IMG/VR virus record: IMGVR_UViG_3300029787_000005
Span: 32,001-96,000 of that record
DNA: 64,000 bases
Source of the DNA: a virus
Strand: one strand, 5' to 3'
Numbering within the stretch: the first letter of the stretch is position 1; the number at the start of each line of letters is the position of its first letter. Positions 1 through 64,000 of the stretch are shown here, in pieces. Under the pieces are notes generated by a model. The model did not search any database, was not told where the DNA came from, and worked only from the letters and a program-made list of their open reading frames with translations. The position numbers and the translations under genes are program-made.

Positions 1-696
1 TATGTCGTCCACTCCAAATTCAAAACTTGTAAACGACTCAATGTTATTTAGTATCTTTTGAAACTGCTTCAAACCATTTTTATCTTGCTCAAGAGTTAAG
101 TCCGTTTGTCTGTAATCACCACAAAATATAATCCTACAGTTCTCACCTACTCTGGTTATAAGACTATCAAGTTCGTGGAAGTTCATGTTGTTCATTTCAT
201 CTACAACAATAACACAGTTGCGAAATGTAGTACCTCTGACAAAACTTGTTGTGATAAACTCTACCATATTCTTGTTGGATAGTATATCATATGCATCACC
301 ACGTCCATATAACTCACTGGCTATCTGCCTATATGGCTCTGAATAAACCGCAGATTTCTGCTGCCAATTGCCAGGCAAAAACCCCATGTCTCTTGTGGGA
401 ACTACCGATCTAACAATGTATACTTTCTGAGGTCCATCACCAAGAGGGTTATTCTGTATCTCATTCAATGCAAGATACATTGAAAGAAAAGTCTTACCTG
501 TACCTGCCATACCATGTAACACTAAGTGGTTACCAGACTCATATGCATCCAAGACCTGTTCTTGAGTATCAGTTAGATCAAAGGCACTTTCAATATCAAT
601 AAGATTGAACTTACCTTGTCGGACTTCATTGTGTTCATCCAACAGCCCATCTTGACGTAGCATACGCTTCTGACGCTTAGTTAATCTACGAGCCAT
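1..696 (-). CDS. phoH: PhoH-family ATPase (runs off the left edge)
   Basis: Translated by hand from ATG at 696 (MARRLTKRQKRMLR...). Contains Walker A GNHLVLHGMAGTGKTF, the PhoH signature MGFLPG, RGTTF and VVDEMNN. Absent from the ORF track because the stop lies outside the window. Confidence 0.92.
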   Translation of the reverse strand, partial: MARRLTKRQKRMLRQDGLLDEHNEVRQGKFNLIDIESAFDLTDTQEQVLDAYESGNHLVLHGMAGTGKTFLSMYLALNEIQNNPLGDGPQKVYIVRSVVPTRDMGFLPGNWQQKSAVYSEPYRQIASELYGRGDAYDILSNKNMVEFITTSFVRGTTFRNCVIVVDEMNNMNFHELDSLITRVGENCRIIFCGDYRQTDLTLEQDKNGLKQFQKILNNIESFTSFEFGVDDI

Positions 697-697
697 A

Positions 698-925
698 TCA
701 AATATCAATCGTATTACCGGCGCCAGATCCTTTTTTAACAGTCTTCAGAAGGTCTTTCCACCCTGAGTCTGTTTTGAAGCCTCCAACACCACCAATAATG
801 TTAGGAGCTGTTATTACTTTTCTTAGATGGGGATGTTGTACTAATAACTCTTGGAGCTCAGTATACTTCACATTTACATCATATGTTTTGTTTGTCTTGG
901 TGTCTTCGATAGTATAAGTTGGCAC
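698..925 (-). CDS. Small conserved phage protein, FmdB-like N-terminus
   Basis: 75 aa, MPTYT.ED start resembling FmdB-like small proteins of T4-like marine phages; abuts phoH. Confidence 0.55.
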   Translation of the reverse strand: MPTYTIEDTKTNKTYDVNVKYTELQELLVQHPHLRKVITAPNIIGGVGGFKTDSGWKDLLKTVKKGSGAGNTIDI

Positions 926-1092
926 TAGATTTCGTCTTCCATATCCATTATATATTGCACATCTTTTGTACGAAGAGCTGCATTTACTTTGTTTTTATTT
1001 TTACGAGCATTGATAGCTTTTTTGAACTTGAGAGATTTTTTCTCATCTCCTTCATCATATTCATAAGGGGATGACTTGTGGACGGGACTCAT
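925..1092 (-). CDS. Hypothetical protein, 55 aa
   Basis: Found by hand: MSPVHKSSPYEYDEG...MEDEI*. Its TAG overlaps the GTG of the next gene (TAGTG). Confidence 0.6.
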   Translation of the reverse strand: MSPVHKSSPYEYDEGDEKKSLKFKKAINARKNKNKVNAALRTKDVQYIMDMEDEI

Positions 1093-1101
1093 GTTAGCCT
1101 C

Positions 1102-1548
1102 CTATTTTGTTTGGATCTGGGGGAAAGCCTTTTCTACCACACCAGTGGATACACCTTTAATTGCTCCACTTTTCATTTCTAAAACTAACTTAGCATCCTT
1201 GGGGGCTATTGTTTCAAGGAGCTGTATAAACACTACCTCTCTTTTTGCTGGTTTGATATTTTCCAATACATTACCATCAACTGAAATGAAGTACTTCATC
1301 ATTCTCATCTTGCCTATAAGGGCACCTTCTAGATCTGTACCTTCACCATCTTCATTCACACCTTCAGCTGGTTTATATGGAGGCTCACCTTCTGGGAGCA
1401 ACCATTTGATACCTGGATTGTATGTCAGTTGTAGTAAGTCAATTAGTGCTGTAGATTCATTATTTTGTAGAATCTCAGACTTTATTTTAACGTTTTTAGA
1501 TTTCCTAACTTCGTCAATTATCTCATACAGAGCTTTAGTATAAGCCAT
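1102..1548 (-). CDS. Conserved hypothetical protein of T4-like phages
   Basis: 148 aa with LPEGEPPYKP and KREVVFIQLLE motifs; start overlaps the rnh stop. Confidence 0.65.
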   Translation of the reverse strand: MAYTKALYEIIDEVRKSKNVKIKSEILQNNESTALIDLLQLTYNPGIKWLLPEGEPPYKPAEGVNEDGEGTDLEGALIGKMRMMKYFISVDGNVLENIKPAKREVVFIQLLETIAPKDAKLVLEMKSGAIKGVSTGVVEKAFPQIQTK

Positions 1549-2423
1549 TAAAAATCACCTATGTTTTCTATTAATCCTTTAAGTTTCTTGTTGAGGAAAT
1601 ACGTATAGAGTTGATCACGTTTTGGTTCAAATTCCTCATTATATTGCTTCTTCACTTCATCTTTAATATAGTCTGGAATAAGAGACAAGTCAACGAGTCG
1701 TCTATTCCTATTCCAATTAGTTATGTGATCTGTATGATAGTTCTCTATTTCTTCAATATTTCTCATATCAACAAAAGTATTTAGTACTTTAGAACGCAAT
1801 GGCTTTTGTCTGCCATTGATAAAGCAATCATCTTTAGATAAGATGTTTGGTATACCATCACCTCGGTCACCCTTGGCAATGTGTTCAATTAAATACTTCT
1901 CAGGATTGTCATGCTTGATCCAACGCTTACGTACTGGGTCATACTGACTTACATTACTGTATTTGTGAAGCTGTATAAAGTCTTTATCACCAGACATTAT
2001 CAATACTGGCTTAGAGTGACCATTCATTAGATGAGAACCCTCAATGTCATGAATGATAGTAGCTATGAGATCATCTGCCTCAGCAGACTCAACTTGTATA
2101 ACTTTATATGGAAAGTACTCTCTTATCTCTTCTCTGATAGCATTCAAACACGAGAACAGATTACTCCAATCAAGATCAGATTCATTTCTTGCTTTCTTAC
2201 GATTGGCTTTGTAATATGGATATAGCTTTTTACGCCAGAAGTTCTTATCATCACAGCATATTACTAACTCACCATATTGTTCTGTAAATTTGTTTCTGTA
2301 TCCTCTGAGAGAATTCAGGACCATATGTCTAACTAGGTCTTCATTAAGTTCAACGTTATGGTGACTTCCTATCTGTGCCATCAAATTAGAAATCATCACT
2401 TGGTTCATATCAACTAAAATCAT
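1548..2423 (-). CDS. rnh: T4-like RNase H / 5'-3' exonuclease
   Basis: MILVDMNQ start, YKANRKK, EADDLIA, SGDKDFIQL and GDRGDGIPN motifs of the T4 RNase H family. Confidence 0.93.
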   Translation of the reverse strand: MILVDMNQVMISNLMAQIGSHHNVELNEDLVRHMVLNSLRGYRNKFTEQYGELVICCDDKNFWRKKLYPYYKANRKKARNESDLDWSNLFSCLNAIREEIREYFPYKVIQVESAEADDLIATIIHDIEGSHLMNGHSKPVLIMSGDKDFIQLHKYSNVSQYDPVRKRWIKHDNPEKYLIEHIAKGDRGDGIPNILSKDDCFINGRQKPLRSKVLNTFVDMRNIEEIENYHTDHITNWNRNRRLVDLSLIPDYIKDEVKKQYNEEFEPKRDQLYTYFLNKKLKGLIENIGDF

Positions 2424-2438
2424 AACTATTCCTTTGTG

Positions 2439-2780
2439 TTAGCCATCCTCTTCATCAAAATCTTCAAAGCTGATATCGGCATCTTTTAAGTTAATGATGT
2501 TTTGAGCAAACTCTTGTAGAGGATGTTTTTGCTCAAGAGATCTGCACATTGCAGACTTAATAGCTTCACTGATTAATACAAGATCATATTTTATATCAGT
2601 GCTGCTTCGAAGGTCAAACCCATGCGTTTCCAGTGATCTGAATACATCAAAAGCAAAGTCAGTAGCATGATCTTGTATGAACTTCTGTCTTATAGCTTCC
2701 GCATGAGCTTTGAGTTCAGCTTCATTTTGCGGAGGACGTAAACCAACTTTGTGTGTGGGAAATGCAATTACATTCGACAT
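2439..2780 (-). CDS. Hypothetical protein
   Basis: 113-aa ORF in the co-oriented cluster; MSNVIAFP start is common in phage proteins. Confidence 0.6.
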   Translation of the reverse strand: MSNVIAFPTHKVGLRPPQNEAELKAHAEAIRQKFIQDHATDFAFDVFRSLETHGFDLRSSTDIKYDLVLISEAIKSAMCRSLEQKHPLQEFAQNIINLKDADISFEDFDEEDG

Positions 2781-2807
2781 ATATAGCCCTCTAACATTGT
2801 TTACTTG

Positions 2808-3434
2808 TTATTTAGGCTTCTTTCGTGCCTTGGTTTTTCTCTTTACTTTTGTTTTTGTTTTAGGCTTTACGTCATCAAACTCAGGTATACCATAGTATTC
2901 ATCATTCATTTCTTGTGTCCAGAGACCAATATCTTGATACCATGTACCTACTTGACGTTTGACCATACCAATAAATGGATCGGCAGGATGCCAATGATAA
3001 GCATTGACTCTTACAATACTATTGATTCTGCCTTCCATATTCTCACCCCACCTAAAGTCCAACCACACTCCAGTACGGAGATATGATTGCATATTATGGA
3101 CATAGGTTTCGAGAATGTTAACCTCATTGTTTAGCTCTCTGTTCTTTTCATTGAGCTTGAGGCTTGCTTTTGCAGCCGCTAGTCTTTCTTGATTAGATCT
3201 GATCCACTTTCTCACAGTAGTGACATTTACTGGATCTTTATCATCTCTGCTTACAGAGTGATGTACAGACTTATGCTCAGAAGGACCTTTAGCTGCTCTA
3301 GCTTTAGCTAAACGCTCAGCACGTTCAGCTTTCTGTTCAGGAGTTAGTGGCTTCCTGATCTTGCGTATCTTCTTCTTGGGTGCCCCATCCTTCGGCAATG
3401 CTCGTGTCGATCTCTTTGCTAGTCGCATCTTCAT
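2808..3434 (-). CDS. Basic hypothetical protein (Lys/Arg-rich termini)
   Basis: 208 aa; ERLAKARAAK and YLRTGVWLD segments resemble a conserved T4-like marine phage hypothetical. Start position uncertain (overlap with the upstream gene). Confidence 0.6.
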   Translation of the reverse strand: MKMRLAKRSTRALPKDGAPKKKIRKIRKPLTPEQKAERAERLAKARAAKGPSEHKSVHHSVSRDDKDPVNVTTVRKWIRSNQERLAAAKASLKLNEKNRELNNEVNILETYVHNMQSYLRTGVWLDFRWGENMEGRINSIVRVNAYHWHPADPFIGMVKRQVGTWYQDIGLWTQEMNDEYYGIPEFDDVKPKTKTKVKRKTKARKKPK

Positions 3435-3594
3435 CTCGCTTTAAGTGTTGTGTCCATTGGAAGAAGTCCATCTTGGCTTCTTCAGGGGTCATGTCAAATC
3501 TATGTTCTAAGTGCCTAGGCGCTTCAAACATATTTACCTTCCCGGATGCTCTTAACTCATCCAGGAAGACAAATACTTCATTTCTTGATACCAT
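3337..3594 (-). CDS. Hypothetical protein
   Basis: 85 aa, FLDELRASGKVNMF motif; AGGAG RBS upstream at 3601-3605. Confidence 0.65.
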   Translation of the reverse strand: MVSRNEVFVFLDELRASGKVNMFEAPRHLEHRFDMTPEEAKMDFFQWTQHLKRDEDATSKEIDTSIAEGWGTQEEDTQDQEATNS

Positions 3595-3603
3595 TATGTA
3601 CTC

Positions 3604-3750
3604 CTAAGTGAAAGGGAATGTTACAATATTTATAACACCTTCCATAGCATATTGAGCCAAATCAACTGTGGTACCTATAATACCATATGCTGCCATAAAT
3701 GCCAAAGGAAGCGCAAAGAACACTCCACCTACTACTAATACAGTTTCCAT
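3604..3750 (-). CDS. Small membrane protein, 48 aa
   Basis: Found by hand: METVLVVGGVFFALPLAFMAAYGIIGTTVDLAQYAMEGVINIVTFPFT*; ATG overlaps the upstream stop. Confidence 0.55.
   Translation of the reverse strand: METVLVVGGVFFALPLAFMAAYGIIGTTVDLAQYAMEGVINIVTFPFT
3627..3634 (-). promoter_or_regulatory. T4-type late promoter (TATAAATA)
   Basis: Exact TATAAATA on the minus strand about 33 nt upstream of the 3594 start. Confidence 0.5.
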
Positions 3751-4067
3751 TATTTCATACTCCATTTTCCGTTTTCATAACACATTGCACCCTCAGTATC
3801 AGGAATAGACCTGCAAAACTTTTCATCAAAGTTTAGTTGTAATCCATTCTTTCTGATATCCTCAAAGCGCGCTTGCTGATGTTGTCTAGTCTTATAAAGA
3901 TCAATCAATTCCGTCTTATTGACAACGGTCTTACATGATATCATTTTACAAAAGATAGATCCACCAACTACACTAGCTGCAATAGAGAGCGGCTCAACAG
4001 CTTGAGCCGGACTTACTGCAATACTACTGGCCAGTATAAGACTTAATGACAGCTTGTTGTTCATCAT
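3750..4067 (-). CDS. Exported hypothetical protein
   Basis: ORF track 3750..4094; the likely start is 4067 (MMNNKLSLSLILASSIAVSPAQA, signal-peptide-like). Confidence 0.55.
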   Translation of the reverse strand: MMNNKLSLSLILASSIAVSPAQAVEPLSIAASVVGGSIFCKMISCKTVVNKTELIDLYKTRQHQQARFEDIRKNGLQLNFDEKFCRSIPDTEGAMCYENGKWSMK

Positions 4068-4689
4068 TCTTCTCCTTCTTGGATGCAGCAACATTCTTAT
4101 CTAACTCTTTAAATGCAGTGTTAGATCGGATCTTAGCCATCAACATCCTATCTTTCTTGAGACGATTCATGAGAACTTTACTAGCTTCCTCATCGTTATA
4201 CTTCAGTAGTACATAAGCTCGGAACTGATTACCAGCAGACTGTACAACATTCTCAACTAAGCTGTAGCCAGAGACATCAGTATCAGCAACTAGATTCTTA
4301 GTCACTCTTTCGAGCTCATTTATCACAGAGGTGTCTACAGCTGTAGAACCAACCTTAGCAATAAAGTTTTTAGTCTGAGATCTCAACTGACTCTGAAACC
4401 TATCAGCCAGAGTAGTCTTAGCCATTAGTATAGCCATATCAACAGACAATTGTAGATCTGGTGTAGCAGAAGTACCTACAGCATATATACTATCTTCAGA
4501 CTTAGGCATTTTCAGATACCAATCAGGGATCTTATCAACCTGTTCCTTATTAGCTTTCACATTATATGCATACAGAGCTTTAGCTCCATAAGGCGGTGTA
4601 TCTTCCAAACTAGATATGTTTGTAGATCCACAAGCAGTTAAGCCTAACAGACCCAACCCAGTTACACCAATCTTAATCGACCTATTCAT
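4024..4689 (-). CDS. Lipoprotein, LPP20-like
   Basis: Lipobox LTAC after a hydrophobic stretch; IPDWY and IYAVGTS segments typical of LPP20-like lipoproteins. Confidence 0.65.
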   Translation of the reverse strand: MNRSIKIGVTGLGLLGLTACGSTNISSLEDTPPYGAKALYAYNVKANKEQVDKIPDWYLKMPKSEDSIYAVGTSATPDLQLSVDMAILMAKTTLADRFQSQLRSQTKNFIAKVGSTAVDTSVINELERVTKNLVADTDVSGYSLVENVVQSAGNQFRAYVLLKYNDEEASKVLMNRLKKDRMLMAKIRSNTAFKELDKNVAASKKEKNDEQQAVIKSYTGQ

Positions 4690-5132
4690 TATGAACTCCC
4701 TTCACGCAGGCCTTTGAAAAATCCTCTAAAGAACGCCTTAGTGTTCCATCGAGGTACTCGCTTACCTTTATAGTCTATCAAAAGCGGATCTTTGTCAACA
4801 GGTCCTAATAATACTACTTTCTGTACTGGTTCTACAGGAGCAGCCTTAGGTACCTTAGCAACTACAACAGGCTTTTGACGTTCTTCAATGTAGTCGAGTC
4901 TATTTTGGACTTCTCGCAATGTTGATTCTAACTTTCTTGTTCTTTCAAGAGCATTAGCATCAAAGCCACAGTCCGCAGTAATCTTGCTAGTGAGAATCTC
5001 CTTACCATTCTTATCTGTTGTGACAGTGGTAGTTTTTCTCACATTACAAGGATCAGGTCCAGCAGCCATTGCTTCAGTGCTCATCAGAGCAACTGAAGCG
5101 GCTACTAGAACAATTTTAGGAAGCATATTCAA
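4689..5132 (-). CDS. Exported hypothetical protein
   Basis: N-terminal signal-peptide-like LPKIVLVAASVALMSTEAMA, two Cys and a coiled-coil segment. Confidence 0.55.
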   Translation of the reverse strand: MNMLPKIVLVAASVALMSTEAMAAGPDPCNVRKTTTVTTDKNGKEILTSKITADCGFDANALERTRKLESTLREVQNRLDYIEERQKPVVVAKVPKAAPVEPVQKVVLLGPVDKDPLLIDYKGKRVPRWNTKAFFRGFFKGLREGSS

Positions 5133-6066
5133 GAGCTTTCTCTAAAGCACGAGTCTTTAGCTGCTTGTTAGATCCGTAGAAGTTAGAGATCAAACGAGAC
5201 TCTTGAGACTTACCGATCTCATGATCGACTAAGTAAGTAGCAGCATTAAGAGCCTGCCACCATGTACCTTTAGCATATTCTGCTCCAGGCTGTGTCTCAA
5301 GTACTTCAAAAGCTCTCAAAGCATTCTTAGAAGACTTCTTATCTTCTGTCTTCTTAGAGTAGCCAGGAAACACTTCATCGAAGTAGTCTGCTACAATTTC
5401 ATCCTTGTAAGACCTAGTGCCTAAGAACTGAGCCATTGATTTGAAGGATTCCATTTTATCAGCAGCTAGACCAAGAAGTTCTTTAGCTAGATCAGCATCA
5501 AAAGCACGACGATGATTGAATCGAACCTTATTCTTAGAAGGACCTTGTAGTGCAACATTTATAGTATTGTTACATACAACCCTAGTAAGAGTTTGTTGGA
5601 TATCAATTCCACGACCATAAATGTGTGGGTTAGAGAAAAGTAGATATCCTTCGATGGAATCACCACCGAACAACTCAAAGGTATCAGTCATCTTAGCCAA
5701 AGCCCAGACCCACTGTCCACCTTTCAATGAACCAGCAGTTTCCATTCTCATGGCTCCAACTTCACAGAACTCATTAAAGAACTCGAAAGCCTCAGAATTC
5801 TGTACTGGATTCCAATCACCAGTGATAATTGTAAGAGGCTTAGCATCAGTCTCACGAATCAGCATCTTATGACCTGACTCAATTCGATTGCCATTGAACT
5901 CTGCATACACAGGACGCTCAATAACATCCCAATCAAGACCAGCAGCTTTTTGAAATTCTGCAGGACTAAGATTCTCTTCAACCTTAACACCTAGACCATG
6001 CCATGGAACTTCTCCAGTGTAGGCCATTTGTGCTTCGCCATTTACTACTTCTAAATTATGTGACAT
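5116..6066 (-). CDS. DUF932/DUF945-family protein (LGT_TIGR03299-like)
   Basis: MAYTGEVPWHGLG, AGLDWDV, VQNSEAFEFF, ETAGSLKGG, RVVCNNT and GTWWQALNA motifs; GGAG RBS upstream. Confidence 0.85.
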   Translation of the reverse strand: MSHNLEVVNGEAQMAYTGEVPWHGLGVKVEENLSPAEFQKAAGLDWDVIERPVYAEFNGNRIESGHKMLIRETDAKPLTIITGDWNPVQNSEAFEFFNEFCEVGAMRMETAGSLKGGQWVWALAKMTDTFELFGGDSIEGYLLFSNPHIYGRGIDIQQTLTRVVCNNTINVALQGPSKNKVRFNHRRAFDADLAKELLGLAADKMESFKSMAQFLGTRSYKDEIVADYFDEVFPGYSKKTEDKKSSKNALRAFEVLETQPGAEYAKGTWWQALNAATYLVDHEIGKSQESRLISNFYGSNKQLKTRALEKALEYAS

Positions 6067-6097
6067 TTAAGTCTCCTATCTGTGTTTTCATTCTCTT

Positions 6098-6125
6098 ATT
6101 ATACACGTTATTCACTTTCGGTCAA
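6098..6125 (-). promoter_or_regulatory. sigma70-type early promoter
   Basis: TTGACC-16 nt-TATAAT on the minus strand upstream of the DUF932 gene. Confidence 0.7.
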
Positions 6126-6134
6126 CAGCTAAAT

Positions 6135-6545
6135 CTACTCCCTCCATTCTTTTTCAAAAACTTCAAGAAGAGCAGCATTGCACTCCTTACCATAATCGGT
6201 AAAGAGAACACCGTGCTCCCAGAAGAAGTGATCGATGTCTTGTGAATGGTCGATTTGACGACCATCCTGAATCAACCACCTAAGAGCGGTGATCTCATCA
6301 CCAGCACCATTCTCAATGGTGCGAGCAATAAGCCGCTTGAACTCAACAAGCTGCTGAGCTTCATGGTCAGCAGCAGCTTGGTCTGCCTCTTCCATCTCAG
6401 CAATGAGACCGTCCCAGATGGCTTGCTTGCCATCATTGTCGGCATTGTCCCACTTATCGCAGAACCAGTTACCAGGACGAGGACGAAATCCTCGTGCTTC
6501 TTTGTGAAGGTCTGAAATAATGGTCTCATCAAATGTATATGTCAT
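6135..6545 (-). CDS. Early hypothetical protein
   Basis: ORF track 6135..6560; the likely start is 6545 (MTYTFDET) after GAGGAG. Contains SDLHKEARGFRPR. Confidence 0.7.
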   Translation of the reverse strand: MTYTFDETIISDLHKEARGFRPRPGNWFCDKWDNADNDGKQAIWDGLIAEMEEADQAAADHEAQQLVEFKRLIARTIENGAGDEITALRWLIQDGRQIDHSQDIDHFFWEHGVLFTDYGKECNAALLEVFEKEWRE

Positions 6546-6569
6546 ATCTGCTCTCCTCATTATTAATAT

Positions 6570-6598
6570 AGTATACTACCGATTATCAAAAAGGTCAA
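6570..6598 (-). promoter_or_regulatory. sigma70-type early promoter (leftward)
   Basis: TTGACC-17 nt-TATACT on the minus strand. Confidence 0.8.
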
Positions 6599-6643
6599 CA
6601 CTAAAAAACAATTATTTTAAAAAAAAGTTTTTGAAAAAAGTTG

Positions 6644-6672
6644 TTGACCCTGTTTCAATTATGATGTATACT
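6644..6672 (+). promoter_or_regulatory. sigma70-type early promoter (rightward)
   Basis: TTGACC-17 nt-TATACT with an extended -10 TG, preceded by A/T tracts (UP-element-like). Confidence 0.8.
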
Positions 6673-6692
6673 AAGGTATGAGAGGAAATCAA

Positions 6693-6842
6693 ATGAAATA
6701 TAACTTCGAAGATCACCATGAAATTCCACACACATTAGCTAGTTACATTGTAATGTGTGCGGATGCGCATTCAGTTCATCAGATTCCACTAGATGAAATA
6801 AATGAGTTCTTAAACGAGATGGAGGAGCATTTCTATGAGTAA
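6693..6842 (+). CDS. Small early protein, 49 aa
   Basis: Found by hand: MKYNFEDHHEIPHTLASYIVMCAD...MEEHFYE*, with GAGG RBS directly after the promoter. Confidence 0.6.
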   Translation: MKYNFEDHHEIPHTLASYIVMCADAHSVHQIPLDEINEFLNEMEEHFYE

Positions 6843-7077
6843 ACGACCTTTAGAGTTCAAAATTGACGTTCTTGCAATGTATGAGAACAACTATATCACA
6901 GCAAAGCAGGCTTTCAGGATTGCTTGTAAAAAGTTCAATCAGAAGCCTTCTGGATGCATGACTAAATACGCTGGAAGCTATATTAGAGACTACCAGAACG
7001 AGATCAAAGCTAAATTGTTCGATAAAGATGGCCGAACAATGCTGCTATGTAAAGAGAATGGATTGTATGGGTTTTAA
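6835..7077 (+). CDS. Hypothetical protein
   Basis: 80 aa with GGAGGAG RBS; overlaps both neighbours. Confidence 0.6.
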   Translation: MSKRPLEFKIDVLAMYENNYITAKQAFRIACKKFNQKPSGCMTKYAGSYIRDYQNEIKAKLFDKDGRTMLLCKENGLYGF

Positions 7078-8104
7078 GTTTTACAAAAAAGATATCCCAG
7101 ACTGTGATACAGTTGACTCTTTCATCAGACGAGAAACTGATATTGAAGAAAGAGTCAACCACGTAAAAAGAGCCTGGGCATGGCCACATAAGATATACAG
7201 ACTGGAAATGAATCTTCCAGTCAGTAACTTACAGACTGCTGTTGAAGCAGCTTTTGGTATGTATGGGTGGCATGGATTCTTGATAGCAAACTTTGGTGAA
7301 GGATACGGAGCATCAGATCTCCGTAGCCAAAGACTTGGTGGATTATCTATTACATACAACCCAGATTTCAAACAATCAGATATCAATATAAACTGTCAGA
7401 CACTAGGTAACAGGAAGTTCAATCTTCCACCAGAGATGTATGCTGGTAAAAGAGGCAATGAGATATTTGAACAAGTCAATATAAAAGACTTGCGTGTTGA
7501 GTTCTTTGACAAAGTAAACAATCACGGAGCTGGTGAAGCCTGGGACTTTTTATACAGTAAAGATATAATCACACATGAGGTGTGGTCAAAAGAGAGACCT
7601 TATTATCATCAATGGAAGTATAATCCAGCCGCAAAGAACCAAACCGGTAAGAACACCTATAGCGATGCTCTCGGATTTAATAGATTGACACCGGCTTGTG
7701 AATCTGGCTACCTTGGGGAAGTGTTCAGTCAGATACCTAGAACAATAGTTCGCGGTCGTATTGTGGAGATGAAGTCTGGTGATTTGCATTGGCATCGTGA
7801 CGAATCCTTCTATATGAACTTTCGTATTAACATTCCTTTGTACTTGGATAAAACAGCATACATAGCAACTGAAGATGAACAAATGCTTATGCATCCTGGC
7901 TATATGTATCATTTTGATACGGGACAACCGCATGCTGTTATAAGAAAAAAAGGTAAAATAACCAAAAGAATTAACATTATTTTGGGTGTCAGTCCTTGGT
8001 TTGATTGGAATGATGAAGACCAATCTTGGGAACAGAATGAGTTCTATGGAAAGATACATCCAGTAGAAATGTTTCATGAAGGATTGCTTGTTGACTTTGT
8101 ATGA
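7067..8104 (+). CDS. Fe(II)/2OG oxygenase, aspartyl/asparaginyl beta-hydroxylase-like C-terminal domain
   Basis: ORF track 7028..8104, probable start 7067. WHRDE (HxD), RINIPL, FDTGQPHAV (distal His) and RINIILG double-stranded beta-helix motifs. Confidence 0.65.
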   Translation: MGFKFYKKDIPDCDTVDSFIRRETDIEERVNHVKRAWAWPHKIYRLEMNLPVSNLQTAVEAAFGMYGWHGFLIANFGEGYGASDLRSQRLGGLSITYNPDFKQSDININCQTLGNRKFNLPPEMYAGKRGNEIFEQVNIKDLRVEFFDKVNNHGAGEAWDFLYSKDIITHEVWSKERPYYHQWKYNPAAKNQTGKNTYSDALGFNRLTPACESGYLGEVFSQIPRTIVRGRIVEMKSGDLHWHRDESFYMNFRINIPLYLDKTAYIATEDEQMLMHPGYMYHFDTGQPHAVIRKKGKITKRINIILGVSPWFDWNDEDQSWEQNEFYGKIHPVEMFHEGLLVDFV

Positions 8105-8113
8105 TATGTAATG

Positions 8114-8121
8114 TATAAATA
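8114..8121 (+). promoter_or_regulatory. T4-type late promoter upstream of the tmRNA
   Basis: Exact TATAAATA. Confidence 0.65.
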
Positions 8122-8127
8122 TAACGT

Positions 8128-8380
8128 AATGTTGAAGAGGAGCAAAAGCTATGCAGGACCAGGGTGCAAATCCCTGCACCTCCACCAAAAGTTCATCATG
8201 GTGAATTTCTGGGGGGTGTGTTAGGATCGACTGGTAGTAAATAGCAAATTGGAGTTACGAGGTTGATCGCTTAATAGATCAAAAAAGTAAATGCTAACGA
8301 TAATGTAGCATCTGATAATTTTGCTCTTGCAGCATAATTGATCGGGGTCCGGAGGTACCTGGCAACAGAAACCTCCACTT
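8128..8380 (+). ncRNA. ssrA: Permuted two-piece tmRNA (alphaproteobacterial type), tag ANDNVASDNFALAA
   Basis: T-arm CAGGG-TGCAAAT-CCCTG and 3' acceptor CACCTCC-ACCA (8177-8187) come before the 5' acceptor GGGGGTG (8212-8218), giving a G3:U alanine pair. Tag ORF 8293-8337 ends ALAA*, followed by GGTACCTGGCAACAGAAACC. The outer ends are approximate. Confidence 0.92.
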
Positions 8381-8396
8381 AATTAGGAGGAGAGAT

Positions 8397-8747
8397 ATGG
8401 TAGCAAGTCCAATAGAACTAACAGACAGCGCTAAAAATTATCTTCAAGACGCAGCTATAAATAGTGGCAAACAGTATGTCTGGTTTGGTGTAGAAGGTGG
8501 AGGATGTAGTGGATTTCAATACGCTTGGAAGTTTATTGATGATCCAGATCCTTCAGATTATAAAATGAATATTGGTAATGATCCATCTGACATGAGAGAA
8601 CTGTTCTTTGTAATTGATGTAGTTAGTGAGATGCATGTACTTGGTTCAACAATTGATTATGTTCAAGAACTTGGTGGTTCATTTCTCAAAGTTATTAATC
8701 CTTTGGCAACAGCAGGTTGTGGATGTGGAGAGAGCTTTAGTGTATGA
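8397..8747 (+). CDS. iscA: IscA/HesB Fe-S cluster assembly accessory protein
   Basis: IELTDSA, GGGCSGFQY, GSTIDY and NP...CGCGESF motifs; AGGAGG RBS. Confidence 0.92.
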   Translation: MVASPIELTDSAKNYLQDAAINSGKQYVWFGVEGGGCSGFQYAWKFIDDPDPSDYKMNIGNDPSDMRELFFVIDVVSEMHVLGSTIDYVQELGGSFLKVINPLATAGCGCGESFSV

Positions 8748-9547
8748 TAACAATTAATTGGAAGGGCAAGATAGGTTATGGTGACATAATCTCGCCTCTT
8801 TGTTATGCTCATAATATGGCACAAAAGAACTGTGATGACGTCACCTTACATATGCACTGGATGCACAAACGAGGTGAGAAGTTTAAACCAGAAGATGCAG
8901 ATACATTAGACGTTAAGTTTAAATATTTGTGGTCTATATGTAAACCTATAAACTATCATCAAGTTCATCTTAAACAATCATTTGGTAAAGAGATAAACTA
9001 TAACCATGACAATTATGATGATGAATCAAATTTTCATAATCTGTGGTGGTCAAGAATAAAGAATCTCTCTATCAATAAACCATATGTTGTACTTAATACT
9101 ACAGCATCACACAAACAACAGTTCGAAGAATATGATCCGGGGAAACAATGGAAGGATCCAGTTGGACTAGACAAATGGAGACAAATTGAAAACCTTATTC
9201 AAACAAAGTGGGGCATGGATGTGGTCCATTGTGACTACACCGATGCCATTGCGGATGCGGTTGATAAATATAAGAAGGCATTTTTGGCTGTAGGTTATCA
9301 CGGATCTACTGCATGGGTGGCAAGGTATGTCAGAACACCTATGCTATTGTATTCAACAAAGAAGATTACTAAGAAGGCGTTTCCTTGGGCACTGGTAAAG
9401 TCCAAGTATGAGCACGGTGACTTCGAGTCTATAAACCCTTATGAAATAAGAGAGAAGGGTATAGAACGGATAAGAGAATTGGAGAAACAACTTGAAATAT
9501 ACCTCAACACTCCCAATATTCATAGGTTACGAGGAAAGAGAACATGA
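8744..9547 (+). CDS. Putative glycosyltransferase (GT-B/GT9-like)
   Basis: KIGYGDII near the N-terminus and AVGYHGSTAWVA...PMLLY near the C-terminus resemble GT9-type folds; sits in the GT cluster. Confidence 0.45.
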   Translation: MITINWKGKIGYGDIISPLCYAHNMAQKNCDDVTLHMHWMHKRGEKFKPEDADTLDVKFKYLWSICKPINYHQVHLKQSFGKEINYNHDNYDDESNFHNLWWSRIKNLSINKPYVVLNTTASHKQQFEEYDPGKQWKDPVGLDKWRQIENLIQTKWGMDVVHCDYTDAIADAVDKYKKAFLAVGYHGSTAWVARYVRTPMLLYSTKKITKKAFPWALVKSKYEHGDFESINPYEIREKGIERIRELEKQLEIYLNTPNIHRLRGKRT

Positions 9548-10259
9548 TGCATACGAGGTATGTAGGTTCTCAATAGAATATCAAAACCGACGAAGAAAAG
9601 AAACAGGAACTTGGGCATGGGATGATCATCCAGATATTATCCAGCTAAGATCAAAAAGCATACCTGAATACAATCGTAATCATGGTGAACCTCAATCCAC
9701 CGACTTCACATTTACTAGATTCTGGGTTCCATATATGTGTGACTTCACGGGATTTAGTATGTTTGTTGATTGTGACTTCTTATTCTTATCATCACCATAT
9801 GAACTTATCAATGAGATTGATACAAGTAAAGCTGTCAGTGTAGTACAACATCCAGAGTATATTCCTCTTGGTGATATCAAGATGGATGGTATTGCTCAGC
9901 ATAGATCGTTCAGAAAGAACTGGGCTTCATTAATGATTTTCAACAACGAACATCCAAAGAATCAAATACTGAAACCTGACTATCTTAATGATCATTTACC
10001 AGGTTTAGACTTTCATCATCTTAAATGGTTAGATGATGATGACATTGGTTCACTACCTATGGAGTGGAATTGTTTAGATCAATACTATCATTTGGCTGAT
10101 CCAAAAGCAATACATTATACAGAAGGTGGTCCTTGGTTTATCGATATGGAAGCAGAGAAGACACATCCGTTTCACAATACGAGATACGGACAAGAATGGG
10201 TAAAATATAAAGATAGGTTTGATCAAAATGATATATCTCATCACACCACAGACGTATAA
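9492..10259 (+). CDS. Glycosyltransferase (GT8-like, GT-A)
   Basis: IFIGYE, STDFTFTRF, FVDCDFLF (DxD), RKNWASLM, EWNCL and HYTEGGPWF motifs. Confidence 0.85.
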   Translation: MKYTSTLPIFIGYEEREHDAYEVCRFSIEYQNRRRKETGTWAWDDHPDIIQLRSKSIPEYNRNHGEPQSTDFTFTRFWVPYMCDFTGFSMFVDCDFLFLSSPYELINEIDTSKAVSVVQHPEYIPLGDIKMDGIAQHRSFRKNWASLMIFNNEHPKNQILKPDYLNDHLPGLDFHHLKWLDDDDIGSLPMEWNCLDQYYHLADPKAIHYTEGGPWFIDMEAEKTHPFHNTRYGQEWVKYKDRFDQNDISHHTTDV

Positions 10260-11086
10260 TGATGGATGAATCTGATGAGTGGTTTGATGATGTATCGTGG
10301 AACTTTAATGATACAAATGACATCACAATATCACTAACATATTATGGTCAAGTAGATAAGTTAATACACCACTGTGAGTTCTTTTCTGGTATGACTGACT
10401 GGTTAAAGAACCACATTACAGTACAGTTTATTAATGATGCTGCTCCAGATCAAGGTATATTTGAAGACATATGTCATGCTTATAAAAACAGATTCAAACT
10501 GAAATCTTACACTATAAAACAAGATATTGGATTCAATAATCATGGTTGTAGGAATCTTGCAATGCTACAATCTGAGACTCATTGGAACTGGTTGATTGAT
10601 ATAGACGTGTTCTTTAATGAAGAATTGCTACAAGCAATGACAAGTACTCACCTAGAGAACAATCAATTTTATGTGTTCAAAGTACGGTTTGACCACTATG
10701 ATAACCCAGAAGACTATGAGTTATTTGATGAGAAAAAGCTATTGAAATGGGTTGCACACCCTAATGTTTGGCTGATAAACAAGCCATGTTTCTGGTCTAC
10801 TGGTGGATATGATATGGAATTTGCTGGTATGAGACATGGTGATAAAGAGTTTTTTGAGGCTATTGATAAGAAAAAATACGAACATTTTCTCTTCCATCCA
10901 TACCTTGAAGAGGAGTATGATATCCATGTACAGATGCCAAATAGGACAAAGTCTTATTTGAACCAGATAACTGAGCATGTAGGTTATTTACAAAAATGTG
11001 TTGACTTTGTCAAGAAAAGGAACGATAATAAAGAACGTAAGCACAAGAAGCGCTTACTTTGTTTTGATTGGCAAAGGAATGTATAA
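10259..11086 (+). CDS. Glycosyltransferase (GT2/GT7C-like)
   Basis: FINDA, GCRNLAM, LIDID (DxD) and GGYDMEFAG..GD motifs. Confidence 0.75.
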   Translation: MMDESDEWFDDVSWNFNDTNDITISLTYYGQVDKLIHHCEFFSGMTDWLKNHITVQFINDAAPDQGIFEDICHAYKNRFKLKSYTIKQDIGFNNHGCRNLAMLQSETHWNWLIDIDVFFNEELLQAMTSTHLENNQFYVFKVRFDHYDNPEDYELFDEKKLLKWVAHPNVWLINKPCFWSTGGYDMEFAGMRHGDKEFFEAIDKKKYEHFLFHPYLEEEYDIHVQMPNRTKSYLNQITEHVGYLQKCVDFVKKRNDNKERKHKKRLLCFDWQRNV

Positions 11087-11625
11087 TGTTGAAGAGAGTG
11101 ACAATCGTGACTGCATTAGGTGTTACTTTGTGGTCTGGAGCATTAGTATCAGCTAGTGAGCCGATTACAGATGCAGAACACAAAGAACGATTCTGTATGG
11201 CAGAGGCTTTGTTCTTTGAAACTGGCAACCAGCCTATGATAGGAATATTAGGTGCTGCTGAAGTTATATTGAATAGAGTTAAGAGTGAGAAATGGCCTAA
11301 CACTGTATGCGGAGTTGTACATCAAGGTCCAATTAATAAGTGGTGGAAGAAACGAGGTAAGATAGTTCCTGTCAAATGGAAGTGTCAGTTCACATATTAT
11401 TGTGATGGCAAAAGTGATGATGTATCTAATATTGTTGGTACTAAGACTTGGGCTAAAGTTATCAAAGCTGTAAACTTTATTTACAGTCAGTTTGGAAAGT
11501 TACAACGTGATGGTATATCAATTACTAATGGTGCCACTCACTATCATACAACACAAGTTAATCCAAGATGGGGACAACTATTGGAACATACAATTACAAT
11601 TCAAGATCATAAGTTTTTTCGATGA
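11086..11625 (+). CDS. Cell wall hydrolase, SleB/Hydrolase_2 family
   Basis: CMAEALFFE, VILNRV, PNTVCGVVHQ, CQFTYYCDG, GATHYH and HKFF motifs; N-terminal signal/anchor. Probable start 11086 (ORF track 11068). Confidence 0.88.
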   Translation: MLKRVTIVTALGVTLWSGALVSASEPITDAEHKERFCMAEALFFETGNQPMIGILGAAEVILNRVKSEKWPNTVCGVVHQGPINKWWKKRGKIVPVKWKCQFTYYCDGKSDDVSNIVGTKTWAKVIKAVNFIYSQFGKLQRDGISITNGATHYHTTQVNPRWGQLLEHTITIQDHKFFR

Positions 11626-11858
11626 TAGAGTTAAAGATAAATACTCCATCTCAGTTCGCTATGGAAATTGAAAAGATAGTCAAAGAAAAATCTATTGAGT
11701 ATCTTGATGCTGTAATGTACTACGTTGAGAAGAATGGTATAGAGGTTGAGACTGCTGCTTCGTTAATAAAGAGTAGTCAAATTCTAAAAGCTAAGATTGC
11801 AACAGAAGCTGAAGACCTTCGGCTTCTAAAAACAAAAGGAGCTCGCTTACCATTATGA
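11622..11858 (+). CDS. gp33: Late promoter transcription accessory protein gp33
   Basis: EIEKIV...YLDAV...KIATEAEDLRLL...RLPL; 33-59-32 synteny. Confidence 0.85.
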   Translation: MIELKINTPSQFAMEIEKIVKEKSIEYLDAVMYYVEKNGIEVETAASLIKSSQILKAKIATEAEDLRLLKTKGARLPL

Positions 11859-12433
11859 ATGCTCATGAAACATATCAGAAATATATGGCATTGAAAAGAC
11901 ACTTCACGTCAGATTATGATATTTTCAAGTACAATGGCAAAGTAAAAAATACAGAACACTCTAGGTTTGAAGTTAGAAGAGACAAGATGTTCTTTCATAA
12001 GTTATCTAAGTTAAAGAACCCAGATGACTTTATGTTAGCTAATATGTTGCAGAACATTAACTTCTGGCCTGGTGATATAAACAATATGGAGACTCATGCT
12101 GTCTATGCTAACTGGCAAAAGAGACAACAGAGTATGTCATATATGTTCAAACAAGACCTCATGAAGTTGAAAGATTCATATGATGAGAATATTTTAACTA
12201 AGGGTGATACACATCCTTATCTAATGAGGTTAGTTATTAGAGAAGATGTTGGCGTCGAGACTATGATAGTTATGAATGAACTAACACCCTTCTTTGATTA
12301 CTGGACCAAAAAACTTGGTCTGGATATGGTCTGGCAAGACCTACAGAAGAAAGCTGAGAAATATAAGCCTTTCTTTATAAATACTGTTGACTTATCTAAG
12401 TATAAGTCGTATATTATGGAACGCTTTGAATAA
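11855..12433 (+). CDS. gp59: Helicase loader gp59
   Basis: YMALKRHFT..YDIFKYNGK, RRDKMFFHKL and KYKPF motifs. Confidence 0.88.
   Translation: MNAHETYQKYMALKRHFTSDYDIFKYNGKVKNTEHSRFEVRRDKMFFHKLSKLKNPDDFMLANMLQNINFWPGDINNMETHAVYANWQKRQQSMSYMFKQDLMKLKDSYDENILTKGDTHPYLMRLVIREDVGVETMIVMNELTPFFDYWTKKLGLDMVWQDLQKKAEKYKPFFINTVDLSKYKSYIMERFE
12376..12415 (+). promoter_or_regulatory. Tandem late (TATAAATA, 12376-12383) and sigma70-like (TTGACT-17-TATATT) promoters for gp32
   Basis: Both motifs lie in the 3' end of gp59, 60-100 nt upstream of gp32. Confidence 0.55.
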
Positions 12434-12472
12434 AACGTATACATCGCATATATCGCACATAAGGAGAAACAT

Positions 12473-13378
12473 ATGTCGCTTGCACAATGGAAGAAGAAGA
12501 ACTCTACGTCTAATATAGATAAATTGACTGAAGAGTTAAGTAAACTCACTGATAAAGGTCCACGTCGTGATGACGATGGGTTCTGGAAACCTGAAGTTGA
12601 TAAGTCTGGTAATGGCTCTGCTATTATTAGGTTCTTACCATCTCCAGATTCAGATGTACCTTTTGTACGTATCTGGGATCATGGATTCCAAGGTCCTGGT
12701 GGATGGTTTATTGAGAAATCACTAACCACTATCAATCAAGCCTGTCCTATTTCTGAGTATAACTCTATGCTGTGGAACTCTGGAACAGAAGCTGATAAGA
12801 CGTTTGTTCGTACTAAGACTAAACGTCGACTATCCTTTATCTCTAATATAGTTGTGATTAAGGATCCTTCACGACCTGAGAATGAAGGGCAAGTATTCTT
12901 GTATAAGTTTGGCAAGAAAATCTTTGATAAGATCAATGATGCTGCTATGCCTGAGTTTGATGATGAGGAAAAGGTTGATGCATTCTCTCTTGGAGAAGGT
13001 GCTAACTTTAGACTCAAGATTCGTAATGTAGAAGGATATCGTAACTATGATAAGTCTGAGTTTGATTCACCTTCTGAAATTCCAGAAGACGACTTAGAAG
13101 GTATCTACAATCAATTGAAGCCTTTACAAGAACTTGTAGATCCTAAGAACTTTAAGTCTTACGATGAACTTAAAACAAAGCTCTATAGAGTTCTTGCTTT
13201 AGGTGGTGGTGAGACTGCTAATACAATAACTGCTGATGAGTTGTCTGAAGTTAAACAGGCTCCTGCACCAGCAGCAGCACCATCACAACCAGCTGCTGCG
13301 TCAGCTCCATGGGATGAACAATCCAATGATGATGACGACGATGGTCTATCTTTCTTTAAGAAGCTGGCAGACGAATAG
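12473..13378 (+). CDS. gp32: Single-stranded DNA-binding protein gp32
   Basis: FWKPEVDKSGNGSAIIRFLP, HGFQGPGGW, YKFGKKIFDKI, YRNYDKSEF and an acidic tail. Confidence 0.96.
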   Translation: MSLAQWKKKNSTSNIDKLTEELSKLTDKGPRRDDDGFWKPEVDKSGNGSAIIRFLPSPDSDVPFVRIWDHGFQGPGGWFIEKSLTTINQACPISEYNSMLWNSGTEADKTFVRTKTKRRLSFISNIVVIKDPSRPENEGQVFLYKFGKKIFDKINDAAMPEFDDEEKVDAFSLGEGANFRLKIRNVEGYRNYDKSEFDSPSEIPEDDLEGIYNQLKPLQELVDPKNFKSYDELKTKLYRVLALGGGETANTITADELSEVKQAPAPAAAPSQPAAASAPWDEQSNDDDDDGLSFFKKLADE

Positions 13379-13385
13379 TCAACTG

Positions 13386-13414
13386 ATGGTATGGGGCTTA
13401 TAGTCCCATACCAT
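13386..13414. terminator. Hairpin between convergent genes (probable bidirectional terminator)
   Basis: ATGGTATGGGGC-TTATA-GTCCCATACCAT inverted repeat just after the gp32 stop, overlapping the stop of the convergent gene. Confidence 0.6.
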
Positions 13415-15317
13415 AGGCTATCTTAGCGCCTATTTTAGGCATATCCCCATCAGTCTTAACGACGACTACTGGGGTTGATGTGCCTCCTCCACCACCTTCT
13501 TGATTGATTGTGGTGTCACCATCTCTGTTGATTGTAACATTGTTACCACCAGCGGCTGCTTGTTGTATTGCAGCTTGATTAACCATTGCAGCCTTTTGTG
13601 TTGGAGTAGCTGCTGCTAATCTTTGCGCAGCTGGACCAGGAGATGATACTGATGGAATGGAACCTTCAAGAGCCTCAGGACTCATTGAAGTGCTCATTGC
13701 AGCAGGGTCACCCATATCTGAAGTACCACCACCAGCACTCATTGTAGTAGGTTTAGGCTGATTGTAACTTCCTGAAACACCAAGACCTCTTCTTTGTCTT
13801 GCACCTCCAGGCAAATCTCTATTTCTTCTACGTGATGGTGTTGGTTTTGCCGGTGCGCCAGATTGTTCTGATGATGTATCACCCTTAGTTAATGAAAAAG
13901 GATTAATTGCATCTATTGCACTATTAATACCTTTGTTTATTGCTGATGCATCAATTCCTACATTTTCTTTTAATTTAGTTGCAACAGCACTTAATCTATT
14001 AATCACTCCAGCTGGATCAACTGGAGTATCACTCAATAAAAATCTAACTAATAATTCAGCTCCAGCTCTACCAACCATGTCGCCACCATAGTAACCAAGT
14101 ACACCAAAACCAACAGCTCCAACAAAACCTGTGATTGGTGCGGCTATCCCACCGGTGATTGCAGTAAGAACAACAGCACCAATTGCAGCTCCAACCAATC
14201 CAGCAATAGTTCCTGTTAACAAGCCAGCAGCTGTTTCAATTAATGCTTCTCGTTTCTCTTCTAATGATGCAGTGGGGTCTTGTAAAATTGTAAGACTTTC
14301 AAGAGCAGCGAAAAAACCTGAGAGAAGAAGACCAGCTTTACCAAGTTTTGAATTGGTTCCTGTTATTCTTTGCAATTGTTTCAATTTTTTCATAGCTCTG
14401 GCTACTTCTTTTTCTCCTGCAGTTTGCTTGATTGGTTTAACTTGATCAAATTTTTCTACTGGAGCTGCGTTTGCTTTTGCTGCTGCAACTGACTTTGGAG
14501 CAAATTTTTCCAATTCCGGATTTTTTATTTGTTTCCCTTTAAATGAAACACCACCACCTTTAGTGCTATATCCTTTTGGAAGATTCTGTGGCCTACTTTT
14601 AATTTCTTCTAACATTTGAGCTCTGGTTGGACCTCTACCACGTCCACCAGCTGCAGGTTGTCGACCAGCATTAGGACCTATATCATCAACACCACCCATA
14701 CCACCTTTAGGAGTTTTTCTGCCATCTGGTATTGGTTCACCAGGTACTCCACCTTTAGGAGTCTTTGTTTTTTCTAATTCAATTTCTTGTTGTTTAGTTG
14801 CTGATATGAATCTTGTTTGAGCTTTTTCCAATAATTTATTGAATCTTCTTTGCGCAGTTAGAAATCCTGCTGTAGCTCCTGTTATGAGACTCTTTTCAAA
14901 ATCTCTTACATAACCTTGAGCTAATTCTCTAAACGCTGCAATTTCCTCTTCAAATGCTTTTGTTAGACCACTAAAGAATCCTTTGAGAAAGTCTGCAATC
15001 TGTTTTCTAAATGCTACAATCAATCCTAGTAGTGCACCATAATCTAATAATTTATTTCCTGTTGATATTGGTAAGTTTGGAGCCTTATCTATCAAACCTC
15101 CAACACCAGTGCCAGTTGGCTTTGCACCAGCTCTTTCTTTAAGTCCTTCTCTTGCTGCTTCACCAGAAGTTTGACCTGTTCTTTCCCTTTCAGTCAAATC
15201 TTTTGGACCAGATGGTATAGGTTTGACACCACGTAGTCCATCAAGTTTTGAATTGTTTCTTACAAGTTGACCCTTTATTTCTCCAAGGGTTTCATTTACT
15301 GCAGCAAGAGTTGACAT
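13398..15317 (-). CDS. Tape-measure / baseplate hub gp29-like protein
   Basis: 639 aa, Ala/Gly-rich helical and low-complexity sequence with a GAAIGAV hydrophobic segment; position downstream of the gp26/gp51-like genes. Confidence 0.55.
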   Translation of the reverse strand: MSTLAAVNETLGEIKGQLVRNNSKLDGLRGVKPIPSGPKDLTERERTGQTSGEAAREGLKERAGAKPTGTGVGGLIDKAPNLPISTGNKLLDYGALLGLIVAFRKQIADFLKGFFSGLTKAFEEEIAAFRELAQGYVRDFEKSLITGATAGFLTAQRRFNKLLEKAQTRFISATKQQEIELEKTKTPKGGVPGEPIPDGRKTPKGGMGGVDDIGPNAGRQPAAGGRGRGPTRAQMLEEIKSRPQNLPKGYSTKGGGVSFKGKQIKNPELEKFAPKSVAAAKANAAPVEKFDQVKPIKQTAGEKEVARAMKKLKQLQRITGTNSKLGKAGLLLSGFFAALESLTILQDPTASLEEKREALIETAAGLLTGTIAGLVGAAIGAVVLTAITGGIAAPITGFVGAVGFGVLGYYGGDMVGRAGAELLVRFLLSDTPVDPAGVINRLSAVATKLKENVGIDASAINKGINSAIDAINPFSLTKGDTSSEQSGAPAKPTPSRRRNRDLPGGARQRRGLGVSGSYNQPKPTTMSAGGGTSDMGDPAAMSTSMSPEALEGSIPSVSSPGPAAQRLAAATPTQKAAMVNQAAIQQAAAGGNNVTINRDGDTTINQEGGGGGTSTPVVVVKTDGDMPKIGAKIAYGMGL

Positions 15318-15640
15318 TATTTCTTACTCATATATGCTGTCATACCCATATAAGCACCGACCACACCGGCCATACCAATATAGAATAGAGCAGACAAGTC
15401 TCCAAGTAATTTAAGTCTAGTTTCTGGAATGAATCCAGGAATCATTGCAAGTACTGTGAAGATGATCATTGCTGCCATGGCAATCCATGCCATACGTCTT
15501 TGAGCATCTGCTTTTTCTTCTTGCATTTCTATTTCTTCAATTTTGGCTATAGCAGCCATCTCTTCATCAGTCACAACACCATCTCCATCTAAGTCATACT
15601 TATTGTACTCTGAGTTTGATTGTAGCTTCTTTTGTACCAT
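15317..15640 (-). CDS. Two-TM membrane protein with an EF-hand-like motif
   Basis: DLDGDGVVTDEE loop followed by two hydrophobic helices. Confidence 0.6.
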   Translation of the reverse strand: MVQKKLQSNSEYNKYDLDGDGVVTDEEMAAIAKIEEIEMQEEKADAQRRMAWIAMAAMIIFTVLAMIPGFIPETRLKLLGDLSALFYIGMAGVVGAYMGMTAYMSKK

Positions 15641-15641
15641 G

Positions 15642-15803
15642 TTACTCTTCTTTCTGCGACTCTATGTATTCCAATAACATATCAACATACAAATCACGTT
15701 CAAAGGGATAACAATTCTCTAGTTCTTTTATACTGTATTTATGGTGCTGAACCATACTGAACATTGTCTGGTAGTAATTAGCCAGATTAGTATGGGACAG
15801 CAC
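15642..15803 (-). CDS. gp51-like baseplate hub assembly protein (possibly expressed by -1 frameshift from the upstream gene)
   Basis: Found by hand: (V)LSHTNLANYYQTMFSMVQHHKYSIKELENCYPFERDLYVDMLLEYIESQKEE*, matching the HHKYS..ELE...P.ER..YV pattern of the small cyanophage 'gp51'. Confidence 0.75.
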   Translation of the reverse strand: MLSHTNLANYYQTMFSMVQHHKYSIKELENCYPFERDLYVDMLLEYIESQKEE

Positions 15804-15805
15804 TA

Positions 15806-16504
15806 CTAGAAAAAATCATTTAGACCTTTCAATACAGTCTTTTTATTCTTATTCTTTCCATTCTTTTTAATTTTATAATCTACTTCCATTTCTACTGATG
15901 GTAGACTTGTTAAGAAGTTTTGTATGTTTTGAAATGCTTCTGCTGGAAGAGAGTTAATAAACTCTGTTTGTTCTTCTTCTGAGAAATCTTTCAGCTCATA
16001 AACTTCTTCACCTTCGTAAATTTTTTCAATTACTCTCGTAACCATGTCTATTGATTCTGACATTTGATCATTATCACCTAATACCAACAAATCTGTAAAA
16101 GAAGGAGGTCTCAGTTGTAATTTTACATCATCATTTACATCTATAATGTTGGTTGGTATCTCCCCAGAACATTCTACCTTATCAAGGTCAACTTCTATTT
16201 GAACATAGTCTTCTGTCTCATCATCCCAAACTTGTATCTTTGCAAGAGTGGAAACGCTGCTAGCTCTGAGTTTCAAAAACATATATTCAATATCAAAACT
16301 TGCTAGCTTATCAACACTATAATCCATCGTACAATTGTTAAGTACTTGTATCATAGCTTTTATAAACTCATCTGGTTGTCCTGTTTGTTGTGCAACCAAT
16401 AGAATCTTTTCTTCTTTGACCAAGAATGGTCTGTATCTAATTTCTTCTTTCGTCGACGGTATTGTCAATCCAAAAGTAGGGTGTTGAATAATTGGTAACC
16501 CCAT
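15806..16504 (-). CDS. gp26: Baseplate hub subunit, gp26-like
   Basis: MGLP, YRPFLVKEEKILL, FDIEYMFLKLRASSV and GLNDFF C-terminus. Confidence 0.85.
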   Translation of the reverse strand: MGLPIIQHPTFGLTIPSTKEEIRYRPFLVKEEKILLVAQQTGQPDEFIKAMIQVLNNCTMDYSVDKLASFDIEYMFLKLRASSVSTLAKIQVWDDETEDYVQIEVDLDKVECSGEIPTNIIDVNDDVKLQLRPPSFTDLLVLGDNDQMSESIDMVTRVIEKIYEGEEVYELKDFSEEEQTEFINSLPAEAFQNIQNFLTSLPSVEMEVDYKIKKNGKNKNKKTVLKGLNDFF

Positions 16505-16519
16505 AGTGTATCCTCCATA

Positions 16520-17365
16520 TTAAAATAACTTGAACGTGCTGTTCACAGCTCCTAATGCTAGTCCAACTCGAGAAGCATTACTCAAGTTTGGATTCAGTAG
16601 ATCATTGATTCCAAATCCTTGAAATCTACTATTGTTTAATCTTGATACTACTCCTAAACCATTCTTCAAAAGTCCCAAGAAACCTCTACCACTACCTGGT
16701 ACTGCTGTCTCAATAGTGTTTAGTGTATAATATCTATATGTAAAGTTAACTGCTACTGATGCAAACGAATCATTCTCAGCCCAAGCTAGTGATACATCAC
16801 CTATTTGCATTGGAAAGCATTCGTGTAATGTGTATTCCAAAAATCTTTGTTGCGCATCATCAAACCAAGCAATTTGTACTGTGGAAATGTATTCAGACCT
16901 GAAACGTATGTTGAATGTTGGTGTTCCTCCTGGACTGCTTCCTTCACCACCATTTCTTGCGTCAGTGTAAAATATGTTATCAAGCCACGAGTTGAAGTAT
17001 GTTAATGGCTCTCCATTTGTTCCAACAAAAAATGTTAAGCTGACATCTGGATTAACTGCACCAGATACCCTTCTATCTAACGTACCGTATCCTAATCTTT
17101 TGTGATCAACAGGTATGATTTGCTTGCCTGGTAATGTTGCTGAGCTACAAAGTAGTGGCTGTGGTCCTGCTCCTACTAATGCTCTAGGTGGATTGACTGT
17201 AGCAAGGAATAGAGGAGGTCTAGCTAGACCGCCCATTGAGTTTATATCAGAACGTATCTTACCTACGTTGAATGTTTGTTGGCCTCCATCAGCACCAATG
17301 CCAAGAAAGCCTTCAAACTGACTAATGCCAGTTCCTATCCTGTTAATTAAATCTGTTATTGCCAT
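16520..17365 (-). CDS. Tail tube initiator / gp54-like (gp19 fold)
   Basis: GGLARP, CSSATLPGK, FPMQIG.V.LAW and VNFTYRYY tail-tube-fold motifs. Confidence 0.7.
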   Translation of the reverse strand: MAITDLINRIGTGISQFEGFLGIGADGGQQTFNVGKIRSDINSMGGLARPPLFLATVNPPRALVGAGPQPLLCSSATLPGKQIIPVDHKRLGYGTLDRRVSGAVNPDVSLTFFVGTNGEPLTYFNSWLDNIFYTDARNGGEGSSPGGTPTFNIRFRSEYISTVQIAWFDDAQQRFLEYTLHECFPMQIGDVSLAWAENDSFASVAVNFTYRYYTLNTIETAVPGSGRGFLGLLKNGLGVVSRLNNSRFQGFGINDLLNPNLSNASRVGLALGAVNSTFKLF

Positions 17366-17941
17366 TTAGTACTTACCAATTGAATCTGCGTATACTGAAG
17401 CTTTGCTTGCTTTTGCAAACCGTTCTGTTGGTAAAAACACAGCAATATTCCATTCTTCAGGGTATACCGTTACAAAACGAGACTTTACATGATTATTTAG
17501 ATACCTTTTTACACAAGGCTTGAAGTATCTTAAACGTGATGCTCTTTTGAGTGTTTGGTAACTTATTTTCAATCTACTGCCAGGAGTCATGTTTTCATTG
17601 TCAATAAGTGGCCACAAACCATCCATCAACTTAGCTCTAGCTAGAGGAGGAAGATAATGTAGATTTAATCCCATGAATCCTCCTGGAGCACTATCAAATG
17701 GAAAGACTAATGGAAATCTATCGTAGTATGGTAGTTTATCTTTTGTTTTTGGATCATAATTAAACATATACATACGGCCTGGCTGTACACTATCAGTTTG
17801 TCTTTGTCTATCACCAGTTAGAATCCTATTTGTAGTTACAGTTGTCACATTATCTTGCATCCATGATCTTGCATCAGCAACATTGTTCCTGATACTCATT
17901 GGAGCTTTAGACAACAAATCTTGAAATATATAACTTGCCAT
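17366..17941 (-). CDS. gp2: DNA end protector protein gp2
   Basis: YDPKTKDKLPYYDRFPL, GLNLHYLPP and KPCVKRYL motifs. Confidence 0.92.
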   Translation of the reverse strand: MASYIFQDLLSKAPMSIRNNVADARSWMQDNVTTVTTNRILTGDRQRQTDSVQPGRMYMFNYDPKTKDKLPYYDRFPLVFPFDSAPGGFMGLNLHYLPPLARAKLMDGLWPLIDNENMTPGSRLKISYQTLKRASRLRYFKPCVKRYLNNHVKSRFVTVYPEEWNIAVFLPTERFAKASKASVYADSIGKY

Positions 17942-18240
17942 TATTGATATACGCTAGCTTTAAGATATTCCAATTCAGTACGCATGATATCCATCTTCTT
18001 TTCTAATTCTCTAACAGACTTAACTGTTTCTTGTACAGCTTCTGGTGGTTTAAAGTTATCAATCCAGTTATCATTCTCTTCAATCTCTACTGCCATCATC
18101 TGCGTATTGTGTTCCAACATTGACAGCCTTTCTTCAATTCCAAAGTATCCCCACACTGCAATACCTGTTACAGCAATCATAGCTATAAGATTCTTTAATG
18201 GTATAGTAAATTCACTACCTTCGTTTAATTTGTTTGCCAT
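17941..18240 (-). CDS. Hypothetical protein, one TM plus coiled coil
   Basis: 99 aa, coupled to its neighbours by overlapping stop/start codons. Confidence 0.6.
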   Translation of the reverse strand: MANKLNEGSEFTIPLKNLIAMIAVTGIAVWGYFGIEERLSMLEHNTQMMAVEIEENDNWIDNFKPPEAVQETVKSVRELEKKMDIMRTELEYLKASVYQ

Positions 18241-18683
18241 CAGACACCTAAATCTTTCTCGGTCATTATCTTAAACTCCCATTTCCTATCTCTACAGTAA
18301 GCATAAGCAGCCTTCCACTTAGCTTCGTTTATACCGTATGTTTTTACTTCGTTAAGATATCTTCTACTTGGTCTTCCTGACTTTGTGTTATTCTTTTTCT
18401 TAGGATCTGGTGGTTTCGTTTGAGCTGCTGGCTTAACTTCAATAATTACACATCTTCCGTTCTTTTTCTTTATCCAGAAATCTGGATAGTATCTGTGTCT
18501 TTTACCATCTATTGGACTTTTGTATGGTATGCAAAACTCTTCACTAGCCCACTTAACGATGTCAGAATGTTCATCTAAATAGATCATAAGTTTGAGTTCC
18601 CACGAACTTCTATAAATAATGTTAGTGGGGTCTCCGTTATATTTATGTGGATTTGTTGGACGGAATTTGCCTTTATAACTCAT
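18240..18683 (-). CDS. gp4: Head completion protein gp4 (TnsA-like nuclease fold)
   Basis: YKGKFRPTNPHKY.GDP..IIYRSSWE, HRYYPDF, EVKP and NEAKW motifs. Confidence 0.93.
   Translation of the reverse strand: MSYKGKFRPTNPHKYNGDPTNIIYRSSWELKLMIYLDEHSDIVKWASEEFCIPYKSPIDGKRHRYYPDFWIKKKNGRCVIIEVKPAAQTKPPDPKKKNNTKSGRPSRRYLNEVKTYGINEAKWKAAYAYCRDRKWEFKIMTEKDLGV
18611..18618 (+). promoter_or_regulatory. T4-type late promoter for the baseplate operon
   Basis: TATAAATA about 78 nt upstream of the gp48 start. Confidence 0.55.
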
Positions 18684-18695
18684 AGGAATATTTAG

Positions 18696-19730
18696 ATGAC
18701 CAATATATTACAAGGAGCTGGAGGATCCAGAGACCCTGTTGGTGTTCAAAGTAGAGCCAGAACACAGAATCAATTGATGGCTGCAAAGAAAGCTGGCTTC
18801 TCCCAAACTGATCAAGGCTTCACATTCCCGTCAGACTTGTCTGCTGATTATTGTTTTCAAATGGCAATGGTTGAGTTTGAGTATGCTTCTAAGGGTCAAG
18901 GAGGTGCCACTAGTGGTGTCCCTGATCAAATTTCTGGTAGTGGTAATCAAACAGTTTTAAGAAAAGTAGGACGAAATTATTTTTTGCCTGTACCAACTAG
19001 TATGAAAGATACCCAAGGAGTTGATTACAGCACTATGGAACTTGGTGCAATTGGTGGTAAGCTAGCTGGAAAAGTAGATGAAATAGCTCAAAAATTAGGT
19101 GCTGCTACTACTGTGGAAGAGGCAGGAAGAATTTTAGGTAGAGCAGTTGGTGAAGGAGCAAAAACATTATCTAATGCTAAACCAGCAGACGCAATTGGAG
19201 CTGTACAATCTATAGTAGGAACCAACAATAGAGTTGGTGCCGTAGCTGGAGCAATACTTGGTCAAGTACCAAATCCTCATGTAACAGCTTTCTTCAAAGG
19301 AGTAAAACTAAAAAATTATACTTTTGATTGGCAACTATGGCCACAATCAGCTGAAGAGACTCTTACCATTGAGAAAATGATCAATTCTTTGAAATCAGAT
19401 ATATTACCAAAAACAGGAGATGGTTCTCTTGGATTAACTTTAAAATATCCTAAAGAAGCACATTGCCGTATCCATACACTAAATGGTAATCAAAGTCATA
19501 TAAATTTTAAACCTGCATTTGTTACAGATGTTAGTGTTGATTATACACCACAAGGACCTGCATTCTTAGAGAACGGACATCCTGCTGGTATAGGACTATC
19601 AATTAGCTTACAAGAAACTTCTATATGGTTGTCAACTGACTATCCTGATAATGGATTAAATTTAAGCGAAGGTGCAAGTAACGCAGCTAGGATTGTTAAG
19701 TCCCAAGGTTTACAAGGATCGGTGGGCTAA
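18696..19730 (+). CDS. gp48: Baseplate tail tube cap gp48
   Basis: FP.DL, LPVP, NPH...FKGV..K.Y.F.W.L.PQS.EE and VDYTP motifs. Confidence 0.8.
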   Translation: MTNILQGAGGSRDPVGVQSRARTQNQLMAAKKAGFSQTDQGFTFPSDLSADYCFQMAMVEFEYASKGQGGATSGVPDQISGSGNQTVLRKVGRNYFLPVPTSMKDTQGVDYSTMELGAIGGKLAGKVDEIAQKLGAATTVEEAGRILGRAVGEGAKTLSNAKPADAIGAVQSIVGTNNRVGAVAGAILGQVPNPHVTAFFKGVKLKNYTFDWQLWPQSAEETLTIEKMINSLKSDILPKTGDGSLGLTLKYPKEAHCRIHTLNGNQSHINFKPAFVTDVSVDYTPQGPAFLENGHPAGIGLSISLQETSIWLSTDYPDNGLNLSEGASNAARIVKSQGLQGSVG

Positions 19731-20242
19731 TGGCACTTAATAAACTTCCATTGACAACATTCCAGAATCAAACTATAAGAGATATCACAAAAGGATATAA
19801 ACTTATAGAGTTGATACCAAGTCAATTTGGATTGAACAATTATGAAATCCAAGATGGCGAAAGACCAGACACCGTATCATTCTTTGCATATGATGATTCA
19901 TCTCTATCTTGGTTGGTGTTATTACCAAACGTACAACTTGATCCATATTATGAGTGGCCTCTTTCTACAAGAGAGTTTGAAAAACATATGGAAGCAAAGT
20001 ATGGATCAGTAGCTACTAGCCAATCAACTATATTGTTCTATGAACATCAAACAAAAGATATTACTATATCAACAGATACATACAATCATGCAGGATTTTA
20101 TAGTGAAATAACAGCTGGAGACTTCACAGGAGTCTCTGCATATAGTTATTTTGAGAGAGTTAACGACAACAAAAGACACATAAAATTAGTACCACCAAGT
20201 ATGGTGAGTAGAGTTCTAACCCAATTGGATAGGTTATTTTAA
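19730..20242 (+). CDS. gp53: Baseplate wedge subunit gp53
   Basis: IQDGERPDTVS...Y, WLVLL.N...DPYYEWPL and KYG motifs. Confidence 0.85.
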   Translation: MALNKLPLTTFQNQTIRDITKGYKLIELIPSQFGLNNYEIQDGERPDTVSFFAYDDSSLSWLVLLPNVQLDPYYEWPLSTREFEKHMEAKYGSVATSQSTILFYEHQTKDITISTDTYNHAGFYSEITAGDFTGVSAYSYFERVNDNKRHIKLVPPSMVSRVLTQLDRLF

Positions 20243-20270
20243 TGTGGCCTTATACTGACGAAGAAGAAGA

Positions 20271-21608
20271 ATGGCTAAACTAGGTAATCTAGTTATTGAT
20301 AACTTACATCTTGTTACATTAAATAAAGATGGAAGTATTAAAGCTGGACCAGTAGAATTATTTACTAAGATTGTATCAGCAGTCTTGACCCAAAGTTTGT
20401 TTGAGAGTTCTATTACTCTCACGCTCACTATCAGTGAAGCTACAGGAATGCTAACAAGGTTCAATAAGAAAGGCATTCTTGGCCAAGAGTTTGTTATACT
20501 TACAGCTCGTAATGATCATGCAAACGATAGACCAATAAATCTTCAATTTTATGTACGATCAGCAAAAAATGCTGAGTTGTCTACACAAGGTCAAAGTGTT
20601 TTGATGACATTGGAATGTGTAACAAAAGAATCTTTAATAGATTCATACACTAGTGTTAATCAATCATTCAATAAAACATATTCTAAGACAGTAGAGTCTA
20701 TATGGGACAGATATATAACTAAAAGTCCAAAGCAAGAATTTTTTAAGAATACACCACTAACACCATTTGATAAAAGAACAATTGAAGTACATGATACACA
20801 ACAAGTTATAAACTCTTTTATTATACCAGGAAGAAGTCCTTTTGGTGCTATTGATATGTGTGGTAGAAGAGCTCATGATTTTACATTTGGTGGTAGTATG
20901 TTTTTATTTTATGAAACTATAAATGGATACTATTTTCACAATATTGAAAAGTTAATTAATGATCAAAATGAGTTATTAGAATCAGAACCACAGCTCAGAT
21001 CATATAGATGGAGTCCTTTGGATGATTCTAGTGAAGGTGTTATTGATGAAATAAAGAAAATTAGGTCACTAGATGAGTTAAAACTTCCTGATCAACACCT
21101 ATTGGGTGCAACAGGATCACTTAGAAACACTGCGAGAGCGCTTGATGTTGTGGGTAAGACTTATAGAGATGTTGCCTTTGACTACCAGGAAAAAACCAGA
21201 GGAGCATATCAACTTGTGGATCCTGCTGGTGATACTTTTATTGATGATGACTTTCATGATATGTTTGTGGAAGATACGTATGAGTTCCTAATAGTCAAAG
21301 ATACAACAAAGAGAAACCAATTTTATGAACACGTTGTCAGTCAACGTATGCCATTTGTACATCATTTAATGTCTCAACAATTGAATGTTACATTAACTGG
21401 TGACATTACATTAGTACCTGGTGAAATGGTTGATCTCCAAATACCAGAACAGTCTGCATACAAGGGTGACAAACAAACAGATGTACCTTCCAATAGACTT
21501 GGTGGTAGATGGATGATAGCATCTGTTAAACAAATATTTGATGCACAAGAAAGCCATACTACTGTACTATCTTGTATGAAAAATTCTGGTGTTCCAGGAG
21601 AAAAATAA
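20271..21608 (+). CDS. Baseplate hub protein, gp27-like
   Basis: Lies between gp53 and gp5; FLFYETINGYYF, GD..LVPG and GRWMIASV motifs. Confidence 0.6.
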   Translation: MAKLGNLVIDNLHLVTLNKDGSIKAGPVELFTKIVSAVLTQSLFESSITLTLTISEATGMLTRFNKKGILGQEFVILTARNDHANDRPINLQFYVRSAKNAELSTQGQSVLMTLECVTKESLIDSYTSVNQSFNKTYSKTVESIWDRYITKSPKQEFFKNTPLTPFDKRTIEVHDTQQVINSFIIPGRSPFGAIDMCGRRAHDFTFGGSMFLFYETINGYYFHNIEKLINDQNELLESEPQLRSYRWSPLDDSSEGVIDEIKKIRSLDELKLPDQHLLGATGSLRNTARALDVVGKTYRDVAFDYQEKTRGAYQLVDPAGDTFIDDDFHDMFVEDTYEFLIVKDTTKRNQFYEHVVSQRMPFVHHLMSQQLNVTLTGDITLVPGEMVDLQIPEQSAYKGDKQTDVPSNRLGGRWMIASVKQIFDAQESHTTVLSCMKNSGVPGEK

Positions 21609-23050
21609 TGTCATTAAACTCAGCTGAAGCATTGATTAATGTCCAACATTTTATTGGTGTTGTTGAAAATAGAAATGATCCATTGAATATTGGCCGTTGT
21701 CAAGTTAGAGTTTATGGTGTACACACTGAAGATAAAGTAGATATTCCAACAGCTGACTTGCCTTGGGCAATGCCAGTAATGCCATACAACAGTGCATCTA
21801 TAAGTGGAGTTGGTATAAGTCCAACGGGTCCTGTTGAAGGTACATGGGTGTTTGGTATGTTCATTGATGGTGTTGAATTACAACAACCAATCATACTTGG
21901 TACATTAGTAGGTATACCAAAAGAAAAGATTGCATCTAATCTTGGGTTTGGTGATCCAAGAGGAGTATATCCAAAAGAAAAATATCTTAGGCAAAGTGAT
22001 GTTAACAAGCTAGCTAGAGGTCCTATGGCTGAAGGTGAAGAGTCTTTAGCTGTAAAAAATAGAGATAGAGTCACTCAAATACCAACAGCAGTACCTCCTA
22101 TAGCAGAAACAGTTAGAAAACTAGATGGACCAAAGATTCCAACTAGTGATAAGCACAATGCTGGCAATCCAGGAGACTTTTACTATAGAAACCATTGGAA
22201 TGAACCATTTCCAAGATATGGTGGACAAGAAGATGGTGATACATGTTTCCTAGATGATACAAGCAATGGACAAATATGGGAAGGTAGGACTGGAGAGAAG
22301 CCACCTAATCAATCAGCATATCCATATAATCACACATATACATCTGAATCTGGTCATGTTATGGAGTATGATGACACACCAGGAAGTGAAAGAATTCATC
22401 AGTATCATACTAAAGGTAGTTTTTATGAGATACAACCAGATGGTTCAAGAGTTACAAAGATAGTTGGTGATGATTATGAAATGTTTCTTAAAGGAAAGAA
22501 TGTTGTAGTTGATGGCAACATGAACCTCACTGTAAGAGGTGATGTAAGATTACTTGTTGAGAAGAATATGTATCAAGAAGTCAGGGGTGATTATCATCTT
22601 CGTGTTGATGGAGATATGGTTACCAAGATCAGAGGTAATGAACAAAAAGAAATTCAAACAAGTAAATCAACACAGATCAATGAGAATAGAAGTTTGAGAA
22701 TTGGTGGTAATGAGGACAGTACTATCGATGGTAGTACCAGAGAAAAGTTCAAAGGTGACATGTATCAAGTATACTCAAACAATGTTACAATGACAATCAA
22801 AGGCTTTGAGAGACATCTTATCACTAATGGATCGTTTACAATGTATACAAGTGGTAACACAAACATTATGACTGATTCAAACTTTACTGTTAAGACTACT
22901 TCTAATGTTAACATTCATACAGAAGATAATCTAAACATGGATGCTACTTCTAATGTTACTATTGATACTCCAGCACAGTTTCTTGTAGGTACAAGCACTA
23001 CCCCAGCTAACACATTTATTAAATCAACCAGGATTGATCTAAATGAATAA
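21608..23050 (+). CDS. gp5: Baseplate hub/spike gp5 (OB fold plus beta-helix, no lysozyme domain)
   Basis: GVVENRNDPLNIGRCQVRVYGVH, LPWA, YPYNH..TSESGHVMEYDDTPG.ERI and a C-terminal beta-helix. Probable start 21608 (ORF track 21572). Confidence 0.9.
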   Translation: MSLNSAEALINVQHFIGVVENRNDPLNIGRCQVRVYGVHTEDKVDIPTADLPWAMPVMPYNSASISGVGISPTGPVEGTWVFGMFIDGVELQQPIILGTLVGIPKEKIASNLGFGDPRGVYPKEKYLRQSDVNKLARGPMAEGEESLAVKNRDRVTQIPTAVPPIAETVRKLDGPKIPTSDKHNAGNPGDFYYRNHWNEPFPRYGGQEDGDTCFLDDTSNGQIWEGRTGEKPPNQSAYPYNHTYTSESGHVMEYDDTPGSERIHQYHTKGSFYEIQPDGSRVTKIVGDDYEMFLKGKNVVVDGNMNLTVRGDVRLLVEKNMYQEVRGDYHLRVDGDMVTKIRGNEQKEIQTSKSTQINENRSLRIGGNEDSTIDGSTREKFKGDMYQVYSNNVTMTIKGFERHLITNGSFTMYTSGNTNIMTDSNFTVKTTSNVNIHTEDNLNMDATSNVTIDTPAQFLVGTSTTPANTFIKSTRIDLNE

Positions 23051-24341
23051 TTTAGATATAACACAATTTACAACTGCACTACAGAATAGTGGTATTGATA
23101 CTAAGCTAATATCTATCACTGAACAAGTTGCTACAGAACTGAGTACTATCCTCGATACGGATATTGCAGCTAGTACTCCAAGTAGTCTTAAATCAATACT
23201 ACAAGCATCAACTGATGCTATTGCTGATGTAACTAACACATTGCATGAAGCTACTGAAGCATTGAAACCAGACCTAACAAGCCTACAAGAAGAGATGGGT
23301 AAAGTACTATCTGGTAGTGTTCCTCCAAACAGTCTTCAAGGATTGCTTGATAGCGTAGCAAATGATATAGCAATACCTTCTATTGAATCATTACAAGACA
23401 GTTTAGGTAGTGCTATCAACGCTCCACAGTTAACAGGACTTGAAGCATTTGCAAATGAAATACAAGGAACAGTTGCTGGTAGTGAATGGACAGATCCTAC
23501 CGGTGCATTAAGAAGAAGGTTTACAGAAACAACAGAAGCTGCTTCTGCTACTGCATTTGATCCTGGTACATTGATACCCAACTTTAAGTTCAAGACAGAG
23601 CCTACCTTTGATGAGGATGGTGTTCAAAATGGTGAAAGGCTAGTAGCATTCAAATTTGGTAATGCTGCTGTGCAACCTATTAAAGATGCATTGTCTGAAG
23701 TTATTCCAGAGCCTTATGAAGTAGAAGCAATGGCTGCTACAATAAAGAATGAGTTGTTAGAAGATAAAGGAGTATCTATAGCTACCCTAGGTCCTGTTAT
23801 AAATAAATTTAAGGAAAGGCTTGCAACTGAAGTTAAGTTTGATCCTTCTACTGGAGAGAACTTTGTCTTTCAAAAAACTATTGATGAAGATGGAGCTGAG
23901 ATATTGATACCATTTGGCTTTGCTTCAAAAGAAGATTGGGAAGAGTCATTTAAGCAAGGTCGTGCTGCAGCACAAGGTATGATGCAAGTTAATGCTGGAG
24001 CATTGAAGAAGTTCATTGGTGAAAATACTGAAGTTGCACAAGATACATTTAAAAGATTAAGTGAGATTGATATTACAATACCAACCTCAGAAAATATATC
24101 TGAAGGTGCAATTAATGAATTTGCTAAAGATCCAACTACAGGTCTTGCAGTAAATTTTGATAATATAATGAATGCTTTTGGTCCAACTATTGAGTCAGCT
24201 AAGAAAGCTGCTCCTGGAGTGGAAGCTAACTTAAAAGAATTAGATAGTAACTTTAAAAACTTTTTTACTCAATTGGGTAAAGAATTACCACCAGGGCAAA
24301 AACCAGAGCCTTTTGTTGATCCTGAGGAGGGCGCAGAGTGA
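23043..24341 (+). CDS. Hypothetical acidic protein in the baseplate operon
   Basis: 432-aa ORF overlapping gp5 and gp25; no recognisable motif. Confidence 0.6.
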   Translation: MNNLDITQFTTALQNSGIDTKLISITEQVATELSTILDTDIAASTPSSLKSILQASTDAIADVTNTLHEATEALKPDLTSLQEEMGKVLSGSVPPNSLQGLLDSVANDIAIPSIESLQDSLGSAINAPQLTGLEAFANEIQGTVAGSEWTDPTGALRRRFTETTEAASATAFDPGTLIPNFKFKTEPTFDEDGVQNGERLVAFKFGNAAVQPIKDALSEVIPEPYEVEAMAATIKNELLEDKGVSIATLGPVINKFKERLATEVKFDPSTGENFVFQKTIDEDGAEILIPFGFASKEDWEESFKQGRAAAQGMMQVNAGALKKFIGENTEVAQDTFKRLSEIDITIPTSENISEGAINEFAKDPTTGLAVNFDNIMNAFGPTIESAKKAAPGVEANLKELDSNFKNFFTQLGKELPPGQKPEPFVDPEEGAE

Positions 24342-24760
24342 GTAAAGTAGCAGTAGTAACACAAAATAGAGCTGCAACAACTACTGTATATTCAGACTTT
24401 TTTACTGACTTTACAAGGAATGCTGTCACAGGTCAATTGAATAAAAAAACTAATGCTGAAGCAGTAAAGCAATCTGTAAGAAATTTATTGTTGACAGATA
24501 AACTTGAAAGAGTTTTTCAACCTAATGTTGGTGGTGGTTTGAAAGCATTATTGTTTGAAAATGCTACACCATTCACACAAATGCAAGTACAAGCATATAT
24601 TAATGAAACAATAACAAACTTTGAGCCAAGAGCTGAGTTAATATCAACAGAGCTTGAGTTTATCAACGATAAACATGAAGCTAGAATAACAATTACTTTT
24701 GCTATTATAAATATTGAAGACCCAGTTACTTTTACTTTAGGCCTAGAAAGGACTAGATAA
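24338..24760 (+). CDS. gp25: Baseplate wedge subunit gp25
   Basis: YSDF, AVKQSVRNLLLT...ER.FQP..G and FEPRA motifs. Confidence 0.9.
   Translation: MSKVAVVTQNRAATTTVYSDFFTDFTRNAVTGQLNKKTNAEAVKQSVRNLLLTDKLERVFQPNVGGGLKALLFENATPFTQMQVQAYINETITNFEPRAELISTELEFINDKHEARITITFAIINIEDPVTFTLGLERTR
24706..24713 (+). promoter_or_regulatory. T4-type late promoter upstream of gp6
   Basis: Exact TATAAATA. Confidence 0.5.
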
Positions 24761-26577
24761 TGGCTACGACCAATACAGAATTCTCGGTCGCCAATTTGGA
24801 CTTTAGCACAATTAAGTCTAACCTAATCACGTTCATGCAAGGCCAAGATGTTTTTGCTGATTATGACTTCACAGGTTCAAACTTAAATGTATTGATGGAT
24901 CTGTTAGCATACAACACATACTATAATGGAATCTATCTTAATCACGTTGCAACAGAGATGTTTCTTGATAGTGCACAGTTGAGAGACAGTGTTTATTCTA
25001 TATCTAAATCATTAAACTATCTTCCAAGATCCCATAGATCATCTGTTGCATATGTTAACATTAATGTCAACCCATCAAGCAATCCACATCAGATTACTAT
25101 TCCAAGACTTACAAAGCTAACATCTACTATTGGTGACAATACATATACATTCTCAACCAACTCAGATATAATTGTATATTCAAATAACAGCTATCTTGCT
25201 TCTAATGTTGCAATATATGAAGGTGATCTTGTTCAAGAGGCATTCTTAGTTACAAATACATCACCTAATACTTCTTCATTCTATATTAACAACTCAGATA
25301 TTGACTTAACTAGTCTTGCAGTTAAGATACGAACATCTAATACTGATAGTACTAATAGTGAGTACACAAGAGCAAATTCATTATTTGGATTGACAGCTAC
25401 AAGTAATGTATACTTTGTTGAACCATCAACAAATGGTAGTTATACTATTGTTCTTGGAAATGGAACATTTGGTAGACAGCCTTCTAATAATAACTTGTTG
25501 GAGATATCCTACAGAAGATCAAACGGAGAAGAACCAAATGGAGCTAATAGTTTTTCTGCTGATAGTATCGCTGGCCACAGCGCTGCTATTTCGTTGGTAA
25601 CAAGAGCAACTGGAGGTTCTGGTTCTCAAAACTTAGATGACATTAGATTTTCAGCACCAAGAGCATTAGCTGTTCAAGAGAGAGCTGTTACAAAAGAAGA
25701 TTATAAGACATTAGTTGTTAATGAGTTCAATGATATATCATCTTTGAATGTGTATGATGGTGCAGATGAACCTGTACCTCAAATGGGTGTTGTTAAGTTA
25801 GCAATACGAAGTGATTCATTTGATGTTCTTCCAACAACATTGAAGACACAGATAACTAACTTCTTGAAGGATAAGACACCTATTGGTATTAGAACAGATA
25901 TAGTTGATCCTACATTCATCAATATTGATGTACATGCAGACGTTAAGTACAATAGAAATGCAACAGACGATAACGTAGCTACTATTCAAACAGCTGTAGA
26001 AACAACAATTGATACATTCAATAGCGATAACTTAGATGACTTCTTTAAAACATTTAGAAAAAGTAAATTGATTGAAAAGATTAATGAAACCAAAACATCT
26101 ATTCTAAGTTGTGATGTTACTGTTAGAATGATGAAGCTAATCAGTCCTCAAGCAAACGTTGCGTTTGATGAAACATTAATATACAATCAACCATTCAAAA
26201 GAGACAATCCAGTGGAACCTGTTGATCAAGGTGAGTTTGTATCCTTTTCTACTCCATCTGTTGAATCTGAACCATTTGTATTCCAAAATATTACTGGTGC
26301 ATCAATAAGAGATAATGGTGCAGGAGCTTTGCAAGTTGTCACAGCTAACTTATCAAGCATAGAAGTATTGAGTTCAAATGTTGGTACTGTTGACTATGAT
26401 TTAGGACAAATTGTAGTATCTAACTTGATCATAAATTCTTATTCATCTGGTGCATCATCTGGCACATTGAAGATATTTGCAAGACCTAAAGATCAAGACA
26501 TTGAAGGAAAACGAAACGATGTGATCAGGATTAGAACAAATGAGACTAACGTGACCGTCATTGAATTAAGAGAATAG
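24760..26577 (+). CDS. gp6: Baseplate wedge subunit gp6
   Basis: LDFSTIK.NL, DYDFTGS.L..L.D.LAYNTYY, FLDSAQLR, RAVTKEDY and GTVDY motifs. Confidence 0.93.
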   Translation: MATTNTEFSVANLDFSTIKSNLITFMQGQDVFADYDFTGSNLNVLMDLLAYNTYYNGIYLNHVATEMFLDSAQLRDSVYSISKSLNYLPRSHRSSVAYVNINVNPSSNPHQITIPRLTKLTSTIGDNTYTFSTNSDIIVYSNNSYLASNVAIYEGDLVQEAFLVTNTSPNTSSFYINNSDIDLTSLAVKIRTSNTDSTNSEYTRANSLFGLTATSNVYFVEPSTNGSYTIVLGNGTFGRQPSNNNLLEISYRRSNGEEPNGANSFSADSIAGHSAAISLVTRATGGSGSQNLDDIRFSAPRALAVQERAVTKEDYKTLVVNEFNDISSLNVYDGADEPVPQMGVVKLAIRSDSFDVLPTTLKTQITNFLKDKTPIGIRTDIVDPTFINIDVHADVKYNRNATDDNVATIQTAVETTIDTFNSDNLDDFFKTFRKSKLIEKINETKTSILSCDVTVRMMKLISPQANVAFDETLIYNQPFKRDNPVEPVDQGEFVSFSTPSVESEPFVFQNITGASIRDNGAGALQVVTANLSSIEVLSSNVGTVDYDLGQIVVSNLIINSYSSGASSGTLKIFARPKDQDIEGKRNDVIRIRTNETNVTVIELRE

Positions 26578-26578
26578 T

Positions 26579-29245
26579 ATGTCAGTGCTCAACACAGTTC
26601 AGGATAAGATATCTCCTCTAATACAAGAGCAGTTCCCAGACGTCTATAAAGAAGATGGGAATCTTATGACTTTGTTTGTCAAAGCATACTATGAATTCCT
26701 TGAGCAATCAGACAAACCATTAGGTCAATCAAGAGATCTTGCTTCTCAACTAGATGTTGATCAAACAACAACAGAGTTTTTGAACCACTTCAGAGAAACA
26801 TATCTGTTTAGTATTCCAATGACAATGACTGTGGATGCTCCATATGTTATTAAACATATACTTGATTTGTATAGATCAAAAGGATCTAAGAGAGCTCTTG
26901 AGTTATTTTTCAAGTTGATATATGGTAAAAATGCTGATCTTTATATTCCAAATGAACATCTAGCTAAAGCATCTGATGCCACATTTGTTACACCAAGATA
27001 TATTGAAATCTTTGCTGACTCTACAGTAATACAAGCATTCTTAGGAAACAAAATAGAAGGTCAGCTATCTGGTGCAACAGCTTTTGTTACTTCTATTGTT
27101 GATACTAGTGTACAAGGAAAAGCATTACAGATTGTTTACCTTGAGAATCTTGTTGGTGAATTCATAAGGAATGAGTTGGTTTTTGATCCAACTGGTGTGC
27201 ACTTTGCACGAACAAATGGTTCTCTTTCTGCTGTCAACATAACAGATGGTGGTAACAGTTATACTGTTGGTCAAGAACTTACAGTTAAATCACAAGCTAA
27301 CACATCTACTGTTGGTGAGATAAGAGTTACTGCAGTTGCAGATGGTACTGGTGTTCCTGAATTAGTATTACAAGTTGGTGGATCTGGTTACAGTGCTAAT
27401 GTTGCATTGTCCAATGTTATTGTAAGTAACACAATACTACAAGTAAATAACATATCCAATACCTATACAAATCCATACGGTGGTGCTAATACTACACCAG
27501 CAAACACGTTTCAGATATTTGAAAATGTATTTGCTCCAAGAGTTGAAGTAACTTATACTTCTGAAGATAATATATTTGCTTCTACAGCTAACACCTCAAG
27601 TTATGTACAAGGAATTAATTCTACAGCTGGTGTTATAGCTAATGGACATATTGCAATTAATGATGCTGCTGCTGGAGCAACTAATGGTACGTTGTTAATA
27701 TATGAAACATCTGGATCGTTTGCAGCAGACAATGGTGTTGTTAAACTAAGATTTGGTGGTGATGCTGATGTAAACTCTGACTTTGGTGCATTTACAAATG
27801 TATATTCAACAGGTAGATTCATAGGTAAAAGAGCAAACAATATAGGAATAACCGACAACAATATGGTGTTTCCTGTAGAACCTCAAGGATTCATCAAAGG
27901 TGAAGTAACAAATACATATGCTGATATTGTTGCAAATAGATCAGGACTTAATGCAAATGTGTTGATCAATGCAGTTGGTAATGCTGTAGCCACAAATGTT
28001 TACACTGACATGATTGAGTTTACTAACTCTGGTAATGTACTTTCATTAGATATAATAATAAGTGGTTCAAATAGTAATGTTGCTGCTGCTGGTTATGGGT
28101 TCTCTAAAGATACATCTGCCGGTATTGATAATGTTATTGACAAAGCATTAAGATTTGAAACTAGTGAACTACTAGGTGAGGTGACATCATTTACAGTTGT
28201 TAGTAGTGGTAATTCATTTACTGCTGATCCTATAGTGATGGCTCAAAATAGATTTGTAGATAGTTTCTTTCAAAAAGACTTAGAGATAACATATCTGAAT
28301 AGAGCTGGTGACACTCCTGCTGTAGGTGATATGTATCGTCAATACTTTGCTCATGATACAAGAACATTAACATTTTCAACTAACACAGCTAATCAATTCT
28401 CTGTTGGTGAAGGTCTCAAACAAGTTATCAATAGTAGTACAAATACATTCATGCAAATAAGATCAATTACCAATACAACACATATGGTAGTTGGTGGATT
28501 GTATACATCAAATACAACAGCTGGTGCTGAGAGATTGATTGGTGATAATGCAACAATCAATGCAACTATAAACATAACTGGATTGTTATCTGGTGCAACT
28601 ATAAACACTATAACAGCATCATCTAACACTAGTGAAAACACAGTTGCTGTTGGTAAAGTATTAGAATCTAATACATCAAACAACTACTTGAAGATGAGAA
28701 TGCATTCTATTGAACATGATTTCAAAGTATCTGATGTTACCTCAGAGAGATTACAGTCAAACAATAATAACAAATCATTCCAGATCAATACTATAGATGA
28801 AGATACAAACAATTACAACAGGTTTGTTAAAGCTGGTGTCAATGCAAATACGTTTGCTAATGTTACCATTGGTCAAGGATTGATACAACAGGCAGAAGTT
28901 GTAACATCAGGTTTAGGATTCAAAGACGGGGAAATATTAGACTTTACATTAGGATCAAATGCACAAGCAGTTGTTGGAACAGCTGTTGCCAATGGCACAG
29001 GTATTGGTGTAGGGTATGTTAAGCTCGATAGTGGTGTACTTGGAGAAGAGTTTTTCCTCCATGATAACAACTTCTTCCAACAGTTCTCATACGAGGTGTT
29101 GTCTGAGTTTGAACTAAATAAGTATGAAAGAATTCTTAAAGAAGTAATCCATACAGCTGGATACAAACTATTTGGTCGGCCTGTTGTAGAGTCGTTCAAC
29201 AATACAGCAATCTCAGTTGCTAATTCAGCTGTAAGTCAGGCGTAG
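26579..29245 (+). CDS. gp7: Baseplate wedge initiator gp7-like
   Basis: QFP...ED, YYEFLE, Y.SKGS..AL..FFK..YG, and C-terminal D..FFQQFSYE...H.AG..LFG motifs. Confidence 0.75.
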   Translation: MSVLNTVQDKISPLIQEQFPDVYKEDGNLMTLFVKAYYEFLEQSDKPLGQSRDLASQLDVDQTTTEFLNHFRETYLFSIPMTMTVDAPYVIKHILDLYRSKGSKRALELFFKLIYGKNADLYIPNEHLAKASDATFVTPRYIEIFADSTVIQAFLGNKIEGQLSGATAFVTSIVDTSVQGKALQIVYLENLVGEFIRNELVFDPTGVHFARTNGSLSAVNITDGGNSYTVGQELTVKSQANTSTVGEIRVTAVADGTGVPELVLQVGGSGYSANVALSNVIVSNTILQVNNISNTYTNPYGGANTTPANTFQIFENVFAPRVEVTYTSEDNIFASTANTSSYVQGINSTAGVIANGHIAINDAAAGATNGTLLIYETSGSFAADNGVVKLRFGGDADVNSDFGAFTNVYSTGRFIGKRANNIGITDNNMVFPVEPQGFIKGEVTNTYADIVANRSGLNANVLINAVGNAVATNVYTDMIEFTNSGNVLSLDIIISGSNSNVAAAGYGFSKDTSAGIDNVIDKALRFETSELLGEVTSFTVVSSGNSFTADPIVMAQNRFVDSFFQKDLEITYLNRAGDTPAVGDMYRQYFAHDTRTLTFSTNTANQFSVGEGLKQVINSSTNTFMQIRSITNTTHMVVGGLYTSNTTAGAERLIGDNATINATINITGLLSGATINTITASSNTSENTVAVGKVLESNTSNNYLKMRMHSIEHDFKVSDVTSERLQSNNNNKSFQINTIDEDTNNYNRFVKAGVNANTFANVTIGQGLIQQAEVVTSGLGFKDGEILDFTLGSNAQAVVGTAVANGTGIGVGYVKLDSGVLGEEFFLHDNNFFQQFSYEVLSEFELNKYERILKEVIHTAGYKLFGRPVVESFNNTAISVANSAVSQA

Positions 29246-29248
29246 GGT

Positions 29249-31018
29249 ATGACAGAAAGAGTATACAAAGAGTTTAATGTTCATAGTGCAGAGCAGCTTA
29301 CTGAGTCTATAACAGAAGCCTCTAACACAATGTACTATGTGTTTAGTACAAAGCATACTGCATATAGTGAAAGTAGTACACCAACTCCTAATGCATCTAT
29401 TGCTAACTCATTATTCCAAACATATGATGAAATGTTATTTGGTAAACTTGTTACATCTAATGACATATCACAAGCAATATACAATAATGCATGGTCAAAT
29501 GGTACAATATACTACGCATATGATGATCAAGATGCAACATTAAACGATAAAGTTTATTATGTATCAACATCAGAAGGATCTGATTATCACGTATGGAAAT
29601 GTATAGATAACAATGGAAATAGTGTTTCAAACTCACAACCATTGTTTTCTGATGTTTCGTCTTCATTAAGTTCATTGTATTTAAAGACTGCTACTGATGG
29701 ATATCAGTGGAGATTTATGTATACAATACCAGCTGCTACATATACTAAATTTACATCAAACAATTATATTCCTGTTGTAGCTCATGCAAATGCATCTGGT
29801 AATGCAATCAATGGTGCGTTAGATGCATTCGTTGTATCCAATAGTGGCAACAACTACAATGAGTTTGCAAATGGATCTGTAGTATTAGGTACTAATGGTA
29901 TGTTGTTTACCATTAACTCTACTTCATTTACTTTATCAGGTAACAATGATTTCTACAACAACTGTTCAATATATTTTACAGCTGGTACATCAAATGGTGA
30001 AATAAGAGAGATCACAGATTATGTTTCAAACTCTACTGGTAAGTTTGTAACGGTCAATACTGCATTTTCATCTACACCAGATAGTACTTCTAAGTTTGAA
30101 ATCACACCTACAGTTAGAATAAAAGGTGATGGTTCAAATGCAATTGCTAGAGCACTAATCAATACAAGCACAAATACAGTTGCAAACATTCAAGTATTGC
30201 AACGAGGTTCTAAGTACACGTATGCTGATGTAACTATTGAAGCAAATAATATGGCTTCAGCAAATCTTGCAGTTGTTAGAGCAGTGATAGGTCCTTTTGG
30301 TGGACACGCACATAATCCAGCATCAGAGTTGGATGGTAGATATGTTATTATATCTACAAACTTTGCTAACAATGAATCAACTAATATTCAAACAGATAAT
30401 GACTTTAGAACAATAGGTCTAATTAAAGATCCGTTCTATGCAAATACAAGAATAACAATTGATGCTCCAACAGCTAACTTCCAAGTTGATGAAACAGTAA
30501 CTGATTCTGGCACTGGAGCTACTGGTACATTAGTTGCATCTAACACTACAACAGTTAACTTAACTAATGCATCAGGTATTTTCTTATTGTCATCTAATGT
30601 CACAGGAAGTATAACAGGAGCAACTGCAAACGTAACTGCTGTAAGAGTAAATGATTCAGACTCTGGTAGAGCCAACTATCACTACTTTCAACAAACAACT
30701 AAATTTGAACACAACTTAGTATCTGGTTCTGTATTCACTGAAGATGAAGCTGTATCACAAGCTACCAGTGGAGCAAATGGAGTTGTATATCAAAGTAACA
30801 CTACACACACTTCTTTGACAACAGTCCGCGGAGACTTTGAAGCAGCCAACAGCTATATAGTTACTGGAGGTACTTCATCGCAAACAGCTAGATTCAAGTC
30901 TACAATACCTGGTGATCTTGTGAGAGGATCTGGAGAGGTATTATTTCTCAAGAATATAGAAGCTGTGTCGAGATCAAACACTTTAACCGAAACAGTCAAA
31001 CTCGTGTTAAAATTTTAG
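29249..31018 (+). CDS. gp8: Baseplate wedge subunit gp8
   Basis: W..GT.Y..YDD, VWKCIDN, DGYQWRFMYTI, GGH..NP..EL, DFRTIGLIKDP and C-terminal ETVKLVLKF. Confidence 0.85.
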   Translation: MTERVYKEFNVHSAEQLTESITEASNTMYYVFSTKHTAYSESSTPTPNASIANSLFQTYDEMLFGKLVTSNDISQAIYNNAWSNGTIYYAYDDQDATLNDKVYYVSTSEGSDYHVWKCIDNNGNSVSNSQPLFSDVSSSLSSLYLKTATDGYQWRFMYTIPAATYTKFTSNNYIPVVAHANASGNAINGALDAFVVSNSGNNYNEFANGSVVLGTNGMLFTINSTSFTLSGNNDFYNNCSIYFTAGTSNGEIREITDYVSNSTGKFVTVNTAFSSTPDSTSKFEITPTVRIKGDGSNAIARALINTSTNTVANIQVLQRGSKYTYADVTIEANNMASANLAVVRAVIGPFGGHAHNPASELDGRYVIISTNFANNESTNIQTDNDFRTIGLIKDPFYANTRITIDAPTANFQVDETVTDSGTGATGTLVASNTTTVNLTNASGIFLLSSNVTGSITGATANVTAVRVNDSDSGRANYHYFQQTTKFEHNLVSGSVFTEDEAVSQATSGANGVVYQSNTTHTSLTTVRGDFEAANSYIVTGGTSSQTARFKSTIPGDLVRGSGEVLFLKNIEAVSRSNTLTETVKLVLKF

Positions 31019-31027
31019 AGGAACGAG

Positions 31028-34000
31028 ATGTCTAAAACCCTTGATACTAACTTAAACGTAAGTCCGTACTTTGACGACTACGATGTTGATTCACAACATC
31101 ACAGAGTATTGTTCAAACCTTCTGTTCCTATTCAGGCAAGAGAGTTAACACAACTTCAAAGTATACTACAGAACCAAATTGAAAAGTTTGGTGATGTTGT
31201 TGTTAAAGAAGGATCAATTGTTGAGGGTTGTTCCTTTAACATAAAAAACACAGAATATGTAAAACTACTTGATAGAGACACCGGCGCAGCATTGTATACT
31301 GTTTCTGAATTTGCTAATGGTTTCTTACAACACGAATCATCTAACTTAATTATGCAAACTATTGATTCATCAGCTGGTTTTGAAATAACAAACCCTGATT
31401 TGAATACATTGTACGGTAAATATGTCAATAGTGGTAACTCTAGTGGTACAGATAAACTTAGGTTTGTTGCTGGTGAAACATTAAAGTTCTATCCAGCTAA
31501 TGGACAGATATCAAATACATTTACTATCAATGACGGTGGATCGGCTTTTACTAATGGTGACACTCTTATCTTTACAGCTACTCGTGGTATTAACGCTAGT
31601 GCTAATGTAACAACAAACAGCACTGGTGGCATTACAGCAGTATCATTAATTAAAGCAGGACAAGATTTCAAAATCAATGATGTACCTGTCATTACATTCA
31701 GCACAGCTGGCGGTACTGGTGCTAATGTTACTTGTACAATTAACTCAACAGCTTCGTTTGAGATTGCTGGATTGGGATTTACAGTATCTGGTAACACAGA
31801 GTTTGATCCAGTTGGACAAACAAAACGTGTTAATGTCTCTGATGGTACGATATATCAAAAAGGTCATTTTGTTGAGGTAGACCAACAAGGTGTCAATGTA
31901 CTAAGATACAATTCAAATCCAAACAATATGTCAGTTGGATTCATTACTGCTGAAACTATTGTAAACAGTTCATCAAACACATCACTATTAGACAACTCTT
32001 CTGGTTTCAATAACGAGAATGCTCCTGGTGCAGATAGACTTAAATTAACACCAACGCTTATTAGTAAAACTAAAGCTGAAGGTGTAAGTTCTAATAACTT
32101 CTTAGCTCTTATTAAATTTGAAAATGGTGAACCAATCACACTCAAAGAAGAAACACAATTTTCAGAGCTAGGTGAGGAATTAGCTAAACGTACATTTGAA
32201 GAAAGTGGTGACTATGTTGTCAAACCATTCTCTTTCCACACAGAAGATGATACAGGTAATACAACATTTGATACTATTGTTATTGGTGCTGGTAAAGCAT
32301 TTGTCAAAGGATTTAGAAACGAAACTATTGGTGCTTCAAGAACACAAATAAGAAAAGGCACAACAACTGCTAATGTTGAAAATGCTACAATAAGTCAAAA
32401 CTATGGTAACTATATCATTGTTGATGAATACTTAGGTAGCTTTGATTTCAATACTGGTGCTGCAATCAAATTACTTGATACAGCTGGTAATAGAATATCA
32501 ACGTGTCCAGCAGGTTCTGCAGAGACAGTTCCATCTACAAACACTGCAACAGCTGTTTCAGCATCAGCTCCAACATATTCTGGTACCATCATTGGTAATG
32601 CAAGAGTAAGATCTGTTGTTTATCACGATGGTGTTGGTGGTAAAGAAGACGGAAAGTATAGGTTATATCTATTTGATATTGTAATGAACCAAGGTAAAAA
32701 CTTTGCAGACGTAAGAGCTGCTTCTTATTTTACCGGTGCAGATGCTGGTGTAGGTTTTGCTGATGTGGTATTAAACAACGGTAGAGCTGTACTCAATGAT
32801 ACAAACCTAAGAAAATTTGTAGTACCTACTGGTGTGAAAGGTATCAAAACTTTCAATCATAAGACATTAGCTGAGTCGTCATACACATATAGAACAATAT
32901 CAACTGGTACTGCTGCAACTAATGGTACCATAGTTATTACATTAACAGGTAACCAAGTCTTTGACTATACTGGTGGTTCAACTCTATCTACTGATCAAGA
33001 AAAAGATTTTGTTATTGTAGCTAACAATACATCTGCTCAGACAGCAACATTAACTGGAACTGTAACTACAACTACTTCTAATGTTGTTACTGGTAGTAGT
33101 ACTACATTTACTACTGACTTTCAAGTTGGTGATACAATAAGAGTTACTGGATCAGAAGATGAAGTTATCACAGGTATAACAAACTCTACACATTTAACAA
33201 CAAGAGCAGCTTTCTCAACTGCTGTTAGTGGTGCTGCATATAGACGATTATATGTTGCAGATAAAGTTATTCATTTGGATGATGTATCCGGAAACACAGG
33301 TTCAAATGTTACAATCAGTACAGACCAGAAGTCTGCTACTATCAATATGTCAAGAGGTTCAACTCTTGAGTCTACATTTGCTTTACATATAACTCATAAC
33401 ATTACAAAAAGACAATCAGCTCAGAAGAATAAACTTCTATCGGCTAATACTTATGTAAAAATTAACTGTGCAACCAACGCAGATACATCTGTAGGACCTT
33501 GGTGCTTAGGAGCTCCAGACGTTCTTAATCTACAAAAAGTATATGTTCAATATAATAACTTTACAAGTATTGAAGCTGCAGGTAATGATAAGACTGAACA
33601 CTTTGAGTTGTTACCAAACCAGAAAGATGGATTCTATGATCTATCTAAACTGAAACTAAGAACCGATACTCTTGGTGCACCTACGATTAACAGTACAGCA
33701 AGAATACTTGCAGTGTTCAATCACTTTGTAGAAAGTGGTAGTGGTTTTGGTTATGCTACTGTAGATAGTTATCCTGTTGATGATGACACAGCAACATTAC
33801 CAGCTGATAAGATGAGAACAGAACGTATTCCAATCTACACATCTCCACAGGATGGTCAATCAATTGATCTTAGAGATGCTGTAGACTTTAGACCATATGC
33901 TGCTAACACAGCCAATACAACTAATGCATTGACTGCTGGAGCTGCAACTACAAACCCAGCTAAAACAGTTTCATTTAGTGGTGAGCAATATCTAGCTGCT

Positions 34001-37000
34001 CCTGGTAAGTCAATGGCTGTTGACTACGAACATTACCTACCAAGGATTGATAAACTTATGATGGACACTCAAGGAGTGTTCAGTACAACTGAAGGTGCAT
34101 CAAATATAAGACCTGTACCTCCTCAAGACTCTGCAACAGCTATGACTGTTGGATTGATTACTGTACCTGTCTTTCCATCACTAGCAAGTCTACAAGCTGC
34201 TCGTTCAGGTCGACCAGACTATGCATATCAAATCTTGAGTAAACAGCAACGTAACTTCACAATGAAAGACATTGGTCAGATCAAAAATGAAGTTAGAAAG
34301 ATACAATACTACACATCTCTTAACTTACTAGAGAAACAAGCTATTGATCTTACTATTCCATCATCTGCAAATGCTTCATTAGAGAGATTCAAAAACGGAA
34401 TACTTGTTGATAACTTTGTTGATCAAACTGTAGCTGACATTGGAAACAGAGAATTCAAAGCTGGTTACGATAAAGTAAACTCTGTATTGACTTCAAGACA
34501 AAAGAATAATGTGATTGATATCACACCAAATGCATATTCCAATACAGTAAAAACTGGTGATCTAATCACTCTTACATATGATGCTGTAGCTGAATATGAT
34601 CAGAGGTCTGCTACAAGAACAAGAAACCTAGCTGAGTTGTTCTGGAATTATTCTGGTATTGTAAACGTATTTCCAAATTATGATAACTTTCACGACATCA
34701 GACATCCGCCTTCAAATGACTTTCATGTTGAGTTAGACTTAACACAAGGTACACGATCGTTGTTGAATAGTATACGAGACCTTGAAGCAATTCAAGAACC
34801 TCGTAGTGAAGTTATTGGTGATACATCAGCAACTAACTTTCTTGGAGCTACACAAAGTTCTGTAGTTAACCAAGTAAGAAGTCCTGTTCCTGGTGGTAGT
34901 GTTTCAAGAAATGATACAACTACAACAACAGTAAACAACTTTGAAACCATTAGAACTATCAGACGACAGCAAAGTGAAAACCAGTTTCAAACACAAGACA
35001 TTGTTAATACACAAACTGTTGGTGAGTTTGTAAGAGACATATCTTTCAATCCATTCATTAGAGAACAGTTGTTATATCTACATGCATTTGGATTAAAACC
35101 AAATACAAGACACTACATATACTTTGACTCTAAAGCAGTCAGTACTCAATGTCAACCAGCTACAGTAAATGTTGGTGATGCTATAAATGAGTCTAACTTT
35201 AGAACAACTGGTGCTGTAGGTGATGCAATAAGATCAAATGAATCTGGTGAGGTGTTTGCGGTATTTCATCTTCCAGCAGAAACATATCCAGTTGGTGAAA
35301 GACAAGTCAACGTTTCTGATCAAGCAACAGTTGCTGCTGCTTTTGATACTGGATCACAGGCTGGTGGGGTATTCAATGCATATAACTTTGGTATTGATAA
35401 GTCTAGCATACAATTGACAACAAGACAACTAGGTGTTACAAGATCAAGAGTTGTAACTGGTGAAACAGTTGAAACACAAGCTACTAGATCAAGAAGAACA
35501 GAAACAAATACAATTCCTGGTCCAGGTACATTTGTTGCTAATCCTCCTGCAGCTGCAGTTCCTCCTGCAATTATTACAACACCTCCTCCTACTGCAGCTC
35601 CAGAAGATGATGGAGATGGCGACGGTGATGGAGATCCTTTAGCACAAACATTTATAGTTAAGAATGTTAATACAACCACAGGTCAATTTATCACTAAGAT
35701 GGATATCTTCTTTGAAAGTAAAGATCCAGTACTTGGTGTGTTGTTACAGATAAGAACAGTTGAGAATGGTTTTCCATCATCTCACGTTATGCCTAATGGT
35801 GAAGTACATCTAAGGTCAGCTGATGTTAATGTAAGTACTGATGGAACAACAGCAACAACATTTACATTCCCCGCTCCAGTATTCTTGAGAAGTGGATTAG
35901 AGTATTGCTTTGTATTGAAACCTGATGCAAACAATCCAAACTACAACATCTATGTTAGAAAGACTGGTGATACAGATATCACTACAAATACTATAATAAA
36001 CCAAGATAACTTTGAAGGTCTTATGTTCTTATCTACAAACAACAGAGCATGGAGACCATATCAACAAGAAGATGTTAAGTTTACAATCTATAGAGCTGAG
36101 TTCAATGCATCTGATGGTAGTGTTGATTATCAGAATGCTGATCATGAATTCTTTACATTGGAAAGTGTCAATGGTACATTTGAACAAGGTGAGAGAGCAT
36201 TTGTATACAATAATGCAGCAAACATTACTGGTAATGTTGCATTTTCAACAACCAGCGAAACAGTTACTGGCACAGGTTCGACATTCACATCAGACCTTGC
36301 AGTAGGACAGTTTGTTGCTCTGACTAATGGTACATCTCACTCAGTTAGAGAGGTGACGGCAATAACAAACAACACCATACTAACTGTACGAGGATTTCCA
36401 GACTTTACGTCATCTCAAGCTGATGTTCAATTGACACCAACTGGTGAAATATTCTATTATGAAAGTACTAATCAGCTTAGAGAGATGCATCTAATCAAGT
36501 CTACTGCTGCTAATGCTACATTCAAATTTGCTAACACAAATAGTATTGTTGGTAGTGAATCTGGTGCAAATGCTACAATCACAGAAGTTGAAAATATTAA
36601 CATGACTGCATTTGATAACATGATATATCAAATCACACCAGCAGATACAGCATTAACTCAATTTCATCAATCAAATACTGCAACTGGACAAACTGCTAAT
36701 ACACAGTTTCCAATCAACAACAGAAATAGATTGACTGAAGTTGCTATAATTAAGAGTAGATCAAATGAGATAGTTGATGGAACAGGTAAGTCATTGAAAC
36801 ATACTTTCTTGTTTAACTCAGCTAAGTCCCATCTATCTCCTGTGCTTGATGATGGTATTAGTAATATACTAAGAGTTGAAAATATAATTAACAACAGTAA
36901 TACTAATGAGCACTTACCATTAACTGGTGATGCAACCGCTAAGTATCTTTCCAAATCTGTTACTTTGGATGAAGGATTAGATGCTGAAGACTTGAGAGTG

Positions 37001-37597
37001 TTTGTTACAGCTACCAAACCTGGTTCAGCTGATGTTGAAATATATGCAAGAATATCTAATGAGTTAGAAGTTGATGACTTTGAGGACAGACATTGGACAA
37101 GGTTACAGCTTGAAGGGTTCAATAAACAATCAGCTCCAGGTTCAATAGATGACTTTGCTGAGTATGAATATAGAATACCCGATACACCTCCATCAACATT
37201 GCTTGTTGGTAAAGGTCTTGCTGATAATGCAAATGCATTGATTGCAACAACTGATGATCAATCTAGTGCACTATCTGCAGGAGACTTGATAAAGATAGTT
37301 AACACAGATGCATCAATAGATTATCAAATTGAAACAGTAACTGCAGTTAACTCTACAGTTGTTACAGTTGGAAATGCAATCAGCTTTGATAACACACAAG
37401 CAGATATACTGAAGGTAGACACGCCTCAGACAGCGTTTAAAGACCCTCAGAACGAGTTCATTGCAACATACTACAATAGTAGTCAGAATAAATTTGATAC
37501 ATTCAAAAACTTTCAGATTAAGATTGTATTGAAGAGTGGTAATGCTGCATTAGCACCAAGGGTAAGGGACTTCAGAGCTCTGGCATTGAGTATTTAA
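31028..37597 (+). CDS. Large virion structural protein, VrlC/DUF4815-like
   Basis: NVSPYFDDY...VLFKP..P.QARELTQLQS.LQNQ, APGADRLK, RTFEESGDY, RFKNG.LVDNF, DPLAQTF and C-terminal PRVRDFRALAL. Confidence 0.85.
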   Translation: MSKTLDTNLNVSPYFDDYDVDSQHHRVLFKPSVPIQARELTQLQSILQNQIEKFGDVVVKEGSIVEGCSFNIKNTEYVKLLDRDTGAALYTVSEFANGFLQHESSNLIMQTIDSSAGFEITNPDLNTLYGKYVNSGNSSGTDKLRFVAGETLKFYPANGQISNTFTINDGGSAFTNGDTLIFTATRGINASANVTTNSTGGITAVSLIKAGQDFKINDVPVITFSTAGGTGANVTCTINSTASFEIAGLGFTVSGNTEFDPVGQTKRVNVSDGTIYQKGHFVEVDQQGVNVLRYNSNPNNMSVGFITAETIVNSSSNTSLLDNSSGFNNENAPGADRLKLTPTLISKTKAEGVSSNNFLALIKFENGEPITLKEETQFSELGEELAKRTFEESGDYVVKPFSFHTEDDTGNTTFDTIVIGAGKAFVKGFRNETIGASRTQIRKGTTTANVENATISQNYGNYIIVDEYLGSFDFNTGAAIKLLDTAGNRISTCPAGSAETVPSTNTATAVSASAPTYSGTIIGNARVRSVVYHDGVGGKEDGKYRLYLFDIVMNQGKNFADVRAASYFTGADAGVGFADVVLNNGRAVLNDTNLRKFVVPTGVKGIKTFNHKTLAESSYTYRTISTGTAATNGTIVITLTGNQVFDYTGGSTLSTDQEKDFVIVANNTSAQTATLTGTVTTTTSNVVTGSSTTFTTDFQVGDTIRVTGSEDEVITGITNSTHLTTRAAFSTAVSGAAYRRLYVADKVIHLDDVSGNTGSNVTISTDQKSATINMSRGSTLESTFALHITHNITKRQSAQKNKLLSANTYVKINCATNADTSVGPWCLGAPDVLNLQKVYVQYNNFTSIEAAGNDKTEHFELLPNQKDGFYDLSKLKLRTDTLGAPTINSTARILAVFNHFVESGSGFGYATVDSYPVDDDTATLPADKMRTERIPIYTSPQDGQSIDLRDAVDFRPYAANTANTTNALTAGAATTNPAKTVSFSGEQYLAAPGKSMAVDYEHYLPRIDKLMMDTQGVFSTTEGASNIRPVPPQDSATAMTVGLITVPVFPSLASLQAARSGRPDYAYQILSKQQRNFTMKDIGQIKNEVRKIQYYTSLNLLEKQAIDLTIPSSANASLERFKNGILVDNFVDQTVADIGNREFKAGYDKVNSVLTSRQKNNVIDITPNAYSNTVKTGDLITLTYDAVAEYDQRSATRTRNLAELFWNYSGIVNVFPNYDNFHDIRHPPSNDFHVELDLTQGTRSLLNSIRDLEAIQEPRSEVIGDTSATNFLGATQSSVVNQVRSPVPGGSVSRNDTTTTTVNNFETIRTIRRQQSENQFQTQDIVNTQTVGEFVRDISFNPFIREQLLYLHAFGLKPNTRHYIYFDSKAVSTQCQPATVNVGDAINESNFRTTGAVGDAIRSNESGEVFAVFHLPAETYPVGERQVNVSDQATVAAAFDTGSQAGGVFNAYNFGIDKSSIQLTTRQLGVTRSRVVTGETVETQATRSRRTETNTIPGPGTFVANPPAAAVPPAIITTPPPTAAPEDDGDGDGDGDPLAQTFIVKNVNTTTGQFITKMDIFFESKDPVLGVLLQIRTVENGFPSSHVMPNGEVHLRSADVNVSTDGTTATTFTFPAPVFLRSGLEYCFVLKPDANNPNYNIYVRKTGDTDITTNTIINQDNFEGLMFLSTNNRAWRPYQQEDVKFTIYRAEFNASDGSVDYQNADHEFFTLESVNGTFEQGERAFVYNNAANITGNVAFSTTSETVTGTGSTFTSDLAVGQFVALTNGTSHSVREVTAITNNTILTVRGFPDFTSSQADVQLTPTGEIFYYESTNQLREMHLIKSTAANATFKFANTNSIVGSESGANATITEVENINMTAFDNMIYQITPADTALTQFHQSNTATGQTANTQFPINNRNRLTEVAIIKSRSNEIVDGTGKSLKHTFLFNSAKSHLSPVLDDGISNILRVENIINNSNTNEHLPLTGDATAKYLSKSVTLDEGLDAEDLRVFVTATKPGSADVEIYARISNELEVDDFEDRHWTRLQLEGFNKQSAPGSIDDFAEYEYRIPDTPPSTLLVGKGLADNANALIATTDDQSSALSAGDLIKIVNTDASIDYQIETVTAVNSTVVTVGNAISFDNTQADILKVDTPQTAFKDPQNEFIATYYNSSQNKFDTFKNFQIKIVLKSGNAALAPRVRDFRALALSI

Positions 37598-37598
37598 C

Positions 37599-37814
37599 AT
37601 GTCAGATCAAATACGATATGAAACAGATAACGATTCTTTTGATCGGGATCCTAACTCCATGGCTCTTATAAATACAGATAGGAATGCCTACTCACTCTAT
37701 AAGAGTCGTAGGAAAGACGCGCTTGCAGCAAGACAACTACATAATGATGTAGAAGAACTCAAGTCTGATATTGGTGAGATCAAACGAATGATACAGAATT
37801 TAGCTAGAGGATAG
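37599..37814 (+). CDS. Small conserved protein downstream of the VrlC-like gene
   Basis: RDPNSMALINTD motif and a C-terminal coiled coil. Confidence 0.7.
   Translation: MSDQIRYETDNDSFDRDPNSMALINTDRNAYSLYKSRRKDALAARQLHNDVEELKSDIGEIKRMIQNLARG
37667..37674 (+). promoter_or_regulatory. T4-type late promoter upstream of the fibre locus
   Basis: Exact TATAAATA. Confidence 0.55.
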
Positions 37815-37815
37815 T

Positions 37816-38475
37816 ATGGCAAAAACATCTTACTTAGGAGCTAATATAGCAGTAGCTACTGATACGTTTAGAGAATGGGTTGAGAGAACTAACCAGCTCG
37901 TATATGATCAAGGAACTATTGTTATAACTGCTGGAGCAGTTGCTCTACCAAATTCAACTAACCATACTATAACATCAGGTAACGGTCATGTCAACGGTAT
38001 CTTTTCTGCAAATACATTAGTAGCAAAAGATAATATAAGAGGTGGTACAGTACAAACTGCTGCTGCCATGACTCTTGCATCTAATCTTCATGCATCTGCA
38101 AATATCACTCATGATATTGGTACACCAACAATGCAGTTTGGAAATGGATACTTTAAGAATGTATTAGCATCAGGAGATGTTGAAGCTAGTTATTCTTCTG
38201 ACATTGCTTTGAAAACTGATCTACAAAAAATGGAAAATGCAGTAGAGGTATGTAGAAACCTTAATGGCTATATGTTTAAATGGAAGACAGATGATCAAAA
38301 GAATGGTCAGACTGATCTAGGTGTTATTGCTCAAGAGATAGAAGCTGAATTACCATTTCTTGTATCAACAAATGGAAATGGAAACAAGGCTGTTAAATAC
38401 CAGTCGCTCATTCCTCTGTTAATAGAAGCTGTAAAAGAGCTTGACAAGAGAGTTGAAGAATTGGAGAAAGACTAA
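37816..38475 (+). CDS. Short fibre protein with C-terminal intramolecular chaperone (peptidase S74) domain
   Basis: DTFREWVERTN N-terminal motif; SDIALKTD cleavage-type motif, GVIAQE and LIPLLIEAVKEL. Confidence 0.85.
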   Translation: MAKTSYLGANIAVATDTFREWVERTNQLVYDQGTIVITAGAVALPNSTNHTITSGNGHVNGIFSANTLVAKDNIRGGTVQTAAAMTLASNLHASANITHDIGTPTMQFGNGYFKNVLASGDVEASYSSDIALKTDLQKMENAVEVCRNLNGYMFKWKTDDQKNGQTDLGVIAQEIEAELPFLVSTNGNGNKAVKYQSLIPLLIEAVKELDKRVEELEKD

Positions 38476-38768
38476 TGCCATTAAAAGTTAACGGTGTTAC
38501 GATTGTTAACAGCACAGCCAATGTGCAAACATCTACACTGCCGGATACAGGCATATCAACAGGCAACTTTGGAAACACGACCTTTGCTGTCACGGCAAAT
38601 GTAACTAGTAGAGGACTTGTTAATGCTATAAGTGTAGCAGCCATTACAAAGACATCACGTAACTTTGAAGCTGCATCTAATAATGATTCCGAGTATGTTG
38701 TCTACGTTAGTACATCGACACCTTCTGGTGGCGCTAATGGAGATATCTGGTACCAGACATTTAGTTGA
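38475..38768 (+). CDS. Small fibre-associated protein
   Basis: 97 aa ending in PSGGANGDIWYQ, a motif common in phage fibre proteins. Confidence 0.6.
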   Translation: MPLKVNGVTIVNSTANVQTSTLPDTGISTGNFGNTTFAVTANVTSRGLVNAISVAAITKTSRNFEAASNNDSEYVVYVSTSTPSGGANGDIWYQTFS

Positions 38769-38782
38769 GGCATATATAAAGT

Positions 38783-41265
38783 ATGTCTTACTCTAATCGA
38801 CTTTACGCAAAAGAATATGCTGGAGGGGATCGAACCTTTGAGGTTTCGTATACTGGTACTGGTACCAGGACTCCTTACATCGTATACACGAATGCGTTCC
38901 ATGGATTCTATAATGGATTCGAGGGAGTCTATACTAATAGTAGGACATCAACTCTTGCATGGCAAACAAACTTTGCTGGAGCATACACAGCTTCATATGA
39001 AGGCTTTGTAAACTATAATTCAGACGATACAGATACTTACTCAAAAGCATATACATCATTAAAGAACTTTACTGGTCAATTAGGATACAGAAAAGACTAT
39101 TCAGCCACAGGTAATCAACCAGATAATATCTGGTCTACAATGAACATCTTGGCTAACTACAGTGGTACATATAGTACTGATATTGCATACAGCCGTGTTG
39201 TTGGTTATGTTGGCGATGGAAACTATGATGGTGCAGCATATACAGCTACATGGGTTGGAGAGCTAGCATACACACCAACATATAGTGGATTTGTTGGCTT
39301 TGCTTCATATACAAAAACATATGAAGGTTCAACAACATATACCAAAACATACACTAAGACATATGTTGGTAACACAATATACCAAGCTGAGTGGCAGAGA
39401 GACTACTTAAAAGCATATGGTGGTACAGCAACCTATACAAAAGCGTATACTGTTGATGTAAACTACGACAAAGATTATTCTGCTGGTGCATGGGTAGGAG
39501 CAGACAGTTTCGTAGTTTATAGTAAAGACTATGGTGGTGCAATAACATATCTTGATTCTACTGGTGCTGGTTTCACAGGGTTTGTTAACTACACCAAGGG
39601 TTATCAGGCTACACAATTCTATACAAAGACATATGTTGGTACAGTAGATTATAACAAAAACTATGTTGGTGCTGCTGATTACACTAAGGCATACACTGGC
39701 CGTGCTTCATACATGGCTGAAGAGAACTTCAATAAAAACTATACAAAAGCATATACAACAGTAGCTGACTTTACAAGAGTGTGGTCTGGTGGCTTGTCAT
39801 ATCTTGGTAACGTAAACTATGATGGACTAACATACACAGGCACATATGCTGGTGATACAAACTATCAAACTCTTGTATACTATGTTGGAACATCTGACTA
39901 TGTTGGTACATATGAAGGTCTGGCAGACAATTCATATCTTGGTTCTGCATTTGTTGGTGTATATGAAAAAGATTACATTGGTAACTATTTTAGAATATAC
40001 ACTAAGATCTGGCAAAAAGATTATGTAACAGATTACAACAAGAACTATGTAAAAACTTATACTAAAAGATATGAAAAGTTATATGTTGGTGATTACGTTG
40101 CTGCATATCGGACATCATATCACAAAGATTATGATAAAGTCTATTCTAAAATATGGACAAAAGCATACGAAGTTCCATATACCAAGATTTATTCTAAAGA
40201 TTGGGAAAAGACATATACCAAAATCTATACAAAAGTTTGGACAAAAGACTACCTTGAAGATTATGGCAAAGCATGGCTTGGCATATACAACAAAGATTAT
40301 ATCAAACTATACAACAAAGTATATTCCAAAGATTGGGTTAAAGATTACGGAAAAGCATATGTAGGTCCAGTCTACTATGGAGGATTTGCATCCGGTTCTC
40401 AAACAACTGCATACAATAAAGTTTGGCAGAAAGCATATACAGCTGATTATACAAAAGATTGGGAAAAGGCATATGTCAAATCCTACGAAGGTAGCTTTGA
40501 TGCAACATATACTAAAAACTGGTTAACAGATTATGCAGCAGACTATTCCAAAGACTGGGTTAAAGCATATGCTAAAGACTATGATAAAGTTTGGAATGCT
40601 ACTTACGAAAAAGATTATGGCGCCGACTATACCAAGATATGGACTAAGAACTATGATGAGTCTTGGGCCAAGGAATGGGAAAAAGATTACGGCAAGACAT
40701 ATACAAAAATCTGGACTAAGATTTGGCAGAAAGATTATGTTACAGATTATGAAAAAGACTATGGTAAGACATATACCACTGACTATCTAAAAGACTATGT
40801 TGCAACATACAACAAAGATTATGTTGCAAACTATGATCAAATATATCTTAAAAATTGGTCTAAAGACTATGCAGAAGACTATACTAAGATATGGGAAAAA
40901 GCATACGATGCAGCTTATACTAAGATATGGGTTGGAACGTATGAGAAAAACTGGGTCAAAGCATACGAGAAAAATTATGTCAAGGCTTACATAAAAGCAT
41001 ATGGTAAGACTTGGGAAAAAGACTATGTCACAGATTATGATAAAGTCTATACAAAAGCATACAACAAAGGTTATGTCAAAGCATACACTGCTGCATATAC
41101 TAAGATCTGGAATAGAGATTGGGTCAAAGCATATGCTAAGGTTTGGCTTGGTGAGTATACAAAAATTTGGGATAGAAATTGGGAAAAAGACTATTCCAAG
41201 GCATATGAAAAAGCATGGGTTGGTGTATACAGCAAAGACTATGTTACATCTTACCATGTTCCATA
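38783..41265 (+). repeat. Tetrapeptide (12-nt period) [Y/W/F]-x-K-x array 1
   Basis: e.g. YTKIWQKDYVTDYNKNYVKTYTKR; the first ~380 aa are degenerate. Confidence 0.85.
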
Positions 41266-44200
41266 TGATAACTTTGACACCACTGTTCTATTACTAAATG
41301 CTGAAATACCAAATGCAACTGATGGTGATGTAGAGTTTATTGATGCATCTGATCAAGGTAACCATGTTACAACTGTACACGGTAGTGCTGCTAAGAGTAC
41401 AGATCAAAAGAAATTTGGTTCTGCAGCTATAGAAGTTCCAAGCAGTGGTTCTAGTGGTCTAACAATTAACTTTGCAGATGATGACTTCAACTTTCAAAAT
41501 GAAGACTTTACAATTGAGTTTTGGTTAAGAGCTCCTGGTACAAACAATGCTACAATCTTAGAAGCATACGATCATTCTGACAATAGTGTCAAATGGGCTA
41601 TCAGAGGTAACGATGCATCTAGTCCTAGTGAGATAATATTCTACGAAGGAACAACTGCTAGAGTTACAGCAGATGACAATAGTCCTTGGTCATCTGATAC
41701 ATTTAATCATGTTGCAATTGTAAGAATAAGCAACGCAATCAAAGTATACATTAATGGTACAGCTGATGCAGCAACGTATACCTCAGCTGCTAACTTAACT
41801 GGAGCCACTAGATTAGTAATTGGTAACAGAAGACAATTAGATGCATCTGTTGGTGGTTTCATTGATGACCTTAGAATAGACAAAACCAATGGTAAGTATA
41901 CTGGTAACTTTAATGTTACTGATAATGAGACAGCTCAAGAACAAATAAATTCTGCCGATTGGACATCATTCCAAAAAGCATATGTTAAAACATACAGTGC
42001 AGACTATACTAAGATCTGGGCAAAGGATTATGATAAGACATACGAAGGTGTCTTTGATGCAAGTTATGAAAAAGCATATGATAAAGTATATACAAAGGTA
42101 TGGGAAAAAGATTACGTCACAGATTATACCAAGGTCTGGAATAAGAACTGGGAAAAGGCATACGATAAAGTATACACTAAAGCCTGGGTTGGAGCGTATA
42201 CTAAAATATATGTAGGTCCAGTTTACTATGGTGGTTTCGCATCAGGATCACAGACAACAAACTATACCAAAGTTTGGGAAGGTAGCTTTGATGCTGACTA
42301 TACTAAAATTTGGAACAAAGATTATGAAAAAGCATACGATAAAATCTATACCAAAAACTGGGTAAAAGCATACGATAAGACATACACTAAAGACTGGGTC
42401 AAGGCATATGCTAAGACATGGACTGGTGTATATACTAAGATATGGACAAAAGATTACGATAAAGTTTATACTAAAATTTGGAACAAAGACTATGTAAAAG
42501 ATTACGTCAATGTTTGGGTTGGTGAATGGGTCAAGAATTGGGTTAAAGATTACGAAGGTTCTTTTGATGCAACATACAACAAAGTTTGGGTGAAAGCATA
42601 TTCCAAAGACTATGATAAAGTATATGAAGGTTCTTTTGATGCCACATATGAGAAGGCATACTCTAAAGACTATGATAAGGTCTATGAGACAGATTGGAAC
42701 AAAGAGTATGTTGAAACATATGAAAAAGACTATACTAAGATATGGACTAAGAACTGGGTCAAGAATTATGATACTGAATACGAAAAGCAGTATGATAAAG
42801 ATTGGGTTAAGGCATACGAGAAAGATTATGTAGCTGCATATGACAAGAACTGGGATGCAGTCTACAACAAAGATTGGGTCAAAGCCTACGATAAGGTTTA
42901 TACTAAGTTATGGGCTAAAGACTATGAAGCTGCTTATACCAAGATTTGGGATAGAGCTTGGGTCAAGAGTTACGATAAAAACTGGGTCAAGACTTATACC
43001 AAAGACTGGAACAAAGTATATGTTAAGACGTATACTAAAAATTGGGTTAAAAATTACGAGACAGATTACTCAACTGATTACGGTAAGACATATACAAAAG
43101 CATATGAAGCTCACTATACAAGAGACTTCCTCAAGTTATGGCAAGGTGAGTATACTAAGAACTATGACAAAGACTACTTAAAAGACTATGTCAAAACGTA
43201 TACTAAAAACTGGGTCAAAGATTACGAGACTGACTATACTCAAGAGTATCAAGGTACTTACACCAAAGCCTATGAAGGTATCTTTGCAACATTTATCAAA
43301 TACTATCTCGGTGCTAAAAACTGGGAAGGTAATATAAACTACACCAAGAACTATACTGGTCTAAGGTATTATGGTAAGGCTTGGGGTACTGAGTATGCAA
43401 AAACTTGGACTGGTAACTATACTCACGCATACGAAAAAGATTATGTTAAGAACTATGATGCTGACTATACAAAAGATTGGACCGCAACATATACCAAGGC
43501 ATATGTTAAGAACTATGATAAAGTATACACCAAAGTATGGGCTAAAGATTGGACCAAGGCTTATGTTGATGGGTCTGGTGATACCTATACTAAGGTATGG
43601 TCAGCAGATTATGCTGCAGACTATACTAAGGCTTGGAACAAAGATTATGAAAAAGCATACGATAAAGTTTGGAACAAAGTATATACCAAGTCTTGGGAAA
43701 AGGGTTACGTTAAGAATTATGATAAAGAGTATGTTGCTAACTATACTGGATCGTATGGAGGTGCAGCAGCTTATCTAAAAGCATATGCTGGAACAACTGA
43801 TTACTCAGGTCCTGTTAACTATACTAAGACTTGGGAAGGACCATACATAGCCAGCTTTGCACCATCGTATACTGGTGATAGTGACTTTACACAAAGATAT
43901 ACTGGTGCACTAACAAGGAATGTTCCTTACGAAGGTACAACAAGTTTTGTAGGTCCTTCTGGTGGTCAGCTTGATTCTAACCTTGCTGGTCAACCTAAAC
44001 TTCATATTATGCAAGACAATACTTGGAAGAATGTCAAGCAATTGTTTGTACATGCATCTGGTCAGTGGAAGAAAGTCAAGTACTTAAATACTAAACAAGG
44101 TGATACTTGGAAGCTAGCATACATTGGTTACGATACAACTGATATCTTCTTAGATGAAGGTGAAGTTCTTACTAGCGATAGTGATGCAGGTTCAGCTCGA

Positions 44201-47200
44201 GGTCACGATCTTCATATGGGTAAGATCACTTACTATGTAAATGACTTCAACTTAAAATCATATCTTGAAGCTAAAGGTAAGACACCAGATACTGTTCCAC
44301 AATTAGTGAACATATTTGTTGGTGTAAAAGATGACTATACTAAGAACTTTGTATTTGGTTCTACAGCAAATAATATTCCTGCTGTAAACTTAAATATGGA
44401 TTCTGTTACAGCTAATGTTTCAGGAGATACACAAGCAGAGATCAAACACCTTGTACGCATTGTAAACTACACAACTGGATTCATCGTAGGTAAAGGTGGA
44501 GATGGTGGTGATGCAAATGGAAGCACAAGAGGTCTAGGCAGCCATGGTAGTGATGGTGGTCATGCTATTGAGTCTGGAGCCAATGTACATCTGTTTGTAG
44601 AAAACTATGGTACTATTGGTGGTGGCGGTGGTGGTGGAGGTGCATCTGGTATCTCTGATCCATACAGTAAAGAATCTGGTGTGTACACAACTACATATCT
44701 TGGTGACACATATCATGGTTCTGGAGTACTTACTGAGTATGGTGCTACGTGGAGTAAAACATATACAAAAGACTGGATTAAAAATTACGTTAAAGTATAT
44801 GTTGGCGACTACACTAAAGTATATGAAAAAGATTATTCTGCAGACTATGTTAAGGCATACGTTGGTGTATATAATAAAGACTGGGAAAAGGTATACGTTA
44901 AAGAATATGCAGCAGACTACACTAAAGTATATGCTAAGGATTGGGAAAAGACATATACTAAAGCATACGAAGGCTCATTTGATGCAACTTATACTAAGAC
45001 ATATACCAAGATATGGGAAGGTAATTATACCAAAACATATACTAAAAACTATGATAAAGTTTACACAAAAGTATGGGCCAAAGACTTCAGCACAGTATAT
45101 CAAGGTGAGTATACAAAAGTATGGTCTAAAGGATATGCAAGAGATTTTGAAGCAGCATTCAATGGTGGCGGTACAGACTATCTAAGAATCTTCTCAAAAG
45201 ATTACGCCAAAGGATATGAGGTTGTATACACCGGTGACTACACTAAAGTGTGGTCTACAGACTTCAGCGCTGACTATACTAAATCTTGGGAAAAGGCATA
45301 CGATAAAGAGTATGTTGGAGCATACACTAAAGATTATAATAAAGACTATGCAAAGGCTTGGGTTGGAGTATATAATAAAGATTGGGTCAAGGCTTATTCC
45401 AAAGATTATACTAAAGTGTGGACTGGGAACTATCTTAAAGACTATGCTAAGGTATGGGCAAAAGCATATGAAGGATCTTTTGATGGTACTTGGACTAAGG
45501 TTTGGACTAAAACATACACTAAGATCTGGCAAGGTGCATACGAGAAAGATTATCTCAAAGCATACCAGAAAGTATACAACAAACAATATGATGCAAGTTA
45601 TACTGAAGCATACCAGAAAGCATACACTGGACAATTGTATTGGATTGATGAAGACGTAGCATCTTATACTGGAGCTGCTGGAAATTTCACATCTGCTCGA
45701 GCATATGGAGATGGTGAAGTTAGCTTTATCAAAGACTTTAACAAAGAATATGTTTCTGGATTTACTGGCCAGACAGCTTACACTGCAGGAGTACCAGGAT
45801 CAAGAGGTGAGCTTGGATCATTCTCACAAGCAGAGAACTATGATGTTGATTATACTAAACTATATGCATCTCCATATACTAAAGCATACGATAAGATATA
45901 TGCTAAGGCTTGGGATTCATCTGCTGCTAACTATACAGTTAACTGGGAGAAGGCTTGGGTAGAAGATTGGGCTTCAAACTGGGCTGGATCTTTCCATGGT
46001 GGTCAGCAAGATGCAATGACACCAACAAACTTTATGAAGACTTATCTTCCAGACTCTGGTGTTGCTCTATATGCAAAAGAATATACAAATACAAGATTTG
46101 GTCGTACATATGGTGGATATGAATCTGCTGGATTCATTACATCAGTTGGATCATATGCAAAAGCATACACCAAAACATATACTAAGATATGGACTAAATC
46201 ATATACCAAGGCTTGGGAAAAAACATATACTAAAGTATACGAGAAAGATTACAACAAAGCATACGATGGTGCTGCATTTGCTAAAGAATGGACTAAGACA
46301 TATACCAAAACATATGATGGTACAATATATGGTGGCGTATATGAAAAAACATATCAAAAAGCATATGACAAAGTATGGCAAGGAAGTTATGTTGATGAGT
46401 GGGGTGGAGCATATGATAAAGAATATGAAGCAGATTATCTTGCAACATATGTTAAGACATACATTGGTATCTATACCAAGACATACGAGAGTGCAGACGA
46501 TGCATATGTAGGACCTACTTATGATGGTGCAACATATACTAAGAGTTGGGAAAAAGCATACTCTGTTGATTACTCAACTGATTGGGAAAAAGCATACACC
46601 AAGTCATACGACAAAGACTATGAAAAAGCATACGAAGCTGCTTATACAAAAGCATGGTCCAAAGACTATAATAAAGATTATGAAAAAGACTACGAAGGAA
46701 CTTTCTCTAAGAGTTATGTTAAGAACTACGATCGTGTATATGTTGGTGATTATACTAAGACTTACGATAAAGATTATTCCAAAGACTATGCTAAGGTATG
46801 GAACAGCTCTGCTGCAACATATACAAAAGTATATACTAAGAGTTATGACAAAACATACTCAAGTGATTGGACTAAGTCATATGAGAAGGATTATGTAAAA
46901 GATTACACTGGTGCATTTACCAAAGCGTATACTAAAACATATACAAAAGATTACTCAGCTGATTACGCTAAAGAATGGACAAAAGCATATACCAAAACAT
47001 ATGATAAAGATTACACTAAAGCGTATACAAAAATCTATACAAAAGATTATGTCAAAAACTACGATGCAGATTATGTTGGATCATACACTGCAACATTCTC
47101 AAGATCATACGATGCAGAATACGAAGGATCATATGATAAAGAGTATGAAAAAGCATGGACAAAAATATGGACTAAGGGTTTTGGTTCTACTACATACATT

Positions 47201-48262
47201 GGTGACTACTCAGCAACATATCTTGCTGACTTTACAAAACAATATCAAAAAGACTTTGGTAGCTCATACAGTAGAGACTATAATGCTGAATATGAAGCAT
47301 CATATACAGGAACATATGTTGCAACATATGTCAAGACATACTCAAAAGATTGGGTCAAGGCATATGAAGCAGACTACAACAAAGACTATACAGCAGATTA
47401 TGCTACAACATGGATAAAAGAATATCTTGGTAACTATAGCAGACCTGGTGGTGTGTATGGTGCATTCCTCAAAGAATACACAGATACATTTGTTAGAGTA
47501 TACAACACCAAAGGTTCATTCATTGGTACATATCTCAAAACATATACCAAGAACTATGATCAATTGTATCAAGGTGTTTATACAAAAGCATATCAAAAGG
47601 CATATGAAGGTACATTTAACCAAGACTATCTAGTAATATACAACAAAGATTATGCTAAGGCATATGTTGGACCAGTCTTCTACGGTGGTTTTGCTTCTGG
47701 CTCACAGACAACAACATACAACAAAGCATATACTAAAGGTTATGAGAAGAACTGGATTAAGACTTACACAGGTATCTTCACTAAAGATTATGAGAAGGCA
47801 TACACTGGTGACTATACTAAGTCTTGGACAAAAGACTATGTTAAGACATTTGAAGATACAGCATATTCAAGAGAAGTAAACATTGCATATCTTGGATTTG
47901 CAGAGACAACTGGTGTAGCTGGTTCTGGTGGAGCTGGTTGGAACATTGGTGAAGAAGGTACTACTGAAGCTGATCACAGTCATATGTTATTCCTACCACA
48001 AGAAGGTAATCTAATCAATGGTGGTAGTCGTGGTGTTCCTGATTGGGAATATGGTAACTCAAGAGCCATTGGTGGTAAAGGTGGAGACTTAGGTAATGTT
48101 GGTACCGGTGGTGGTGAAAGGTTCCTAAGAAAATCAAGACTTGGAAGATCTGGTGATGGTGGTAAACCTGGTGCAGCCATTAAAGGTTATGACTCTGATT
48201 ATGTTAACATGATCTACCAGGGTAATATATTAGGTGACCCCAACTACATGTTCCAAGGTTAA
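38783..48262 (+). CDS. Giant [Y/W]xKx-repeat fibre/adhesin with a LamG domain and a split gp38-like polyglycine domain (3159 aa)
   Basis: Uninterrupted ORF with three repeat arrays, a LamG/ConA-like domain at about 41270-41900, and Gly-rich adhesin halves at about 43990-44660 and 47880-48262. Confidence 0.8.
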   Translation: MSYSNRLYAKEYAGGDRTFEVSYTGTGTRTPYIVYTNAFHGFYNGFEGVYTNSRTSTLAWQTNFAGAYTASYEGFVNYNSDDTDTYSKAYTSLKNFTGQLGYRKDYSATGNQPDNIWSTMNILANYSGTYSTDIAYSRVVGYVGDGNYDGAAYTATWVGELAYTPTYSGFVGFASYTKTYEGSTTYTKTYTKTYVGNTIYQAEWQRDYLKAYGGTATYTKAYTVDVNYDKDYSAGAWVGADSFVVYSKDYGGAITYLDSTGAGFTGFVNYTKGYQATQFYTKTYVGTVDYNKNYVGAADYTKAYTGRASYMAEENFNKNYTKAYTTVADFTRVWSGGLSYLGNVNYDGLTYTGTYAGDTNYQTLVYYVGTSDYVGTYEGLADNSYLGSAFVGVYEKDYIGNYFRIYTKIWQKDYVTDYNKNYVKTYTKRYEKLYVGDYVAAYRTSYHKDYDKVYSKIWTKAYEVPYTKIYSKDWEKTYTKIYTKVWTKDYLEDYGKAWLGIYNKDYIKLYNKVYSKDWVKDYGKAYVGPVYYGGFASGSQTTAYNKVWQKAYTADYTKDWEKAYVKSYEGSFDATYTKNWLTDYAADYSKDWVKAYAKDYDKVWNATYEKDYGADYTKIWTKNYDESWAKEWEKDYGKTYTKIWTKIWQKDYVTDYEKDYGKTYTTDYLKDYVATYNKDYVANYDQIYLKNWSKDYAEDYTKIWEKAYDAAYTKIWVGTYEKNWVKAYEKNYVKAYIKAYGKTWEKDYVTDYDKVYTKAYNKGYVKAYTAAYTKIWNRDWVKAYAKVWLGEYTKIWDRNWEKDYSKAYEKAWVGVYSKDYVTSYHVPYDNFDTTVLLLNAEIPNATDGDVEFIDASDQGNHVTTVHGSAAKSTDQKKFGSAAIEVPSSGSSGLTINFADDDFNFQNEDFTIEFWLRAPGTNNATILEAYDHSDNSVKWAIRGNDASSPSEIIFYEGTTARVTADDNSPWSSDTFNHVAIVRISNAIKVYINGTADAATYTSAANLTGATRLVIGNRRQLDASVGGFIDDLRIDKTNGKYTGNFNVTDNETAQEQINSADWTSFQKAYVKTYSADYTKIWAKDYDKTYEGVFDASYEKAYDKVYTKVWEKDYVTDYTKVWNKNWEKAYDKVYTKAWVGAYTKIYVGPVYYGGFASGSQTTNYTKVWEGSFDADYTKIWNKDYEKAYDKIYTKNWVKAYDKTYTKDWVKAYAKTWTGVYTKIWTKDYDKVYTKIWNKDYVKDYVNVWVGEWVKNWVKDYEGSFDATYNKVWVKAYSKDYDKVYEGSFDATYEKAYSKDYDKVYETDWNKEYVETYEKDYTKIWTKNWVKNYDTEYEKQYDKDWVKAYEKDYVAAYDKNWDAVYNKDWVKAYDKVYTKLWAKDYEAAYTKIWDRAWVKSYDKNWVKTYTKDWNKVYVKTYTKNWVKNYETDYSTDYGKTYTKAYEAHYTRDFLKLWQGEYTKNYDKDYLKDYVKTYTKNWVKDYETDYTQEYQGTYTKAYEGIFATFIKYYLGAKNWEGNINYTKNYTGLRYYGKAWGTEYAKTWTGNYTHAYEKDYVKNYDADYTKDWTATYTKAYVKNYDKVYTKVWAKDWTKAYVDGSGDTYTKVWSADYAADYTKAWNKDYEKAYDKVWNKVYTKSWEKGYVKNYDKEYVANYTGSYGGAAAYLKAYAGTTDYSGPVNYTKTWEGPYIASFAPSYTGDSDFTQRYTGALTRNVPYEGTTSFVGPSGGQLDSNLAGQPKLHIMQDNTWKNVKQLFVHASGQWKKVKYLNTKQGDTWKLAYIGYDTTDIFLDEGEVLTSDSDAGSARGHDLHMGKITYYVNDFNLKSYLEAKGKTPDTVPQLVNIFVGVKDDYTKNFVFGSTANNIPAVNLNMDSVTANVSGDTQAEIKHLVRIVNYTTGFIVGKGGDGGDANGSTRGLGSHGSDGGHAIESGANVHLFVENYGTIGGGGGGGGASGISDPYSKESGVYTTTYLGDTYHGSGVLTEYGATWSKTYTKDWIKNYVKVYVGDYTKVYEKDYSADYVKAYVGVYNKDWEKVYVKEYAADYTKVYAKDWEKTYTKAYEGSFDATYTKTYTKIWEGNYTKTYTKNYDKVYTKVWAKDFSTVYQGEYTKVWSKGYARDFEAAFNGGGTDYLRIFSKDYAKGYEVVYTGDYTKVWSTDFSADYTKSWEKAYDKEYVGAYTKDYNKDYAKAWVGVYNKDWVKAYSKDYTKVWTGNYLKDYAKVWAKAYEGSFDGTWTKVWTKTYTKIWQGAYEKDYLKAYQKVYNKQYDASYTEAYQKAYTGQLYWIDEDVASYTGAAGNFTSARAYGDGEVSFIKDFNKEYVSGFTGQTAYTAGVPGSRGELGSFSQAENYDVDYTKLYASPYTKAYDKIYAKAWDSSAANYTVNWEKAWVEDWASNWAGSFHGGQQDAMTPTNFMKTYLPDSGVALYAKEYTNTRFGRTYGGYESAGFITSVGSYAKAYTKTYTKIWTKSYTKAWEKTYTKVYEKDYNKAYDGAAFAKEWTKTYTKTYDGTIYGGVYEKTYQKAYDKVWQGSYVDEWGGAYDKEYEADYLATYVKTYIGIYTKTYESADDAYVGPTYDGATYTKSWEKAYSVDYSTDWEKAYTKSYDKDYEKAYEAAYTKAWSKDYNKDYEKDYEGTFSKSYVKNYDRVYVGDYTKTYDKDYSKDYAKVWNSSAATYTKVYTKSYDKTYSSDWTKSYEKDYVKDYTGAFTKAYTKTYTKDYSADYAKEWTKAYTKTYDKDYTKAYTKIYTKDYVKNYDADYVGSYTATFSRSYDAEYEGSYDKEYEKAWTKIWTKGFGSTTYIGDYSATYLADFTKQYQKDFGSSYSRDYNAEYEASYTGTYVATYVKTYSKDWVKAYEADYNKDYTADYATTWIKEYLGNYSRPGGVYGAFLKEYTDTFVRVYNTKGSFIGTYLKTYTKNYDQLYQGVYTKAYQKAYEGTFNQDYLVIYNKDYAKAYVGPVFYGGFASGSQTTTYNKAYTKGYEKNWIKTYTGIFTKDYEKAYTGDYTKSWTKDYVKTFEDTAYSREVNIAYLGFAETTGVAGSGGAGWNIGEEGTTEADHSHMLFLPQEGNLINGGSRGVPDWEYGNSRAIGGKGGDLGNVGTGGGERFLRKSRLGRSGDGGKPGAAIKGYDSDYVNMIYQGNILGDPNYMFQG
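41960..43950 (+). repeat. Tetrapeptide array 2
   Basis: e.g. YTKNWVKAYDKTYTKDWVKAY. Confidence 0.85.
44660..47880 (+). repeat. Tetrapeptide array 3 (inserted in the polyglycine domain)
   Basis: e.g. YTKVYEKDYSADYVKAY; degenerate middle at about 45630-46150. Confidence 0.85.
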
Positions 48263-48268
48263 GGTGTC

Positions 48269-51200
48269 ATGGGACGGCCCCTTAAAATTAAAACCTCTGG
48301 AGGTGGAACATGGATAGCTCTACAAGAGATACCAGATACAGAATTAACCCACATAGTCCATCAAGTTCTTACAGAGTTTGCATCTAGTACTTCTGGTACT
48401 GGAACACTTTCTGTTGGAACAGATACTGGAACAAGTATTGGTACATTTACAGATACCAATTCATCAACAAGTTCCACAACTACTGTTTATCAAAATTTAA
48501 CGTCCGTGTCAGAATCAAGTATGGTCCGCCCCGTGGAGTTCGGTTCAACTATTCAAGAGGCATCTGATGCAAACATTAATTCGTTCATCATTAGCACTGC
48601 TCTTTCTAATCTTGTGTCTAACGGAATTGGGTCTTATGTCCTGTCAACAACAAATCCTGACTCAGATAGATACACTGCTATAACACCAGCGCTAACTGAT
48701 AACACAACGAGTACTTCTACAAGTTATAATTTATACAGAAAAACATCTGTTGCAACTGCACCAGCTCAAGTAATACCATTAAAGGTTACTGGTAGTACAG
48801 TTAAACAGATGACTAATACAGAGATCAAAACTCTCACAGCAAGAGTAAGAAATAGAATCATTGACACAGGAATTGGTAAGTATGCTATTCAAGCAGCTGC
48901 ACCATCTACTGGTACATGGGTTGATCAAGGAACAATACTTGATACAAAGATCATTGATTCTGATAGCGATTCCTATTCAAGGACTTACTTAAAAACATAC
49001 ACTAAAGCATTTGCAAAGAATTATCTCAAGACATACACTGGAACATTTGTTGGACAGTATGTTGGTACATATGAGAAAGATTATCAAAAAGCATATACCA
49101 GTGCAATAAACTATGAGAAGATATACACTACAGTTTGGACTAAGTCATATAGTAAAGACTTTATTGGTGTGTATCAAGGTGTAGTCAACTTCAATAGAAC
49201 ATTTGAAGGTGACTTTGCAAAAGATTGGATCAAGTCTTACAGTAAAGCATACACTGGCTTTATACTATATGCAAAAGATTATGATCAAACATTCACAGGA
49301 AACTTTCATAAAGACTATCTCAAGGGATATGTTGGTGAGAGAAACTATCTAGCAGAGTATGCAAGAGATTGGAACAAAACATACACCAAGTTATATACTG
49401 GTGAATATCAAAAGACAGAAAACTTTGAAGTTAATTATGAAGGTGAAAGAGTTGTAAACTACAATGCAACCTTTGCTGCTTTCTACGAAGGTGAGATAAC
49501 TTCAGCTGCAACATATGTCAAAGCATATGTAAAAGATTTTGGAAATGATTATGCTGCTTCATTCTCAGCTGCTGCAAACTATTCTGGTACATTCAACAGA
49601 ACATACACGAAAGATTATGGTAGAGCATGGACTGTTGAGTTTTCAGGTCCTGGTGTATTCCAATCTGAATGGACTAAAAACTATACAGTAAACTATCAAA
49701 AGGCTTATGCAAAGCTCTGGACAAAAGATTGGGTAAAGCAATATATTGTTCAGTATGAAAAGTTATATGAAAAGAGTTGGTTGGAAGATTGGGTCAAGGC
49801 TTACGAGAAAGACTATGAAGCAGCATATGATAAAGATTGGATTAAAAACTGGGTCAAATCATATTCAAAAGATTGGAATAAAGATTATTCTGCTGACTAT
49901 CTAAAAGACTATGGTAAGACATATACTACTGATTACAACAAAGATTATATCACCAACTACGAGAAAACATATGTGAAGGCATACGTTGGTGTATACAATA
50001 AAGACTATATCAAAGCATACGAGAAAGATTGGGTTACAGACTATACTCACAATTGGGTCAAAGCATATCTAAAGGTATGGAACAAAGACTATGTCAAAGG
50101 TTATGAGATTGCATGGAACAAAGTATGGTTAGGTATCTATACTAAAGACTGGTCAAAAGACTATGAAAAAATATATGTAAAGAATTGGGTAAAATCATAT
50201 GATGCGGACTACGCAAAACAATGGCTTGGTGAGTATGAAAAAAATTATGTCAAGTCTTATGACAAAGATTATGTTAAGGCATACGATCGCATCTGGTCAC
50301 AAACGTACACAAAAATCTACGATGCAGCATACACAAAGATCTGGGCCAAGGACTGGGAAAAAGATTACGTAAAGATATATCAAAAGAACTACGTTAAAAC
50401 ATATAGTGCTGCATATGAAGGATCGTTTGATGAAAACTATAACAAAGATTATGTAGCTGCATATACAAAGATATGGAACAAGACTTATACTAAGATCTGG
50501 CAGAAAGACTATGTCACAGATTACACAAAGACATACACAACAGATTATAATAAAGACTATACAAAAATTTATGCTAAGGCTTGGGTTGGTGCATATACAA
50601 AAATATATGTTGGGCCTGTGTACTACGGTGGTTTTGCATCTGGATCTCAAACTACAAACTACACAAAAGTTTGGGAAGGTAGCTTTGGTGCCAACTATAC
50701 AAAGGTATGGGTAAAGACATATACCAAAGATTGGAACAAAGCATATACCAAGAACTGGATAAAAAACTATGATGCTGATTATGTAAAAGCATATGATAAG
50801 ATATACGAAAAGGCTTGGGTCAAGACTTATACTAAAGCATATGTTGGTGTTTACAATAAGGATTGGAACAAAGATTACGTTAAGGATTATTCCAAAAATT
50901 GGGTTAAAGCATATACTAAGAATTACGATAAAGTATATAACAAAGATTGGTCTAAAGATTGGAACGTTGATTACGTTGCAGTGTATCTAAAGAATTGGGT
51001 TAAGACATACGACAAAGATTATGTTAAAGCATATGAAGGTGCCTTTGATGCAACCTACACAAAGATATGGAATAAAGATTATCTAAAAGACTATGCTAAG
51101 TTGTGGGCTAAGGATTATGATAAAGAGTATGAAGGATCTTTTGATGCTGCATATGTTAAACAATATGCAAAGAACTGGGTAAAGGCTTATGAGGCTAGTT

Positions 51201-52360
51201 ACGAGAAAGACTACGAAGCAGCATATACAAAGAACTGGGTTACACAATACGAGAAGAACTATGTCAAATCATACGAAGGATCATTTGATGCTGACTGGGT
51301 AAAGGCTTATACAAAAAATTGGGTTAAGACATATACAACTGATTGGAACAAAACTTATACCAAGACTTATACTAAGTTGTGGACCAAGACATATACAACT
51401 GAGTATGAAAAGGACTATGTTAAAAATTATGTTGCAAGATATCTTACAAACTGGGTAAAGACTTATGAAAAAGCATACGAGAAGTCCTACGCAAAAACTT
51501 ATGAAAGAATATGGACAAAAATTTGGGAGAAAGCATATACTCGCAACTACTCCGCCACATACCTCAAAGACTATACCAAGGTATGGTCACGGGATTATGA
51601 AGGCAATTATACTGGTTTCATCAATTACACTGGACAATTTATTTCAAACTACCTCAAAGACTACGTTGGACAAGTAACAAAAACATTTTCTGGCTTTATT
51701 AATTACAATAAACTGTTTACTAAGAGCTGGGGTCGGATGTATAATAAAGAATATGTCAACGAATGGGCTAAGGTTCAAAACTTCCAAAAAGACTTTGAAA
51801 AAGATTTTGCTAAAGAATACGTAGGTGTGTATACTAAAACATACTCATCTATTCATACGTATGAAGGAACAAGAACTGTAGACTATCAGAAAACATATAC
51901 AGCAGATTATACAAAAGAGTATGCAGCAGACATAACCTATGTCAAGACTTATACAGCTACACGCTCTCAAGGATTTGAAGGAGCATATGAAAAAACATAT
52001 AGTAGTGAGACAGACTATGAAAAAGACTACGATAAAGAATATGAAGCTGTATATAATAGTAACTTTGGTAGCATTAACTTTTCTGCTACACTCAATTTTG
52101 AAAAGGCTTGGACTAAGAACTTTGCAAAATTTTATGATGCAGAATATGCGAAGAACTACGAAGGATATATAGACTACACACAAGACTACAATAAGGCTTA
52201 TGAAGGAACTTTCACAGGATACTTTGAGACAGACTTCATAAAAACTTATTCAATAGATTATTCAAACGACTATATTAAGAGCTATATAAATACATATGTA
52301 GATACAACCAACTATGTGGGAACCGCATCTACACTTAAATTATGGGTGAGGGTTGCTTAA
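48269..52360 (+). CDS. Second [Y/W]xKx-repeat structural protein (1363 aa)
   Basis: About 235-aa Ser/Thr-rich N-terminal domain, about 1110-aa repeat array, and a short C-terminal strand TLKLWVRVA. Confidence 0.8.
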   Translation: MGRPLKIKTSGGGTWIALQEIPDTELTHIVHQVLTEFASSTSGTGTLSVGTDTGTSIGTFTDTNSSTSSTTTVYQNLTSVSESSMVRPVEFGSTIQEASDANINSFIISTALSNLVSNGIGSYVLSTTNPDSDRYTAITPALTDNTTSTSTSYNLYRKTSVATAPAQVIPLKVTGSTVKQMTNTEIKTLTARVRNRIIDTGIGKYAIQAAAPSTGTWVDQGTILDTKIIDSDSDSYSRTYLKTYTKAFAKNYLKTYTGTFVGQYVGTYEKDYQKAYTSAINYEKIYTTVWTKSYSKDFIGVYQGVVNFNRTFEGDFAKDWIKSYSKAYTGFILYAKDYDQTFTGNFHKDYLKGYVGERNYLAEYARDWNKTYTKLYTGEYQKTENFEVNYEGERVVNYNATFAAFYEGEITSAATYVKAYVKDFGNDYAASFSAAANYSGTFNRTYTKDYGRAWTVEFSGPGVFQSEWTKNYTVNYQKAYAKLWTKDWVKQYIVQYEKLYEKSWLEDWVKAYEKDYEAAYDKDWIKNWVKSYSKDWNKDYSADYLKDYGKTYTTDYNKDYITNYEKTYVKAYVGVYNKDYIKAYEKDWVTDYTHNWVKAYLKVWNKDYVKGYEIAWNKVWLGIYTKDWSKDYEKIYVKNWVKSYDADYAKQWLGEYEKNYVKSYDKDYVKAYDRIWSQTYTKIYDAAYTKIWAKDWEKDYVKIYQKNYVKTYSAAYEGSFDENYNKDYVAAYTKIWNKTYTKIWQKDYVTDYTKTYTTDYNKDYTKIYAKAWVGAYTKIYVGPVYYGGFASGSQTTNYTKVWEGSFGANYTKVWVKTYTKDWNKAYTKNWIKNYDADYVKAYDKIYEKAWVKTYTKAYVGVYNKDWNKDYVKDYSKNWVKAYTKNYDKVYNKDWSKDWNVDYVAVYLKNWVKTYDKDYVKAYEGAFDATYTKIWNKDYLKDYAKLWAKDYDKEYEGSFDAAYVKQYAKNWVKAYEASYEKDYEAAYTKNWVTQYEKNYVKSYEGSFDADWVKAYTKNWVKTYTTDWNKTYTKTYTKLWTKTYTTEYEKDYVKNYVARYLTNWVKTYEKAYEKSYAKTYERIWTKIWEKAYTRNYSATYLKDYTKVWSRDYEGNYTGFINYTGQFISNYLKDYVGQVTKTFSGFINYNKLFTKSWGRMYNKEYVNEWAKVQNFQKDFEKDFAKEYVGVYTKTYSSIHTYEGTRTVDYQKTYTADYTKEYAADITYVKTYTATRSQGFEGAYEKTYSSETDYEKDYDKEYEAVYNSNFGSINFSATLNFEKAWTKNFAKFYDAEYAKNYEGYIDYTQDYNKAYEGTFTGYFETDFIKTYSIDYSNDYIKSYINTYVDTTNYVGTASTLKLWVRVA
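48974..52315 (+). repeat. Tetrapeptide array 4, symmetric about a central motif
   Basis: aa 236-1349; degenerate flanks, strict core, and YVGPVYYGGFASGSQTTNY at aa 780-798. Confidence 0.85.
52285..52292 (+). promoter_or_regulatory. T4-type late promoter upstream of the hypothetical/GT/hydroxylase trio
   Basis: Exact TATAAATA about 79 nt upstream of ATG 52371. Confidence 0.55.
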
Positions 52361-52370
52361 GGAGTATATA

Positions 52371-53168
52371 ATGAGTAGTGAAGAAGTAATGGATATTGAT
52401 CCTAGAGCCCATGGCTTTAAGATTGATACGGCCGGTAAGGTCGCTAGCTCAGAAGCAGAGTTAGCAAACAAAAGAATAGATGCTAAAATTCCAGAGTTTG
52501 AAGAAGAAATAGATCATGACATTCCTCATGACAAGGAAGAAGTGGTTGAAGAAGTTTACAAAGAAAGTCTCAGTAAAGATCGTTCAGACCGACTAGGGTT
52601 GGTCAGACCTCCAGATAAGAATATGAAAACATCATGGATGCGTGATCCTGTCGAGGCAGATGATATGGAGGAGATCAAATTGGCAGAAGAAAAAGCTAGG
52701 GAACCTGAATGGCCTTTTGGTGATGGTGAACCAATATATGCATTCTTTAGTAATGATGCAAGGACAGTACTTACATTCTTTCTAAGAATGCCAGATGATA
52801 GAGTTGAGAATCATACTATAGACTCAGCTCCTATGCATGAAGCTGCATGGCATCATCTACGAAAAATCTTCACAGAAGAAATGTTGAATAAGAATACTAG
52901 TCGAGAGATCAATAAGATTCATAGACTGCGTTCCAAAGAAGAAGATGAAGAAAAAGAACGTGAAAGTAAGATGAAGCAAGAAGGGTTGTTCGGTGCTAAA
53001 GTTGAGGCATTTGAACTGGAAGTTGTTAGTAAGTCTACTAATAGAGATTTGAAATCAGCTATCCGTAAATCAAAATCTACTATGGAAGTTATTGCCACTG
53101 TAGGTGCTCTCATTGCTCTTGATCATTTGGAGTCTAAAAAAGAAGATGTCCCAGCAGCAGCCGAATAA
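52371..53168 (+). CDS. Hypothetical acidic protein (possible fibre assembly factor)
   Basis: ORF track 52353..53168; the likely start is 52371 after AAGGAG. C-terminal LFGAKVEAFE...K..IRKSK. Function inferred from position only. Confidence 0.6.
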   Translation: MSSEEVMDIDPRAHGFKIDTAGKVASSEAELANKRIDAKIPEFEEEIDHDIPHDKEEVVEEVYKESLSKDRSDRLGLVRPPDKNMKTSWMRDPVEADDMEEIKLAEEKAREPEWPFGDGEPIYAFFSNDARTVLTFFLRMPDDRVENHTIDSAPMHEAAWHHLRKIFTEEMLNKNTSREINKIHRLRSKEEDEEKERESKMKQEGLFGAKVEAFELEVVSKSTNRDLKSAIRKSKSTMEVIATVGALIALDHLESKKEDVPAAAE

Positions 53169-54033
53169 TGGTTTTCTGTACGTAGGATCTCTGACTAAAC
53201 CATATTATGATGCTGCTGTAATGTCAGCAGAGTCCATTAAGGACTACTGGCCAGAAGCTAAGATAATGTTGTTTACTCATGAAGATTGGGTACAAGAACC
53301 AAGAGACTCTAGAATCTTTGATAAAATTGTTACTGGAGTCCCAGCACATTGTCGAGCTAAGCTATGGGCATTAAATCAAACTATATTTGATAAGACATGC
53401 TATATGGATGCTGACACATATTGTGAGCATGAAGACATAAAGTATATCTTTGATGATCTACCTGATAACTATGATATGGCTATGACTACAAATAGACCAT
53501 ATAATGCTAAGGTTGTCTACTTTAAGAAAGATAGAGAGCTTACTCATTATGAAGAAGAAGACAAGAAGTTAATCTGGGAAGGTGGGGACCCAGATGGCAA
53601 ACCATTGTATGCAGTGCACTCTTGGGAAGAGAATGCCAAGAATGAAGTATACAGAATGTTATGGCATTGTGGAATGTTTATATATAATAATAAGCCGCAT
53701 ACGCTAAAAATGTTACATGCATGGTATACTAATTATAGGGAACAGATTGAAAACAAAAAGACATGGCACGAAAGATTTGAACATCCAAGATCATTGTGGT
53801 TCTGGGATACGTATGCTTTCTGGCGAACAAACTTTTATACAAATTATGAAGTCAAGATTCGTGAGATCCATCCAAAGTGGAACTTTGTAAATGGATACAG
53901 AGAATTTGAATTAAGTGAAAAACATCCAAAAGTTATTCACCACTACACAGTACCAGCTCGACCACAGGATGAAGGATTAATAGATGACCCCAATATATCA
54001 AATACAATCGGAAATTTTGACATACTTAAATGA
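53146..54033 (+). CDS. Nucleotide-diphospho-sugar glycosyltransferase (GT-A)
   Basis: GFLYV, SAESIKDY, RAKLWAL..T.FDKT.YMDADT (DxD), HCGMFIY, WNFV and IHHY motifs. Probable start 53146 (ORF track 53104). Confidence 0.78.
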   Translation: MSQQQPNNGFLYVGSLTKPYYDAAVMSAESIKDYWPEAKIMLFTHEDWVQEPRDSRIFDKIVTGVPAHCRAKLWALNQTIFDKTCYMDADTYCEHEDIKYIFDDLPDNYDMAMTTNRPYNAKVVYFKKDRELTHYEEEDKKLIWEGGDPDGKPLYAVHSWEENAKNEVYRMLWHCGMFIYNNKPHTLKMLHAWYTNYREQIENKKTWHERFEHPRSLWFWDTYAFWRTNFYTNYEVKIREIHPKWNFVNGYREFELSEKHPKVIHHYTVPARPQDEGLIDDPNISNTIGNFDILK

Positions 54034-54757
54034 GTGGCAAGAGTTCATATGGGGACTAGAGCTCCATGAAAACTTTGGTAAAGATAAGAAGTTTAAAGCT
54101 CGAGGTGGCAAGTTCTTTAACGAGAACCGATCAGAGTATGCAAGTTCCGTAGAGTGTTTGATGTCTCTTAAACATGATGAGCATGATGGCTTTCCACCAG
54201 ACTCATATGGATATGACTTTAATCAGATACCACAATGGATCAAGTCAGGATCTATTAGTAAAGATATAGGTGAGCCATTAGCTGAGAAGAGTAAATGGTT
54301 GGATGATAATCTTGGTGCTTATCTTGGATATAGGTTCTGTGCATTAAAGATGTTCTATCCTCCAGAAGGATATATTTCTTGGCATACTAACTGGAACGTA
54401 CCAAGCTACAACATTTTATTTACATACAATCCTACTGGTGATGGTTTCTGGAGACATATTAATCCAACTGGATCAGAGTCACATAGACCTAACATAGGAG
54501 AGAATGAAGAGAACGTAGTTACTATTCCTGACAAGCCAGGTTGGTCATGTAAGGTTGGTTACTATGGACGTAAAGAAGAACATGACAGGATTGTTTGGCA
54601 TACAGCTTATACTAAGGAGCCAAGAATCACATTAGGTTATGTTATCTTTGAAGAAAGTATTTGGAAGAATACAGTTGAAGAGATTGCTGGTAAAGAATTA
54701 GTATGGCCTCTAGCTCCATATGAACCAGAGGCCGTACAAACATCCTTTACTAAATAA
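53984..54757 (+). CDS. Putative Fe(II)/2OG-type hydroxylase (cupin fold)
   Basis: YPPEGYISWHTN, distal WHTA and PRITLGY. HxN replaces the canonical HxD, so the call is tentative. Confidence 0.55.
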   Translation: MTPIYQIQSEILTYLNEWQEFIWGLELHENFGKDKKFKARGGKFFNENRSEYASSVECLMSLKHDEHDGFPPDSYGYDFNQIPQWIKSGSISKDIGEPLAEKSKWLDDNLGAYLGYRFCALKMFYPPEGYISWHTNWNVPSYNILFTYNPTGDGFWRHINPTGSESHRPNIGENEENVVTIPDKPGWSCKVGYYGRKEEHDRIVWHTAYTKEPRITLGYVIFEESIWKNTVEEIAGKELVWPLAPYEPEAVQTSFTK

Positions 54758-55139
54758 ACCTCGATCCAAACTTATTATAGTTCTTATGGGACTTTTTACA
54801 TACGTTCACAAGCACGTAGTATAATATCTTCTCGTGCTTGGATGTCACTGAGTCAGCTAAATTTATACCTGGTACTCTATAGTTACACATAGCATACATT
54901 ATAAACCACAGGTCTCTAGGACCTGTGAAAGTTATATTGTCCAACCCATTGTATGCAATAGCCTTTACATAACCTTGCCATTGATGCTCTGGAGTCATAG
55001 ACTCATGGAGCTCTTTTACAATGGGCTGGATCTTTTTCCATTCTGCATCTTGCTCAGCAACAAACATTTGATTGAACAGTTGCTGACTGTATAGTAACAT
55101 AATAAAGCCATATATTTGGCTGTCAATCATCATTTTCAT
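54750..55139 (-). CDS. Hypothetical protein
   Basis: 129-aa ORF downstream of pstS. Confidence 0.5.
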   Translation of the reverse strand: MKMMIDSQIYGFIMLLYSQQLFNQMFVAEQDAEWKKIQPIVKELHESMTPEHQWQGYVKAIAYNGLDNITFTGPRDLWFIMYAMCNYRVPGINLADSVTSKHEKILYYVLVNVCKKSHKNYNKFGSRFI

Positions 55140-55169
55140 TTTATGTAAACCTTATATATTATCCCTTAT

Positions 55170-56159
55170 TTATTTAAGTTGTGCAGCTAATCTTTTTAGA
55201 GCAGCTGCTCTCTCCTTAGGTTGTAGTGGAATTAATCCTTTGTCAACTAAACGTCCTTCAGGACCAGACATACCATCTGACATAAAATGATCTACATATG
55301 GCTTTAAAGGATAATCATTTAAATGTTCTTTTTTTACATAAAAGTATAGTGCTCTTGAAATAGGATATGATCCATCTGCAATTCCTTCAAAGGTTGGTTC
55401 TTTACCATTTATCGTTGCACCTTGTACTAGATTAGTATTTTCTTCCAAAAATGAAAAACCAAAAATTCCAAATCTTTCTGGATTGCTACCTAACTTTTGA
55501 ATAATGAGATTGTCATTTTCTCCAGCTTCAATATAACCACCATCTTCTCTTACTTGTGAACAACGTGTCTTATAACCATCAGGTCCTTTCTTTTTGATAC
55601 CCATCTTCTTACAAGCCTTATGTAAAACAAGTTCTACAAATGCATCTCTTGTACCTGATGTTGGAGGAGGGCCCATTATTTCAATTTTTCTATTTGGTAG
55701 ACTCTTATTTATATCTGACCATTTTACATATGGATTTTCAATAAACTTTTTTCCATCCCAAACTTCTTTTGAAACAGCCTTGTATAAATCTTTACGTGAA
55801 ATAGTCATTGGTTTAGATTGTTTTGAATTAGCTAAAACAATACCATCATATCCAATATGTACTTCTATTGGTGTTACACCATTCTTTGTACATTTTTTAA
55901 TTTCTGATTTCTTGATTGCTCTACTTGCATTTGTTGCATCTGGATGTTTTTTTCCTACACCATTGCAGAATAATTTCATTCCACCACCAGTACCTGTTGA
56001 TTCTATAACTGGTGTTTTATGTCCTGATTTGCCTAGAGATTCTGCAACAACAGTTGCAAATGGAAAAACAGTAGACGAGCCAACTACTAATAGACTATCT
56101 CGTGCATAGACGGATGTACTCATTACTAGCATAGCTAGCACTAAAAAAACTCTTTTCAT
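55170..56159 (-). CDS. pstS: Phosphate ABC transporter substrate-binding protein PstS
   Basis: Signal peptide; VGSSTVFP, ESTGTGGG.KLFC, NASRAIK, GPPPTSGTRDAF and YPISR.L.FYVK motifs; AAGGAG RBS. Confidence 0.95.
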   Translation of the reverse strand: MKRVFLVLAMLVMSTSVYARDSLLVVGSSTVFPFATVVAESLGKSGHKTPVIESTGTGGGMKLFCNGVGKKHPDATNASRAIKKSEIKKCTKNGVTPIEVHIGYDGIVLANSKQSKPMTISRKDLYKAVSKEVWDGKKFIENPYVKWSDINKSLPNRKIEIMGPPPTSGTRDAFVELVLHKACKKMGIKKKGPDGYKTRCSQVREDGGYIEAGENDNLIIQKLGSNPERFGIFGFSFLEENTNLVQGATINGKEPTFEGIADGSYPISRALYFYVKKEHLNDYPLKPYVDHFMSDGMSGPEGRLVDKGLIPLQPKERAAALKRLAAQLK

Positions 56160-56221
56160 TTTTTTCTCCTTGGGGGTTGTGTCGACGATGACATCATTAT
56201 TTAACTCTCAAAATAGAGTGT

Positions 56222-56252
56222 AGTATTATCATTATATTAAAGTTTAATTACC
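56222..56252 (-). promoter_or_regulatory. Candidate Pho box upstream of pstS
   Basis: GGTAATTAAAC/TTTAATATAAT/GATAATACT on the minus strand: TAAT cores at 11-nt spacing. The region is AT-rich, so support is weak. Confidence 0.3.
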
Positions 56253-56254
56253 AT

Positions 56255-56896
56255 TCAAGTTTCATCTTTATTGACCTTTCCAATAACCATTATACGTTTA
56301 GCACCTAAGAACTCTCTTGACTCTCCATAGAATACCTTTCTAAGATGCCCTTGTGTAGCTAACTCTCCTGCACCTTCAGCACAATTGATGTGTAGCCATT
56401 TAACATTCTTGTTGTTGTTACTTTGTAATACATATAACTTATCTGGATATTGATTTGTTATATGTTTCATATCCATCATATGTTCACAAGAACAATTAAT
56501 AACAACATTGCCTTTGAGATCTAAGTTATCAAACACAACATCTTTATGATTAACTGTTACTTGTGGAAACTCATCTTTGTAAATATGCTGTGCAATATCG
56601 CAAGTATACTCATCAATGTCATATAGATTAATAGGAATATCATAACCAAGACGATTAACAAGCATAGGCACAATGACAATACCATACCAGCTAGCCAAGA
56701 TATCAATGCCTTTAATTTGTCTATCACGGAACCTCGCATCTACTAATGTCTCAACTAACCACCACTTACTTTGTATTTGTGTTTCAAATATACATTCACT
56801 GTAGTCTTTGAACTTGTATATATGCTTGTCAGCTATATATCCCATCCCTTTATGGAACAGCTGGTATGTTCTATCTAATGAATAATGTTGCATCAA
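56255..56896 (-). CDS. SAM-dependent methyltransferase-like protein
   Basis: SK.WL, ILASWYG (motif I-like), YDID, VINCSCEHM, LQSNN and RIMVIG motifs. Confidence 0.7.
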   Translation of the reverse strand: MMQHYSLDRTYQLFHKGMGYIADKHIYKFKDYSECIFETQIQSKWWLVETLVDARFRDRQIKGIDILASWYGIVIVPMLVNRLGYDIPINLYDIDEYTCDIAQHIYKDEFPQVTVNHKDVVFDNLDLKGNVVINCSCEHMMDMKHITNQYPDKLYVLQSNNNKNVKWLHINCAEGAGELATQGHLRKVFYGESREFLGAKRIMVIGKVNKDET

Positions 56897-57552
56897 TCAC
56901 CCCAAAATTGTTTCAACGTTTCTTCCTTATCTTCTACATTATCAAAACATGCAACAACATGATTATCTCTCTTTTTATACTCATCAAGATCATCTGGAAA
57001 CGATGAACCATACTTATATGAGTATGCAAGTTTACTTGGAAAAAACTTTAGCTTATCTCTATGCCTTCTATACATCCAGCCATCCAATCCATAGAATGAC
57101 TTATATACCTTCTCTTTGTTGTCTTGAAAGTCTTTGTATTGTTCTTCAAAATTATTATCTTTAAGATATAGTATTGATGAGTTAACATCACAGTTAAAGA
57201 TATACTTGTTTATATCATTACTGAACCATGTTGTCTTTAATATCTGACCATTATCAACAAACTCTTTTAGTTGACCATGAACAAAGCAATCCAGATCAAG
57301 ATATATTGTATCGTTAGTAAACAATCCAGGTTCAAACAAGTTTACTTTATTCCACCACAATCTATCAAGACAAAATGATTTATAGTTATAGACTTGTATG
57401 TTCTGATCAAACCCTCTAGGATTATCAGTCCAGCATGTAAAGGTATTGACTTGATGTTTGACTTGGTGAAACAATTGGTTAACAAACTCATGTTTGTAGC
57501 CTGTACCAACCTTCATACATACAACATCTAACTTCATAGGTATTGCTTCCAC
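56893..57552 (-). CDS. Glycosyltransferase (GT-A), paralog 3
   Basis: VVCMKVG..Y, TDNP, WWNKVNLF, YLDLD, NSSI and YSYK motifs. Confidence 0.75.
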   Translation of the reverse strand: MEAIPMKLDVVCMKVGTGYKHEFVNQLFHQVKHQVNTFTCWTDNPRGFDQNIQVYNYKSFCLDRLWWNKVNLFEPGLFTNDTIYLDLDCFVHGQLKEFVDNGQILKTTWFSNDINKYIFNCDVNSSILYLKDNNFEEQYKDFQDNKEKVYKSFYGLDGWMYRRHRDKLKFFPSKLAYSYKYGSSFPDDLDEYKKRDNHVVACFDNVEDKEETLKQFWGD

Positions 57553-58295
57553 TCTTTAGCAACCCATCCAGTTTTTATATCTAATGGGTCTGGCTCATGA
57601 TCTTCCATAAAGACACAGACAGCATGATCTGGTCTATACTTATATTTAGCCTCGCTACCTTTGACTGTATAATTGTCTGGATATGCAGCACCTCTATTGA
57701 ATGAGTATACAGATCCTTTTGGATATGTGTGTATCTTATCTCTCCACTTACGCCATAAGTAAGCATCAGCACTATACAACGATTGCTTAATCATCTTATA
57801 GTTCTTACTAAAGTGTGTCCATATCTCATTTGTAACTGGATCAGTATTGTCTACGTATATCAAACTGGCATTAAACAACATAGTTAAGAAATAATTACCA
57901 CCATGCATACCAACATGCCAAGGTGGCATCCAGTCACATGCAATCATTGCTGGTGTTGGTGTTTCAAGTATTCTATCCATTGGACCAAGAAATAAGTTAT
58001 CAAGATCAGTGAATAATATCTTACCTTCTATGCCACATAACTTAGGAGCAAACAATGACATCTTGATACCATCCCAGAAGTACCATTGTTCGTTGTTTAT
58101 TATATCACTCCATAGCCATTGTTCTGTGCATTCAACTGCTTTGATGTCTTCGTCTAATCCTTTTGGATCATCTGTCATACAATAGGATTTGAACTCTTGA
58201 TTGAAATGCTTCTTGGCCATTCTGTGGATTAAGTTTGGATACTCAGGACCAAACTTATCACCCCACTTCATAGTCATCAAGTTAATAATATTCAA
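57534..58295 (-). CDS. Glycosyltransferase (GT-A), paralog 2
   Basis: MKWGDKF..EY, CMTDDP, K.SLF, FTDLD, NASL and YSFN motifs. Confidence 0.75.
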   Translation of the reverse strand: MNIINLMTMKWGDKFGPEYPNLIHRMAKKHFNQEFKSYCMTDDPKGLDEDIKAVECTEQWLWSDIINNEQWYFWDGIKMSLFAPKLCGIEGKILFTDLDNLFLGPMDRILETPTPAMIACDWMPPWHVGMHGGNYFLTMLFNASLIYVDNTDPVTNEIWTHFSKNYKMIKQSLYSADAYLWRKWRDKIHTYPKGSVYSFNRGAAYPDNYTVKGSEAKYKYRPDHAVCVFMEDHEPDPLDIKTGWVAKEWKQYL

Positions 58296-59130
58296 TACTC
58301 CTTATCACATGCTGACGTTCAGTCTTAATAATGTGTTCTTTCTGCTGACGTACAAGATGCATTGATGGATTATCTTTATGATCTTCTGCATTGAGATCAA
58401 CATACTTCTTACCCATACCATTGAGCAATCTAAACACATATGCTTCTCTACGATGGAATGGTTGTTTATCTTTTGCAAAGAACTCTGATCCTTGTTCAGC
58501 TCCAAAGAAGTATGAGTATGCCCAACCTCTTGGTAGAGTGTTGATTATATCTCTGTGGTAATGGTTTATATATTCATCATTGCCTCTGAATTTGAATGCA
58601 TATGTTTCTGGATCATGCATGAACTCTTTTGTAATAAAGTTCATAGAGTGACCATGCCACATCATAATAGAAGAATTAACTAATGCAGCAAACTCAAAGT
58701 CTGGATCAAACCCTGATTGTTTGAATGCTTGTGATTCCCAATCAATAGGTTTCCAATAACAATACAACATAGTAAGTTTATCTTTAACAGCAAAGTCACA
58801 CATTTGATCAAAGTCTCTTTGTATGACTGTATCAAGATCAAAGTATATGTTAAGCCCATCACCAGATATAGATTCATCAAACAGCATCATCTTGTTCCAC
58901 CAACCCCATAAGTTGTATTCATTAACATCTATGATATTAATGCCAGGGACTGCTATAGTTGTTTGATTTGTTAGTAAGTTAAAATTATATGGCTCACTAA
59001 AGTTTGCATCTATCTGAGCCTTTAATTGATATACGTGTTCATCTGTATAGTACTCACTAGGATCAAACTCCATTTGGTATGGAGTCTCAGTGTGTACAGT
59101 TTTGATGCAGTAAATATTAATGCGTGTCAT
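58282..59130 (-). CDS. Glycosyltransferase (GT-A), paralog 1
   Basis: WWNKMMLF, YFDLD, NSSIMMW, GNDEY and YSYF motifs. Confidence 0.75.
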   Translation of the reverse strand: MTRINIYCIKTVHTETPYQMEFDPSEYYTDEHVYQLKAQIDANFSEPYNFNLLTNQTTIAVPGINIIDVNEYNLWGWWNKMMLFDESISGDGLNIYFDLDTVIQRDFDQMCDFAVKDKLTMLYCYWKPIDWESQAFKQSGFDPDFEFAALVNSSIMMWHGHSMNFITKEFMHDPETYAFKFRGNDEYINHYHRDIINTLPRGWAYSYFFGAEQGSEFFAKDKQPFHRREAYVFRLLNGMGKKYVDLNAEDHKDNPSMHLVRQQKEHIIKTERQHVIRSIEYY

Positions 59131-59530
59131 CTATCCACCTTCTTGTAATACTCAAGAATTCATCCACTTTTGTTACTCTCTCTTTATTATCTCTATTGAT
59201 AAGTGCTAGAGGTAACCAATCTTTACATGCTATCCAATCATGTATTGTATGATGGTCACTTATAGTTGACCAAGTCAACCATGTACCGACACCATGATTC
59301 TTCAACTCTCTAAAACATTTCTCTATTGTAAATGCTCTGAGAGTCTTATCAAATTCAAATGGTAGTCTACCAGACGCATGAAACTGTTGAGGGTCTAAGT
59401 ACGCCTGGTACGTATCTTTATAAGTTGCAACATAATAATACTTATACTTCTTATTATTATATAATAATCTTATTGGGTTAAGCTCATCACCTTTTGGCTT
59501 CTCGAAGAATGTTGGCACTAACTTCTTCAT
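59117..59530 (-). CDS. Hypothetical protein
   Basis: 137-aa ORF coupled between the radical SAM and GT genes. Confidence 0.55.
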   Translation of the reverse strand: MKKLVPTFFEKPKGDELNPIRLLYNNKKYKYYYVATYKDTYQAYLDPQQFHASGRLPFEFDKTLRAFTIEKCFRELKNHGVGTWLTWSTISDHHTIHDWIACKDWLPLALINRDNKERVTKVDEFLSITRRWIDDTH

Positions 59531-60459
59531 TAGTAGCCTCCTTCGTTTGCAACGATATGTGCGGGAAGGGGCGCCAGTCTAAAGTCTTCCGTAATTCTTC
59601 CTCTGCGAGTTTGGTCCATGAATGGGTAAAGCCTAGCGTCCATATGACTATCCCAATCCGCAATTTTAATCCATATACCGCTTCGATGTAACGCTCTTCC
59701 AATTGAATCCGGGTTAAGGGGGAACATAAAGGTGTCCGGTTCAACATGTTGGCCATAGATTGGTTTCTCCTTCCATGAGTTGATATAGTCCACTGTTAGA
59801 CTATAATGATCTGCACACATCTGAATCATGTCATCCATGCTCCAGTTGTCTACACTCTCTAATAAATACCTACCATGCTGGCCAACGTTTTTGAAGCGTA
59901 TCATTGCGTGGTCGATATTCTTTTGTTTAAATAAATGAAGAAGTCTACTTGGTGCATCATCATTTATTCCTTTACATAATATAGTGCCTGTGTCAACAAT
60001 AAATTTACAAGCCTTGATATTCTCAAGAGCCATTATCTTTTGTTTAGCACATCTAAGTTCATCAATAGCTTCATACCAATCATCATTATCCACACCGTTC
60101 AATGACAAATAAACATGCGACAGCTTAGCCTCTCGCAAGCTACGAGTATACCTAATACTAGCCAATTTCAGTCCATTAGTCAACAGGGTACATCTATGCC
60201 CTGCCTTTCTGATCCTGACTATAATATCAGTTAGATCATTTCTCATGGTTGGCTCAGCACCCATGATTCTGATCATAGTTCTTTTTGGGAATCTACTGAT
60301 TGTATTTATAAGACGATCAATGTCCATGTCAGGAATATCTCTATTTGGTATGTAACAATTTTGACATGTCATATTACATTGATGAGTCACATCAGCTGTG
60401 ACATCAGTGAAATGATTATCTTCTGGATCTAGTTCATAGTAACCTGGTAAGGTGGTCAT
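59530..60459 (-). CDS. Radical SAM protein (MoaA-like N-terminus)
   Basis: CNMTCQNC (CxxxCxxC), GAEPT and LLTNG motifs. Confidence 0.88.
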   Translation of the reverse strand: MTTLPGYYELDPEDNHFTDVTADVTHQCNMTCQNCYIPNRDIPDMDIDRLINTISRFPKRTMIRIMGAEPTMRNDLTDIIVRIRKAGHRCTLLTNGLKLASIRYTRSLREAKLSHVYLSLNGVDNDDWYEAIDELRCAKQKIMALENIKACKFIVDTGTILCKGINDDAPSRLLHLFKQKNIDHAMIRFKNVGQHGRYLLESVDNWSMDDMIQMCADHYSLTVDYINSWKEKPIYGQHVEPDTFMFPLNPDSIGRALHRSGIWIKIADWDSHMDARLYPFMDQTRRGRITEDFRLAPLPAHIVANEGGY

Positions 60460-61024
60460 ATGCTTCCTCTGTGTACTCGAAGTTTGCTAGGATAGCAACT
60501 CTTACATCATTCGATTCATGAAACGATGCATGAGGATGACTTGGATTAATAAACCAAATCTCTCCTATGTTCATAAAATATTTTTTTTGATTTTTATTCC
60601 AAAGGTCTTCACCTCGCTTACCTGTCTGTGCTTTTATTGTAACTGGATCACTTAAAGGACATATAATATTATATGTGTTGGGTGGATCCATATGGTAGTC
60701 CAAATGTTGACCTGGATCTAACATAGCATATCTTTTATTGTTTATATCAATATTTTGAACAGGTAAACTTATCTCATCTGAATGGATTTGATTATAAAAA
60801 TCAGCAAGTTGATAAACGCTTTCACCAGTACTAACACCAACAACAGCATTTTGATGTCTATGTTCTGCAGTCTGCTCACCGGTCAAATTACTTGGATCAT
60901 CCGCTAAAGAATGGTATATAAATAAATTGTGTACAGTAATTTCTGGGGTTAGTTGCCCCACTTTGATAGCTGGAGGCAGCTTTCGGTTACGACCATGAAG
61001 TCGTAATTCGTCAATTTTACTCAT
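60434..61024 (-). CDS. Fe(II)/2OG oxygenase, Asp/Asn beta-hydroxylase-like
   Basis: LDPG...YHMD (HxD), ICPL, GEIWFIN...PHAS and RVAIL motifs. Confidence 0.65.
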   Translation of the reverse strand: MSKIDELRLHGRNRKLPPAIKVGQLTPEITVHNLFIYHSLADDPSNLTGEQTAEHRHQNAVVGVSTGESVYQLADFYNQIHSDEISLPVQNIDINNKRYAMLDPGQHLDYHMDPPNTYNIICPLSDPVTIKAQTGKRGEDLWNKNQKKYFMNIGEIWFINPSHPHASFHESNDVRVAILANFEYTEEAYDHLTRLL

Positions 61025-61046
61025 AATATGACCACATCATTGTTAT

Positions 61047-61061
61047 TATAAATATATTTAG
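61047..61061. promoter_or_regulatory. Back-to-back late promoters
   Basis: TATAAATA on + (61047-61054) and CTAAATA on - (61061-61055) in the gap between divergent operons. Confidence 0.55.
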
Positions 61062-61082
61062 CTAAGTTAATAGGAGCACATA

Positions 61083-61418
61083 ATGGCGACAAAGGCAAAC
61101 ATTGTAATAGATCAAGGGGCATCATTCTCCACAGATATTGATATTACAGACGCAGCTGGCGCCCGAGTAGACTTATCTAATTATACAGCAAACTCTCAGC
61201 TACGTAAACACTTTTCTTCAACAAATGCAACTGCTACTTTTACTTGTACTACTGGTGGTACAAATGGTACAGTTACTATGGTACTCACACATGCAGTAAC
61301 AGCCAATATAACAGAAGGAAGATATGTTTACGATCTATCATTACACAACACATCTGCTAACACAAAGTTGAGAGCTGTAGAAGGAATTGTAACTGTCACA
61401 CCAAGGGTAACAGCATAA
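61083..61418 (+). CDS. Small virion-associated protein (conserved upstream of the neck genes)
   Basis: ANIVIDQGASF, SQLRKH, GRYVYD and RAVEGIVTVTP motifs. Confidence 0.7.
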   Translation: MATKANIVIDQGASFSTDIDITDAAGARVDLSNYTANSQLRKHFSSTNATATFTCTTGGTNGTVTMVLTHAVTANITEGRYVYDLSLHNTSANTKLRAVEGIVTVTPRVTA

Positions 61419-61612
61419 TGGTAAAAATGCTAAGAAATGATTTAGATACATTAACAATTTATGGTAATCCAATAGTAGGATCTGCCAACAAGCTATCTGC
61501 TTGTGAAGATGTTTCAGAACAAACATTAGCCAATGGAGCTATACTTGTATACAGTTCTAATGACAAGAAGTATATACTCCAAGCAGATTCAAATGATGGT
61601 GGTGAGTTCTAG
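61418..61612 (+). CDS. Small hypothetical structural protein
   Basis: DV...NGAILVY and C-terminal DGGEF. Confidence 0.55.
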   Translation: MVKMLRNDLDTLTIYGNPIVGSANKLSACEDVSEQTLANGAILVYSSNDKKYILQADSNDGGEF

Positions 61613-61887
61613 TGGGACTCAGCATTCAGCTACCTGGTAATACCAAACCAACACCACTACATGCTAATGGTACAGCTTTAGCAAATGTGGCATCTGGTAC
61701 TATCCATTTAGCTAATACAACAGGAACAATAAAGTTAAAGATGCCAACTAAGCTAGCAAGAAGAGTTGGAGATTTTGCTGATGTAAATAGTAGTAGTGTG
61801 AGTAACGGACAAGTACTAAGATACATATCTGCTAATGATACATTCATTACAACAGATAGAAACGATGTGGACGGAGGTAGTTTCTAG
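61612..61887 (+). CDS. Small hypothetical structural protein (paralog-like to the previous gene)
   Basis: DV...NGQVLRY and C-terminal DGGSF. Confidence 0.55.
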   Translation: MGLSIQLPGNTKPTPLHANGTALANVASGTIHLANTTGTIKLKMPTKLARRVGDFADVNSSSVSNGQVLRYISANDTFITTDRNDVDGGSF

Positions 61888-62513
61888 TGGCCATACAAAT
61901 AAAAAGAAGTGCTAATACGGCAACACCAACTAGTTTGGAAGTTGGTGAATTAGCATGGTCAAGTAATAGTGAAGTTATATTTGTTGGTAATGGAAGTGCA
62001 GTAGTTGCAGTAGCTGGTAAAAGAGTACCAGGAACATTGACAGCTAACCAAGCTATTGTTGTTGATGCAAATAGTTTTCTAGATGAAATAAAAACTGGTG
62101 GACTAACTCTTACTACATCAGGTACATCTAACACAAAGGTTGTAGGTATTGTTGCTAATGTTGAAGTTGCCAACACAACTACTCTTGCAACATCACAAGC
62201 TCTAAAAAATTATGTCGATGAAAATGCTGTCACAGGAGGATCAACACAACTCAATGGTTTAACAGATGTCACCATAACAGATAGAGCTCAAAGTGATTTT
62301 ATGATGGCTTCTAACACAACTCATGTTAGAAATGTAACAACAGCTGGAGGTGTTACTGCAACTGCAAATGATACAATAGTAACATTCAACTGTGTTAATG
62401 CTTCTTCAGATTTTCTTGTTGGAGCAAACTTAACAGTCACAACAGCATTGAAAGATGGTAGTGGCAATAGATTACAAATTTTATACGCCAATGGCGACGC
62501 AGCCTGGGGGTAA
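61887..62513 (+). CDS. Fibre-like protein with an IQIKR/P.SL..GELA N-terminal domain
   Basis: MAIQIKRS...PTSLEVGELA...IFVG N-terminus seen in phage fibre/whisker proteins; ALKNYVD. Confidence 0.6.
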   Translation: MAIQIKRSANTATPTSLEVGELAWSSNSEVIFVGNGSAVVAVAGKRVPGTLTANQAIVVDANSFLDEIKTGGLTLTTSGTSNTKVVGIVANVEVANTTTLATSQALKNYVDENAVTGGSTQLNGLTDVTITDRAQSDFMMASNTTHVRNVTTAGGVTATANDTIVTFNCVNASSDFLVGANLTVTTALKDGSGNRLQILYANGDAAWG

Positions 62514-62516
62514 CAA

Positions 62517-63257
62517 ATGGCCGTACCAAGTAGTAGAAGTGCATTCAAAGAACTGTGTCTCAGACGATTGGGTAAACCAGTCATTGAGATTAATGTTGAT
62601 GACGATCAAGTAGAAGATCGTATTGATCAAGCACTAGCATATTATCAAGACTATCATTTTGATGGTGTTGAAAAAACATTTTTAAAACATGTTGTCACAC
62701 AGACAGACATTGACAACCAATATATTGATATACCCAATACTACTATTGGTGTCATTAATATATTTGACATTGGTGATGCAACCAGTACCAATAACTTATT
62801 CAACATTAGATATCAAATTGCGTTGAATGACTTGTATGATCTATCAAGATATGATCTTGTTCCTTTCTACATGAACTTTATGAACATAAGAATGATTGAA
62901 GAGATATTAGTTGGTAAACAACCAATAAGATATAACAGACATGTAAACAAACTCCACATTGATATGGATTGGGAAAAGTTAAATGTAGGTGACTTCATTG
63001 TAGCTCATGTATACAATAAGGTTGATGGTGATACATACACAGACCTTTGGGGTGATAGATGGTTAGCTGAGTATACAACATGCTTAATAAAGTATCAATG
63101 GGGTTCAAATCTATCTAAGTTTACAGGTATGCAACTCCCTGGAGGTGTACAATTCAATGGAGCAGATATACTCTCACAGGCACAAATTGAAAAAGATAAA
63201 TTAGAACAGGAGATGCTTTCATCATACTCCTTACCAGTACACGATATGACAGGTTAA
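62517..63257 (+). CDS. gp13: Neck protein gp13
   Basis: LRRLGKPVIEINVDDDQVEDRID.AL..Y..YHFDG and QWGSNLSKF.G.QLPGGV motifs. Confidence 0.95.
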   Translation: MAVPSSRSAFKELCLRRLGKPVIEINVDDDQVEDRIDQALAYYQDYHFDGVEKTFLKHVVTQTDIDNQYIDIPNTTIGVINIFDIGDATSTNNLFNIRYQIALNDLYDLSRYDLVPFYMNFMNIRMIEEILVGKQPIRYNRHVNKLHIDMDWEKLNVGDFIVAHVYNKVDGDTYTDLWGDRWLAEYTTCLIKYQWGSNLSKFTGMQLPGGVQFNGADILSQAQIEKDKLEQEMLSSYSLPVHDMTG

Positions 63258-63258
63258 G

Positions 63259-64000
63259 ATGGTAGGTACAACAAGCCTTTATTTCAATAAGTTTGAACAC
63301 TTTGGTGAACAAAACTTAATAGCTGATCTGGTTATTGAATCCATTGCAATATATGGAATCGATGTTGGATACCTATGTAAGAAGTTTACGTCAGAAGGAT
63401 ACGATCAACTATACACAGAAGAAGACTTGGCTTTATTTGATAATGTAACAGATGTTGCAATGTATGTTAGAAATGTTGATGGCTTTGAAGGAGAAGGTGA
63501 CTTCTTATCTAAGTTTGGTTTAGAGATAAGAGACTCAATGACATTATCTGTTGCCAGAAGATCATTTGAAAGTGAAGTAGAAGCTACACAAAACATATCA
63601 AGACCAAGAGAAGGTGACTTGATATTCTTCCCATTGAACCAAAAATTATATGAGATCAAGTTTGTAGAACACGAACCAGTATTCTATCAAATGGGTACCT
63701 TACAATTTTACGATTGTAGAGTTGAGTTGTTTGAATATTCTAATGAAAGAATGAACACAGGCATACCTGAGATTGATGAGTTAGAAACTAAATTCTCTCT
63801 TGACATCTATGAAGAAGTACAGATGTTGGCTGAGGATGGAGAAGCATTATTCACTGAAGATGGTTATAGACTTCTATCAGAAGAAGAGTCTGCAGAAGAT
63901 GCTAGTGCAGATGATGATAGAGATTATGATACAATTACGGATGCAGAAAATGTATTCTTGGAGTCGGAAGCTGATAGCATAATAGATTTCAGTGATGCTG
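63259..64000 (+). CDS. gp14: Neck protein gp14 (runs off the right edge)
   Basis: Translated by hand from ATG 63259: EQNLIADLVIESI.IYG.DV, GFEGEGDFLSKFGLEIRD, RPREGDLI.FP and FYQMG. Confidence 0.93.
   Translation, partial: MVGTTSLYFNKFEHFGEQNLIADLVIESIAIYGIDVGYLCKKFTSEGYDQLYTEEDLALFDNVTDVAMYVRNVDGFEGEGDFLSKFGLEIRDSMTLSVARRSFESEVEATQNISRPREGDLIFFPLNQKLYEIKFVEHEPVFYQMGTLQFYDCRVELFEYSNERMNTGIPEIDELETKFSLDIYEEVQMLAEDGEALFTEDGYRLLSEEESAEDASADDDRDYDTITDAENVFLESEADSIIDFSDA

Follow-up and report, generated by a model that had tools for sequence, protein, structure and literature searches.

The two giant repeat proteins encoded in this region, P0001 and P0002, are best explained as fold-back hairpin fibres which are tailored, or assisted in their assembly, by the products of an adjoining accessory cassette. 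We consider this explanation probable as a whole, including its two further parts, that the region serves an uncultured marine T4-like myovirus as its distal host-recognition module and that the aromatic-lysine repeat arose in this lineage from the aromatic-x-Gly-x repeat usual in the family. The features identified in the window, by which we mean the whole stretch of 64,000 nucleotides that was analysed, are presented in Table 1.

Table 1. Features of the fibre region and its surroundings (positions within the window).
Feature	Coordinates	Strand	Basis
Small virion structural protein, 71 aa	37599..37814	+	phrog_473 'virion structural protein', E 1.8e-14
Short fibre, 219 aa: tail-fibre N-terminus and S74 intramolecular chaperone domain, without shaft	37816..38475	+	Pfam PF13884 and PHROG
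97-aa ORF, kept in close clade	38475..38768	+	92-99% identity in L010-L012 and L014
P0001, 3159-aa composite adhesin/fibre, several aromatic-lysine hairpin arrays	38783..48262	+	Translation, repeat statistics, in-register runs
P0001 tip motif 1, aa 528-542 (GPV[YF]YGGFASGSQTT)	40364..40408	+	Motif positions
P0001 laminin-G / concanavalin-A-like lectin domain, aa 829-1062	41267..41968	+	Pfam PF13385 (Laminin_G_3), E 1.2e-17
P0001 tip motif 2, aa 1145-1159	42215..42259	+	Motif positions
P0001 gp38-like glycine-rich adhesin segment, aa 1868-1959	44384..44659	+	Pfam PF05268, phrog_2056
P0001 NGGG-turn hairpin, arms aa 1986-2126 (36 units) and 2133-2281 (38 units)	44738..45625	+	In-register runs
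P0001 tip motif 3, aa 2963-2977	47669..47713	+	Motif positions
P0002 base domain, aa 1-235, internally repeated lobes	48269..48973	+	Alignment; lobe homology in a relative
P0002 outward arm, aa 236-780: 26-residue-spaced blocks, then 80 uninterrupted units	48974..50608	+	In-register runs
P0002 tip motif, aa 782-796, mirror centre F789	50612..50656	+	Motif positions, aligned modules
P0002 return arm, aa 798-1349: 80 units without a break, followed by blocks that mirror the outward-arm ones	50660..52315	+	In-register runs, mirror tests
TATAAATA, T4-type late-promoter consensus	52285..52292	+	About 80 nt upstream of helper gene
P0002 C-terminal tail, conserved, ends LWVRVA; stop codon included	52316..52360	+	Family tails
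Acidic helper, 265 aa, C-terminal half conserved family-wide	52371..53168	+	Synteny, composition
GT-A-like glycosyltransferase candidate, 295 aa, invariant DxD	53146..54033	+	Profiles, alignment
2OG/Fe(II)-oxygenase-fold protein (prolyl-hydroxylase-like), 257 aa	53984..54757	+	AF2, Foldseek, structural alignment
Candidate tailoring operon, convergent	56255..61024	-	PHROG, Pfam, homologues in distant loci

Every gene between 37599 and 54757 is on the + strand. The core observation of the first-pass annotation, that of giant repeat genes within a co-oriented fibre run, was confirmed. The module comes after baseplate genes gp5/6/7/8, the S74 fibre stub and an LtfC-like assembly protein, and the fibre or appendage setting claimed earlier was upheld in that the locus belongs to a T4-like myovirus and lies among its baseplate and fibre genes. 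The 219-aa product had rightly been called an S74-chaperone fibre stub, since it contained Peptidase_S74 at aa 128-183 (E 4.6e-13, Pfam) and gave 34 tail-fibre PHROG matches, including phrog_25747 spanning aa 1-116. No family was found for the 97-aa ORF in Pfam or PHROG. The late promoters proposed for the run were weakly supported, as the consensus occurred 13 times in the window where 7.8 copies were expected and 4 of 100 shuffles reached 13, which is not a significant enrichment; two copies on the + strand fell within the gene run, at 37667 and 52285. A pstS gene was inserted directly beside the cassette in this genome and was matched in none of the related loci that were compared, indicating that the spot accepts accessory genes. 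The convergent operon contained a conserved unknown gene, three paralogous glycosyltransferases matching phrog_1962 (E 5.6e-12, 9.3e-6 and 1.6e-13), a further unknown, a radical SAM enzyme (PF04055, E 3.3e-15) and an Asp/Arg-hydroxylase-like protein (PF05118, E 7.7e-4, under that profile's cutoff), and homologues of its genes adjoin the cassette in the distant loci L015, L017 and L018.

Both giant proteins (P0002, 1363 aa, is the open frame 48269-52360) are dominated by an [YWF]xKx repeat, as had been claimed. Spacing between aromatic residues was exactly four in 497 of 653 gaps in P0001 and 235 of 284 gaps in P0002, the motif itself was counted 324 and 153 times respectively, and at +2 the residue was lysine in 64% of cases in P0001 and 63% in P0002. 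Composition was extremely skewed (Y 14%, K 11-12%, T 11-12%). The 13.5 kb previously assigned to this one repeat type corresponds to the length of the two genes, while in-register units account for approximately 66% of the residues of P0001 and 72% of P0002, together roughly 9.2 kb. Tandem Repeats Finder detected only short arrays of 1.9-3.2 copies in the DNA, indicating that it is the protein repeat, and not a DNA repeat, that is maintained. In agreement with the earlier description of fibres unlike T4 gp34-37 or collagen-like fibres, neither giant protein matched either family in Pfam and PHROG searches.

The arms of P0002 are mirror images of each other. Its layout is 80 units, tip, 80 units, where the tip is a 15-residue turn which was invariant across 22 aligned modules, and each arm carries eight stutters, mirrored about F789 to within ±2 residues. 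The mirror score at this centre was 98.5, and that of the next best centre was 38.5. Each of the five outward-arm glycines that take the K position lies opposite a glycine of the return arm (p 2.7e-7), the small Gly-pair p-values given here being valid only for a centre fixed beforehand by the tip (in a whole-protein null, five Gly pairs at any centre were reached in 58 of 2000 shuffles). Tryptophan avoids tryptophan across the strands, with 3 Trp-Trp pairs observed among 219 against 14.7 expected (p 7.6e-6). In the L014 orthologue the arms are of 79 and 79 units, so both arms had changed in concert. From the equal arms, the facing glycines and the avoidance of Trp pairs we infer that the P0002 chain most likely doubles back on itself to form a giant beta-hairpin. 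Mirror symmetry was the main structural point absent from the first-pass annotation. At the ends of the array, the base domain had no sequence match in Pfam or PDB; its lobes 2 and 3 were homologous in a relative (E 8e-8), the C-terminal tail matched the last strand of lobe 2, and the repeat occupies the place where, in the sister lobe, a short turn connects a TLTD-like strand with an LW.K/RTA-like one.

P0001 was found in the close clade L010-L014 only. The claim that the giant proteins are of adhesion type was borne out by the Laminin_G_3 domain (Table 1) and by GP38, which gave E 1.1e-7 when the full-length protein was searched and 1e-9 with the piece alone, at profile positions 38-120 of 218; phrog_2056 matched the same segment (E 1.9e-9). 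Mirroring was also observed in its arrays. In the NGGG-turn hairpin, all 5 N-arm glycines are paired with glycine in the opposite arm (hypergeometric p 6.5e-5), at tip 2 both K-position glycines of the 21-unit N-arm face a return-arm glycine, at tip 3 glycine was mirrored in two of three cases, and a nested stem predicted at sum 2073 gave two of three Gly pairs (p 0.013). The arms flanking tip 1 (31 and 72 units) and tip 2 (21 and 86 units) are unequal and the mirror score picks out no single pairing, so that no one overall topology of P0001 follows from these data.

The P0002 family is large, with 1247 homologues at E<=1e-5 and 453 representatives matching a tip-module profile. It has no Pfam model, and none of the 120 homologues listed of the 1247 carried an informative name. 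Its members share a base domain built of lobes, arms of aromatic tetrapeptides and, at the C-terminus, a conserved LW[VIL][RK] tail, which was present as LW[VIL][RK].. or a near variant in the full-length proteins listed. Among 66 distinct family proteins, lysine occupied 59-67% of the repeat position in the window's clade only and 16% in two others; the remainder had glycine at 36-95% and lysine at 3% or less, and all had kept the cassette. In these Gly-type relatives the mirror centre coincided with the array midpoint, but other centres scored nearly as well, and the way the measure is built gives the midpoint an advantage.

The cassette downstream of P0002 consists of a helper, a glycosyltransferase (GT) candidate and an oxygenase. 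The helper, noted earlier as an acidic hypothetical, is indeed acidic (pI 4.98; 62 D+E, 42 K+R) and had no family match in Pfam or PHROG searches. At curated Pfam thresholds neither the GT candidate nor the proposed cupin gave a hit, even when searched at E 10, and their identity rests on profiles and fold prediction. For the GT-A assignment, D88 and D90 were invariant across 34 sequences, 21 of these members gave weak matches to PF00535, 9 to GT8 and 6 to Nucleotid_trans, all under curated cut-offs, and an atlas cluster 'nucleotide-diphospho-sugar transferase' scored 0.97. What had been called a cupin-type hydroxylase stood as to fold, that of a 2OG-oxygenase double-stranded beta-helix. The AF2 model (pLDDT 92.5) gave 69 Foldseek hits in the PDB at E<=1e-3, all 2OG oxygenases among the matches listed, with structural Z of 9.7 to PHD2 and 9.0 to PBCV-1 prolyl hydroxylase (VIA). 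Its sequence matched nothing in Pfam or the PDB, and the invariant residues (H134-x-N136...H206...R214) present HxN in place of HxD.

Synteny of the cassette, named in advance as a point on which the idea could fail, held in both search directions. In loci found via the base domain the helper was downstream of the fibre gene in 73 of 79, and GT and oxygenase in 72; the seven lacking the two enzymes are truncated loci, all of which end within 2.5 kb. In the reverse search, 67 loci extended 2.5 kb or more upstream of the oxygenase, and in that upstream stretch GT was present in 65, the base domain in 59 and the tail motif in 62. The order fibre, helper, GT, oxygenase was kept down to 32-43% base-domain identity, and the four genes abut or overlap. 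The interpretation first offered is partly supported, in its fibre/adhesin setting, its enzyme synteny, the oxygenase fold and the GT signals. Its collagen logic, in which lysine would be hydroxylated and then glycosylated, was not upheld: the enzymes are retained in relatives whose repeats have glycine, so what the family conserves is not a collagen-like hydroxylation of Lys, and the hydroxylase-like protein has HxN where HxD would be expected.

In the working model that we infer from the directly observed repeat, mirror symmetry, domains, synteny and oxygenase fold, P0002 would be an enormously lengthened beta-hairpin sprouting from a small lobed base domain. The chain would run out for approximately 545 residues, turn at the conserved tip and return in exact register, and the short C-terminal tail would complete the base domain. 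Aromatic residues would face one another across the strands and alternate with lysine along each strand, giving a thin ribbon of up to approximately 180-190 nm at 0.33-0.35 nm per residue; its virion location, oligomeric state and any modification are likewise predictions. P0001 would carry at least four such hairpin modules inserted in a composite adhesin with laminin-G lectin-like and gp38-like glycine-rich domains. The helper, GT-A-like transferase and prolyl-hydroxylase-like oxygenase would form a conserved accessory cassette which most likely tailors the fibre protein or assists its assembly, acting at a site shared across the family, possibly in the base domain, and not at the repeat lysines.

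Two other folds were considered for the arrays. Phage fibres are mostly trimers, and a conventional parallel trimeric shaft (triple beta-helix or beta-solenoid), in which the chain does not fold back and period 4 with the 26-residue super-period of the proximal arms would represent solenoid coils, would follow that usage. T4 gp34, gp36 and gp37 are described as trimers in PMC6957217. We regard such a shaft as very unlikely, since it predicts neither equal arms, mirrored stutters, Gly-Gly and Trp-avoiding mirror pairs nor the concerted change from 80/80 to 79/79, a super-period is entirely absent from the distal 2 x 80 units, and the conserved C-terminal tail resembles an N-terminal base-domain strand. 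Intrinsic disorder appeared just as improbable, the arrays then being low-complexity 'sticky' regions that form a flexible brush with no fixed fold. Aromatic-rich kinked segments, Tyr/Lys mussel adhesives and Tyr/Gly/Ser low-complexity sequences are the natural comparators, the last of which the Gly-type relatives resemble, composition bias is extreme, and AF2 confidence for the tip module was so low (pLDDT 33.2) that the model, hairpin in topology, was unusable. Disorder does not predict 80 units per arm in exact register or arm lengths that shift in concert, and the position-specific rules in the arms (facing glycines, Trp-Trp avoidance, and Trp nearly absent two residues after Gly, 2/86 against 127/472, p 1.7e-8) argue for ordered packing.

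For the cassette, it is unlikely that the GT, the oxygenase and neighbouring enzymes leave the fibre alone and act instead on glycans of the host envelope or on some other part of the phage, sitting here only because the fibre region would be a hot spot for accessory genes. The pstS insertion and the PHROGs class of the neighbouring GT family ('moron, auxiliary metabolic gene and host takeover') are consistent with a hot spot, whereas the conserved order of four abutting or overlapping genes would be unusual for unrelated accessory genes. Slightly more doubtful is collagen-style action of the adjacent hydroxylase and GT on the repeat lysines, maybe tyrosines, to give a modified adhesive filament. 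Gene adjacency is conserved, structures of lysine hydroxylase and halogenase are also matched by the oxygenase fold (Z 8.6-8.7), the neighbourhood holds four GT-like genes together with a radical SAM enzyme and another hydroxylase-like gene, and the best PDB-profile relative of the GT, although non-significant (E 0.12), was glycogenin-1; glycogenin glucosylates its own Tyr. Against this, repeat lysine is confined to the window's clade while Gly-type relatives retain the cassette, as does the subgroup L015-L017, whose arms have 2% Tyr and 16-19% Phe; the oxygenase has HxN; and the arms showed no enrichment of N-x-S/T sequons (5 where 12.4 were expected, and 3 where 6.9 were).

Compared with its Tyr/Gly relatives, P0002 likewise has a lobed base, equal arms, the family tail and the cassette, but in the window's clade Lys replaces Gly at +2, with 63-67% K where the others have 36-95% G, the arms are among the longest seen, and the hairpin module would have been transplanted at least four times into a second protein, P0001. 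Like prolyl 4-hydroxylase/PHD enzymes, including the PBCV-1 collagen prolyl hydroxylase, the oxygenase has a double-stranded beta-helix with His, His and Arg at the canonical strand positions; unlike them, it has an invariant Asn replacing the Asp/Glu iron ligand and matches none at sequence level. The adjoining oxygenase and GT-A-like genes recall hydroxylate-then-glycosylate pathways such as that of Skp1, where PhyA and a GT-A transferase act in hydroxyproline glycosylation. Mimivirus L230 is an example of a collagen lysyl hydroxylase plus glycosyltransferase, and here too viral hydroxylase-like and GT-like genes adjoin a Lys-rich repetitive structural protein, although the lysine is not conserved in the family while the enzymes are, the repeat is an aromatic one of period 4 rather than Gly-X-Y, and the oxygenase is nearest to prolyl hydroxylases. 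For mycobacteriophages, capsid glycosylation is reported to have been inferred from two GT genes, a precedent for phages glycosylating their own virion proteins with GTs encoded beside structural genes; the precedent concerns other phages, other GT families and capsid or tail-tube targets.

P0001 resembles gp38 of the T2/S16 type (PF05268, polyglycine-rich) in its glycine-rich segment and in further glycine-rich motifs at its C-terminus, the last 140 aa of which gave no Pfam hit. It differs from full gp38 in the partial profile match and in the approximately 1070 aa of hairpin arrays that separate its two glycine-rich parts. The chain of the T4 gp37 needle is said, in work of Bartual and colleagues from 2010, to run to the tip and return, and the fibre proposed here would similarly be a thin distal element with each chain running out and back, as in the needle domain (D11). 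That needle is described in PMC6957217 as a trimer with seven iron atoms along it, on a long tail fibre approximately 1450 Å long. Unlike this short, His-coordinated, trimeric needle, the arms of P0002 are aromatic-x-Lys-x in sequence and contain no HxH motif, and no sequence relation of the giant proteins to T4 gp37 was found in Pfam, PHROG and further sequence searches. As no published description of a fold-back aromatic-repeat fibre family was found, an out-and-back, two-stranded aromatic/lysine ribbon would be a fibre design new relative to published work.

A further parallel is with designed Trp/Lys hairpins and single-layer sheets. In trpzip/WKWK hairpins and OspA single-layer sheets, cross-strand aromatic pairs and aromatic-Lys contacts lie on one face and there is no hydrophobic core, and the two-stranded antiparallel sheet proposed for P0002 would use the same pairs and contacts. 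These precedents have 12-20 residues or a few strands; if the chain does fold back, a natural protein extends the trpzip-type principle to approximately 136 units per arm.

The fibre genes lie in a 128 kb IMG/VR record with a completeness estimate of 73%, downstream of T4-type baseplate genes for a tail lysozyme/hub, wedge subunits and a phrog_358 protein. Comparison of the wedge protein gp6 with the isolates listed, which included phages of Caulobacter, Sinorhizobium, Pelagibacter and Synechococcus, gave only 31-35% identity, and the phage was therefore placed in an uncultured T4-like lineage. The region as a whole had no megablast match in 50,697 phage records. From 37599 to 54757 every gene was on the plus strand, the run comprising the fibre stub, the two giant repeat proteins P0001 and P0002 and a cassette of helper, glycosyltransferase-like (GT) and oxygenase-like proteins. 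The C-terminal Peptidase_S74 domain of the fibre stub scored 49.7 bits with PF13884 against a cutoff of 22. The first-pass annotation had read this run as coding for a virion appendage, which is well supported by the gene context and by the adhesin domains; its placing of the run behind late promoters is weak, as enrichment of the T4-type late-promoter motif in the window was not significant. The phrog_358 gene directly upstream of the fibre genes was also kept in distant relatives and in phage C48C1 (OQ984149), and in C48C1 a gene with the same LtfC-like annotation as that at the far end of the region directly follows the oxygenase homologue.

Features of the fibre locus and its neighbours (nucleotide positions in the window; aa, residues of P0001)
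Feature	Position	Strand	Description
phrog_358 protein	31028-37597	+	2189 aa; E 1.5e-297
Virion protein		+	71 aa; phrog_473; first gene of the plus-strand run
Fibre stub		+	219 aa; S74 intramolecular chaperone domain, Pfam PF13884 E 4.6e-13
ORF		+	97 aa; no assigned family; between fibre stub and P0001
P0001	38783-48262	+	3159 aa; repeat protein
P0001 tip motifs	aa 528, 1145, 2963	+	same motif as P0002 tip
P0001 NGGG-turn hairpin		+	36 + 38 units; Gly paired 5/5, p 6.5e-5
P0001 Laminin_G_3 domain	aa 829-1062	+	Pfam E 1.2e-17
P0001 gp38-like glycine-rich segment	aa 1868-1959	+	E 1e-9
P0001 glycine-rich C-terminus	47840-48259	+	140 aa
P0002	48269-52360	+	1363 aa; repeat protein
Helper	52371-53168	+	265 aa; acidic, pI 4.98
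GT-like protein	53146-54033	+	295 aa; downstream of helper
Oxygenase-like protein	53984-54757	+	257 aa; last gene of the run
pstS-type phosphate-binding protein	55170-56159	-	PF12849 E 4.9e-42
Convergent operon	56255-61024	-	three tandem paralogous GTs (phrog_1962), radical SAM, weak Asp/Arg-hydroxylase-like protein
LtfC-like / L-shaped tail fibre assembly protein	61083-61418	+	phrog_3304 E 1.1e-21

The [Y/W/F]-x-K-x period noticed at first reading was confirmed, the spacing between aromatic residues being exactly 4 in 497 of 653 gaps in P0001 and in 235 of 284 gaps in P0002. Position 0 was occupied by Y (67-71%), W (21%) or F (8-12%) and position +2, the K position, by K (63-64%), G (10-12%) or A (10%), with T/V/E/D at position +1 and D/A/T/N at position +3. 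Repeat units held ~66% of the residues of P0001 and ~72% of those of P0002, so that the earlier figure of about 13.5 kb for one repeat type stands for the coding sequence (13.6 kb) and falls to ~9.2 kb for in-register units. As DNA the repeats formed only short arrays (1.9-3.2 copies), which indicates that selection on the protein maintains the period. Cys is absent from both proteins, acidic and basic residues are near balance, and the Lys-type arms showed no enrichment of N-x-S/T sequons. With Gly in the K position, the residue two places further on was Trp in 2 of 86 cases; with Lys there, the figure was 127 of 472 (p 1.7e-8). Across the arrays (38783-52360) this rule was directional: the aromatic residue following Gly was often Phe (W-x-G-x-F/Y), and Trp preceding Gly was normal.

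Read along P0002, the in-register runs measured 11, 6, 6, 6 and 6 units, then after a break 5, 6 and 80 units, the conserved 15-residue turn between the arms (the tip), and 80, 4, 6, 6, 4, 3, 5 and further units. Eight stutters of the first arm have partners in the second arm mirrored about F789 to within ±2 residues, and the gapless mirror score was 98.5 with F789 as centre, the next best being 38.5. Within the perfect segment, which has 79 K positions, each of the five Gly of the first arm faced one of the six Gly of the second arm (hypergeometric p 2.7e-7 for the pre-specified centre); this small value holds only with the centre fixed by the tip, since five Gly pairs at any possible centre were reached in 58 of 2000 shuffles. 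Trp was opposite Trp once among the 80 pairs, and when six proposed hairpin segments were pooled, 3 of 219 pairs were Trp-Trp compared with 14.7 expected (p 7.6e-6). The arms contained 80 and 80 units in the window and in the related IMG/VR loci L010, L011 and L012, and 79 and 79 in L014, which by these counts is a concerted loss of one unit per arm. The P0002 orthologue of L012 (10001-14360) carries ~89 extra aa at the base of the outward arm, without a counterpart in the return arm.

These mirror rules fit two antiparallel in-register strands, either of the same chain or of identical chains. Disordered arms or a parallel shaft do not fit the mirrored stutters, the Gly pairs and the avoidance of Trp-Trp pairs. 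A predicted fold-back hairpin is strongly supported by the internal symmetry. In the Gly-type relatives the mirror centre was likewise the array midpoint, but it scored scarcely above the runner-up and is weak evidence. Structure prediction for an array fragment had been proposed as a check; the AlphaFold2 (AF2) model of the 183-aa tip module, from a 22-row alignment, had a pLDDT of 33.2, too low for use as evidence. Complex prediction with three copies of the tip module, run without controls, scored 0.00 and bears neither way on a trimer. The rise of a beta-strand is 0.33-0.35 nm per residue, at which a 545-residue arm would span 180-190 nm, in a ribbon that may be single or bundled. For the T4 long tail fibre, PMC6957217 gives ~145 nm.

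The base domain of P0002 (aa 1-235) was 35-43% identical to the base domains of distant members, with 39 invariant columns. It consists of repeated lobes, of which lobes 2 and 3 were homologous in a relative (E 8e-8); BLASTP between these two lobes in the P0002 of the window gave no match. The closing elements of lobe 2 are a TLTD-like strand, ~10 residues of loop and an LW.KTA-like strand; lobe 3 closes with an L.DT-like strand, the entire repeat and a conserved C-terminal LW[VIL][RK].. tail, so that the repeat occupies the place of the simple turn of its sister lobe. P0002 terminates in LKLWVRVA, and the tails of the full-length family members listed are likewise close variants of LW[VIL][RK]... 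Profiles of the base domain and of the tip module found no match among solved structures.

Relatives of the base domain numbered 120 in IMG/VR. With a 571-aa relative as query, at least 1247 proteins were found in a large protein database at E<=1e-5, the best 8000 candidates being scored within a length window of 314-1000 aa. A precomputed Pfam entry was present for one of the 120 matches listed, and names, where given among these, were 'hypothetical protein' except for two plainly automatic misnomers. The 50,697 phage records held a single member, that of C48C1, a 'hypothetical protein' of 3347 aa whose units read [Y/F]-x-[G/R]-x and whose gene order is that of the window. It had been supposed that the repeat belongs to no described fibre family, and this agrees with Pfam, PHROG and PDB sequence searches, in which nothing covered the arms or the base domain, and with the literature searched (supplementary files were outside the scope), which held nothing on phage C48C1 or on a tyrosine-rich or tetrapeptide fibre repeat.

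Among 66 distinct family proteins from 79 IMG/VR loci, K made up 59-67% of position +2 in only five, all from the clade of the window, and 16% in two others; the remaining 59 had G at 36-95% and K at 3% or less. The tip-module profile gave 453 cluster representatives at E<=0.001, and the best 148 of these included 10 with K>=40% and 83 with G>=40%. With K-type proteins few and G-type proteins many, the aromatic-lysine repeat is rare and derives from an aromatic-glycine one. One relative of 4046 aa (P0330) had 22 stretches matching the tip-module profile. Another group of ~1050-1220 aa (P0322-P0324) combined mixed K/G repeats with another N-terminus and another C-terminal ending, so that the period-4 aromatic repeat serves more than one protein frame.

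P0001 is a protein of the close clade only, occurring in L010-L014 alone, and its N-terminus matched nothing outside that clade. Both the family base domain and the LW[VIL][RK].. tail are absent from it (the C-terminus reads ...NYMFQG), and it shares with P0002 only the hairpin modules, the arrays being 34-59% identical. The match to the gp38 family PF05268 (32.3-39 bits; cutoff 25) covered only profile positions 38-120 of 218. The glycine-rich C-terminal 140 aa matched no Pfam family and may be a second gp38-like half, separated from the first by ~1070 aa of hairpin arrays. A match to the receptor-binding N-domain of clostridial neurotoxins (Pfam E 4.7e-6), together with weak tetanus toxin rows from the PDB, was set aside as reflecting only the common concanavalin-A-like fold. 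Orthologues of P0001 in L012 and L014 each had one extra tip motif, in L012 a fourth (5012-5560).

The arms beside the first tip of P0001 numbered 31 and 72 units and those beside the second 21 and 86. Part of this inequality would be accounted for by a nested model, in which hairpin 1 would be followed by a stem bearing the LamG domain and, at its end, hairpin 2. For the proposed stem, aa 680-828 against 1245-1393 (predicted mirror sum 2073), the aromatic positions matched in 38 of 38 cases and Gly was paired in 2 of 3 (p 0.013). In P0001 many pairings had almost the same mirror score, since in-register arrays match one another whichever two are compared. Pairing of the N-terminal 390 residues with aa 1389-1706 is not supported, the spacings alternating between 4 and 6 in the former and being of near-pure period 4 in the latter. 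P0001 also shows that the putative hairpin is portable and can be built into adhesins of another kind.

Co-occurrence of the repeat proteins with the adjacent enzymes, proposed earlier as a check, was borne out in both directions. A search with the base domain found GT and oxygenase downstream in 72 of 79 loci and the helper, acidic as had been described, in 73; the seven loci without GT all end <2.5 kb from the start of the base domain. The converse search from the oxygenase returned 80 loci, three of them already in the base-domain set, and the 77 new ones were analyzed. Sequence extended >=2.5 kb upstream in 67, and these contained the GT in 65, the base domain in 59 and the tail motif in 62; in the two without an upstream GT the partners lay on the opposite side of the match. 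Considered as synteny, the putative link between enzymes and fibre is thus strongly supported. Short contigs 90-99% like parts of the P0002, helper, GT and oxygenase genes were present in four marine metatranscriptomic libraries from two studies; as such libraries can contain DNA, these matches are at most compatible with transcription, and stretches without contig cover carry no meaning.

The oxygenase, called a cupin-type hydroxylase at first reading, gave nothing beyond chance level in Pfam when 34 members were searched at E<=1, and neither its sequence nor its family profile matched the PDB. The AF2 model (pLDDT 92.5) was a double-stranded beta-helix, and Foldseek returned 69 PDB matches at E<=1e-3, those listed all being 2OG oxygenases with a modest TM of 0.25-0.32. 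VIA-align Z scores were 9.7 with PHD2, 9.3 with bacterial and placozoan prolyl hydroxylases, 9.0 with the PBCV-1 collagen prolyl hydroxylase and 8.6-8.7 with lysine hydroxylases and halogenases; since best Z values of 7-8 are common for unrelated models, this is a fold assignment and not one of function. Residues H134-x-N136, H206, R214, H67, D183, K190 and E199 were invariant in 34 sequences, in all of which the HxD/E...H iron-binding triad was absent, the invariant Asn replacing Asp/Glu. By the strands of the model (E130-134 and E206-210), not by residue-level superposition, H134, N136, H206 and R214 would occupy the places of HxD...H...R in prolyl hydroxylases. In 2OG-Fe(II) oxygenases a basic residue some 8-10 positions beyond the distal His binds the C5 carboxylate of 2OG, and by analogy with PHD2 we infer this role for R214, which lies eight residues past H206, where strand E214-221 begins.

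Evidence for the GT came from weak but consistent matches. The GT of the window matched PF00535 at E 0.26-0.3, and 34 relatives gave PF00535 in 21 cases (best 1.9e-4), GT8/PF01501 in nine and Nucleotid_trans/PF03407 in six, all under the curated cut-offs. Glycogenin was the top PDB profile match (E 0.12), with the D88-x-D90 motif, invariant in 34 sequences, aligned to the glycogenin DxD. The neighbour cluster found with a language model was 'nucleotide-diphospho-sugar transferase' (score 0.97).

Beyond the cassette, the radical SAM enzyme of the convergent operon matched PF04055 (E 3.3e-15), and homologues of some of these genes also flank the cassette in distant loci, where there was one phrog_1962 GT copy compared with three in the window. 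The pstS gene between cassette and operon had no match in any related locus examined, L010 and L011 included. The genes flanking the site in these two loci were 95-99% identical and only ~570 nt apart, and pstS, an auxiliary metabolic gene, appears to have been inserted recently.

What the enzymes act upon was judged from the distribution of the repeat. Hydroxylation and glycosylation of Lys in the manner of collagen had been suggested from the neighbouring enzymes, and it is not supported as a general account because the acceptor Lys is not conserved in the family. In loci L015-L017 the arms contained Y at 2% and F at 16-19% and the cassette was retained; with the enzymes kept in relatives without arm Lys, and here nearly without Tyr, the conserved target cannot be the Lys or Tyr of the repeat. 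Collagen-like Lys chemistry is thus unlikely as the conserved function, and the enzymes may instead act on the conserved base domain or the tail, or take part in assembly, which would fit better. The combination of a radical SAM and tailoring enzymes beside a repetitive peptide also suggests a RiPP precursor, a reading rejected on account of protein size, adhesin domains and the structural-module context. The most far-reaching proposal is one we consider improbable: the giant proteins would be single-chain two-stranded ribbons of up to ~180 nm, P0001 a branched tree with lectin- and gp38-like heads, and the exposed Y/W-Lys face would be hydroxylated and/or glycosylated by the HxN oxygenase, the four GTs and the radical SAM enzyme of the phage. 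If true, the product would be a capture filament for wet adhesion, tailored by enzymes, and a virion appendage without a described counterpart.

The family comprises more than 1000 unnamed proteins in aquatic T4-like phages, and its Lys variant provides the cleanest internal evidence so far for the proposed fold, in the equal arms with their concerted change and in the Gly-Gly and Trp-Trp rules. The near-obligate association with a helper, a GT-A-like protein and an unusual HxN oxygenase offers a testable case of virion self-tailoring in marine phages, and the family could be a natural scaffold for designed, very long beta-ribbons.

Phage fibres determine which cells get caught, and the fibre architectures known to us are trimeric helices, spirals and prisms. 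Neither P0001 nor P0002 matched the T4 gp34, gp36 or gp37 families in Pfam or PHROG. The nearest structural idea is the T4 gp37 needle, where the chain folds back at the tip and so likewise returns from it. That needle is trimeric and carries iron atoms, according to PMC6957217. The locus studied here points to another building principle, in which a chain would be folded back over hundreds of residues and held by an aromatic ladder.

What the first reader, a model, noticed from the sequence alone, without database searches (positions are those of the whole stretch)
48974..52315. The 1363-aa protein looks like one enormous beta-hairpin: conserved turn motif at the array midpoint
Seen: the array spans aa 236-1349 (midpoint about aa 792). 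The clearest break in the 4-residue register, YVGPVYYGGFASGSQTTNY, is at aa 780-798, so the midpoint falls in its ASGSQ. The array is also compositionally mirror-like: degenerate F/G/N-rich repeats at both ends (YTGFILY... versus YTGFINY...) and strict W/Y-K repeats in the core. A short C-terminal strand (TLKLWVRVA) would return to the N-terminal domain. Inference: two antiparallel arms of about 550 residues. At about 0.33 nm per beta residue this is a ribbon of roughly 180 nm with the motif at the tip.
Basis: partly seen in the sequence, partly recalled or inferred. Interest (0 to 1): 0.85.

Follow-up and report, generated by a model that had tools for sequence, protein, structure and literature searches.

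The report
Giant fold-back hairpin phage fibre
A 1363-residue protein of an uncultured marine T4-like phage seems to be a thin fibre made of one enormously long hairpin, whose two roughly 550-residue halves run side by side in opposite directions from a small base domain; I found no description of such a fibre.

Summary
ORF 48269..52360 (1363 aa) has a period-4 aromatic array at aa 236-1343. Two unbroken 317-aa arms (464-780, 798-1114) flank the 17-aa motif.

Four signals in the sequence itself show that the arms pair antiparallel:
- All 5 Gly rungs of the N arm mirror Gly rungs of the C arm (P 2.7e-7).
- The +2 stutters of the flanks mirror at i+j = 1578/1579.
- Hydrophobic pairs on the non-aromatic face peak only at i+j = 1580 (21 against 9.8±2.3).
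- Trp-Trp is avoided at exactly the two diagonal positions which that register predicts (1 against 12.1±2.5).

The protein belongs to an unannotated viral family (420 representative clusters). The family has a three-repeat base domain, a variable array and a conserved C-terminal strand. A YYGG-type tip lies within 5% of the midpoint in 16 of 25 relatives.

AlphaFold2 on a 466-aa relative gives a confident base plus two mirrored 22-24-residue strands. On the window's own segment it was uninformative.

The fold-back topology is well supported. Beta conformation along the whole length, monomer state, the ~180 nm length and function remain inferred. The scan held only first-reader notes on this stretch.

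The parts
48269..52360 (+). Whole gene, 1363 aa plus stop: base domain, fold-back array, C-terminal strand
   Evidence: ORF list. Full-length orthologues at 71-95% best-segment identity in three IMG/VR contigs.
48269..48973 (+). Base domain, aa 1-235: three homologous repeats of about 80 aa, possibly a beta-prism-like fold. Repeat 3 is interrupted by the array.
   Evidence: Profile search finds 420 representative clusters. hhalign on relatives: repeat 2 against repeat 3, probability 99.7%, E 1.5e-25; repeat 1 against repeat 2, 98.2%. AlphaFold2 pLDDT above 90 in relative P0141. VIA-align to beta-prism domains gives Z 5.6-7.3, which is middling.
48974..49657 (+). Proximal N arm, aa 236-463: 21-aa in-register blocks starting every 26 aa, with a +2 stutter between blocks; richer in F and G
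   Evidence: Register analysis. Boundaries mirror those of the C flank at i+j = 1578/1579.
49658..50608 (+). Distal N arm, aa 464-780: 317 aa, 79 uninterrupted [YWF]-x-K-x tetrads, with Gly rungs at tetrads 1, 15, 31, 39 and 51 counted from the tip
50609..50659 (+). Tip motif, aa 781-797 (VGPVYYGGFASGSQTTN): the chain reversal
   Evidence: Only register break in the central 651 aa. Three more copies in the neighbouring protein. YYGG-type motifs near the midpoint of relatives.
50660..51610 (+). Distal C arm, aa 798-1114: 317 aa, 79 tetrads, with Gly rungs at tetrads 1, 15, 31, 39, 51 and 78
51611..52297 (+). Proximal C arm, aa 1115-1343: mirror image of the proximal N arm (blocks every 26 aa), with a one-residue slip near aa 1270-1277
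52298..52357 (+). C-terminal segment, aa 1344-1363, ending in LKLWVRVA: the closing strand of base repeat 3
   Evidence: By my regex, 124 of the 151 proteins held (150 listed representatives plus P0001) carry both the N anchor and the C-terminal L[WYQF]x[RK]xx ending. Aligns with the end of repeat 2 (probability 57%, E 1e-4, 11 columns). Confident strand 459-464 in the P0141 model.
38783..48262 (+). Neighbouring 3159-aa protein with the same tetrad repeats. It has three copies of the tip motif (aa 528, 1145, 2963) and a fourth hairpin with turn FNGGGTDY (aa 2126-2133). It also has a Laminin_G_3 domain and a GP38-like Gly-rich domain.

Best explanation
The protein is a virion fibre of an uncultured marine T4-like myovirus, built as a single intramolecular fold-back.

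Base. A conserved base of about 235 aa consists of three homologous repeats and is possibly beta-prism-like. It is closed by the last 8-10 residues of the chain.

Stalk. The terminal beta-hairpin of the third repeat has been stretched to 1108 residues. Its two arms of about 550 residues run antiparallel in register i+j = about 1580. In this register each Tyr or Trp of one arm faces a Lys (or, at five rungs, a Gly) of the other. One face is therefore an aromatic/lysine checkerboard. The other face carries Val-Val or Ile-Val pairs among polar and acidic residues.

Tip. The conserved YYGG motif is the turn at the far end.

Roles. The conserved base most likely anchors the fibre on the tail or baseplate. 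The hairpin is a long thin stalk that carries the tip outwards towards the host surface.

Shown: mirror symmetry, contact register, family architecture, and beta strands at the stalk base in a relative. Inferred: beta ribbon along the whole length (about 180 nm at 0.33 nm per residue), the anchoring role of the base, and host contact.
For: Anatomy
- Arms of 317 and 317 aa around the motif, and mirrored stutter boundaries.
- The best of all possible mirror centres is 789.0.

Contact covariation
- Gly rungs at tetrads 1, 15, 31, 39 and 51 in both arms, always [VL]G on one arm opposite EGS-FD on the other (P 2.7e-7).
- Hydrophobic-hydrophobic pairs on the non-aromatic face: 21 at i+j = 1580, against 2-14 at the 32 other registers scanned and 9.8±2.3 after tetrad shuffling (P 1e-4).
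- Trp-Trp at the two diagonal positions predicted by that register: 1 against 12.1±2.5 (P 2e-5).
- Replicated in the neighbour's hairpins. Trp-Trp: 0 against 3.9, 0 against 3.3 and 1 against 3.5. Hydrophobic pairs in the motif-2 hairpin: 7 against 2.9 (P 0.003).

Family
- 420 clusters share the N domain.
- 124 of the 151 proteins held (150 listed representatives plus P0001) carry both anchors; complete members range from 273 to 1601 aa.
- A [YF][YF]GG motif lies within 5% of the span from the midpoint in 16 of the 25 proteins with a single match; a uniform spread would give about 2.5.
- The largest non-repeat gap is centred within 5% in 26 of 73, against an expected 7.
- The array sits where repeat 2 has a loop of about 8 residues.
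- AlphaFold2 of P0141 gives strands 237-258 and 430-453. These are the mirror images of each other about that protein's own centre (sum 688). The C-terminal strand and the base have pLDDT above 90.

Fibre role
- The gene follows baseplate and fibre genes.
- The same order recurs in 2 of the 4 distant loci examined (L019, L026).
- Relative P0127 carries a Laminin_G_3 domain (aa 651-772, about 7% of the span N-terminal of the midpoint) near the middle of its array.
Against: - AlphaFold2 on the window's own aa 640-940 gave long helices at pLDDT 36, which supports nothing.
- The middle of the P0141 hairpin (262-428) is below pLDDT 50.
- The midpoint rule is not universal. 47 of 73 relatives have their largest gap more than 5% off centre. 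9 of 25 have the motif more than 5% off centre; at least two of these have a misplaced N anchor.
- Orthologue L009 has 89 extra residues at the base of the N arm with no counterpart in the C arm.
- In the 3159-aa neighbour, arms around two motif copies are 121/285 and 81/341.
- The 3347-aa member in phage C48C1 is clearly multi-hairpin.
- The aromatic-mirror score is biased towards the centre for perfectly periodic arrays.
- An F-F covariation test in 14 Gly-type relatives gave no clear signal.
- I recall no free two-stranded ribbon of anything like this length; its stability alone is doubtful.
- There are no experimental data of any kind.
Confidence: 0.75

Rival explanations
1. The chain folds back in the same way, but the fibre is an oligomer. 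For example, three hairpins could form a six-stranded fibre as in the T4 gp37 needle, or ribbons could stack basic face on acidic face, possibly together with the 3159-aa neighbour.
For: Phage fibres are usually trimers (general knowledge). One face is Lys/aromatic and the other rich in Asp, Glu and Val, which would favour stacking. The neighbour has unmatched arm lengths that need partners. The neighbour's gene ends 6 bases before this one starts.
Against: The base is itself three homologous repeats, so one chain already supplies a pseudo-threefold unit, and only one of its three hairpins is extended. All covariation found is explained by the two arms of one chain.
Confidence: 0.13
2. There is no fold-back. 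Two fully extended chains lie antiparallel as a domain-swapped dimer, so that residue i of one chain pairs with residue 1580-i of the other. Each base domain is closed by the partner's C-terminal strand.
For: It would give the same i+j = constant covariation.
Against: A Gly-rich, Pro-containing motif sits exactly at the centre and is conserved across the family. Relatives with spans of only 53-80 aa between the anchors cannot reach a partner this way. P0127 has a globular Laminin_G_3 domain near the centre. AlphaFold2 closes the hairpin within one chain in P0141.
Confidence: 0.05
3. The two arms form an antiparallel alpha-helical hairpin (a coiled-coil-like rod) rather than beta strands.
For: The AlphaFold2 model of aa 640-940 is helix-turn-helix with the motif as the turn.
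Against: That model has pLDDT 36. The period is exactly 4, not 3.5-3.67. The core is 25% Tyr/Trp/Phe plus about 20% Thr/Val/Ile. In relatives the same position 3 is Gly in most tetrads, which is hard to reconcile with a helix. AlphaFold2 gives strands at the stalk base of P0141.
Confidence: 0.04
4. The array is a parallel beta-solenoid or beta-helix, and the mirror pattern comes from repeat composition alone.
For: The flanks have a 26-residue super-period that could be a coil length. A direct offset of 182 collects 5 Gly coincidences across the whole protein.
Against: The 317-aa arms have no period other than 4. The Gly, hydrophobic and Trp signals are specific to one antiparallel register and fall away at neighbouring registers. 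By my hand count, no direct offset between the core arms matches more than 2 Gly rungs.
Confidence: 0.02

Closest known systems
Receptor-binding needle of the T4 long tail fibre protein gp37
   Same: A phage fibre in which the chain runs out to a tip and back, so that the tip lies in the middle of the segment and the return strand pairs antiparallel with the outgoing one. This description of the fold is recalled from Bartual et al. 2010. From PMC6957217 I read only passages on the needle domain and its seven iron atoms.
   Different: gp37 is an intertwined trimer held by His-coordinated iron, and its needle is far shorter than the ~550 residues per arm here (recalled). This array has 3 His in 1108 residues, no Pfam match, a strict 4-residue repeat, arms of about 550 residues, and a base made from one chain.
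Single-layer beta-sheets (Borrelia OspA and its extended engineered forms) and tryptophan-zipper hairpins
   Same: Beta ribbons without a conventional hydrophobic core, stabilised by cross-strand side-chain packing, with aromatic residues interleaved across strands (recalled, not tested here).
   Different: Those span tens of residues. This would be about 550 rungs, with an aromatic/Lys checkerboard deduced.
Fold-back stalk of streptococcal antigen I/II adhesins
   Same: N- and C-terminal halves of a repeat region pair antiparallel to form a long stalk. A lectin-like domain sits at the far end and both chain ends sit at the base (recalled).
   Different: That stalk is an alpha helix wound with a polyproline-II helix and is about 50 nm long. 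It is a cell-wall adhesin, not a phage protein.
MABP / MACPF C-terminal beta-prism domains (8b6v_A, 2qp2_A, 3tow_A)
   Same: Best structural matches of the base domain of relative P0141: Z 7.3, 6.8 and 5.6, with 109-115 residues aligned at rmsd 3.5-3.9. The internal three-fold repeat fits a prism.
   Different: Z is in the range the tool calls common. Sequence identity is 9-10%. Foldseek found nothing at E 1e-3 or better in the PDB or BFVD. None of these has an extended hairpin.
gp38-type polyglycine adhesins (T2, S16)
   Same: The neighbouring 3159-aa protein has a Pfam GP38 match (E 1.1e-7 on the whole protein, 1.2e-9 on the sub-region). That places this gene pair in a host-recognition module.
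   Different: The 1363-aa protein has no GP38 match.

Membership tests
Unnamed viral family defined here (three-repeat base, array, C-terminal LWxRxA strand) | N-terminal base domain homologous across members | tested here: met
   A profile of aa 1-240 finds 420 clusters at E 1e-3 or better, and 79 at 1e-30 or better.
Unnamed viral family defined here (three-repeat base, array, C-terminal LWxRxA strand) | Chain ends in a conserved strand of the form L-[WYQF]-x-[RK]-x-x | tested here: met
   The window protein ends in LKLWVRVA. By my regex, 124 of the 151 proteins held carry both anchors.
Unnamed viral family defined here (three-repeat base, array, C-terminal LWxRxA strand) | Aromatic period-4 array with a Gly-rich tip near its midpoint | tested here: met
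   Window: centre at 789. Relatives: 16 of 25 within 5% of the span.
T4 gp37-type fibre tip | Sequence similarity to gp37-type fibre families | tested here: not met
   0 Pfam families at E 0.01 or better. The only PHROG hit is phrog_15773, of unknown function, at E 1.5e-4.
T4 gp37-type fibre tip | Repeated His-x-His metal sites along the needle | tested here: not met
   3 His in the 1108-aa array.
T4 gp37-type fibre tip | Homotrimer | not testable with these tools
   Needs a mass measurement or a structure.
Parallel beta-solenoid / beta-helix fibres | Coil-length period with direct i to i+n correspondence | tested here: not met
   The core arms have no period other than 4. The covariation is antiparallel only.
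Collagen-like / polyproline-II fibres | Gly at every third residue and high Pro content | tested here: not met
   Period 4, Gly 4.4%, 2 Pro in 1108 aa.
Alpha-helical coiled-coil hairpin | Heptad-type period and helix-favouring composition | tested here: not met
   Exact period of 4. The composition is rich in Tyr/Trp/Thr/Val. The helical AlphaFold2 model has pLDDT 36 and is not evidence either way.
MABP-like beta-prism (base domain only) | Three-sheet prism fold | tested here: inconclusive
   VIA-align Z 5.6-7.3 on the P0141 model. There are three internal repeats. Foldseek found no match.

The most novel reading that the evidence does not exclude
A free-standing, single-chain, two-stranded beta ribbon of about 550 rungs (roughly 180 nm long and 1 nm thick), held together by an aromatic/lysine checkerboard. 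That would be by far the longest beta-hairpin known and a new class of protein filament. The family would follow a stem-loop grammar like that of RNA helices. Stutters and Gly rungs are compensated on the opposite arm. Tips can be bare turns or lectin-like domains. Large members are branched sets of such hairpins.
Probability: 0.4. Interest if true: 0.92.

Novelty: new variant of a known kind. Interest (0 to 1): 0.82.

Why it matters
- Structure. Known phage fibres are trimeric beta-helices, beta-spirals or coiled coils. A fibre made by stretching one beta-hairpin of a small domain to more than 1000 residues would be a different way to build a long, thin, cheap filament.
- Annotation. It would explain a class of giant low-complexity ORFs in marine phage genomes that are now labelled hypothetical. 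The family has at least 420 clusters at 50% identity and no Pfam or PHROG name.
- Design. The sequence gives explicit rules: register, Gly rungs, paired stutters and avoidance of adjacent Trp. These could be tested on short constructs and used to design beta-ribbon materials.
- Ecology. Such fibres may set the reach and host recognition of abundant uncultured ocean myoviruses.

Tried and rejected
Structure prediction and fold search
- AlphaFold2 on window aa 640-940, with 5 orthologue and paralogue rows: pLDDT 36.2, all helix. Discarded as uninformative.
- Complex prediction with three copies of the 316-aa relative P0041: the verdict was 'no answer', so it is reported only here.
- Foldseek of the P0141 model against the PDB and BFVD: nothing at E 1e-3 or better.

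Searches for annotation
- Megablast of the gene against GenBank phages: no match.
- tblastn of the window N domain and of P0041: no match.
- The whole protein and P0151 hit only phage C48C1.
- Pfam and PHROGs on the family: nothing beyond a weak PHROG of unknown function.
- ESM Atlas: only unnamed viral clusters.

Other tests
- Length variants inside 90% clusters, as a test of paired indels: the differences were only alternative start codons.
- The aromatic-mirror centre across 80 relatives lay within 10 aa of the midpoint in 30 of 80, and in 16 of the 24 with z of 6 or more. I treat this as weak, because perfectly periodic arrays are biased towards the centre.
- F-F covariation in 14 Gly-type relatives: no clear signal.
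- A search for a local side hairpin in L009's extra 89 aa: inconclusive.
- Pfam on 8 long relatives in full: 0 families. Sub-regions then gave Laminin_G_3 for P0127 and only sub-threshold hits for P0070.
- Downstream ORFs 52353-54757: no Pfam, PHROG or PDB-sequence match.

Literature
- Searches found no description of this family or of 4-residue aromatic repeat fibres. I saw only the listings, plus passages of PMC6957217.
- Supplementary files were not consulted.

Full report
**Setting.** The window is bases 32001-96000 of a 128,318-base IMG/VR virus record, which CheckV estimates to be 73% complete. Genes at 18.7-31 kb match T4-type baseplate and tail families: tail tube cap, hub/lysozyme and three wedge subunits. 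Next come a 2189-aa DUF4815/phrog_358 protein, a 219-aa fibre protein with a Peptidase_S74 chaperone domain, a 3159-aa repeat protein (38783..48262) and the target gene 48269..52360 (1363 aa). The wedge protein is only about 35% identical to those of the top-listed cultured phages, so this looks like an uncultured lineage.

**Checking the observation.** I marked every Y, W and F and followed the period-4 register.
- Residues 1-235 are not repetitive.
- From 236 to 458 the register holds in blocks of 21 residues that start every 26 residues. Each block is shifted by +2 relative to the previous one.
- From 464 to 780 there are 317 residues without a single break.
- The 17 residues VGPVYYGGFASGSQTTN follow.
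- From 798 to 1114 there are again exactly 317 residues without a break.
- From 1120 to 1343 the 26-residue block pattern returns.

Of 18 block boundaries, 11 pair to a sum of exactly 1578 and 4 to 1579. The other 3 are off by 4 because an end aromatic is missing. An unbiased scan over all mirror centres gives 789.0 as the best (r 0.78, 556 pairs). The corrections are that the array ends at 1343, and that the motif is the only break in the central 651 residues rather than in the whole array.

**Do the arms touch?** I used the 79 tetrads of each arm as replicates.

1. Gly rungs. Position 3 of a tetrad is Lys in 54 and 55 of 79 tetrads. It is Gly at tetrads 1, 15, 31, 39 and 51 counted from the tip in the N arm, and at 1, 15, 31, 39, 51 and 78 in the C arm. 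The chance of all five coinciding is 2.7e-7. In each case one arm reads [VL]-G and the other E-G-S followed by F-D. A parallel superposition matches at most 2 (my hand count). For fairness, over the whole protein one direct offset (182) also collects 5 coincidences.
2. Hydrophobic pairs. On the non-aromatic face I counted pairs in which both residues are V, I, L or M, for every register from 1546 to 1610. The count is 21 at i+j = 1580, 2 and 3 at 1578 and 1576, and 4-14 elsewhere. Shuffling the C-arm tetrads gives 9.8±2.3 (P 1e-4).
3. Trp-Trp avoidance. Register 1580 puts each aromatic opposite a Lys, with two aromatics of the other arm as diagonal neighbours. Each arm has 22 Trp among its 80 aromatic positions. 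Trp-Trp at those two diagonal positions occurs once, against 12.1±2.5 expected (P 2e-5). At the next positions outwards it is enriched, 10 and 10 against about 6.

These signals are independent of one another and all point to one antiparallel register.

**Replication in the neighbour.** The 3159-aa protein carries the motif three times (aa 528, 1145, 2963). It also has a fourth hairpin around FNGGGTDY (2126-2133), with arms of 141 and 149 aa.
- Gly rungs coincide in 1 of 4, 2 of 2 and 2 of 2 N-arm rungs for the three motif hairpins. For the fourth hairpin 5 coincide, and a sixth C-arm Gly faces an Ala tetrad.
- Trp-Trp at the diagonal positions is 0 against 3.9, 0 against 3.3 and 1 against 3.5.
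- Hydrophobic pairs peak at the same relative register (7 against 2.9, P 0.003, for motif 2).

However, the arms around motifs 1 and 2 are very unequal (121/285 and 81/341). I cannot say what the excess strands pair with.

**The family.** A profile of the N domain found 420 representative clusters. By my regex, 124 of the 151 proteins held (150 listed representatives plus P0001) have both the N anchor and a C-terminal L-[WYQF]-x-[RK]-x-x ending. Complete members range from 273 to 1601 aa. A 3347-aa member, annotated as hypothetical, is in phage C48C1 (Kyanoviridae). What varies is the middle.

hhalign on an alignment of 61 short members shows that the base is three homologous repeats: repeat 2 against repeat 3 gives probability 99.7% and E 1.5e-25, and repeat 1 against repeat 2 gives 98.2%. 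The C-terminal strand aligns with the last strand of repeat 2 (11 columns, E 1e-4). The array therefore sits where repeat 2 has a loop of about 8 residues. It is an extended hairpin of the third repeat.

Short relatives show the same turn, for example YTLYYGGFANSSY, YVLYYGGRNYGSY and YTRFFGGSNYGTY. Of the 25 proteins with exactly one [YF][YF]GG in the span, 16 have it within 5% and 14 within 2% of the anchor midpoint. Their spans run from 80 to 744 aa, and a uniform spread would give about 2.5 and 1. The largest non-repeat gap is centred within 5% in 26 of 73, against an expected 7. The failures are mostly long proteins with several irregular or globular inserts. Two of the motif failures have a misplaced N anchor.

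The three full-length orthologues keep 317/317. That is inherited and so not independent evidence. One of them, L009, has 89 extra residues at the base of the N arm only.

**Structure prediction.** AlphaFold2 with 95 family rows on P0141 (466 aa) gave pLDDT above 90 for the base. It gave strands 237-258 and 430-453 and the C-terminal strand 459-464, and less than 50 for 262-428. The mirror sum of that protein is 688, so 237-258 should face 430-451, which is what the model's strand limits show. DSSP strands of 22-24 residues need a partner of the same length, and each is the only candidate for the other.

The base weakly resembles beta-prism domains (Z 5.6-7.3). Foldseek found nothing. The window's own aa 640-940 folded as low-confidence helices (pLDDT 36). 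I give that no weight. The period is exactly 4, the composition is Tyr/Trp/Thr/Val-rich, and in relatives position 3 is mostly Gly.

**Mechanism.** The best reading is a base that anchors on the tail, a two-stranded antiparallel ribbon as a stalk, and the YYGG turn as the tip.

In favour of a fibre with an outward-facing tip:
- The gene lies in the baseplate and fibre module.
- The order phrog_358 protein, then fibre-like genes, then a family member recurs in L019 and L026. The other two distant loci examined show a tail-fibre hit (L021) and a structural-protein hit (L022) upstream.
- The base is the conserved part and the middle the variable part.
- Relative P0127 has a Laminin_G_3 domain near the centre of its array (E 8.3e-9).
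- The neighbour combines the same hairpins with Laminin_G_3 and GP38-like adhesin domains.

The length of about 180 nm is simple arithmetic (554 residues at 0.33 nm each) and is untested. Whether the ribbon stands alone, bundles with copies of itself or packs against the neighbour is open.

**Novelty.** There is no Pfam or named PHROG family. The only source names seen were 'hypothetical protein'. Only unnamed viral clusters appear in the ESM Atlas. One GenBank phage of 50,697 carries a member. Five literature searches found no description (listings only, plus passages of PMC6957217).

The nearest known principle is the fold-back needle of T4 gp37. That needle is a trimer held by iron and far shorter (structure recalled; iron sites seen in PMC6957217). 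I class the finding as a new variant of a known kind (phage fibre). There is a substantial chance that it is a new kind of protein filament.

Noticed in passing
window 38783-48262 (+): The 3159-aa neighbour holds at least four hairpins of the same type. The arms around motif copies 1 and 2 are very unequal (121/285 and 81/341), so about 160 and 260 residues of strand have no identified partner. It also has Laminin_G_3 (E 1.2e-17) at about aa 898-1032 and GP38-like Gly-rich sequence at aa 1868-1959. Its last 136 aa gave no Pfam hit.
   Followed up: partly
window 48269-48973 (+); alignment A4: The base domain is an internal triplication. Each repeat reads roughly PLK...L-EM-D-E helix, G-x-Y-x-L, AP-x-GTW, D, hairpin, T-x-x-LW-x-[KR]-T. 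Only the third repeat's hairpin is expanded.
   Followed up: yes
L027 5722-15498 and L028 1-453 (GenBank OQ984149.1, phage C48C1, Kyanoviridae): A 3347-aa 'hypothetical protein' is a family member, with the same base and an ending in TLYVRVA. It has about 1500 aa of arrays, then at least five globular inserts separated by arrays of about 60-360 aa (four of them about 60-80 aa). It looks like a branched or beaded version, not a single hairpin.
   Followed up: partly
L021 3443-7279: In this 1278-aa member, zones of different repeat type follow each other in the order A (xRQF type), B (PGPNY type), C, tip, C', A', B'. If the arms pair, A-type strand would face B-type strand rather than its own kind.
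   Followed up: no
L009 6001-10356: This orthologue (71% best-segment identity) has 89 extra array residues at the very base of the N arm with no counterpart in the C arm. A local side hairpin is possible but was not shown.
   Followed up: partly
window 52353-54757 (+): Three co-oriented ORFs (271, 309 and 257 aa) directly downstream have no Pfam, PHROG or PDB-sequence match at the thresholds used.
   Followed up: partly
window 55170-56159 (-): A periplasmic phosphate-binding-protein-like gene (Pfam PBP_like_2, E 4.9e-42). This type of host-derived gene is common in marine phages (the last point is recalled).
   Followed up: partly
window 38783-52360: Tandem Repeats Finder sees only short, weak DNA repeats (periods of 15-36, 2-3 copies). 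The protein periodicity is therefore maintained by selection and is not due to recent DNA duplication.
   Followed up: yes
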